A DNA stretch of 29,042 bases from a candidate division WOR-3 bacterium (lineage in GTDB: Bacteria > Hydrothermota > Hydrothermia > Hydrothermales > Hydrothermaceae), in contig JBDRZF010000001.1 in assembly GCA_039803805.1 (NCBI GenBank), positions 1-29,042 of the forward strand. The letters are read 5' to 3'. The position numbers and the translations under genes were made by a program. Position 1 is the stretch's first letter. Every line of letters begins with the position of its first letter. Under the pieces are notes generated by a model. The model had not been told where the DNA came from. It made no database searches and saw nothing but the letters and a program-made list of their open reading frames with translations. Below are positions 1 to 29,042 of this stretch, piece after piece.

Positions 1-174
1 TTCTATTTTATATCCTTTTAAAAAAATTGATATTAAATAACCACCAGTCATTAAAAAGAAATAATGGAGGAAAAGATAGATTCTTAAAATGGGAAATGAA
101 AGTTTTTTTAAAAATGAAGATTTTAAATATAAAAAAATTGTAAAAATTAAAATTCCTAAAAACAGATAAAACAT
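1..174 (-). CDS. Partial (runs off left edge) hydrophobic membrane protein, MFYLFLGILIFTIFLYLKSS...; not in the ORF track
   Basis: ATG at 174-172 preceded by strong SD GAGGAGG (revcomp of ~184-190). The frame is open for 58 codons to the window edge with two hydrophobic stretches, and it lies 27 nt downstream of the 803-aa gene on the same strand. Confidence 0.6.
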   Translation of the reverse strand, partial: MFYLFLGILIFTIFLYLKSSFLKKLSFPILRIYLFLHYFFLMTGGYLISIFLKGYKIE

Positions 175-201
175 TTTCTTCCCCCTCCTCTCAATTAATT
201 T

Positions 202-2613
202 TTACTTTATCTCACCCAATATCTTAAATTCAACCCTTCTATTTAACTGGTGCTCCTCCTCTGTTTTTGCATTTGGAACAACAGGTCTATCCTCTCCATA
301 TCCAATTGCTATAAGTCTTCTTGCATCTATTCCATGTTTTGTTATAAAGTATGTTCTAACAGCATTCGCTCTTGCATCTGTTAATCTGTAATTGTATGCT
401 CTTGTTCCTCTTTCATCAGCATGACCACCTATCTCAACTTTCATTGTCGGATTATCTTTTAAAACCTGGGCAATTGAATCAAGGATTGGATAGGATTCTG
501 GTCTTATTGTTGCCTTGTTGAAATCAAAATAAATATTTCTGAATGTGAATACCATCTTTTCCTGCAGCATTGGGAAGTTCTTTATGTTCTTCTCCCCTCC
601 TCTTACAGAAACATATGCAGCCTGTGGAATATATTTTGGACCTTTTGGAGGAGGCGGAACTGTTACTTCAAATAAATATGTTCCTGCATATAAAATTATT
701 TCATAAGTTCCGTCCTCTTTACTCTTCATCTCTTTAACAATTTTACCTGTTGAATCCTTTATAACCATATCTGCAACAAGTGCTTCATTCGTTTGGGCAT
801 TATAAACTTTACCAAGGACTATACCTTTATTTGGTTTTAAGAGGATCTCTTTTTCAATTAAAGTTGCCGGCTTCATTATAACAGGTTCTGTTCTTTTATA
901 ATAATCAGGATGCTCAAATATAAATGTATATTCTCCTGCTTCAAGTTGAACCTTTAAAAATCCAAGTGTATCTGCTTTTAATTTTTCCTCTTTATCCTTA
1001 AATTTAACTGTTATTTCAGGCTGAACAGGCTCACCTGTTAATGCATCCTTTATTCTTAAAGCAAGTATTCCATAAGTTGGAACAAGTTTAAATGTTAAAT
1101 CCGTTGTTTTAGCAGCCTTTACTTCTGCAGGCAATTTCTTAGGAAAATATTTCTCTTTTACAACATGAACGATATAATCTCCAGGAGTTAATGAATAGAA
1201 GAAAAATCCGTTCTGGTCAGATGAAATTTTCTTAACAAGTTTATTACCTTTATAAATATTCACTTCAGCGATAAGCGGTTTACCGGTTATAGAATCTTCA
1301 ATTGTTCCCCTGATTTTTCCTTTCATCGGTGTTCTTAATCCCCAGTAAAGACCAAGTGCCTCACCATTGCTTCCATAGAAAAATCCCCTTGAATGGGAAT
1401 AACCAATATCAAAATAGAAATAATCAAAGGAGAAACCAATTCCATAGGAAAGGGAGACTCCTTGATGACCACCAAGAGAACTTCCTATTCTTGTTATAAA
1501 CCACTCTGAAAGAGGGTATTCAAAACCAAGAGAAAGTCTTGGCATTGTTGAACAAAGTGCTCTTTCTTTAAACCCCTGCTCATAATCAAAAAATATTTTC
1601 CACATTTTTTCAGGATTAAAATATGTTATTCCGAGCCTTAAAATAATCGGTAATTTCTTTTTAAATGGATCTATCTCATAAGTGCAAGATGTATCAACTC
1701 CTAAACTTTCTCTTTTCTCTTTGTCTAATAAATTCCATATATTGAAATCTTCAATTCTTCCAAAATGGTAACCTTCCTCTGCATAATGTTCTAAGCCGGG
1801 ATCAATACCAAAAGGAAAACCTGTTCCCCATTTTAAAGAAGAATAAATATTTGAAAATGAAAGTCCTATTGCAAACCTGTCTTTATAATTTGCTCCTAAA
1901 CCTAAATCAAAAGAAACTCCTTCTCCACCAACCCCGTATCTTGCCTTTAATGTATCATATCCCTCTATTTCTCTCCTTCCAGAATTTAATGCTGCTCTGA
2001 AATCAAGGACTTCTGCATAGGCTATTCCAAAAATATAAGAGAATCCAAGCCCATACAGTATTCTTAAATCTTCATCATAATCATACTTATATCCAAAAGA
2101 AATTTTATTTTCTAAATAAGATATTGCTTCTCCATCAAAATCATTTAAATCATATCTTTTGCCGAGTTCATTTCCAAAAAATGAAAGTGACCAGAAATCC
2201 TTTGTCGTCTTTATAAAACTTGCATTAACAACCCTCATCCCAAATCCAAGGTATTTATAAGCAAAGGAAAGCCCTGTTAAATCACTTCCAAGATGAAATT
2301 TAAAAAATCTACCTGGTATTGAATTAAGAAATTCATTTTTATCTTTATAATTTAAAGTATCACCCTTATTTGCCTTATCAGCCATTTTATTCCACCAGGA
2401 TAAAGAGAATGTATTGTTTGTAAATCCTAAAAATCCTGATAAAGGAAATGAAAAGGAAAAAGAAGGATTTAATTTTGAACTTAAAAGTGCGGGATTATAG
2501 AATATTGCCTGCGAGCCATAAGTATATGAAGAACCAAGCCACATTCCTGCATTTGGATAGTTATAATAAGAAAATAAAATATATGGAATGGTTAAAATTA
2601 TGAATTTTTTCAT
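202..2613 (-). CDS. OmpA-family outer-membrane protein: N-terminal beta-barrel (PorV/FadL/DUF5723-like), three carboxypeptidase-regulatory-like repeats, C-terminal OmpA peptidoglycan-binding domain
   Basis: Signal peptide and AGGAGG SD. Barrel N-terminal motif AIFYNPALL and alternating aromatic strands to ~aa 430. Three repeats (GKIRGTIEDSITGKPL, GILALRIKDALTGEPV, GIVLGKVYNAQTNEAL). OmpA motifs NIYFDFNKATI, GHADERG, RANAV, GYGEDRP, NRRVEF. Confidence 0.85.
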   Translation of the reverse strand: MKKFIILTIPYILFSYYNYPNAGMWLGSSYTYGSQAIFYNPALLSSKLNPSFSFSFPLSGFLGFTNNTFSLSWWNKMADKANKGDTLNYKDKNEFLNSIPGRFFKFHLGSDLTGLSFAYKYLGFGMRVVNASFIKTTKDFWSLSFFGNELGKRYDLNDFDGEAISYLENKISFGYKYDYDEDLRILYGLGFSYIFGIAYAEVLDFRAALNSGRREIEGYDTLKARYGVGGEGVSFDLGLGANYKDRFAIGLSFSNIYSSLKWGTGFPFGIDPGLEHYAEEGYHFGRIEDFNIWNLLDKEKRESLGVDTSCTYEIDPFKKKLPIILRLGITYFNPEKMWKIFFDYEQGFKERALCSTMPRLSLGFEYPLSEWFITRIGSSLGGHQGVSLSYGIGFSFDYFYFDIGYSHSRGFFYGSNGEALGLYWGLRTPMKGKIRGTIEDSITGKPLIAEVNIYKGNKLVKKISSDQNGFFFYSLTPGDYIVHVVKEKYFPKKLPAEVKAAKTTDLTFKLVPTYGILALRIKDALTGEPVQPEITVKFKDKEEKLKADTLGFLKVQLEAGEYTFIFEHPDYYKRTEPVIMKPATLIEKEILLKPNKGIVLGKVYNAQTNEALVADMVIKDSTGKIVKEMKSKEDGTYEIILYAGTYLFEVTVPPPPKGPKYIPQAAYVSVRGGEKNIKNFPMLQEKMVFTFRNIYFDFNKATIRPESYPILDSIAQVLKDNPTMKVEIGGHADERGTRAYNYRLTDARANAVRTYFITKHGIDARRLIAIGYGEDRPVVPNAKTEEEHQLNRRVEFKILGEIK

Positions 2614-2624
2614 CTCTCCCTCCT

Positions 2625-3686
2625 TTATTTTTCTTCTAATGTTTCAAGGTCTGTTAAAACTGTTGCTTCAACCCATCCATTAACTCTTAAAGAATCCCTT
2701 GATCTTAAATATGCCTTACCTTGCTTTGGGATTAAAATTTTTATACTGTAAAATACAAGGGAATCCTGAAAAACATTGAAATCATCTTTTGTAAGTTCTA
2801 ATGTATCACTCCATGCTTTAGCATTTATTGATTTACCTGTAACAGTATCCTTTGGAGCAGCATAGAATGGAAAATTGTGTATTACTGAATCAGGTGGCCA
2901 TTCAAGACCTTTTAAATAAATTGTTCCATAAGCCTCTCCCGGTATTGAGTGTCTGAAATTCAAAACAATCCTTATTTTTGCAATTTGCCCTTTCTTTGCT
3001 GCCTTCCTTATTTCCTTTTCTACTTCAAAGGTATCTTCCTTTGTAAAAACTATGTCTCCAAGAAGCTGGGCTGCAAAAAGAACCCTTTTCATTCCCCAGA
3101 TTGTATCTAAATTTGTGCTTCCTGTTTTTATCTTTGTATCTTCAACCCTTATCTGAAGTTTATGTGGACCAAAAGGGAAATTTGGATAAATTATTCTTAT
3201 AATTGTATCTATATTTCCGGGAGAAAATTTGAAATATATTGTATCATCTGACCATATCTTCATTGTATCACCAATTGTATCCCAGCACCATGGAGTAAAT
3301 CTCACATAACCTTTAATTGTGTCTGGTGCATAACCTTTTATTTTCACTTTACCAACCATTGTAAAGAGTAATGAGCGGAAAAGTGACCTCATAGTATCAA
3401 TATCTCTTCCAAGTGACCTTCTTAAACTTGCATAGAATACCTGAAAAGTGGTTGTATCAACATATACATTTGTTTCTGTATGCCTCTGAATCGAAAATAC
3501 AGAATCTATTTCAGGAGAATCATAAATTATCTCATATTTATCAGGCTGATCTTTTAAAATATCATATACGGTTACACAGGAATCACCTATTGGACATCTT
3601 AATGTTATCCACCATTTTGGCTGTTCCTTTGGCACTTTTATACACGATATCCCTATTATTAAAAAAATTACCCAGTATTTTTTCAT
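2625..3686 (-). CDS. Hypothetical lipoprotein, very rich in D-[S/T]-hydrophobic motifs
   Basis: MKK, hydrophobic core and Cys15 (IIGISC, FCB-style lipobox). AGGAGG SD at 3691-3696. Ends 11 nt upstream of the barrel/OmpA gene. Confidence 0.75.
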   Translation of the reverse strand: MKKYWVIFLIIGISCIKVPKEQPKWWITLRCPIGDSCVTVYDILKDQPDKYEIIYDSPEIDSVFSIQRHTETNVYVDTTTFQVFYASLRRSLGRDIDTMRSLFRSLLFTMVGKVKIKGYAPDTIKGYVRFTPWCWDTIGDTMKIWSDDTIYFKFSPGNIDTIIRIIYPNFPFGPHKLQIRVEDTKIKTGSTNLDTIWGMKRVLFAAQLLGDIVFTKEDTFEVEKEIRKAAKKGQIAKIRIVLNFRHSIPGEAYGTIYLKGLEWPPDSVIHNFPFYAAPKDTVTGKSINAKAWSDTLELTKDDFNVFQDSLVFYSIKILIPKQGKAYLRSRDSLRVNGWVEATVLTDLETLEEK

Positions 3687-3708
3687 AAAACCTCCTTTAA
3701 ATAAATTA

Positions 3709-3738
3709 ATTATAATTTAAATAAATTTTAAAAAACAA
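3709..3738 (-). promoter_or_regulatory. Putative sigma70 promoter for the lipoprotein-barrel operon (TTGTTT-18-TATAAT)
   Basis: Minus-strand hexamers at 3738-3733 and 3714-3709 in the divergent intergenic region. The -35 is weak and the region is AT-rich. Confidence 0.45.
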
Positions 3739-3768
3739 TTGAAGCAAAAATAATTTTTAAATTAAAAT
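3739..3768 (+). promoter_or_regulatory. Putative sigma70 promoter for speE-speB (TTGAAG-18-TAAAAT)
   Basis: Hexamers at 3739-3744 and 3763-3768. The ATG follows 9 nt later with no SD. Confidence 0.5.
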
Positions 3769-3777
3769 TATCCTCTT

Positions 3778-4596
3778 ATGAAAGAATTCAGGGAGTATCA
3801 TAAAAAAAACGCAGGTATTTTTTTAAAAATTGATAAAATCCTTTTTAATAAAAATAGCAAATTTCAAAAGATTCTTCTTTTTGAAAATAAAGATTTTGGT
3901 AAAGTTCTTGCCCTTGACAATTTCTTAATGCTAACAGAAAAGGATGAATATTTTTATCATGAGGCAATTGTTCATCCTGCCCTCTCTTTAATTAAAAATC
4001 CTGAAAAAGTTCTTATAATTGGTGGTGGAGACGGAAAGACAGTATATGAAGTTTTAAAGCATGGGGTAAAGGAAATAAATCTTGTTGAGATTGATGAAGA
4101 AGTTATAAAAATTTCTGAAAAAAATTTTAAATGGGGGAAAGTTTTTAAAAATAAGAAAGTTAAAATATTTGTTCAGGATGCCTATGAATTTGTTAAAAGA
4201 ATAAATGAAAAATATGATTTAATAATCGGTGATTTTCCTGACCCTGTTGGTCCTGCAAAAAAACTTTATGAAAAGGAATTTTATTTGAATATTAAAAGAA
4301 TTTTAAAGAAAAAGGGTATTTTAGTAATTCAGGCAGAATCTCCTATTTATCATAAAGAAATTCAGAGAAAAATTTACAATGAAATTAAAGAAATTTTTAA
4401 AATATGTAAGTTTTATTTCTCCCCTGCTCCAACTTATCCAGGTGGTGTATGGCTGTATTTATTTGCCTCTGATTTTTATAACCCTTTAAAAAGTAAAATT
4501 AAAAGGGAAATTAAAAATTTAAAGTTCTATTCTAAAAAAATACATAAAGCAATTTTTGAGATTGGAGAAATTTTATATGAGGTTCCTGGGATATAG
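3778..4596 (+). CDS. speE: Polyamine aminopropyltransferase (spermidine synthase)
   Basis: Motifs SKFQKI, LTEKDEYFYHE, VLIIGGGDG, LVEIDEEV and gatekeeper loop DFPDPVGPAKKLY; length 272 aa. Confidence 0.95.
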   Translation: MKEFREYHKKNAGIFLKIDKILFNKNSKFQKILLFENKDFGKVLALDNFLMLTEKDEYFYHEAIVHPALSLIKNPEKVLIIGGGDGKTVYEVLKHGVKEINLVEIDEEVIKISEKNFKWGKVFKNKKVKIFVQDAYEFVKRINEKYDLIIGDFPDPVGPAKKLYEKEFYLNIKRILKKKGILVIQAESPIYHKEIQRKIYNEIKEIFKICKFYFSPAPTYPGGVWLYLFASDFYNPLKSKIKREIKNLKFYSKKIHKAIFEIGEILYEVPGI

Positions 4597-5392
4597 TAAA
4601 AAAAATTATGATTTAATAATTATTGGTGTTCCCTATGAAAGTGAAGTTGTTTTTAAAAAGGGGGCTTCAATTGCACCAAAAAAAATCAGGGAAGCATCAG
4701 AAGCAATAGAATATTATTCACCTTATCAGAATAAAATCGCAAAGAATTTTTATGATGAAGGAGATATTGAAATAAAAAATTTAAAGAAAAAAGAGATTTT
4801 TAAAAAAATAAAAGAAAAGATAAAAAATATTTTGAAAGATAATAAAAAATTTATTTTAATTGGTGGAGACCATACAATAACTTATCCTGCAGTTCTTGCA
4901 ATTAAAGAATTTTTAAAAGAATTTATATTAATTCATATTGATGCCCATCTTGATAGAAGAAAAATATTTAAGAAAGATGAAATAAACTATGCAACAGTTA
5001 TAAAAAGGATTGAAGAAAAAATAGGTGAAGAAAATGTATTTACTTTTGGCGTAAGAGCAAAAGGTAAAGAGGAAAAAATTACAAAAAATATTTATTTTTT
5101 TAATGTTTATGAAAATATTAAAAAGATTGAAAATATTTTAAAAACAAAAAAATTTTATGTATCAATTGACCTTGATGTCTTGGATCCTGCTTTCTTTCCA
5201 GCAGTTACAAATCCAGAACCGGGAGGAATTGACTTTAAAGAAATTTTAAATACAATAATATTTTTATCAAATTTTAAAGAAAATATAATAGGTTTTGATG
5301 TCGTTGAATATAATCCCTTAGTTTCACAGGAGATGACATGGGCTATCTCTGCAAGCATAATTATAAGGGAAATAATTTGTTCTTTAATTTGA
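4577..5392 (+). CDS. speB: Agmatinase / ureohydrolase
   Basis: Metal ligands GGDH, DAHLD and SIDLDVLDP, plus EPGG and DVVE. Start moved from the track's TTG 4556 to in-frame ATG 4577, which has GGAG ~9 nt upstream. Overlaps the speE end. Confidence 0.92.
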   Translation: MRFLGYSKKNYDLIIIGVPYESEVVFKKGASIAPKKIREASEAIEYYSPYQNKIAKNFYDEGDIEIKNLKKKEIFKKIKEKIKNILKDNKKFILIGGDHTITYPAVLAIKEFLKEFILIHIDAHLDRRKIFKKDEINYATVIKRIEEKIGEENVFTFGVRAKGKEEKITKNIYFFNVYENIKKIENILKTKKFYVSIDLDVLDPAFFPAVTNPEPGGIDFKEILNTIIFLSNFKENIIGFDVVEYNPLVSQEMTWAISASIIIREIICSLI

Positions 5393-5418
5393 CTTTAAAA
5401 AAATTTTTTAATTATAAT
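5389..5418 (+). promoter_or_regulatory. sigma70 promoter for the gld-like ABC operon (TTGACT-18-TATAAT)
   Basis: Near-consensus hexamers at 5389-5394 (overlapping the speB stop) and 5413-5418. The ATG is 15 nt downstream with no SD. Confidence 0.7.
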
Positions 5419-5433
5419 TAATCACTTCAAAAA

Positions 5434-6360
5434 ATGATAGAAGTAAAAAATTTATCAAAATATTTTGGAAAGGTTAAGGCAGTTGATGACATTTCCTTTA
5501 ATGTGAAAAAGGGAGAGATTCTTGGATTTTTAGGTCCTAATGCTGCTGGAAAAACTACAACGATGAGGATAATAACTGGTTTTTTAAAACCAACCAATGG
5601 AACAGTTTTTGTTGAAAACATTGATGTTCTTGAGAAACCTGAAGAGGTTAAAAAGAAAATTGGATATCTTGCTGAGGATAACCCAATATACACTGATTTA
5701 ACACCAAAGGAATACTTGAAATTTATGGGTGAAGTAAGGGAAATGGAAAAAAACTTATTTAAAGAAAGGTTTGAAAAAGTAATCCATGATACAGGAATAG
5801 AGGATGTTTTAAATAGGCCAATTGGTGAACTTTCAAAGGGTTTTAAACAGAGGGTTGGGCTTGCACAGGCTCTTTTACATGACCCTGAAATACTTATCCT
5901 TGATGAACCAACAACAGGACTTGACCCAGCCCAGATAGTTGAAATAAGAAATTTAATAAAAGAACTTGGTAAAGAAAAAACAGTGATTCTTTCAACCCAT
6001 ATTCTTCCTGAAGTTGAAATGCTTTGTGAAAGGGCAATAATAATTCATAAAGGTAAAATAGTTGCAGAAGGGAAAATAAAAGAACTTGAAGAAAAGACAA
6101 AAAGAAAAGAAAGTGTTAAATTTTTAATAAAGGCAAATAAAAAGGATTTTGAAGAAAAAATTAAAGAAAGAAAGGATGTTGAATCATATAGTATAAAATC
6201 CTTAAATGATTTTATTGAAGGGAAAATTTCATTTAAAGAAGGGGATGCAAGGGAAATATTCTTTGATCTCTGTGTTTTAAATAAATGGAGAATTTATGAA
6301 CTTTATTCTGAAAGGTATGGTCTTGAAGAAATATTTTTACAACTTGTTAGGGAGGAATGA
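5434..6360 (+). CDS. gldA: ABC-2 type ATP-binding protein, GldA-like
   Basis: Walker A GPNAAGKTT, signature LSKGFKQRV, Walker B ILILDEP, H-loop LSTH. First gene of a gldF/gldG/DUF4340 cluster. Symbol denotes family, not proven gliding function. Confidence 0.85.
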   Translation: MIEVKNLSKYFGKVKAVDDISFNVKKGEILGFLGPNAAGKTTTMRIITGFLKPTNGTVFVENIDVLEKPEEVKKKIGYLAEDNPIYTDLTPKEYLKFMGEVREMEKNLFKERFEKVIHDTGIEDVLNRPIGELSKGFKQRVGLAQALLHDPEILILDEPTTGLDPAQIVEIRNLIKELGKEKTVILSTHILPEVEMLCERAIIIHKGKIVAEGKIKELEEKTKRKESVKFLIKANKKDFEEKIKERKDVESYSIKSLNDFIEGKISFKEGDAREIFFDLCVLNKWRIYELYSERYGLEEIFLQLVREE

Positions 6361-7067
6361 AAAGGGTTTTTGCAGTATATAAAAAGGAATTAAAGAGTTA
6401 TTTTAATTCACCAATAGGTTATATATATCTTGTTGTTTTTCTTGTTTTAACCCAATGGCTATTTTTAAGAAATTTCTTTGTATTTCCTCAAACAACTCTA
6501 AGGGATTTATTTTCTTTATTTCCTATAATCTTTGTTCTTTTCATTCCCGGTCTTACGATGAGATTATGGGCAGAGGAAAGGAAAGTTAATACGATTGAAA
6601 TACTCTTCACTTTACCTTTAAAGGATTATGAAATTTTATTTGGGAAATTTCTATCAGCATTAACATTCTTTGCTCTTTCTTTACTTCTCACATTTTTATT
6701 ACCAATAACACTTTCTTTTATCGGGGACCTTGATTGGGGAGCAACAATTTCAGGATACATAGGAGCACTCTTTCTTGGAGGAGCATACATTTCCCTTGGA
6801 CTTGCCCTTTCAAGTTTTACACAGAACCAGATAGTTGCCTATATCCTTTCTGTTACAATATGCTTTTTATTTTATATAATAGGTGAAGATGCTTTAATTG
6901 CCAATTTCTCAACATTCTGGATAAATATATTTAAATTCTTTTCATTAAAAACAAGATTTGAAAGTATTACAAGAGGGATAATTGATTTAAGGGATATAAT
7001 CTATTATATTTCGTTCATGGGGTTTTTCCTTTATTTAAATATATGGATAATGGATAGGAGAAGATGA
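6357..7067 (+). CDS. gldF: ABC-2 permease, GldF-like
   Basis: About six hydrophobic segments, the motif TMRLWAEERKVNTIEILFTLP and the end RGIIDLRDIIYY. ATGA overlap with gldA. Confidence 0.85.
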   Translation: MKRVFAVYKKELKSYFNSPIGYIYLVVFLVLTQWLFLRNFFVFPQTTLRDLFSLFPIIFVLFIPGLTMRLWAEERKVNTIEILFTLPLKDYEILFGKFLSALTFFALSLLLTFLLPITLSFIGDLDWGATISGYIGALFLGGAYISLGLALSSFTQNQIVAYILSVTICFLFYIIGEDALIANFSTFWINIFKFFSLKTRFESITRGIIDLRDIIYYISFMGFFLYLNIWIMDRRR

Positions 7068-8599
7068 AGAGGGAAAATTTAAATATAATTCTTTCGCTTT
7101 TATTTATTTTTGGAAGTTTAATTTTGCTTAATCTTATTTTAAGGAAACTAATCTTGAGGATTGATTTAACAGAAGATAGAATATATACTTTATCAAATTC
7201 AACAAAAAAAATTCTTTCAGAACTTGATGATATAGTTTCTGTTAAAGCATATTTTTCAAAAAAACTTCCACCCAATCTTGTTCCAGTTAGAAGAGAAGTT
7301 GAAGATATTCTTGAAGAATACAGAACATATTCAAAAGGTAAATTGAGATTTGAATTTATAGATCCTGCAGAAAATAAAGAACTTGAAGGAAAAGTAACAA
7401 GAATGGGAATACCAAAAATACAGATGAATATATTTGAGAAGGATAAGTTGCAAGTGATAGGTGGTTTTCTTGGAATTGCAATTTTTTATAAAGATAAAAG
7501 GGAAGTTATTCCTGTTGTAGAAAGCACTGAAAATATTGAATATGAAATCACTTCAAGACTTTTAAAACTTGCAAAAAAAGAAGAAGTAAAAATTGGTATA
7601 ATGTTTTTATCAAAGGATAAAAAAGATTCTTACACAATTTATAAAGACCAGTTATCAAAGCACTATTCTGTTAGAGAAGTTTCACCAAATCTAATTCCTG
7701 AAGATATAAACCTTTTACTTGTTCTTGGATGGAAAGAACTTGATAAAATGGCTCTTTATAATATAGACCAGCATATAATGAAGGGGAAAAGATGTATATT
7801 TTTAATTGACCCAGTGAATATTACAGAGGAACTTCAATCAAGGGCATTAAGGGAAAAAGATGTTGAATTTTTTAAAAATTATGGTATAAAAGTAGATGTA
7901 AATCTTGTTCAGGATGTCTCTCATGAAATGGCGCCATTCATGCAGGCAGGGATGGCATTCTTTATTCCCTATCCTTACTGGGTTAAAGGAATAAAAAAAT
8001 TCTTTGATAAAAATAGCCCAATAGTAAATAAACTTGAAAATGTTGTTTTTCCATGGTGTTCATCAATTGATACAATTTCGGATGTTTTAAAGGATAAAGA
8101 GGTTACTTTTCTTATTAAAACAACACCACAGGCATGGTCAACAAAATCCTTTTATAATCTATTTCCTGATCCCTTTGCAAAACCTCCAGAAGAAAGAAAA
8201 CAATTTAACCTAAGCATACTTGTCAATGGAAAATTTAAATCTTATTTTACTTCTGAAAGTTTGCCACCGGGTGTTGATACAACAAAATTTTTAAAAGAAA
8301 CAAAAGAACCGGTTTATCTTGCCTTTGTTTCAAATCTTAAATTTATAGATGATAGAATTTTGAATATGTATCCTGAAAACATTTTATTCTTATTAAATTT
8401 ATGTGATGCACTTGGTTTTGGAAAAGAATTAATAGAAATAAGGTCAAGAGGAAAAACTGAAAGACCAATAAAAAATCTTTCTGATTGGCAAAAAAATTTG
8501 TTTAAGTGGGGAAATACCTTTGGAGCAGCAATAATAGTTATTATATTAGGAACATTGAGATTTGTCTATAGAGAAAGAAAGAAATTAAGGAAGGGATAA
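7064..8599 (+). CDS. gldG: GldG-family ABC auxiliary (periplasmic) component
   Basis: N-terminal TM followed by RIDLTEDRIYTLSNST, FEFIDP, EYEIT, a C-terminal NLCDAL...IRSR motif and a C-terminal TM. ATGA overlap with gldF. Confidence 0.85.
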   Translation: MKRENLNIILSLLFIFGSLILLNLILRKLILRIDLTEDRIYTLSNSTKKILSELDDIVSVKAYFSKKLPPNLVPVRREVEDILEEYRTYSKGKLRFEFIDPAENKELEGKVTRMGIPKIQMNIFEKDKLQVIGGFLGIAIFYKDKREVIPVVESTENIEYEITSRLLKLAKKEEVKIGIMFLSKDKKDSYTIYKDQLSKHYSVREVSPNLIPEDINLLLVLGWKELDKMALYNIDQHIMKGKRCIFLIDPVNITEELQSRALREKDVEFFKNYGIKVDVNLVQDVSHEMAPFMQAGMAFFIPYPYWVKGIKKFFDKNSPIVNKLENVVFPWCSSIDTISDVLKDKEVTFLIKTTPQAWSTKSFYNLFPDPFAKPPEERKQFNLSILVNGKFKSYFTSESLPPGVDTTKFLKETKEPVYLAFVSNLKFIDDRILNMYPENILFLLNLCDALGFGKELIEIRSRGKTERPIKNLSDWQKNLFKWGNTFGAAIIVIILGTLRFVYRERKKLRKG

Positions 8600-8600
8600 A

Positions 8601-9596
8601 ATGAGGTATAATGCACGCCTTTTTGGAGGAATATTTTTTATACTTCTTTTTATATTTTTAATAATTGAATCTCCATGGTCAAAAAGAATAAGGGCACCAA
8701 AAAAAATAAAAATTACTGATTTTAAAATTTCTGATATTGCAAGGATTGAAATGAAATCAAAGGATAAGGAATTTATCCTTACAAAGAAAGATGAAAAATG
8801 GTTCTTACAGAGATATGATACAATATTCTTACCTGTTGATTCATCAAGGATTGATAGAACATTAAAGGCTTTTGAAAATCTGGAAGGTGAAGTTGTTGGG
8901 ACAAATCCAAAAGATTTTAATCTATATCAGGTTGAAGAGGAAAATGGAATTCATATAAAGGCTTATAATGCAAAGGGGAACACACTCCTTGACTTTTTTG
9001 TAGGTAAAATGGGTCCAGATTTTTCATCAAACTATGTAAGATTGAATAATAAAAATGAAATTGTCCTTGTTGAAAAATATATAAGGGGTGATTTTCCCCT
9101 TTATAAGTTGAGTTGGATAGATAAAAGACTTACAAATTTTAAGGCCGAAGATGTTGTTAAATTCAAGCATAATTTTGGTGAAAATTTTGTTGTTGTTAAA
9201 AAGGATGGAAGGTTTTATTTTGAAAATGATACTGTAAAACTTGATTCAACAAGAACAATTCAGTATTTAAGGATGATAAGCAATATAATTGCAATGGATA
9301 TTATTGATACGATAAGTATAAAAGATGCGGGTCTTTTAGAGCCAGCAGGAATTTTTGATATTGAAATGAAGGATGGCACATATCATTCTATAATATTCGG
9401 AAACAATACAGGAGAAGGTGGTGTATATTATGTAACAAATAAAAATAAAAAATATGTTTATACATTGAGCAAAACATATGTTGATAATGCATTAAAGAAA
9501 ACAAAAGATTACTTCTTAGGAAAAACAGAAGGACCTGAAATCATTGAAAAACCATTTAAAAAATTTGGAAAACCCAAAAAACCTTTAAAAAAATAA
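8601..9596 (+). CDS. DUF4340-domain periplasmic protein
   Basis: N-terminal TM anchor and two internal repeats of the '...W...VD..RI...L..F..L' type. Occupies the typical fourth-gene position after gldG. Confidence 0.7.
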   Translation: MRYNARLFGGIFFILLFIFLIIESPWSKRIRAPKKIKITDFKISDIARIEMKSKDKEFILTKKDEKWFLQRYDTIFLPVDSSRIDRTLKAFENLEGEVVGTNPKDFNLYQVEEENGIHIKAYNAKGNTLLDFFVGKMGPDFSSNYVRLNNKNEIVLVEKYIRGDFPLYKLSWIDKRLTNFKAEDVVKFKHNFGENFVVVKKDGRFYFENDTVKLDSTRTIQYLRMISNIIAMDIIDTISIKDAGLLEPAGIFDIEMKDGTYHSIIFGNNTGEGGVYYVTNKNKKYVYTLSKTYVDNALKKTKDYFLGKTEGPEIIEKPFKKFGKPKKPLKK

Positions 9597-9815
9597 GTAA
9601 TTTTTATTTTCCTTTTTTATTTCTTCATAATAATAATAGAAATTCCCATTTTCATCAATCCAGTAAAGAGTTAAAAAATTTTTATTATCCCAAAACCTTA
9701 TTTTTATTTTAAGAATTTCGCTCTCTTTAATAATATTAACAATCCTTTCAAACCTTGTTTCTTCACTATTTAAAATTGTTATACCTATAAAAAGAATTAT
9801 AAAAATTTTATTCAT
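9585..9815 (-). CDS. Small exported hypothetical protein (76 aa), possibly truncated
   Basis: ATGA overlap with the stop of the T9SS-cargo gene and a signal-like N-terminus MNKIFIILFIGITILNS. The 3' end overlaps the DUF4340 gene by 12 nt. Confidence 0.5.
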   Translation of the reverse strand: MNKIFIILFIGITILNSEETRFERIVNIIKESEILKIKIRFWDNKNFLTLYWIDENGNFYYYYEEIKKENKNYLFF

Positions 9816-11638
9816 TTTAACACCTTTATAAAAGCAATCTTTGAAATTTTTTTATAACTCTTTGTTTTTAAATAAGAAAAGTAAATACCAGAGAATAATT
9901 TTTTGCTGCTTATGTTAAAAATATGCTCACCTTTTGAAAGAAAACCATTATAAATATCTTCAACTTTTCTACCTGAAACATCATAAAGTTTTAAAGAAAT
10001 CTCATCCTGCTCTGGTAAAGAAAGATATAAATATAGATTTCCCAGGCTAAAATAAGGATAAAATTTGAGAACATAATTTGTATCAGGCGGATTTGTATCA
10101 GGAATAACTGTATCTGCCTGATAGATACAGAGAAGATCCCTATGAGCATAGATGTAATAATTTTTATAAATAATTGGGAAGAAACGGCTTGGCTCACATG
10201 TGGGGAATTCAGGAAGTAATGTGGTATCAAAAACTATTCCATTTAAAGAATTGAAAACATAAATATAATCTACATTTGCCAGCCAACCTACTCCATTTTT
10301 TGTAAACAATGGAGAATTAGCTTCTCCACCATTTGTATCCTTTGGGCTTAAATAAATATCAAAATATAAATCCCCTGTCCTTGAATCGAAACATTTAAGC
10401 CTTGAAAAGATTGTGTCACCAGCACCATATTCTCCATAAGAAACCCATATTTTTTTATTATAAAAATGGACAGGAATCCAAAGAGGGTGAGGAAAGCCGA
10501 TTATTTTTAATTGTGGAATGCCTGAAAATAAATTCACTCCAAATAATGTATCATAGGCAAAAAAGAAAACTTTATTGTCATGAATAGAGAGTTCTCCAAT
10601 TTCAAAGGGTGCCTCAAAATTCCATAAAGGGTTACCTGTTAAAGCATCTATTGCATTTAAAACATTGTTGGGGTATGCATGATAAATTCTCTCATTGTAA
10701 TATGCAGGTGAATAAAAACCATCAGAAGAAACTGACCATAAAAATTTACCCCTGTAAGTAAATAAACAAATATTCTTATCACACCTCCGAACATAAACAA
10801 AAGTATCCACTACAACAGGTTGATATTGAATAGTCCGTAATATTTTTGCCCATTTTAAATTTCCTGTAAATGGGTCAAGAGCATAAAAAGTTGTATCTGA
10901 ATCAGGAGTAAAACCTATACAGGTGCCAACAAAGAGAATTGAATCACCCTCACAAAGTCCGGAAGTCATCGTATTTGCTGTAACAATTCTTTCCCATAGA
11001 ATTTCACCTGTTTTAATATCAAAGGCACAGATAACATTTAAATCATGAGGAGGATCAGGCAAAAAAAGCATATCATGAGCTATACAACCGGAAACTTCGG
11101 TAATCTGTGCACCTGAACCTTCCCAGTTCTTCATCCATTTAAAATTAAGCGGTGGATATAAAGGAAAAGGGTAATAACCACTATGTTGAGCATCATAACC
11201 ACTCATTCTCCATGCATACTTATCAGGTCCCTGATAAGTTTTTATAAAAGAAGGATTTATATAATGCCCTTTTTCTATCTCAACTAAATTTTCTTTTTTA
11301 AAAGATTTTTCTTTAATTAAAAAATCAGCAATTTGAAGATTTCTACCTGAAATAAAATACTCCTTTTTACTTTTATCAATATAAAATACAATTAATTTCA
11401 AATTCCCATCTTTCCTCCATTTCTTCTTTGTAACCCATATGAACTTGTCTTTTAAATCTTTCTCAAAATCAGAATTTCTATACTCTCCAACAATATAATT
11501 CTTACCCCTATATTCATAAATTAATTCTATTTTTGAAACTCCTTTTCCTAAATGATAATCTATTTTAACACCTGTTGAATCAGGAGATAAATAACCTTTT
11601 ACATAAAAATTAAAGAGAAATATTATTAATAAGTTCAT
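9812..11638 (-). CDS. PQQ-like (BamB-type) beta-propeller protein with C-terminal T9SS type A sorting domain
   Basis: WRMSGYDAQHSGY start motif; repeats AFDIKTGEILWE, ALDPFTGNLKW, AIDALTGNPLW, CFDSRTGDLYF; Pro/Asp/Thr linker; CTD LKLYDVSGRKV...LFSGIYFSYL...KISKIAFIK. Confidence 0.8.
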   Translation of the reverse strand: MNLLIIFLFNFYVKGYLSPDSTGVKIDYHLGKGVSKIELIYEYRGKNYIVGEYRNSDFEKDLKDKFIWVTKKKWRKDGNLKLIVFYIDKSKKEYFISGRNLQIADFLIKEKSFKKENLVEIEKGHYINPSFIKTYQGPDKYAWRMSGYDAQHSGYYPFPLYPPLNFKWMKNWEGSGAQITEVSGCIAHDMLFLPDPPHDLNVICAFDIKTGEILWERIVTANTMTSGLCEGDSILFVGTCIGFTPDSDTTFYALDPFTGNLKWAKILRTIQYQPVVVDTFVYVRRCDKNICLFTYRGKFLWSVSSDGFYSPAYYNERIYHAYPNNVLNAIDALTGNPLWNFEAPFEIGELSIHDNKVFFFAYDTLFGVNLFSGIPQLKIIGFPHPLWIPVHFYNKKIWVSYGEYGAGDTIFSRLKCFDSRTGDLYFDIYLSPKDTNGGEANSPLFTKNGVGWLANVDYIYVFNSLNGIVFDTTLLPEFPTCEPSRFFPIIYKNYYIYAHRDLLCIYQADTVIPDTNPPDTNYVLKFYPYFSLGNLYLYLSLPEQDEISLKLYDVSGRKVEDIYNGFLSKGEHIFNISSKKLFSGIYFSYLKTKSYKKISKIAFIKVLK

Positions 11639-11643
11639 ATTTA

Positions 11644-11672
11644 ATTATAAAAAAAATTGAAAAAAAAGTCAA
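11644..11672 (-). promoter_or_regulatory. sigma70 promoter driving a leaderless transcript (TTGACT-17-TATAAT-5-ATG)
   Basis: Hexamers at 11672-11667 and 11649-11644. The ATG at 11638 sits at the expected +1, and there is no SD. Confidence 0.75.
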
Positions 11673-11711
11673 TTAAATGTAAAATACCATTTTAAACTAA
11701 GAAATTGCTCT

Positions 11712-12572
11712 TTAGTGAAACTTAATTTTTAAATATGCTTCCTTTGCTCTATAAGAACTTCTTACAAAAACTCCTGATGCAACAAAATTAAAACCCATAT
11801 CATATCCTATTTTTTCAAATTCTTTAAATTCTTCTGGCTTATAATATTTTACCACAGGTAAATTTTTCCTTGTTGGCTGTAAATACTGACCTATTGTTAT
11901 TATTTCACATCCTGCATTTTTTATATCTTCCATCGTTTTTATTATCTCCTCTTTTTCTTCTCCAAGCCCAACCATTATTGAACTCTTTGTTATCATCTTT
12001 TCATCTATTTCCTTTATCTTTCTTAAAACTTCCAAACTCTTTTCATATCCTGCCCTTTTATCCCTTACAATTTTTGTAAGTCTTTCAACAACTTCAACAT
12101 TATGGGCAATCACATCAGGTTTTGCTTCAATAACTTTTTTTAAGGAAAGAGTTTTTGAATTGAAATCGGGAATTAAAATTTCAACCTTTACATCTTTATT
12201 TATCTCTTTTATCCTTTTCACAGTTTCTGCAAAATGACCTGCTCCACCATCATCTAAATCATCCCTTGTAACAGATGTTATAACAGCATATTCAATTTTA
12301 AGTTCATTTATTGCCTTTGCAACCCTTAAAGGTTCTTCTTTATCAAGAGGCTGTGGTTTTCCCTTTTTTACAGAACAAAACCTGCAATTCCGTGTGCATA
12401 TATTCCCCATTATCATTATTGTTGCAGATTTTTCTGCCCAGCACCTGCCTAAATTTGGACAAAGTGCAGACTCACAGACAGTATTTAAAGAAAGATTTTT
12501 TAAAATTAACCTTACATTTTTAAATTCACCAAAACCCGGGAGATTTGACCTTATCCATTCTGGTTTTTTCAT
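11712..12572 (-). CDS. lipA: Lipoyl synthase
   Basis: Auxiliary-cluster motif CESALCPNLGRC, radical-SAM motif CTRNCRFC, HNVE and C-terminal VRSSY. Confidence 0.97.
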   Translation of the reverse strand: MKKPEWIRSNLPGFGEFKNVRLILKNLSLNTVCESALCPNLGRCWAEKSATIMIMGNICTRNCRFCSVKKGKPQPLDKEEPLRVAKAINELKIEYAVITSVTRDDLDDGGAGHFAETVKRIKEINKDVKVEILIPDFNSKTLSLKKVIEAKPDVIAHNVEVVERLTKIVRDKRAGYEKSLEVLRKIKEIDEKMITKSSIMVGLGEEKEEIIKTMEDIKNAGCEIITIGQYLQPTRKNLPVVKYYKPEEFKEFEKIGYDMGFNFVASGVFVRSSYRAKEAYLKIKFH

Positions 12573-13726
12573 AAAATTTTTTCATATTCCTTTAAAGTTT
12601 CCCTTGCAATAACAATCTTCTGTATCTCATTTGTCCCTTCATATATCTCTGTAACCTTTGCATCCCTGAAAAACCTTTGAACAGGGTGCTCCCTTGAATA
12701 GCCCATTGAACCGTGAATCTGTATTGCCTTTGTTGTTGCCCACATAGCAGTTTCTGAAGCAAAATATTTTGCCATTGATGCTTCCTTTGTAAATTTTTCC
12801 CCCTTTTGTTTCTTCCATGCAGCATAATATGTTAAAAGTCTTGAAGCCCTTATTCTTGTTTCCATTTCAGCAATATAAAAGGCTATTGCCTGATGCTCTA
12901 TTATAGGAACACCAAATGCAACCCTTTCCCTTCCAAATTTTATTGAATATTCAAGGGCTGCCTGAGCAATACCAACTGCTTGTGCAGCAATCCCTATCCT
13001 TCCTGCATCAAGTATGCTCATCGCAATCTTAAATCCTTCACCTTCTTCCCCTAACCTGTTTTCTAAAGGTATCCTATAATTTTCAAAGGTTATTTCACAG
13101 GAATGGGCACTCCTTATCCCGAGTTTTTTTTCAGGTGGTGATTTTATCAACCCTGGAAGAGAACAGTCAGCAATAAAGCAGGTAATACCCCTATGCTTTT
13201 TCTCCTTATCAGTAACTGCAAAAACTAAAATATAATCTGCTTCAGGTCCATTTGTAACCCATACCTTCTTCCCATTTATTATATACTCATTCCCCTCTTT
13301 TCTTGCTGTTGTTAATAGATTTGAAGCATCAGAACCTGCTTGTGGTTCTGTTAATGCAAATGCACCAAGTTTCTCTCCTCTTGCAAGAGGAATTAAGAAT
13401 TTTCTTTTTTGCTCTTCATTTCCAAACTTATAAAGCCCATAACAGACAAGTGAATTATTAACAGATACTATTACACCATGGGCAGGACATACCCTTGAAA
13501 GTTCCTCAATTGCTATTACATAACTTATTGAATCTGTTCCTGCCCCTCCATATTCCTCTGGAATCTCCATTCCAAGAAAACCAAGTTCCGCAAGTTTTTT
13601 TATTGTTTCCCTAGGAAATCTTTCCTCCTCATCATTCTTATCAGCAATCTTTAAAATTTCTTTTTCTGCAAAATCCCTTATTGTATCCCTTATCATCTTA
13701 TGTTCTTCTTTTAATTCAAAATCCAT
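12569..13726 (-). CDS. Acyl-CoA dehydrogenase (short/branched-chain type)
   Basis: FALTEPQAGSDA, NGKKVWVTNG, KLGIRSA, LDAGRIGIAAQAVG, QIHGSMGY and IYEGTNEIQ (catalytic Glu at the SCAD/MCAD position). AGGAGG SD. Confidence 0.93.
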   Translation of the reverse strand: MDFELKEEHKMIRDTIRDFAEKEILKIADKNDEEERFPRETIKKLAELGFLGMEIPEEYGGAGTDSISYVIAIEELSRVCPAHGVIVSVNNSLVCYGLYKFGNEEQKRKFLIPLARGEKLGAFALTEPQAGSDASNLLTTARKEGNEYIINGKKVWVTNGPEADYILVFAVTDKEKKHRGITCFIADCSLPGLIKSPPEKKLGIRSAHSCEITFENYRIPLENRLGEEGEGFKIAMSILDAGRIGIAAQAVGIAQAALEYSIKFGRERVAFGVPIIEHQAIAFYIAEMETRIRASRLLTYYAAWKKQKGEKFTKEASMAKYFASETAMWATTKAIQIHGSMGYSREHPVQRFFRDAKVTEIYEGTNEIQKIVIARETLKEYEKIL

Positions 13727-13738
13727 TTTAAACCTCCT

Positions 13739-14521
13739 TTAAATTTCAAGAAAATCAGTCCCCTTATAAAAGCCCGGCTTTTTATTTAAAAGCCATTTTG
13801 CAATCCTTAATGCACCACTTGCAAATATCTCCCTTGAATAACATATATGAGAAATTTCTATTCTTTCTCCTTCCTTTCCAAAAAATATCCTATGTTCACC
13901 AACAATATCACCCATCCTTATTCCAAATATACCAATTTCGTCCTTTTCTCTTAAAGAAAAGCCTTCCCTTCCAAAAACCCTTTTTAATTTTCTTTGACTT
14001 CCTTTTTCAATAATATCAGCAAAACTCAAAGCAGTTCCTGAAGGTGCATCCTTTTTACCTTTATGATGGAATTCAACTATTTCAAAATCATAGTCTCTTA
14101 AAAACTTTGAAATTATTTCTGTTATATAAAATAAAACATTTATCCCAAAACTCATATTTGAAGACCAGTATAAGGGGATTATTTTACCTGTTTTTTCAAA
14201 TTCAACAAAATCTTCATCTTTAATCCCTGTTGTTCCTGTAAGATATGGCTTTTTTATTTCCCTCATTTTTATTATATGTTCAATTGTTGCAGAAGGGTTT
14301 GTAAATTCAATTCCAATATCTGCATTTTCCATTGCCTTTTCAAAATCATCTGTTAAAATAATTCCAATTTTTTCCTTGAAAACTATTTCTCCATAATCCT
14401 TTCCAATCAAATCGTGTCCTTTTACTTCACATGCCCCGACTATCTCTATATTCTCCTTTCTTGCAACCTTTGCTATCATCTTCCCCATTCTTCCACAGGC
14501 ACCAATTATTGCAATTTTCAT
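13739..14521 (-). CDS. dapB: 4-hydroxy-tetrahydrodipicolinate reductase
   Basis: GACGRMG nucleotide-binding motif, GTTG, SSNMSFG, EFHHKGKKDAPSGTAL and RMGDIVGEH. Confidence 0.95.
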   Translation of the reverse strand: MKIAIIGACGRMGKMIAKVARKENIEIVGACEVKGHDLIGKDYGEIVFKEKIGIILTDDFEKAMENADIGIEFTNPSATIEHIIKMREIKKPYLTGTTGIKDEDFVEFEKTGKIIPLYWSSNMSFGINVLFYITEIISKFLRDYDFEIVEFHHKGKKDAPSGTALSFADIIEKGSQRKLKRVFGREGFSLREKDEIGIFGIRMGDIVGEHRIFFGKEGERIEISHICYSREIFASGALRIAKWLLNKKPGFYKGTDFLEI

Positions 14522-14523
14522 TT

Positions 14524-15600
14524 TTAATAACTTGTTATCTCTTTAAATTTTTTCTCATCAAATTCCTTTAAAAAGTTTATACAAAGATTTAATGCATTAT
14601 CAAAATCCTTTCTATGTATCATTGAATTAAAACCATGAACATACCTTGAGGGTATCCCTATTATACTTGATGGAACACCTTCCTTAAAAAGATGAACCCT
14701 TCCTGTATCATATCCACCTCTTATAACTGTTACAAGATGATATTTAATCTTATACTTTTCAGCAACCTTAACAAGAAAATCCCTTAATTTTTTATGAGAA
14801 ACCATTGTATAATCAAGGGAAACAATTGCAGCACCTCCTCCAAGTTTTGCCTCTGTTTCTGTTTTTGCACCGGGTGTATCCTCTGTTAATGATACATCAA
14901 GGGCAATAGCAATATCAGGTTCAAAAACCCATGGAGATGTTGCAGCACCTCTTAAACCAACTTCTTCCTGAACTGTTGCAACAAAATAGGCAGTTCCCGG
15001 TATTTTTTTATTCTTTATTTCTTCTAAAATTCTTATTAAAAGAGCACATCCAACCCTATCATCAAATGCCTTTGCCATATAAATATTTTTATTTCCAAGA
15101 ATCTTGAATTCAGAAACAGGAATAATAGGATCCCCTATCTTTATTCCGAGTTTTTTCTGAGGATCAAATTTTTTCTCTTCAACACCAAAATCTATATAAA
15201 GGTCATCAATATCCGGCAACTTTTGAGCCTCTTCTTTCTTTAAAAGATGAGGTGGAACTGCTCCAATAACCCCATAAAACTCACCTTTATCAGTTTTAAC
15301 TTTAACCCTCTGCCCTATAAGTGTTGCTGACCACCATCCACCTAATGGAGCAAATTTAACATATCCCTTTGTAAATCCCTTAACCATTAAACCTATTTCA
15401 TCCATATGAGCAAAAAAACCAATTCTTGGTCTTTCTTTTTCTCCTTTTTTAACAGCAATTATTGAACCAAGTTTATCATATAGAATTTCATCTGCAAATT
15501 TTTTAAATTCATTCTTTATAATTTCTCTCACCTCATCCTCAAAACCTGGAAGTCCTGAGGCTTCTGTTATATCCTTTAAAAGTTTTTCAGTCCTATCCAC
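14524..15600 (-). CDS. M42-family (TET-like) aminopeptidase
   Basis: Dinuclear-site motifs AHMDEIG, AFDDRVG, QEEVGLRGA, ALDV and RYVHG. GTG start with GGAGG SD. Confidence 0.92.
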   Translation of the reverse strand: MDRTEKLLKDITEASGLPGFEDEVREIIKNEFKKFADEILYDKLGSIIAVKKGEKERPRIGFFAHMDEIGLMVKGFTKGYVKFAPLGGWWSATLIGQRVKVKTDKGEFYGVIGAVPPHLLKKEEAQKLPDIDDLYIDFGVEEKKFDPQKKLGIKIGDPIIPVSEFKILGNKNIYMAKAFDDRVGCALLIRILEEIKNKKIPGTAYFVATVQEEVGLRGAATSPWVFEPDIAIALDVSLTEDTPGAKTETEAKLGGGAAIVSLDYTMVSHKKLRDFLVKVAEKYKIKYHLVTVIRGGYDTGRVHLFKEGVPSSIIGIPSRYVHGFNSMIHRKDFDNALNLCINFLKEFDEKKFKEITSY

Positions 15601-15613
15601 AATTTCCTCCTTT

Positions 15614-15994
15614 TTAAAATTTTTTCTTTAAAAAAAATTTAAAACTTTCTTTATCTATTAAAAAGGATAAATTTAAAGTTGTATCCTTTGGGAAATTATA
15701 AAAATGGGCTGAAACATAGGCATCGGCAATTGAATATATATGAACCATAAGATAAATTATTCCATTATACAAAATTTTCCTTTCATATGTTGTGTCAGGA
15801 ATCCTTTCTTCTTTTCTTAAATCATAAATTCTTTTAAATTCATGAATAAGATAAATTTCAGTTGCTCCAATTAAAGCACCTTTAATATAATTCTTTGTAT
15901 AGAACTGACCCCCACCTGGAAATAAAAAGGAGAGCCATGCTGAAAGAACAGGGGATTTAGAATAAAGAAAAAGGATAAGGATTAATTTTGTCAT
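15614..15994 (-). CDS. Small membrane protein, TM2/DUF5683-like
   Basis: Motif KSPVLSAWLSFLFPGGGQFYTKNYIKG...SIADAY. Start moved to ATG 15994 because the track's TTG at 16033 coincides with a -35 hexamer. Confidence 0.7.
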   Translation of the reverse strand: MTKLILILFLYSKSPVLSAWLSFLFPGGGQFYTKNYIKGALIGATEIYLIHEFKRIYDLRKEERIPDTTYERKILYNGIIYLMVHIYSIADAYVSAHFYNFPKDTTLNLSFLIDKESFKFFLKKKF

Positions 15995-16003
15995 TAGAAT
16001 ATT

Positions 16004-16033
16004 ATTATAAACAAATCTATAAGATTTATACAA
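16004..16033 (-). promoter_or_regulatory. Putative sigma70 promoter for the DUF5683-M42-dapB-ACAD-lipA operon (TTGTAT-18-TATAAT)
   Basis: Hexamers at 16033-16028 and 16009-16004. The ATG is 9 nt downstream with no SD. Confidence 0.55.
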
Positions 16034-16046
16034 TCCAAAATTAATT

Positions 16047-16073
16047 AGAAACCGTTTTTTATTTCTAATTGTC
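16047..16073 (+). promoter_or_regulatory. Candidate ECF-sigma promoter for the TonB-dependent receptor (AGAAAC-N17-TGTC), overlapping a 9-bp inverted repeat
   Basis: Resembles the TGAAAC-N16/17-CGTA/CGTC consensus with a T-rich spacer. IR AATTAGAAA (16043-16051) / TTTCTAATT (16062-16070). Confidence 0.45.
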
Positions 16074-16082
16074 TAAAATAAT

Positions 16083-18476
16083 GTGAAGATGGGAGAGTAT
16101 TTAATTTTAAATTTAATTTTGTTTAACATTTTAATTTCGCAGGTTCCAAGAGAAAGATTTGAAGGAAAAATAAAAGGAACAATAATTGATAAGGAGACAA
16201 ATGAGCCTCTTGAATATGCAAGTATTTCTTTATTCAGGGAAAAGGATTCAACATTTATAATAGGGGTATTATCAGATAAAAATGGTGAATTTTTAATAAA
16301 TGTTGAAAGACCAGGGATTTATTTTTTAAGAATAACATTTCTTGGTTATGAGAAAAGGGAAATACATTCATTAAGAATAACTCCTGAAAACAGAATTTTA
16401 GATATTGGCAAAGTATATCTTGAGGTTTCTGGAATTTTATTAAAAACACAAGAAGTAATTGCTGAACCACTTCCAATAACTTATAAGGTTGATAAAAAAG
16501 TTATAGAAGTAAGTAAAATGGGATTTTTATCAGGGAATGCAGTTGATATATTAAAGAATGTTCCATCAGTGAGTGTTGATATTGAAGGGAATGTAAAATT
16601 GAGGGGAAGTGAAAATTTTTTACTCTATATAGATGGAAGACAGTCTCTTCTTGACCCAAACGATGCATTAAAACAAATCCCTGCATCATCAATTGAAAAA
16701 ATTGAAATAATAACAAATCCATCTGCAAGATATGAAGCAGAAGGAACTTCCGGAATAATAAATATAATTCTTAAAAAGGGGAAAATTGAAGGTTTAAATG
16801 GAATTATAAATTCAAGTATAGGAGTTAATGAAAAATACGGAGGAGATTTTATTTTGAATTATAAAAAAGGAAAAATAAACACATTTATAAGTTTGAATTA
16901 TAATAAAAGAAAATTTTCAGAAAAGATAAATTCAGAAAGGGAAATAAATGAGAAAAAAATAAATTCTGATGGTTCTTCATCAAGAATATTCAATCCATTC
17001 AATATAAGAACAGGTATTGATTTAAACATTAAAGAAAAAAATTTATTTGGTGTTGGATTAAATTATGGAATATGGAATATGCAAAATAGGAATTTCTCAG
17101 AATACAATGAAATTTTTGATACACAGATTATAAATTATAAAACAGAGGGATATTTTAAAAGAAAGGGTCCTTTCTTTGAAATTGTTTTAAATGACTTACA
17201 AAAATTTAAAAAAGAGGAAGATAAACTTTTTACAGAATTTGTATACTCCTATAGAGAGGGAAATGAAGAAAATAGAACTTATAAAATGGATAGTTTGGAT
17301 ATGATATTGAATGGAAACAAGAGAATTGAAGAAGGAACTTCAAATAGATTTTCAGGGAGAGCAGAATATACAAAATCTTTTAAAGAAAATTTTAAATTTG
17401 AAACAGGGTTTAGAGGGGAATATGGGATAAGTAAAGATATGAGCAATTTCTATAATTATAAAGATGGAAATTTTGAAATTGTTGATAGTTTTTGCCATAG
17501 TGTAAAATATCTCAATAATATTCAGGCAATTTATTCTTTATTATCAGGAGAGTTTAAGAATACAGGATATCAAATTGGTTTAAGGATTGAATATAATAAT
17601 AGAAAAATAGAGTATGCTGATACAAATTTAAAATATATCTTTGAAAAAATTGATTATTTTCCAACAATTCATTTTTCCCATAGATTTTTAAAATTAAGGG
17701 AAACATTTTTAAGTTATTCAAGAAGGATTTCAAGACCAAGAGATTTCTGGCTTGAACCACTTTTAACATGGATGGACCCTTATAATTTAAGAAAAGGGAA
17801 TCCTGATTTAAAACCAGAATATATTGATAATTTTGAAACAGGTATAACAACACCATTTTTGAAAGGTTCTTTAACATTTGAAACATACTATAGAATAACT
17901 TATAATAAATTTGAAAGAATAAGAATTCCCTATGGAGATTCTGCTTTCCTTCATACAGTTATTAATTCAGGAAAATTATTCTCTTATGGAGGAGAAATAT
18001 CCTTTAATAAAAATATTTTTAAGTTAATGAATATGAATCTTGTTCTTGATTTCTATGGTTATAAATTTAAAGGAAAGATTTATGATGAAAAAATTACAAA
18101 AGGGGATATAAATTATAATTTAAGGTTTAATTCAAATATTTTTATGCCCTTTTCTTCTCGCTTACAATTAATCTTTGTTTATCATAGTCCACCGGTTTCG
18201 GCACAGGGAAAAGAAAAGGAATTTATTACCTTTGATTTTTCAATTCAAAAATTCTTCTTAAACAAAAATTTATCCCTCAATTTAGAAGTAAGAAATCTTT
18301 TTAATACTTTAAAAAGGGGATTTGAAATAAAAGAAGAAAATTATAAGTATATTCAAACATTTAAGCAGGAATCAGGAGTATTAATACTTACAATGAGTTA
18401 TAACTTTAACAACTATAAACCTGAAAGAAAGATTAAAAAAGAGATAGAAGAAGAAAGAGAAGAATTTGAATATTAA
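16083..18476 (+). CDS. TonB-dependent outer-membrane receptor with N-terminal carboxypeptidase-regulatory-like domain
   Basis: GKIKGTIIDKETNEPLEYASI, plug motifs VDILKNVPSVSVD and IEKIEIITNPSARYEAEGTSGIINIILKK, barrel motifs SYSRRISRP and GNPDLKPE, and last strand LTMSYNF followed by a short acidic tail. Confidence 0.9.
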   Translation: MKMGEYLILNLILFNILISQVPRERFEGKIKGTIIDKETNEPLEYASISLFREKDSTFIIGVLSDKNGEFLINVERPGIYFLRITFLGYEKREIHSLRITPENRILDIGKVYLEVSGILLKTQEVIAEPLPITYKVDKKVIEVSKMGFLSGNAVDILKNVPSVSVDIEGNVKLRGSENFLLYIDGRQSLLDPNDALKQIPASSIEKIEIITNPSARYEAEGTSGIINIILKKGKIEGLNGIINSSIGVNEKYGGDFILNYKKGKINTFISLNYNKRKFSEKINSEREINEKKINSDGSSSRIFNPFNIRTGIDLNIKEKNLFGVGLNYGIWNMQNRNFSEYNEIFDTQIINYKTEGYFKRKGPFFEIVLNDLQKFKKEEDKLFTEFVYSYREGNEENRTYKMDSLDMILNGNKRIEEGTSNRFSGRAEYTKSFKENFKFETGFRGEYGISKDMSNFYNYKDGNFEIVDSFCHSVKYLNNIQAIYSLLSGEFKNTGYQIGLRIEYNNRKIEYADTNLKYIFEKIDYFPTIHFSHRFLKLRETFLSYSRRISRPRDFWLEPLLTWMDPYNLRKGNPDLKPEYIDNFETGITTPFLKGSLTFETYYRITYNKFERIRIPYGDSAFLHTVINSGKLFSYGGEISFNKNIFKLMNMNLVLDFYGYKFKGKIYDEKITKGDINYNLRFNSNIFMPFSSRLQLIFVYHSPPVSAQGKEKEFITFDFSIQKFFLNKNLSLNLEVRNLFNTLKRGFEIKEENYKYIQTFKQESGVLILTMSYNFNNYKPERKIKKEIEEEREEFEY

Positions 18477-18487
18477 ATTCTAAAATT

Positions 18488-20749
18488 CTAAAATTCTAAT
18501 AAAAATGGCAGCATATAAAGATAGTTTTCATTTAAAAGAAAAGGTGAATTTAAACTTGTTTTTTCAAAGGTTTTTAAAGGGCTCCACCATTTTATTTCAG
18601 GGTATTGAATTACTTTTACATCTCCTTTAATCTTTGCGATTCTTTTTGCTTCTTCAATTGCATCAAGGATACCACCTGTTTCATCAATCAATTTTATATT
18701 TTTTGCATCCTCACCTGAATATATCCTTCCCTGTCCAAGGGAATCAACTTTTTCAAAGGGAATATTTCTTGAAATACTTACCCTTTTAACAAACTCTTTG
18801 TATCCCCATTCAATCTCTTTTTTGAAAATTTCTCTTTCTTTTTCATCAAATTTCCTTGTAAAGGTGAAAGCATCTGCATGTTCCCTTGTTTTTACCCTGT
18901 CAAACTTTATTCCAAATTTTTCAAAGAATTCTTTAAGAACAAATTTTCCACCAAGTATGCCTATTGAACCTGTTAATGTTGTTTTATCTGCATAAATCTT
19001 ATTTGCAATACAGGATATATAATATCCACCTGAAGCAGCAACCTGACCCATTGAAACAACAACTGGTTTTTTCTCCTTTAACCTTCTTATTGCATCCCAT
19101 ATGATTTCAGAGGCAAGAGCAGAACCACCAGGGGAGTTAACCCTGCATACAACTGCCTTTATGCTCTTATCCTTCTCAATCTTTTCTATCAATTTGCTCA
19201 TAGTTTCAGAACCAAGATTTTTGCCACCAATTATAGGGATTGGATTTTTTGAACTCTCACCAACTATTATACTTCCTTCCATTGACAATATTGCAATTTT
19301 CGGTCTTTCATCTTTAAATTCCCTCATCAAATATTTCTTTTTCAAAATCCTATCAGAATCAAAAATTAAAGGTTTTTTACCATACCATCTTTTAATGAGT
19401 TCTGGAACATCCCTTTCAAATCCTTCTTCATCACAGAGTCCTTCTTTTACTGCATTTTCTGAATTGAAATACCCTTTATCCATAATTTCATTTATTTTTT
19501 CTTTTGATAAATTTCTACCTTCATTAATATTTTTAATTATCAAATTTTCAACATCTTTCAAAAATTCAATTCTCTGCTCTTTATCCTCAGGTGACATATC
19601 TTCCCTTAAAAGTGGCTCAACAGCAGATTTGTATTTACCAATTCTTTCAAACTCTGGTTCAATACCTATTTTTTCAAACATCTTTTTTAAATATATGTTT
19701 TCCATATAAAGACCGGGGATAAAAACTTCACCATTTGGAACTATAATTATTTTATCAGATATTGAAGCAATCATATAGTTTATGATTCCAAAACTTTCTC
19801 CAATTGACACAATCTTTTTACCCTTTGATTTTATCTCTTTTAATAAATTATAAATTTCTTCTGCCTGAGAAGGAGTTAAACTTGGATTTTTAAAAACAAT
19901 TATTATTCCTTCAACATATTTTTCTTTTTCTATTTTCTTTAATTCACTGAGTAAATCATAAAAGGATTTTTTTAATTTAAATTTTAAAAATCCTTCAAAT
20001 TCCCTTTCCTCAGGATAATCACCTTTAAGTTCTATCCTTACCCATTTTTTCCTTTCAGGGAAAATCGTTGGATATATTTCCCTTGATAAAATAAATCCAC
20101 CTGAATATCTTGTTTTTTCCTTTTCTTTAAATCTACCTGTAAAGAATGTTTTTATATTTCCAAAAGAAATTTCTATTCCACCAAAATATCTTTTAAGAGA
20201 ATTTCTTTCAATTCTTGCCCCTCCATAAACATATATTCCATCAAATATTTCATAAATAGCCTGATAAAGACTATAATTTGTTATTCTCCAGAAATTAAAA
20301 TCTGCTGAAAATGTTATTCTATCAGTAAATGGTCTTAAAGATGCGCTTAATGTTAAAGAAGTATCGTAATTTTGAATTAAACTAAAAGTTCCACCAAATC
20401 TTAAAATTTTAAATGGAGAAAAGATGAAGCCAAACTTATTTTCCTTTAAATCACCAAAGGAATAGGAATAACCAATTGAAAAATTTTCACCAAAGGGAAT
20501 ACCAATTGAAAAGGAATATATCTCTGTTTTAAGATAATCTGTAAAGGAAAAACCAAAATTATTAAAAGAAGAGGAAAGATAATATATGGGTTTATCTTTA
20601 GTTTCTCTTATATTGAAATAAAATTCATATCCGGGCTGAATTCCAAGACCTGCAGGATTTAAAATTGCTCCTGAGCTTCTTATAGATGTTGATACAGAAT
20701 TAGAAAATGGTGAAAATAAAATATTTAGATATAAAATTAAACTATACAT
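18488..20749 (-). CDS. sppA: Signal peptide peptidase SppA (67K tandem type) with an extra N-terminal ~220-aa beta-barrel-like domain
   Basis: Catalytic Lys motif GKYKSAVE, RVNSPGGS, catalytic Ser motif SMGQVAASGGYYIS, TGSIGI and GQGRIYSG. Start placed at ATG 20749 (AGGAGG 5 nt upstream) rather than GTG 20755. Confidence 0.9.
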   Translation of the reverse strand: MYSLILYLNILFSPFSNSVSTSIRSSGAILNPAGLGIQPGYEFYFNIRETKDKPIYYLSSSFNNFGFSFTDYLKTEIYSFSIGIPFGENFSIGYSYSFGDLKENKFGFIFSPFKILRFGGTFSLIQNYDTSLTLSASLRPFTDRITFSADFNFWRITNYSLYQAIYEIFDGIYVYGGARIERNSLKRYFGGIEISFGNIKTFFTGRFKEKEKTRYSGGFILSREIYPTIFPERKKWVRIELKGDYPEEREFEGFLKFKLKKSFYDLLSELKKIEKEKYVEGIIIVFKNPSLTPSQAEEIYNLLKEIKSKGKKIVSIGESFGIINYMIASISDKIIIVPNGEVFIPGLYMENIYLKKMFEKIGIEPEFERIGKYKSAVEPLLREDMSPEDKEQRIEFLKDVENLIIKNINEGRNLSKEKINEIMDKGYFNSENAVKEGLCDEEGFERDVPELIKRWYGKKPLIFDSDRILKKKYLMREFKDERPKIAILSMEGSIIVGESSKNPIPIIGGKNLGSETMSKLIEKIEKDKSIKAVVCRVNSPGGSALASEIIWDAIRRLKEKKPVVVSMGQVAASGGYYISCIANKIYADKTTLTGSIGILGGKFVLKEFFEKFGIKFDRVKTREHADAFTFTRKFDEKEREIFKKEIEWGYKEFVKRVSISRNIPFEKVDSLGQGRIYSGEDAKNIKLIDETGGILDAIEEAKRIAKIKGDVKVIQYPEIKWWSPLKTFEKTSLNSPFLLNENYLYMLPFLLEF

Positions 20750-20788
20750 AAACACCTCCTTTAATTTCCCTCCTTTATAATTATATAA

Positions 20789-20815
20789 TACGGCTTAAAA
20801 AAAGAAAAAGTTTCA
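20789..20815 (-). promoter_or_regulatory. Candidate ECF-sigma (sigmaW-like) promoter for sppA: TGAAAC-N17-CGTA
   Basis: Exact TGAAAC (20815-20810) and CGTA (20792-20789) with spacer TTTTTCTTTTTTTAAGC, in the 73-bp rtcB-sppA gap. Confidence 0.65.
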
Positions 20816-20828
20816 AACCTTTAAATTT

Positions 20829-22286
20829 TTATCCTTTTACAACACCAAAAGGAACTAATCTTGCAACTTTCTTTGAAATTCCTGCCCCATGAACAACCTC
20901 AACAACCATATCTAAGTTTTTATATGCCTCTGGTATTTCTTCCCATACTGTTTCTTTTGATGCAGCCTTTAATTTTACCCCCACTTTTTTAAGTTCTGCT
21001 TCAATATCCCTTCCTTTTGCCCTTTTTATTGCTGCACTCCTTGATAAAACCCTTCCTGCACCATGGCATGTTGAACCAAAGGTTTCTTCCATTGCTTTTT
21101 CTGTTCCAACAAGAATATATGAGCCTGTTCCCATGCTTCCAGGAATTAGAACAGGCTGACCTATATCTTTATAGCAATCTGGAACATCTTTATGATTTTT
21201 AGGGAATGCCCTTGTTGCACCTTTTCTGTGAACAATAACACTTTTTTCTTTATTATCTATTATATGAATCTCCCTTTTTGCAATATTATGAGCAACATCA
21301 TATATCATTTTCATTCCAAGTTCTTCGGAAGATTTACCAAAAACTTTTTCAAAACTTTCCCTTACCCAGTGGGCTATCATTTGCCTGTTGCACCATGCAT
21401 AATTTGCTGCACATATCATTGCAGAAAAGTAATCCTGTCCTTCTGGTGATTTAAATGGTGCACAGGCAAGTTGTTTATCAGGTAAAGAAATCTTATATTT
21501 TTCCATTGCCCTCATCATAACCTTAATATAATCATCTGCTATCTGATGCCCAAGTCCTCTTGAGCCACAGTGAATCATTATACATACATTTCCTTCAAAA
21601 AGCCCCATTTTTTCAGCAATCTCTTTATCAAATATTTTTTCAACTTTCTGAAGTTCAAGAAAATGGTTACCTGAACCAAGACTGCCAAGTTGAGGCAATC
21701 CCCTTTCAATTGCCCTTCTTGAAACCTTATCAGGATTTGCTCCTTTCATCTCTCCTTTTTCTTCTGTTCTTTCAAGGTCCTCTTTCCATCCAAAACCTCT
21801 TTCAACTGCCCATCTTGCCCCTTTTACCATCACCTCTTTTAATTCTCTTTCACTCACCTTAATTTTACCTTCTGAGCCAACACCTGATGGAACATTGTAA
21901 AATAATGAATCAAGTAATTTATCAAGGTATTTTAAAACTTCTTCATATTTTAAATCTGTTCTTAAAATCCTTACTCCACAGTTTATATCATAACCTACAC
22001 CACCAGGTGATATAACCCCTTCATCTTCATCCATTGCAGCAACACCACCTATTGCAAATCCATATCCCCAGTGAATATCTGGCATTGCAAGGGAATATTT
22101 TTGAATTCCTGGTAATGTTGCAACATTTGCAACCTGCTCAGGTGCCATATCTTGCAATATTGAATCTATCATTTTTGAAGATGCATATATTATTCCATCA
22201 ACCCTCATAGAAGGTTTATAACTTTTTGGAATTCTCCATCTGTATTCATCAATCTTTTCTAATGGACCTTTCCACACCTTTTCCAT
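20829..22286 (-). CDS. rtcB: RNA-splicing/repair ligase RtcB (archaeal/thermophile type, no intein)
   Basis: MPDIHWGYG, VGYDINCGVR (metal Cys), GSGNHFLE, IHCGSRG, HRKGAT, HGAGR (guanylylated His) and the C-terminal VVKG. Confidence 0.97.
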   Translation of the reverse strand: MEKVWKGPLEKIDEYRWRIPKSYKPSMRVDGIIYASSKMIDSILQDMAPEQVANVATLPGIQKYSLAMPDIHWGYGFAIGGVAAMDEDEGVISPGGVGYDINCGVRILRTDLKYEEVLKYLDKLLDSLFYNVPSGVGSEGKIKVSERELKEVMVKGARWAVERGFGWKEDLERTEEKGEMKGANPDKVSRRAIERGLPQLGSLGSGNHFLELQKVEKIFDKEIAEKMGLFEGNVCIMIHCGSRGLGHQIADDYIKVMMRAMEKYKISLPDKQLACAPFKSPEGQDYFSAMICAANYAWCNRQMIAHWVRESFEKVFGKSSEELGMKMIYDVAHNIAKREIHIIDNKEKSVIVHRKGATRAFPKNHKDVPDCYKDIGQPVLIPGSMGTGSYILVGTEKAMEETFGSTCHGAGRVLSRSAAIKRAKGRDIEAELKKVGVKLKAASKETVWEEIPEAYKNLDMVVEVVHGAGISKKVARLVPFGVVKG

Positions 22287-22287
22287 T

Positions 22288-23139
22288 TTATACCTCCTTC
22301 TCCCTGTTTTCTATAAGTTTTTCATAAATTTTAAAGTAAAATTTGCCTGGTTTTCCATTTCCTATTTTATAATCATCAATCTCAACAACAGGTAAAATAT
22401 CTATTGAAGTTCCTGAAATAAAAATTTCATCAGATAAAAATATATCATGAAAATAAATTCTTTTTTCATAAAATCTTAATTTTAAATCATTGATTGCCTC
22501 TATAACTTCTTTTCTTGTAATTCCTTCTAAAATTCCATTCAAAGGCGGAGTAAAAATAACATCATCTTTAACAATAAAAATATTTGCAGATGAAGCCTCT
22601 TTAACTTCAAGGTCTTCTTTAAAAAGTATAGCATCCCTTTTACCTTTCCTTTTTGCCCTTTCCCTTGCAATTGCATTTGGAAGTAAATTTACCGTTTTTA
22701 TATGGACATTTTTCCATCTTTCATCAAAATGGGTAATACATTTAATTCCACTCTTTCTTATTTCATCAGGAACAGGAATAAATTCCCTTGCAGTTATAAC
22801 AATTTGGGGATAAATTTTTTCAGGAAATGTATGTTCCCTTTTTGAAACCCCTCTTGAAATTTGTAAATAAAGCAAAACTTTTTCATATTTTGTCTTTTTT
22901 GCTATATCTAATAAAATTTTTTTTGTTTTTTCAAAATCTAAATCAAAGGGTATTTCAAGAAGTTCCAGATTCCTTTTAAGCCTTTCAAGATGGTCATAAA
23001 GCCTTATTATCCTTCCCTTTTCATATCTCATTGCTTCATAAACAGCATCTCCGTATTGATAACCCCTATCTTCAACATGGATTTTATATGCCTTTTCAAG
23101 TAAATAGATTTTACCGTTTATATAGGCAAGATCAGGCAT
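22288..23139 (-). CDS. dat: Class IV PLP aminotransferase, D-amino-acid transaminase-like
   Basis: EDRGYQYGDAVYEA, LYLQISRG...REH, HIKTVNLLPN (PLP Lys), EASSANIF, ILEGITR and SGT. The motifs are closer to DAT than to IlvE, but substrate assignment is inferred. Confidence 0.75.
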   Translation of the reverse strand: MPDLAYINGKIYLLEKAYKIHVEDRGYQYGDAVYEAMRYEKGRIIRLYDHLERLKRNLELLEIPFDLDFEKTKKILLDIAKKTKYEKVLLYLQISRGVSKREHTFPEKIYPQIVITAREFIPVPDEIRKSGIKCITHFDERWKNVHIKTVNLLPNAIARERAKRKGKRDAILFKEDLEVKEASSANIFIVKDDVIFTPPLNGILEGITRKEVIEAINDLKLRFYEKRIYFHDIFLSDEIFISGTSIDILPVVEIDDYKIGNGKPGKFYFKIYEKLIENREKEV

Positions 23140-23151
23140 CTATTTTAAAAA

Positions 23152-23355
23152 TTATTCTTGCTTTTTATATGTGCTTATTTTAAAAATTGTGTAAATAGGA
23201 CAATAATTAAACAACGATGTCAAAACAAGTATACCTCCTATAATTATTAAAATCCATTTAAAACCACCTCTTATTGAAAAGGCACCGAGCCCAAAAAGGA
23301 TTGCACCTATTATAAGTCTTATCCAACTATCAATATTTCCAACATTTCTTTTCAT
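23152..23355 (-). CDS. DUF2892 (YgaP-like) small membrane protein
   Basis: MKRNVGNIDSWIRLIIG...two TMs...NYCPIYTIFKIST. Start moved to ATG 23355, which has GGGAGG SD and lies 1 nt after the PDO stop. Confidence 0.85.
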   Translation of the reverse strand: MKRNVGNIDSWIRLIIGAILFGLGAFSIRGGFKWILIIIGGILVLTSLFNYCPIYTIFKISTYKKQE

Positions 23356-23356
23356 T

Positions 23357-24013
23357 TTAACCTCCCTTTGTTGCCTTTTCAAGATTTTCAATAAAATATC
23401 CCTCTGGAACTGCTCCTTCAAATTCAATATTTTCATTTATAACTGTCTTTGGAACACCAAAAACATTATATTTTTCACCGAGTTCTGGAAATTCAATAAC
23501 TTCTATAATATTTGTTTTTATATTCTTATTCTCAAAGGCAACTTTATTTGCAAGTATAACCATTCTTGGGCAATAGGGACAAGACGGTGTAACAAATACT
23601 TTAATATTTATTTCCTTGTCAATATTTTTTAACTTTTCTTTAACATTTTCACTTAGCCCTGAATCACTTTTTGAAACCATTACAATTGTTTCTATTAACG
23701 AAGTGAATTCATAACCTGAAGGAATTCCATAAAATCTTATTCCGGTATCTTCGCCATTTCCCTTTAAAAAAACTATTGCAGGAACCCTTTCAATTCCATA
23801 TTCTTTAACGTCTTCTTCATCAGATAAAAAATTTTTTATCTCCAGAGTTATTTTATCAGAAAGTTCTGAAACTTCTTTAAGTATCATTTCTGTATCTGGA
23901 CAATATTCACAATTTATTTTTTGCGTAAAAAGGATTATCTTTATGTTATCTTTCATCTCTTTATCAAAGTAATTTTTTACTATTTCTCTTTGTTCTTCAT
24001 TTAAGAGCGTCAT
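23357..24013 (-). CDS. Protein-disulfide oxidoreductase (two thioredoxin/glutaredoxin folds)
   Basis: CEYC and CPYC active sites, ERVPAI, RFYGIPSGYEF and GVPKTVIN; GGGAGG SD. This family is typical of (hyper)thermophiles. Confidence 0.92.
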   Translation of the reverse strand: MTLLNEEQREIVKNYFDKEMKDNIKIILFTQKINCEYCPDTEMILKEVSELSDKITLEIKNFLSDEEDVKEYGIERVPAIVFLKGNGEDTGIRFYGIPSGYEFTSLIETIVMVSKSDSGLSENVKEKLKNIDKEINIKVFVTPSCPYCPRMVILANKVAFENKNIKTNIIEVIEFPELGEKYNVFGVPKTVINENIEFEGAVPEGYFIENLEKATKGG

Positions 24014-24039
24014 ATTTTAACCTCCCATTTAAAAACTTA

Positions 24040-24068
24040 ATAATAATGTAATTTATTAAAAATTTCAA
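24040..24068 (-). promoter_or_regulatory. sigma70 promoter for PDO-DUF2892-dat-rtcB (TTGAAA-17-TATTAT)
   Basis: Hexamers at 24068-24063 (overlapping the corC-like stop) and 24045-24040, followed by a ~20-nt leader with SD. Confidence 0.6.
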
Positions 24069-24850
24069 GTTAATTTTCTCACTTTAACAAACTTTATCCT
24101 CTGTGGAGTCCCTTCAACAATTTCAAATTCAAGATTTTTATATAAAAACTTTTCTCCTTTCTCAGGAACCCTTTTTAAAAAAGAGATAATAAAACCACCA
24201 AGAGAAAAAACATCTTTTTCTTCTAAAGAAACATTTAACAATTTTTCAACCTCTTTTATACTCATTTTTGAATGGAATATATAACTTCCATCAGAAAGAA
24301 TTTTATAGAGAGTCTCTGGCTTATCAAATTCATCATGGATTTCTCCAACTATCTCTTCAAGAAGGTCTTCCATTGTAACCAGACCTTTTATATTTCCAAA
24401 TTCATCAACAACTATTGCTATTGAAATTCTATTTTTTTGCATGTATGAAAAGGCGTCAAAAAGTTTTTTATATTCAGGAATAAAATGGGCTTCCTGCACA
24501 AGTTCTTTTACTTTTAAATTTAAATTCTCCACATTTTTTAAAATATCCTTTATATGTAAAATGCCAATAACCTCATCTTCTTTTTCTCCTAATACAGGCA
24601 TCTTTGAAAAACCTTCTCTTTTAAAAATTTCAATTGCTTCTTTTAAAGTCATATTTTCTCTTAAATAAACCATATCTACTCTTGGCACAAGTATTTCTCC
24701 AACACTCTTTTCTTTTGCCTTTAAAATTTTTAAAATGAATTCACTTTCTAACTCACTTATCCTTTTTCTTTTATTAAGCGATAAAAGAAGTTTCTCTATT
24801 AATTCTATCTCATCCCTTTTTTTGAAAATTTTATTAAAAAATTTAATCAA
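24065..24850 (-). CDS. CorC/HlyC-family protein (CBS pair + CorC_HlyC domain, no CNNM TM domain)
   Basis: EILVPRVDM, FSKMPV, AIVVDEFG...GLVTMEDLLEEIVGEIHDEFD, SLGGFI and RIKFVKV. TTG start overlaps the upstream TGA. Confidence 0.88.
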   Translation of the reverse strand: MIKFFNKIFKKRDEIELIEKLLLSLNKRKRISELESEFILKILKAKEKSVGEILVPRVDMVYLRENMTLKEAIEIFKREGFSKMPVLGEKEDEVIGILHIKDILKNVENLNLKVKELVQEAHFIPEYKKLFDAFSYMQKNRISIAIVVDEFGNIKGLVTMEDLLEEIVGEIHDEFDKPETLYKILSDGSYIFHSKMSIKEVEKLLNVSLEEKDVFSLGGFIISFLKRVPEKGEKFLYKNLEFEIVEGTPQRIKFVKVRKLT

Positions 24851-25344
24851 TCAGTTAAACTTACTCTTACAAGCCTTTGATCTGAAGAAAAAGTTATTTT
24901 TAAATTTCCACCAAATGCCTTTTTTATTTTCATACCCAGTTTTTTTGAGAGATGACCTGTTGTTGTCTCAATATATATCCTCTCTTCATCAAAATTCAAT
25001 TTCATGATCTTTTCAAGGGGATTTCTTTTTTGTTCTAATTCAACTACATTTCTTATTAAATTATTAATTTCTTCTTTTTTTGTTTTTACATATTTTGCAT
25101 TCACCTCAAGAATCCCAAAAGGATAATTATCCTTTATTTTTCTGCAAGCAGGGCAATCCTTTAAATCAAACTTAATTCCTCTTTCACTCAGTTCCTGAGC
25201 GAGTTTTTCATCCTTAATCCATCTTTTTTGATGAAAAACAAGTCCACAGGTTGGACAAACTGTAGGGTCTTTATAAATGCCTTTATCCATATAAGGGTCC
25301 TTTAATTTCTCCTCATATTTCCTTGTGTCTTTCCCTCTACCCAT
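24847..25344 (-). CDS. BCAM0308-like uncharacterised protein with Zn-ribbon
   Basis: DPYM...CPTCGLVFHQKRW...CPACRKIKDNYPFG...EEINNLIRN...NPLEKI...IETTTGHL...AFGG. Start moved to ATG 25344, which has GGGAGGG SD. Confidence 0.7.
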   Translation of the reverse strand: MGRGKDTRKYEEKLKDPYMDKGIYKDPTVCPTCGLVFHQKRWIKDEKLAQELSERGIKFDLKDCPACRKIKDNYPFGILEVNAKYVKTKKEEINNLIRNVVELEQKRNPLEKIMKLNFDEERIYIETTTGHLSKKLGMKIKKAFGGNLKITFSSDQRLVRVSLTD

Positions 25345-25349
25345 AATTT

Positions 25350-28268
25350 TTACCCTCCCTTGCCATGACAATATTTATATTTTTTCCCACTTCCACAGGG
25401 ACAAGGGTCATTTCTTCCAACTTTTGGAATTTCTCTCACAAAAGGTTTTCTAACAACTTCTTCAATCTCTTCTTTTCTTATTCTTGGAGGCTCTGCTTTT
25501 CTTTCAGTAGATATCCTTGAAAGTTCTGGATGTTCTGCTTTTATTTTTTCTAATTGTCTTCTCGGAACCTGAGCAACCTGAACCTTTAAAACCCTATTAA
25601 CTGTTTCATTTCTTATTCTTCTCATAAGTTCTTCAAACATCTTATAACTTTCTTGCTTATATTCAACAAGAGGGTCCTTTTGACCATAAGCCCTTAAATA
25701 TATACCTTCTCTTAAATGATCTAATGAATAAAGATGGTCTCTCCATGCTTCATCAAGGGTATAAAGTAAAGCCATCCTCTCAAGTTCTCTCATTCTTTCC
25801 TCACCTATTAGTTCTTCTCTCTCTTTATAAATAACTTCTATTTCTTTCATTATTAGTTCCTTCAATTCTTCCCTATTTTTAGCCTCCTCAATTCCTTTAA
25901 AATCAGAAAGAAAATAAAAACCAAGTTCACCTTTTAAATTAAGGATATCCCAATCCTCTTTATAATCAGTTGGACAATATTTTTCTATTATTTCCATAAC
26001 TATATCCTCTATGTATTCCATTATATACTTCTTAACCTCAGAACCATCAAGTATTTCATTTCTTAAACCATAAATAACTTCTCTTTGTTTATTCATTACA
26101 TCATCAAATTCTAAAAGTCTTTTCCTTATTTCAAAATTTTGCATCTCAACTCTTTTTTGTGCAGTCTCAAGTGCTTTTGTCACCATTTTGCTTTCAATAG
26201 GACCTTCATCCTTTGAACCAAATCTTTCCATTAAAGCCATTACTTTATCAGAGCCAAAGAGTCTTAAAAGGTCATCCTCTAATGAAAGGAAAAATCTTGT
26301 AGTTCCGGGGTCACCTTGCCTTCCTGCTCTTCCCCTTAATTGCCTATCTATTCTTCTTGCTTCATGCTTTTCTGTTCCTATTATCATAAGCCCTCCAAGT
26401 TCTTTAACTCCTTCACCAAGTTTAATATCAGTTCCTCTTCCTGCCATATTAGTTGCTATTGTAACAGCATATTTTTGACCTGCCCTTGCAACTATCTCTG
26501 CTTCTTTCTGATGATGTTTTGCATTTAAAACATGATGGGGAATATTCTCCTTTTTAAGAAGTCTTGATAAAAATTCAGAAGTTTCAACAGAAGTTGTTCC
26601 AACAAGAACAGGTCTTCCAATTGAATACCACTTTTTAACTTCATCAACAACTGCCTTAAATTTCTGTTTTTTAGTTTTAAAGATTATATCAGGTAAATCC
26701 TGCCTTATACATGGCTTATTTGTTGGTATAACAACAACATCAAGTTTATATATTTCCCAGAATTCAGCAGCCTCTGTTATTGCTGTTCCTGTCATTCCTG
26801 CAAGTTTTTCATACATCCTGAAATAATTTTGAATTGTAATTGTTGCAAGGGTCTGTGTTTCTTTTTGAATTGTTACACCTTCCTTTGCTTCAACTGCTTC
26901 ATGTAATCCATCTGACCATCTCCTTCCATACATAAGCCTTCCAGTAAACTCATCAACTATTATAACCTTACCATCCATTACAACATAATCAACATCTTTT
27001 TCAAAGAGAGAATATGCTTTAAAGAGCTGCTTTATTGCATGAATTTTTTCTGATTTTTCAGAATACTCTCTTAAAATTCTTTCTTTTTCAAAAAACTTTT
27101 CCCTTGGAGTTAAATCCTCTCTTTTATCTATTTCATGAAGTTCTATACTCAAATCAGGAAGCAAAAATAAATCCTTTTCCCTTTTATGTATTTCCTCTCT
27201 TCCTTTTTCAGTTATATCAACTGAATGAGCCTTTTCATCAATAACATAGTAAAGCGCTTGGTCAAACTCATGAAGTTTTTTCTCTTTCATCAAAGAAAGT
27301 TCAAAATTCTCAACAAGTCTCATCATATCAGGCTCTTGCAGAAGTTTAAAGAGCCTTTTTGATTTTGGAGCACCCCTTTTTGCAAGTAAAAGTTTTTTAG
27401 CGGCTTCTTCTTTATTTCCTTCTTTTAATAGTCTTTCAGCCTCCTGCAATATGTTATTTATAAGCAAATTTTGCTTTCTAACAATCTCTTCTACAAGGGG
27501 TTTTGCCTTTACATAAATATAATTTGTTGACCTTTCAACAGGACCTGAAATTATAAGTGGTGTTCTTGCTTCATCTATTAATATTGAATCAACTTCATCA
27601 ATTATTGCATAGTAATGACCTCTTTGAACCCTATCCTCTTTTCTAAATACCATATTATCCCTTAAATAATCAAACCCAAATTCATTATTTGTTCCATAAG
27701 TAATATCTTTTTGATATTCAGGCTTTCTTTCAGAAGGCTCCATTCCTGCCTGTATTACTCCAACACTTACCCCAAGGGATTCATAAACAGGACCCATCCA
27801 TTCCCTGTCTCTTTTTGCAAGATAATCATTCACAGTAACAAGATGGCAGTTTCTTCCTGTTAATGCATTTAAATAAAGGGGCATTGTTGCAACAAGGGTT
27901 TTGCCTTCTCCTGTTGCCATTTCTGCTATTTTACCCTGGTGAAGAACAATAGCACCAAGAAGTTGAACATCAAAGGGTATCATATCCCATTCGGTTTTTA
28001 TTCCACAAACTTCCCAAGATTTTCCAACAAGCCTTCTGCATGCTTCTTTTACATAAGCATATGCCTCAATCATTATATCATCAAGAGTTACTTCTCCTTT
28101 TTGTATTGCTTTTTTCCATTCCTCTGTCTTTTTGATTAGATCTTCATCTCTTAGGTTATGGATTTTCTCATATATTTCATTTATCTTATGAACATAAGGC
28201 CATAATTTCCTTAAAACCCTTTCATTTCTTGATACAAATATTTTTTTCAAAATATTTTTAAAAATCAT
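25350..28268 (-). CDS. secA: Preprotein translocase ATPase SecA with C-terminal SEC-C Zn motif
   Basis: [75 protein letters not shown] and [19 protein letters not shown]. Confidence 0.99.
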
Positions 28269-29041
28269 TCCTCTTCACCTCCTAAGAAAACATATCTTTG
28301 TAAATCCTTTTGATATTCTGACCATCTTGCTCCTTCTTTACTTTCCTCTCTTGCTCTCTTAAATTTAAACATCTGTGTATCCATATAATCAGCAAAATGT
28401 AAAAGAAGGGCTTCTTCTGTCATCGGTTCGGCTATTGCACCCATGCTTTTTTCTCCATGATGGGAAGCAATCATATGCAAAATTCTCAATTTTAAATCCT
28501 CTGGGAAATTATTTATTTTACTTATTTTCTCATCAACTATTTTTATTCCAAGATAAATATGATCTAAAAGCCTTCCTTCATCAGAAAGGTCAATTCCAGT
28601 TCTATATTCATAAGTTTTTATCTTTCCAATATCATGTAAAAGTGCCCCTGTTATCAAAACATCCCTTTTTATTTCAGGATAAACTTCTATAAGAACTTCA
28701 AGTATCCGAACAACATTCAATGTATGCTCAATTAAGCCACCAATATAGGCATGGTGTATCTTCTTTGCAGCAGGTGCTCTTATAAATTCTTTCCTTATAT
28801 AAGGATCATTGAAAACACTGTCAAGCAGTCTTCTTAAATATTCATTTTCAATAGTAATGATAATTGCTTCAAGCATATTTTCCATTTCATTTATATCTCT
28901 TGGAGAGGAAGGTAGAATTTCTCTTAAGTCAATTTCCTCTATTTCATTTGCCTCATATAATTTACATACAATTTCCCCATCCCTTTCATAAACCTCACCT
29001 TTAATTTTAAAAATTCCCTCTTTTAAAATTTTATCAAAATT
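28265..29041 (-). CDS. yhaM: YhaM-like 3'-5' exoribonuclease (OB-fold + HD), 5'-partial
   Basis: [36 protein letters not shown] and LHFADYMD. The frame stays open upstream of the track's ATG 28885 to the edge (...[41 protein letters not shown]), matching the end of the OB-fold. Confidence 0.85.
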
Positions 29042-29042
29042 T

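Follow-up and report, generated by a model that had tools for sequence, protein, structure and literature searches.

A candidate division WOR-3 bacterium probably O-glycosylates its envelope proteins at Bacteroidota-type sequons

O-glycosylation at the motif D-S/T-hydrophobic is regarded as a "unique" hallmark of Bacteroidota, and the search for where it arose and for its transferase goes back to 2009. The measured glycosites of Bacteroidota have L, I, V, T, A, S or M as the third residue; G, F and C are rare and Glu is not tolerated (PMC12871550). The attached glycan is reported to have mannose within a shared reducing-end trisaccharide (PMC12871550). YfhO was proposed in silico as a candidate O-oligosaccharyltransferase, and its proposers report it absent from P. 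gingivalis, a glycosylating species (bioRxiv 10.64898/2026.07.27.740950). A 2025 review computed the sequon ratio for all GTDB genera and flagged the sister phylum Fibrobacterota (PMC12871550).

The DNA examined here, a window of 29,042 nucleotides, belongs to a metagenome-assembled genome of WOR-3, class Hydrothermia (G000; 1.37 Mb, 1320 ORFs, 240 contigs, 75.6% complete). For its SecA, identity is 98% to a protein labelled "candidate division WOR-3" and 67–72% to proteins of Ca. Hydrothermales/Hydrothermia, versus 42–53% for named Bacteroidota (Bacteroidia 42–51%, Ignavibacteria/Melioribacter 50–52%). These identities bear out the non-Bacteroidota lineage suspected in an earlier note on this DNA. 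That note read the window as the signature of a Bacteroidota-like periplasmic O-glycosylation pathway. As a sequence footprint the reading is supported, and the signal survived the refutation tests that the note had named.

Sequons were counted as D-[ST]-[AILVMT]; h in the motifs below denotes a hydrophobic residue. Exported and cytoplasmic proteins were told apart with our own signal-peptide/TM heuristic, and expected numbers were taken from per-protein shuffles, which keep the composition. All of the per-protein counts made by hand in the earlier note were reproduced, with 39 sequons in eight exported proteins and six in the cytoplasmic ones (ACAD 2, RtcB 2, SecA 1, HD-domain fragment 1, the rest 0). 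Its gene labels agree with the Pfam identities (Table 1), and Pfam annotation of the window genes also agrees that no glycosyltransferase gene is among them. Against shuffles, the exported set of the window has 38 sequons where 8.1 are expected (z 11.1) and, minus the 14-sequon lipoprotein, 24 where 6.9 are expected (z 6.7). The cytoplasmic set has 6, with 6.6 expected. The enrichment claimed from the window is thus real, but its 7-fold size is a raw density ratio pushed up by the lipoprotein. Likewise SecA does have one D[ST] among 52 Asp, but this is an anecdote rather than evidence, the cytoplasmic observed/expected ratio (O/E) of D[ST]x being 1.01.

Table 1. Features of the window and other genes of the source genome named in the text
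Feature	Position	Strand	Sequons	Remarks
Outer-membrane protein, CarboxypepD_reg repeats and C-terminal OmpA domain	202..2613	-	6	
Lipoprotein, lipobox ...GISC	2625..3686	-	14 (~1.4 expected)	353 aa, without Pfam family
GldG-like ABC-transporter auxiliary protein (ABC_transp_aux, DUF7088)	7064..8599	+	2	N- and C-terminal TM anchors
DUF4340 protein	8601..9596	+	4	N-terminal anchor
PQQ-like beta-propeller protein with T9SS C-terminal sorting domain	9812..11638	-	7	S/T after 13/38 Asp
DUF5683 membrane protein	15614..16033	-	2	
OMP_b-brl_3 / TonB-dependent-receptor-like outer-membrane barrel	16083..18476	+	3	
SppA (peptidase S49)	18488..20755	-	1	signal-like N-terminus
Contrast set, eight genes	20829..29041	-	4 in ~2,700 aa	seven cytoplasmic: RtcB, class IV aminotransferase, thioredoxin-like, CBS/CorC, NMD3-like, SecA, HD-domain fragment
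Eighth gene of the contrast set, small YgaP-like inner-membrane protein	23152-23436	-		
TMEM260-like gene	C213:1058-3049			fragment, cut by contig end
Wzy_C-domain protein	C165:698-2068			
Wzy_C-domain protein	C101:462-1913			

The lipoprotein has S or T directly after 18 of its 27 Asp residues. Homologues were found in 19/41 Hydrothermia genomes and carry 8–15 sequons each, where 1.1–1.9 are expected, at 22–34% identity. In an alignment of 17 of these sequences, four columns hold a sequon in 12–15 of the 17.

The same excess is seen across the source genome. Its 276 predicted exported proteins contain 584 sequons versus 191±13 after shuffling (O/E 3.06, z 29), and its cytoplasmic proteins give an O/E of 1.32. 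Raw density is 6.00 versus 1.82 sequons per 1000 aa, a 3.3-fold difference that becomes ~2.3-fold after composition correction. In multi-pass proteins, with a crude topology assigned by the positive-inside rule to KD-window TM segments, the contrast is weak but in the expected direction, 56/34.5 (1.62) in periplasmic loops and 48/36.1 (1.33) in cytoplasmic ones. Paralogue-free exported proteins (n=174) give 3.21 and all length classes lie between 2.3 and 4.4; no context was seen outside the three sequon residues of the exported proteins. A repeat or domain artefact is ruled out by these results.

The three residues themselves are specific. Ten three-position control motifs gave O/E 0.58–1.06 in the exported proteins, among them D[ST][non-h] (0.95), E[ST]h (0.58), N[ST]h (0.81), [ST]Dh (0.91) and h[ST]D (1.06). 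The sole control above this range, [AILVMT]D[ST] at 1.67, is raised because it includes the D[ST] pair. At the first position only Asp is enriched (3.04; Glu 0.58). At the third, the order is L (4.35), I (3.45), V (2.80), C (2.76), T (2.19), F (2.08), M (1.93), A (1.36) and S (1.34), and D, E, K and Y are depleted. The PglB-type motif [DE]-x-N-x-[ST] is not enriched (exported 0.84, cytoplasmic 0.77). Both the genome-wide shuffle and the control motifs, E-[ST]-x and [ST]-D-x included, had been suggested in the earlier note as checks on its count, and neither removed the signal.

Every one of 11 other WOR-3 genomes sampled (30–54% GC) has the footprint, with exported O/E of 1.5–3.2. Pooled exported proteins give 175/76 in Hydrothermia (z 14.6) and 160/64 in the other WOR-3 families (z 12.4), and cytoplasmic proteins 1.07–1.26. 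A genome of the same family as the source (G004), analysed over 460 kb, has 215/93 = 2.31 (z 15.2) in exported and 1.09 in cytoplasmic proteins. The same pipeline returned 1.46 for pooled Bacteroidia (1.10–1.69 per genome), 2.3–3.3 for Ignavibacteria and 2.46 for one Zixibacteria genome. Marinimicrobia gave 67/61 = 1.10 (47 exported proteins), pooled negative lineages ~1.05, and a small TA06 sample no footprint. Gemmatimonadota were dropped as a negative control, since at 72% GC the calling of ORFs and signal peptides yields too few exported proteins. The comparison across WOR-3 and other FCB phyla that the note had proposed places the footprint throughout the WOR-3 sample and leaves Marinimicrobia without it.

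Orthologues of G004 and G000 were compared for conservation. Among exported pairs (68% identity), 72/92 sequons (78%) are retained, whereas ten classes of control tripeptide keep 164/362 sites (45%; Fisher p 1e-8), and a per-protein sign test of sequon against control retention gave 22 vs 3. As many as 26 of the 72 retained sequons were altered by S/T or hydrophobic swaps. In cytoplasmic orthologues retention is 63% for sequons and 55% for controls (p 0.4). Clearly, sequons in exported proteins are under purifying selection at family-level divergence. Across WOR-3 families (25 exported pairs, 47% identity), 25% of sequons were retained versus 9–30% for controls, with no extra conservation. Of the two comparisons, only the closer one is informative.

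Thus the excess is specific to the sequon, limited to exported proteins, phylum-wide and under purifying selection. These sequence data indicate that the WOR-3 bacterium probably O-glycosylates its envelope proteins at Bacteroidota-type sequons. Proteins exported by Sec would acquire the modification on the periplasmic side of the membrane, at the Ser or Thr of D-(S/T)-(L/I/V/T/...), and the motif would be read by a glycosyltransferase. We propose that a benefit of the modification, usually guessed to be stability or protease resistance, leads exported proteins to gain and retain sequons.

The likeliest reader would be a TMEM260-like (PF11028, DUF2723) GT-C enzyme that has TPR "fingers" and would take its sugar from a polyprenyl-phosphate donor. 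Such a GT-C+TPR protein was found in 61/61 WOR-3 genomes, the source genome included, and in 81/81 Bacteroidota genomes sampled; among 14 well-known control genomes only B. thetaiotaomicron has it. PF11028 matches have E values of 3e-30 and 7e-32, TPRs are present in the relatives' proteins, and phmmer aligns the WOR-3 protein with human TMEM260 (structure 9rql_A, E 6.5e-8). Six residues are essential in the human enzyme (D52, H67, R264, Y267, R355 and D441); every full-length WOR-3 homologue examined (5/5) conserves all of them, and the source fragment keeps all four that it covers. The literature searched assigns a function to no bacterial DUF2723 protein.

A YfhO-like GT-C would be the alternative reader. 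YfhO was not found in the source genome (75.6% complete), gave weak matches in 35/41 WOR-3 genomes and exceeded the cut-off in 59/81 Bacteroidota genomes. Of five Bacteroidales MAGs without a YfhO match above cut-off, four have the TMEM260-like protein. Because its distribution fits, its six essential residues are conserved and YfhO is patchier, the TMEM260-like protein is tentatively put forward as an enzyme that might read the sequon and add the first sugar, mannose, in both Bacteroidota and WOR-3. Phylogenetic profiling was set aside as a means of choosing between the families, both of which occur in lineages without a footprint: Marinimicrobia have TMEM260-like and YfhO-like genes and TA06 has a TMEM260-like one. 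A missing footprint does not equal a missing system, because a Flavobacteriaceae MAG is nearly without footprint (1.10) though its phylum glycosylates, and profiles are therefore unable to discriminate the candidates.

In the search for a flippase and glycosyltransferase locus recommended in the note, a Wzx was found in the source genome. At 99 bits it falls below the cut-off (720) of NCBIfam NF058658, "O-glycosylation flippase", and is not an equivalog. None of five relatives has a homologue of it at E<=1e-10. A search from Wzx found no LFG-like locus (metG, wzx and glycosyltransferase genes) in this assembly of 240 contigs at 75.6% completeness. The LFG locus is not conserved throughout Bacteroidota either (PMC12871550). 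Wzy_C is not diagnostic, because it is also the WaaL/Wzy domain and is present in 9/14 control genomes. Homology of the machinery in the two phyla stays putative, since the O-oligosaccharyltransferase is still being sought even in Bacteroidota (PMC12871550).

The tripeptide might instead have a periplasmic reader that is no glycosyltransferase (a different kind of modification enzyme, say, or a protease, chaperone or sorting factor), its likeness to the Bacteroidota sequon being coincidental. Footprint and selection reveal that the motif matters rather than what reads it, and neither the LFG-type locus nor the equivalog flippase turned up in the source genome. We nevertheless consider such a reader improbable. 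The preferences at positions 1 and 3 mostly agree with the measured Bacteroidota glycosites (PMC12871550), the lineage lies in the same FCB group, and it has a homologue of protein O-mannosyltransferases, with catalytic residues intact, in common with all 81 Bacteroidota sampled. To our knowledge no other system reads D-S/T-hydrophobic.

Less probable still is a relic, the sequons being remnants of an ancestral FCB glycosylation system that is now inactive in the source organism. The missing YfhO, a TMEM260-like gene seen only as a fragment at a contig end, and sequon positions that are not conserved at deep divergence would fit such a loss. Against it, purifying selection acts at family-level divergence on exported proteins only, with 26 motif-preserving substitutions; the footprint exceeds that of Bacteroidia, where the system is active; and the assembled part of the transferase homologue keeps every catalytic residue covered. 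It is very improbable that the excess follows from the composition or structure of envelope proteins rich in beta strands and in Asp, Ser and Thr (Asx/ST turns before strands), or that it was produced by gene or signal-peptide calling: D, S and T are commoner in exported proteins, the classifier is home-made and the cytoplasmic set of G000 is itself at 1.32, but the shuffles preserve the composition of each protein, reversed, swapped and neighbouring motifs are at ~1 or lower, misclassification could only dilute the signal (the cytoplasmic value falls to 1.09 in the better-assembled G004), and Marinimicrobia and the other negatives, with the same kinds of envelope proteins, give ~1.05–1.10 in this pipeline, which rules out an effect of beta-turns or composition.

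O-glycosylation at the sequon thus remains the preferred reading, and in these bacteria, which are uncultured and often thermophilic, the majority of envelope proteins probably carry glycans. This would bear on metaproteomics, structure prediction and heterologous expression. A selected, WOR-3-wide footprint places the origin of the system nearer to the root of the FCB group, or else implies transfer between phyla. The Zixibacteria genome and the published flag on Fibrobacterota point in the same direction; Marinimicrobia and the small TA06 sample do not. WOR-3 is suited to narrowing down the missing enzymes because its genomes are small (1.4–2.3 Mb in the class sampled) and its signal strong, and this narrowing points to the TMEM260-like GT-C as candidate. 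The earlier note had supposed the pathway to be undescribed in WOR-3-like bacteria. WOR-3 is indeed named neither in the 2025 review nor elsewhere in the literature searched, but a footprint beyond Bacteroidota is not new, Fibrobacterota having been flagged already (PMC12871550).

Compared with known systems, the WOR-3 footprint is closest to the general O-glycosylation of Bacteroidota. Both have D-(S/T)-(A/I/L/V/M/T) with an obligatory Asp and a third position led by L, I and V, and both are limited to non-cytoplasmic proteins, 61% of the predicted exported proteins in G000 bearing a sequon versus "about half" in Bacteroidota. They also have in common the TMEM260-like GT-C and an FCB-group envelope (T9SS cargo, Gld, DUF5683). 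They differ in host phylum, in strength, the WOR-3 footprint being about twice that of Bacteroidia in the same pipeline (2.3–3.1 vs 1.1–1.7), and in that no metG-wzx-GT locus or equivalog flippase was recognised in G000. Fibrobacterota likewise have motif enrichment in the non-cytoplasmic proteins of a non-Bacteroidota FCB phylum, on sequence evidence in both cases (PMC12871550); WOR-3 is another phylum and adds motif conservation and a candidate enzyme. General O-glycosylation systems of the PglL/PilO type (Neisseria, Burkholderia, Acinetobacter) also modify periplasmic and membrane proteins, and the two Wzy_C-domain proteins and the Wzx flippase of G000 resemble them. Their targets are low-complexity Ala/Pro/Ser-rich regions, and the strict D-S/T-h sequon is absent. 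Eukaryotic GT-C O-mannosylation (TMEM260, TMTC1-4, POMT/PMT) offers a likeness in the enzyme, since the WOR-3 protein has PF11028, C-terminal TPRs and the six TMEM260-essential residues. Human TMEM260 reads its sequon on extended chains during translocation, which we count as a further likeness, together with the mannose reported in the Bacteroidota glycan; it recognises a long, IPT-domain-specific sequon, whereas the bacterial enzyme would recognise the short tripeptide and draw on a polyprenyl (undecaprenyl) phosphate sugar.

Pfam scans of the window matched the gene labels of the earlier note and its statement that no glycosyltransferase is present among the window genes. Its hand counts of the Bacteroidota O-glycosylation acceptor sequon, D-[ST]-[AILVMT], were all reproduced by script: 39 sequons in eight exported proteins, 6 in the cytoplasmic proteins, and 52 Asp with a single D[ST] in SecA. 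In per-protein shuffles the exported set has 38 sequons vs 8.1 expected (z 11.1), or 24 vs 6.9 (z 6.7) without the lipoprotein, and the cytoplasmic set has 6 vs 6.6. The closest named SecA (98% identity) is labelled 'candidate division WOR-3 bacterium', followed by Candidatus Hydrothermales, Hydrothermae or Hydrothermia (67-72%). Because SecA lies near these and is distant from named Bacteroidota (42-53%; Bacteroidia 42-51%, Ignavibacteria/Melioribacter 50-52%), the lineage is placed in WOR-3, in line with the note's guess of a WOR-3-like bacterium, and in the class Hydrothermia.

Features of the window, its genome (contigs C) and relatives (loci L)
Feature	Location	Strand	Set	Basis
OmpA-family outer-membrane protein with CarboxypepD_reg repeats	window		envelope	Pfam
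Lipoprotein without annotation	window 2625-3686	(-)	envelope	
GldG-like ABC-transporter auxiliary protein	window		envelope	Pfam
DUF4340 protein	window		envelope	Pfam
PQQ-like propeller with T9SS sorting domain	window 9812-11638	(-)	envelope	Pfam
DUF5683 protein	window		envelope	Pfam
OMP_b-brl_3/TBDR-like barrel	window		envelope	Pfam
SppA	window		envelope	Pfam
SpeE, arginase-family enzyme, ABC ATPase, LipA, acyl-CoA dehydrogenase, DapB, M42 peptidase	window		cytoplasmic	Pfam
RtcB, aminotransferase, thioredoxin-like, CBS/CorC, NMD3-like, SecA, HD-domain fragment	window		cytoplasmic	Pfam
Wzy_C protein and Wzx-type flippase, adjoining, divergent	C165:698-3600 (3.7-kb contig)			
Second Wzy_C protein	C101			
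TM+TPR protein, cut at contig end	C213:1058-3049			
~375-aa gene	L105:301-1428; L102:2955-4079			

The window is contig 1 of G000, a MAG of 1.37 Mb (240 contigs, 30% GC, 75.6% complete). Of its 1320 called ORFs, a Kyte-Doolittle signal-peptide/TM heuristic classed 276 as exported, 633 as cytoplasmic and 179 as multi-pass, the remainder being ambiguous, and exported proteins were scored with the first 35 aa removed. The sequon excess stood in the genome-wide shuffle check proposed in the note: exported proteins have 584 vs 191±13 expected (O/E 3.06, z 29), with at least one sequon in 168/276, and cytoplasmic proteins have 340 vs 258 (O/E 1.32). The control motifs proposed there were not enriched in exported proteins (h, AILVMT): E[ST]h occurs 132 times vs 229 expected (O/E 0.58, z -8) and [ST]Dh has an O/E of 0.91. 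Values for further motifs were 0.95 (D[ST][non-AILVMT]), 0.81 (N[ST]h), 1.00 (G[ST]h), 0.76 (K[ST]h), 1.06 (h[ST]D) and 0.98 (D[AG]h). E[ST]h, one mutation from the sequon, is also depleted in pooled Hydrothermia exported proteins (0.53) and mildly in cytoplasmic proteins (0.81). Replacement of Glu by Asp, or avoidance of a mimic that is not productive, may account for this depletion.

A repeat or domain as the source of the excess was ruled out, since residues flanking the sequon are near background, O/E is 3.21 in proteins without paralogues vs 2.92 in paralogue clusters, and every length class shows an O/E of 2.3-4.4. Residue by residue, Asp alone is enriched at position 1 and Ser and Thr are used equally at position 2. 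At position 3 the O/E values are L 4.35, I 3.45, V 2.80, C 2.76, T 2.19, F 2.08, M 1.93, A 1.36 and S 1.34; depleted residues there are D, E, K and Y. Measured Bacteroidota glycosites prefer L, I, V, T, A, S and M and sometimes carry G, F or C; B. fragilis does not tolerate Glu in the sequon (PMC12871550, a 2025 review). The top order L>I>V and the Asp requirement of G000 thus agree with those of Bacteroidota.

Relatives and control lineages were processed with the same pipeline. When the comparison was extended to WOR-3 and other FCB phyla, as the note had suggested, the footprint appeared in all 11 other WOR-3 genomes sampled, with Marinimicrobia at 1.10. In the pooled WOR-3 sets, O/E for cytoplasmic proteins is 1.07-1.26. 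Because negative control lineages scored identically stay near 1, the signal is not manufactured by the pipeline. In WOR-3 the footprint is roughly double that seen in Bacteroidia, in which the O-glycosylation system is experimentally proven. A missing footprint does not imply a missing system, since the Flavobacteriaceae MAG is near null. In a small sample of 18 exported proteins from one TA06 MAG, the Asp sequon is not enriched (15/12) but E-[ST]-[AILVMT] is (30/18, z 3.4), which chance or a variant sequon could explain.

Sequons in exported proteins of relatives and control lineages
Lineage	Observed/expected	O/E	z	Remarks
11 other WOR-3 genomes, 10 families, 30-54% GC		1.5-3.2 each		
WOR-3 Hydrothermia, pooled	175/76	2.31	14.6	
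Other WOR-3 families, pooled	160/64	2.50	12.4	
G004 (family of G000), 460 kb	215/93	2.31	15.2	cytoplasmic 1.09
Bacteroidia, 51 loci pooled	372/254	1.46	7.1	cytoplasmic 0.91
Bacteroides gallinarum		1.28		
Pedobacter		1.69		
Flavobacteriaceae MAG		1.10		
Ignavibacteria / Melioribacteraceae		3.29 / 2.28		
Zixibacteria MAG (G079; L167-L180, L001)	42/17	2.46	6.1	control motifs also 1.1-1.5
Marinimicrobia, 47 exported proteins	67/61	1.10		
TA06, 18 exported proteins (G193, L226-L246)	15/12			
Negatives pooled, Zixibacteria left out	about 115/110			

Conservation of sequons was examined within the family by comparing G004 with G000 (48 exported orthologue pairs, 68% identity; 91 cytoplasmic pairs). 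In exported pairs the aligned site is still a sequon in 72/92 cases (78%), vs 164/362 (45%) in ten classes of control tripeptide (Fisher p 1e-8; per-protein sign test 22 against 3, p 1.6e-4). Of the 72 kept sites, 26 had undergone S/T or hydrophobic exchanges that preserve the motif. In cytoplasmic pairs the tripeptide was kept no better than controls (63% vs 55%, p 0.4), with just 3 motif-preserving changes. These alignments indicate that sequons in exported proteins are under purifying selection. Because they are preferentially kept in exported and not cytoplasmic orthologues, the tripeptide appears to be functionally read outside the cytoplasm only, evidence that is independent of enrichment. 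Between WOR-3 families, in 25 exported pairs at 47% identity, sequons held their positions no better than controls. The window lipoprotein is an example of such retention: its homologues occur in 19/41 Hydrothermia genomes (22-34% identity) with 8-15 sequons each (1.1-1.9 expected), and at four alignment columns 12-15 of 17 sequences have a sequon. These nearly invariant columns lie ~40-55 residues apart. The spacing may point to an internally repeated fold, propeller blades for example, where D-T-I could have a structural role too.

Candidate machinery was sought by Pfam scans of G000's 20 largest multi-pass proteins, which yielded the Wzx-type flippase, the two Wzy_C proteins and the TM+TPR protein listed above. 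Homologues of the TM+TPR protein occur in 61/61 sampled WOR-3 genomes. Full-length copies (about 850-990 aa) match PF11028, 'protein O-mannosyl-transferase TMEM260-like', followed by C-terminal TPRs, and the membrane part matches the human TMEM260 structure 9rql_A (phmmer, E 6.5e-8). The residues essential in human TMEM260, D52, H67, R264, Y267, R355 and catalytic base D441 (10.64898/2026.03.17.711096, a 2026 preprint), are all present in 5/5 full-length WOR-3 homologues, and the G000 fragment keeps all four that it covers. The family occurs in 81/81 Bacteroidota genomes sampled across the phylum, and among 14 well-known control genomes in Bacteroides thetaiotaomicron alone. The Zixibacteria MAG has six TMEM260-like matches alongside its apparent sequon footprint. 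This GT-C family, with its catalytic residues intact, is a shared, universal candidate transferase.

YfhO is the Bacteroidota OTase candidate of an in silico study, whose authors report it absent from P. gingivalis (10.64898/2026.07.27.740950). It exceeds the cut-off in 59/81 Bacteroidota, and 4/5 Bacteroidales MAGs without such a match have the TMEM260-like family. Weak YfhO matches that pass the cut-off occur in 35/41 WOR-3 genomes, and none was found in the 75.6% complete G000. Because Marinimicrobia have both families, phylogenetic profiles alone cannot choose between them. The G000 Wzx is no equivalog of the NCBIfam 'O-glycosylation flippase', and five relatives lack a homologue of it at E<=1e-10. 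This pattern is expected of an outer-glycan or O-antigen locus that varies, and it suggests a glycan locus differing between strains. The search recognised no locus like LFG, the Bacteroidota outer-glycan locus. In two Hydrothermia genomes of different families the TMEM260-like gene is directly followed, on its downstream side, by the ~375-aa gene, whose product has faint biotin-lipoyl/RnfC_N-like barrel-sandwich matches.

T9SS is commonly regarded as a Bacteroidota-only system. Its C-terminal sorting domain, Por_Secre_tail, has about 50 matches in G000 and is matched in 20/20 relatives searched, and a PorV gene adjoins secA on TA06 contig L226.

The footprint, its phylum-wide spread and the selection on sequons support the note's interpretation of periplasmic O-glycosylation in WOR-3. 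Judged from the footprint, WOR-3 quite probably runs a Bacteroidota-type system. No paper linking WOR-3, Hydrothermae, Zixibacteria or Ignavibacteria to O-glycosylation was found in the literature searched. The sequon ratio has already been computed for all GTDB genera, with Fibrobacterota flagged (PMC12871550). Because this kind of footprint is known and the WOR-3 link is absent from the searched literature, we regard the result as probably the same system in a further FCB phylum. What is new is a footprint that is phylum-wide in WOR-3 and exceeds that of Bacteroidia, the purifying selection on sequons, and the TMEM260-like candidate. After the flagging of Fibrobacterota the WOR-3 result is unsurprising; it helps to date the system and bears on the long-standing transferase question.

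Follow-up and report, generated by a model that had tools for sequence, protein, structure and literature searches.

Candidate ECF-type promoters in front of two convergent envelope genes of a WOR-3 bacterium, and the paralogous sigma factors that may read them

Two convergent outer-membrane genes in the window analysed here, a stretch of 29,042 nt of contig JBDRZF010000001.1, are each preceded by a sequence that our analysis supports as an ECF-type promoter, and the two promoters are probably part of two envelope regulons that are related but separate, with sppA read by one sigma factor (ECF1) and the TonB-dependent-receptor-like (TBDR-like) gene by another (ECF2). The source is a 1.37 Mb MAG with 30% GC from an uncultured hot-spring bacterium of the phylum Caldifarciminota/WOR-3. 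In the original prediction a single ECF sigma, encoded elsewhere in the genome, co-induced both genes. Such a sigma is indeed found on contig C60, with a matching motif before its own operon, but its action on both genes has become doubtful, as there are three paralogues and the two sites fall into the classes of different ones.

On re-reading the sequence, both motifs lie where they had been placed, with the letters as quoted. Upstream of the TBDR-like gene, on the plus strand, the -35 box AGAAAC (16047..16052) has C as its next base, which gives the AACC characteristic of the ECF2 class; a 17-nt spacer with a T6 tract (16053..16069) then leads to the -10 box TGTCTAAAA (16070..16078), which by class alignment is the xGTCTAAA of ECF2. 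The AACC is invariant when the site is aligned with the ECF2 self-promoters of the relatives G003, G004 and G001. Among TBDR orthologues the letters of the spacer diverge and both boxes hold their position, the -10 box at equal spacing being TGTCTAAT in G001 and CGTCTAAT in G004, G005 and G007. From the usual distance between an ECF -10 box and the start, transcription is predicted to begin at 16080..16083 (+), so that the GTG at 16083 or the in-frame ATG at 16089, the likely start codon, would follow a leader of 0-9 nt. The ECF1 and ECF3 self-promoters have 12-19 nt between -10 box and start codon, and some TBDR orthologues have 9-13 nt. Upstream of sppA, on the minus strand, the -35 box TGAAAC (20810..20815) is followed by a T-rich spacer of 17 nt (20793..20809), which opens with the T5 tract of the ECF1 class (AAC+TTTTT), and by the -10 box CGTATTATA (20784..20792), whose CGTAT is again of ECF1 class by alignment. 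Here AACTTTTT is invariant between the site and the ECF1 self-promoters. A TATAAT hexamer (20780..20785, minus strand) could serve as a rival sigma70 -10 box, and farther downstream come the SD sequence GGAGG and the ATG at 20749 (-).

That the two genes are outer-membrane genes, as had been proposed, is supported by prediction. The TBDR-like protein (16083..18476, +) matches CarboxypepD_reg, Plug and OMP_b-brl_3 of Pfam. The product of sppA (18488..20749, -) is an SppA_67K signal peptide peptidase according to Pfam and NCBIfam; it reaches 348.3 bits with TIGR00705 (cut-off 311.45) and carries Peptidase_S49 in two stretches. Its N-terminal 260 residues or so are modelled as a 14-strand barrel (pLDDT 80.8), for which the Foldseek matches listed are beta-barrels, nearly all of them of bacterial outer membranes (FadL/TbuX, porins, PorV), and this domain is accordingly predicted to be an outer-membrane barrel. 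Contigs of the metatranscriptome X15, at 96-97% identity, have pieces on both genes and carry neither starts nor strand.

A scan of the whole genome for the motif, proposed together with the original prediction, finds its CGT form in excess of chance and the motif in front of envelope and protease genes. With the pattern G[AG]AAC-N17-[CT]GT[AC]T, placed properly upstream of a gene, there are 5 occurrences, as opposed to 0-1 at each of 19 other spacer lengths; the genes behind them are sppA, the TBDR-like gene, two further envelope genes (degP/htrA and that of a secreted PDZ protein) and an ECF sigma operon. In the 74 kb of intergenic DNA, GAAAC-N17-CGT occurs 3 times where 0.21 would be expected, a number reached in 0 of 300 dinucleotide shuffles, with 0-1 at other spacer lengths; the spacer is T-rich at all three sites, one of which precedes the ECF1 operon. 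The expectation for GAAAC-N17-[CT]GT was borne out for this half only, as GAAAC-N17-TGT alone is not enriched in intergenic DNA (2 observed versus about 1.1 expected), and therefore the case for the TBDR site comes from its ranks with the PWM and class models and from the conserved boxes of its orthologues. A PWM trained on nothing but sites from outside the window places the TBDR site 13th and the sppA site 22nd among 2.7 million genome positions. An ECF2 class model built without any site of this genome ranks the TBDR site second overall and top among intergenic positions, and the ECF1 model puts its own promoter first and the sppA site second. An early full-length PWM, which included the spacer, over-fitted the related training sites, and core and class models were used instead. 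The enrichment is seen only with the strict pattern and a proper upstream position: in intergenic DNA, [AT]AAC-N16-18-CGT[AT]T and [AG]AAC-N16-17-xGTC[TA][TA] are no more frequent than with control spacers. As for other matches, a strong one between convergent genes (C19 8101-8132, +) lies in a stretch that is non-syntenic in 4 of 4 relatives and may be due to chance, and the top match of the ECF2 model (C74 159-190, -) falls in the final codons of a gene that borders on GC-rich, foreign-looking DNA and is regarded as no promoter.

The operon on contig C60 begins with the gene of a membrane anti-sigma of zinc type, continues with that of a beta-helix/TM protein and ends with ECF1. The motif directly precedes it (C60 6773-6804, -), as the expected autoregulation would have it, and this self-promoter is kept in G003, G002, G004 and the family f2, with the -10 box present in G001. 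ECF1 has 175 aa, matches Sigma70_r2 and Sigma70_r4_2 of Pfam with no match for region 3, and scores 102.9 bits with TIGR02937 (cut-off 42.9), a model that ECF2 and ECF3 of G003 pass too. Members of the ECF family (group 4) are defined here by regions 2 and 4 only in about 160-200 aa, a co-transcribed anti-sigma, and a self-promoter with AAC at -35 and CGT at -10 separated by 16-17 nt; ECF1 is such a member, with these two regions only, a partner anti-sigma and self-promotion. Its closest solved relative is SigW of B. subtilis (E 1.2e-20). It scores far below the cut-offs of the SigW equivalogs (96.4 vs 209 bits for NF007223 and 84.8 vs 243 bits for TIGR02948), and is therefore not a SigW orthologue. 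The RpoE equivalog TIGR02939 (236 bits) is missed by ECF2 (90.2) and ECF3 (69.4) and is absent from the best 25 matches shown for ECF1; no NCBIfam equivalog cut-off is reached by any of the three ECFs. The anti-sigma of ECF1 has 161 aa, TM segments and the invariant residues C3, H26, C30 and C33 (HxxxCxxC), and finds no match in Pfam. A model of its complex with ECF1, in which it contacts regions 2 and 4, supports binding of the two with a score of 0.61 vs 0.01 for the best of 3 controls; 58 of 80 solved complexes and 2 of 110 mismatched pairs attain that mark, although for such a textbook pair the pass may be due to resemblance to solved complexes. At least 63% of contacts are common to the runs, and the pLDDT of the partner is at least 77.

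Among the relatives there are three paralogous ECF operons, each with a self-promoter class of its own. The ECF2 operon consists of the genes for a Spy/CpxP-like protein (a weak match, 25 bits), ECF2 and its anti-sigma; in the ECF3 operon a PDZ protease gene adjoins the ECF and its anti-sigma; and the anti-sigmas of these operons are short proteins of zinc-finger type. The self-promoters read TG[AT]AAC with a T5 tract, N17 and CGT[AT]T for ECF1, GAAC-C and then xGTC[TA]AA for ECF2, with A, T or C tolerated at the first -10 base, and TGrAAC and then CGTC[TA]T for ECF3, with the result that the fourth -10 base is A or T in the first class and C in the other two. Class models, though built on 5-6 related sites each, assign the sppA sites of this genome and G004 to the ECF1 class, and the TBDR sites of this genome, G001, G004, G005 and G007 to the ECF2 class. 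The window sites thus match self-promoters of different paralogues, which suggests an ordinary, well-conserved envelope-stress circuit rather than one shared switch. In such a circuit, envelope stress would free each sigma from its membrane anti-sigma, and the freed sigma would amplify its own operon and then turn on its targets: ECF1, the SigW-like sigma, would read the sppA promoter (TGAAAC, T5 tract, N17, CGTAT), and ECF2 would read the TBDR promoter (AGAAAC-C, N16 and the -10 box given above), with the AACC and xGTCTAAA of its self-promoter boxes in relatives. What the sequences show is the motifs with their excess over chance, their place before the sigma operons, their conservation among relatives and the separability of the three classes; the pairing of sigma and site, the signal that induces and the transcription starts are what we infer.

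A single regulon or heavy overlap, in which one ECF, or ECF1 and ECF2 interchangeably, co-induces sppA and the TBDR-like gene, is the less likely reading. In its favour, a 17-nt spacer lies between an AAC at -35 and a GT at -10 in all classes, and overlapping recognition is possible by analogy with B. subtilis, where SigW, SigX, SigM and SigV overlap and T-tracts widen the overlap (PMC5758882); both window sites have T-tracts. The sppA site scores 20.9 with the ECF1 model and 17.3 with the ECF3 model, a margin of just 3.6 bits that comes mostly from one base, and the ECF3 model gives 18.2 even to the ECF1 self-promoter. For the TBDR-like gene the line between ECF2 and ECF3 is not a clean one, as the sites of G006 and G009 are placed in the ECF3 class by their scores. 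In our genome the end of contig C49 holds only the tail of the anti-sigma of the ECF2 operon, ECF2 and its promoter being unassembled, and there is no ECF3 cassette at the syntenic place, yet degP/htrA and the PDZ gene retain ECF3-like boxes, which argues for cross-recognition, as another ECF must read these boxes if they are still active. Against such overlap stand the leave-one-out assignment of the self-promoters, right in 16 of 16 cases, the scores of the TBDR site, 19.9 with the ECF2 model vs 4.2 with the ECF1 model, and the flank (AAC+TTTTT vs AACC) and fourth -10 base, which track the paralogue across two families. On balance we favour two promoters for two sigmas.

Conservation upstream of orthologues, another check proposed at first, holds for one site and largely fails for the other. 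The TBDR promoter is kept in G001, G004, G005, G006, G007, G009 and G034, with diverged spacers and across two families, and the degP promoter in the families f1, f2 and f4, but the sppA promoter was not found in families other than f1. It is labile, and polymorphic among strains by an indel: close strains may have or lack a promoter-bearing segment of 66 nt between rtcB and sppA (20763..20828), and in a contig of the hot-spring DNA run X9 it is replaced by 4 other letters that join 20762 to 20829. In the sister species G002 just 13 nt lie between rtcB and sppA; in G001 sppA is fronted by a sigma70-like TTGAAA-N17-TATAAT in place of the ECF site; and in G004, of another genus, GGTAAC-N17-CGTAT stands before sppA in a 44-nt gap. 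Two further candidate sppA sites were rejected, one (G008) inside the coding start of a divergent gene and kept as coding in G005, the other (G013) at the end of a gene where the DNA is GC-rich. An origin of the segment as a duplicate of the ECF1 promoter is unconvincing, the 32-nt cores being T-rich and about 72% alike by eye.

The sigma70 promoters form a separate and abundant class in this genome, with TTGACA-N16-18-TATAAT at 11/12 or better in 63 intergenic regions vs 2 expected; the best sigma70 match is only 9/12 in the sppA region and 8/12 in the TBDR region, which is the level of shuffles, and the contrast once drawn between sigma70 boxes elsewhere and ECF boxes here is upheld. That at least the sppA site is of another nature, with the housekeeping sigma acting at the TATAAT (20785-20780) or read-through from rtcB, and GAAAC...CGTA having arisen by chance in T-rich DNA between genes, is very improbable: for it speak the perfect TATAAT, the good sigma70-type promoter of G001, the promoterless gap of G002, the natural strain that dispenses with the segment and the conservation confined to f1, but the TATAAT pairs at best with TTTTCT as its -35 box (3/6), about half of the shuffled regions reach 9/12, nothing in 2.7 Mb of both strands, self-promoter apart, matches the ECF1 model better than the sppA site, the G004 site has an estimated chance of about 4e-4, and the T5 tract and CGTATT are common to the ECF1 self-promoters.

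Compared with B. subtilis SigW, whose spacer is usually given as 16 nt, the spacer here has 17 nt; moreover, the operon opens with the anti-sigma gene and closes with the sigma, unlike sigW-rsiW, the host is a diderm of Caldifarciminota, and its SppA carries a predicted outer-membrane barrel. Alike are the TGAAAC at -35, the CGTA at -10, the T-tract by the -35 box, self-promotion, a membrane anti-sigma and a signal peptide peptidase among the targets (PMC3498285, PMC5758882). The literature agrees with the Bacillus analogies drawn originally, as sppA-yteJ belongs to the B. subtilis sigmaW regulon (PMC3498285), and CGTA vs CGTC and the T-tract adjoining -35 are specificity elements there, CGTA being SigW-selective and CGTC common to several ECFs (PMC5758882); the motif strings are absent from the review PMC4105308. 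The paralogous SigX, SigM and SigV likewise share the -35 AAC and the -10 CGT, with the last -10 base and spacer T-tracts to tell them apart (PMC5758882), whereas here specificity is deduced from self-promoters only, and the first -10 base may be A, T or C for ECF2. As in FecI/FecR, an ECF-type promoter precedes a TonB-dependent-receptor-like gene, but the protein is not of the FecI-associated transducer type, its Pfam matches being CarboxypepD_reg, Plug and barrel only with no STN signalling domain among those listed, no FecR-like anti-sigma is found, and the candidate sigma operon is of envelope-stress type. With E. coli RpoE (rpoE-rseABC, DegS, degP) the system shares degP/htrA as a conserved target, a PDZ protease beside ECF3 and its anti-sigma, and the CpxP/Spy-like gene, by its weak match, at the head of the ECF2 operon; unlike it, the -10 box differs from that of the sigmaE consensus GGAACTT-N16-TCAAA, and outer-membrane proteins are predicted to be directly induced.

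To an ECF specialist these results will come as no surprise, and their value lies in annotation and in the design of experiments. For Caldifarciminota (WOR-3), of which a single strain has been cultured (PMC12285271), they provide a first testable sketch of regulation by alternative sigma factors, covering three ECF operons together with their self-promoters, and a conserved envelope regulon of small size (degP/htrA, the PDZ protein, the TBDR-like gene and sppA). More tentatively, and with somewhat less than even confidence, we suggest that a Bacillus-like promoter code operates in this deep-branching thermophilic diderm phylum, where paralogous ECFs would be split by the last -10 base (CGTA/T vs CGTC) and the T-tract next to -35, and where regulons would turn over among hot-spring strains by way of the indel at sppA. 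If this is true, sppA, in its fusion to an outer-membrane barrel, moves into or out of the ECF1 regulon with a promoter-bearing segment of 66 nt. The gain or loss of a promoter is visible between natural strains, and the promoter logic of B. subtilis seems to have a counterpart in this distant diderm.

Both motifs of the original prediction are present in the window sequence as quoted. On the plus strand, the -35 box AGAAAC (16047-16052), a 17-nt spacer between 16052 and 16070 and the -10 box TGTCTAAAA (16070-16078) directly precede an ORF with a GTG start at 16083 and an in-frame ATG at 16089, the product of which is TonB-dependent-receptor-like (TBDR; domains CarboxypepD_reg, Plug and OMP_b-brl_3). 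On the minus strand, TGAAAC (20815-20810), a T-rich 17-nt spacer between 20810 and 20792 and CGTATTATA (20792-20784) are followed by a leader with GGAGG and by ATG 20749 of sppA, which lies 73 nt from the end of the upstream rtcB and encodes a two-domain S49 peptidase above the SppA_67K equivalog cut-off. The claimed contrast with sigma70 boxes elsewhere also holds: canonical sigma70 promoters, found at ≥11/12 in 63 intergenic regions against 2 expected, are a distinct and abundant class in this genome, whereas sigma70 matches in both window promoter regions are at shuffle level only.

The genome is a MAG of 1.37 Mb in 240 contigs (30% GC, 75.6% completeness); a same-family relative is Ca. Hydrothermus pacificus JdFR-72, of the phylum Caldifarciminota, formerly WOR-3, and DNA near-identical to the window is present in hot-spring metagenomes from several studies. 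Genome-wide, GAAAC-N17-CGT has seven matches, three of them intergenic against 0.21 expected, with intergenic counts based on crude gene calls (1372 ORFs, 96% of the genome); none of 300 shuffles reached three, other spacer lengths gave 0-1, and GAAAC-N17-TGT alone is not enriched in the intergenic DNA. All three intergenic matches have TGAAAC and CGT[AC] on either side of a T-rich spacer, and they stand before sppA (minus strand), before a gene for a secreted PDZ/coiled-coil protein on contig C137, and before an operon on contig C60 ending in the only ECF sigma gene detected in this assembly. This last match bears out the expectation that an ECF sigma gene would have the motif in front of it. 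Moreover, degP/htrA is preceded by TGGAAC-N17-TGTCTTAAA, and the composite pattern gives five sites in proper upstream position at N17, against 0-1 at each of 19 other spacer lengths. Another strong match, TGGAAC-N17-TGTCTTAAA on contig C19 (8101-8132, plus strand; L159 802-833), lies where two genes converge and has no gene downstream of it; in four relatives (G001-G004), neither this gap nor the adjoining plus-strand gene is syntenic. The match could be due to chance or mark the start of an antisense or small RNA.

Two of these relatives, G003 and G004 (the latter of another genus), carry three ECF genes each, and their loci, together with those of a second family (f2), fall into three syntenic operon types with their own upstream motifs: ECF1 (anti-sigma, beta-helix/TM protein, sigma) with TG[AT]AAC, a T5 tract, N17 and CGT[AT]T; ECF2 (Spy/CpxP-like protein, sigma, anti-sigma) with rGAAC-C, N16 and [ATC]GTC[TA]AA; and ECF3 (sigma, anti-sigma, PDZ protease) with TGrAAC, N16/17 and CGTC[TA]T. 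In the window's genome ECF1 is complete, ECF2 is interrupted by the end of contig C49, leaving only the anti-sigma tail, and the syntenic place on contig C5 (8025-8066; L161) has the two genes that flank the ECF3 cassette in G003 and G004 but lacks the 1.7-kb cassette itself; nor was ECF3 found in G001. In both genomes the degP -10 box begins with T rather than C, a sample too small to call co-variation.

ECF1 itself has regions 2 and 4 only, passes the general ECF model but none of the equivalog models, and has B. subtilis SigW as its nearest solved relative (E 1.2e-20). In the first product of its operon a C-H-C-C set is invariant and TM segments are present, and a complex model of the two scored 0.61 against 0.01 for the best control (contact agreement at least 63% across runs, partner pLDDT at least 77), a mark that 58 of 80 solved complexes attain, as do 2 of 110 mismatched pairs. 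The model favours an anti-sigma binding ECF1, as a likeness rather than proof, because solved structures include many sigma/anti-sigma pairs. The middle gene (C60 5346-6284, minus strand; L049) encodes a 312-aa protein without Pfam match, shared by families f1 and f2, in which G-D-V/I-x-V-I-x-G-like repeats precede several TM segments.

The class models, small and built from self-promoters, re-assigned left-out self-promoters correctly in 16 of 16 cases. They place the sppA sites of the window and G004 in the ECF1 class, the TBDR sites of the window's genome, G001, G004, G005 and G007 in ECF2, those of G006 and G009 in ECF3, and the degP and PDZ gene sites mostly in ECF3. In whole-genome scans, the best hit of the ECF1 model is its own promoter, with sppA next, and the ECF2 model, whose training set contained no site of this genome, gives the TBDR site rank 2 of all sites and rank 1 of the intergenic ones; the sole match above it, on contig C74, is coding. 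(The start of C74, 1-150, is GC-rich DNA after a 30%-GC gene and may be a chimeric assembly join.) In alignments with the respective self-promoters, AACC and GTCTAAA are invariant for the TBDR site, AACTTTTT and CGTATT for the sppA sites. The proposed single regulon is only partly supported: both motifs are ECF-type, but they are assigned to different classes, and on present evidence sppA most likely belongs to ECF1 and the TBDR-like protein to ECF2. The ECF regulons may overlap: degP and the PDZ gene retain ECF3-like boxes although ECF3 is absent from its syntenic position in this genome. B. subtilis has SigW-selective CGTA promoters beside CGTC-type ones that several ECFs can use, and recognition is broadened there by T-tracts adjoining the -35 (PMC5758882).

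Upstream of TBDR orthologues the boxes are kept at 16-17 nt spacing over a diverged spacer: AGGAAC...TGTCTAAT in G001, GGGAAC...CGTCTAAT in G004, GAAC...CGTCT in family f2 (G005, G007, G006, G009), and also in G034. The case for the TBDR site as a putative promoter depends mainly on this footprint. The ECF1 operon promoter is conserved in G003, G002 and G004 (69% sigma identity), with the -10 box remaining at a contig edge in G001; families f1, f2 and f4 share the degP site, and G003 and G004 the PDZ gene site. For sppA the conservation is partial: G004 has GGTAAC-N17-CGTAT, but G001 has TTGAAA-N17-TATAAT, G002 has an rtcB-sppA gap of only 13 nt without promoter, and the search of other families gave no credible site. 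In run X9, a contig of hot-spring DNA connects 20762 with 20829 and therefore lacks the 66 nt holding the sppA promoter. From promoter to start codon there are only 9-19 nt in the ECF1 and ECF3 operons and for the TBDR in the window's genome, G006 and G009, which suggests leaderless or near-leaderless transcripts. The divergent DUF5683 gene has a conserved TATAAT only about 10 nt ahead of the ATG (near 15994) from which it probably starts; this block (window 15994-16033, minus strand) recurs in G001 and G004 and may give another near-leaderless transcript.

As for SppA, its residues 1-260 (window 19970-20749, minus strand) are conserved throughout the class, carry NPAGL behind the signal peptide and are modelled as a 14-strand beta-barrel (pLDDT 80.8, pTM 0.75); the Foldseek matches listed are beta-barrels, and almost every one is an outer-membrane protein of bacteria, including FadL/TbuX/TodX, porins, OmpG and PorV. 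This suggests that the window's SppA may have an outer-membrane anchor. The order-level relative G007 has its own SppA (54% identical) and also a fragment (C35 9011-9460) 95% identical to the C-terminus of the window's, probably MAG contamination.

In the proposed mechanism, envelope stress would inactivate the membrane anti-sigma, and the released ECF sigma would amplify its own operon and transcribe a handful of envelope genes. The circuit would work like the Bacillus SigW/SigX/SigM system, where sppA-yteJ is a SigW regulon member (PMC3498285), and partly resembles E. coli RpoE-DegP, though it is an orthologue of neither; nor is it FecI-type receptor control. The type of ECF envelope-stress circuit is a well-known one; the phylum is not.
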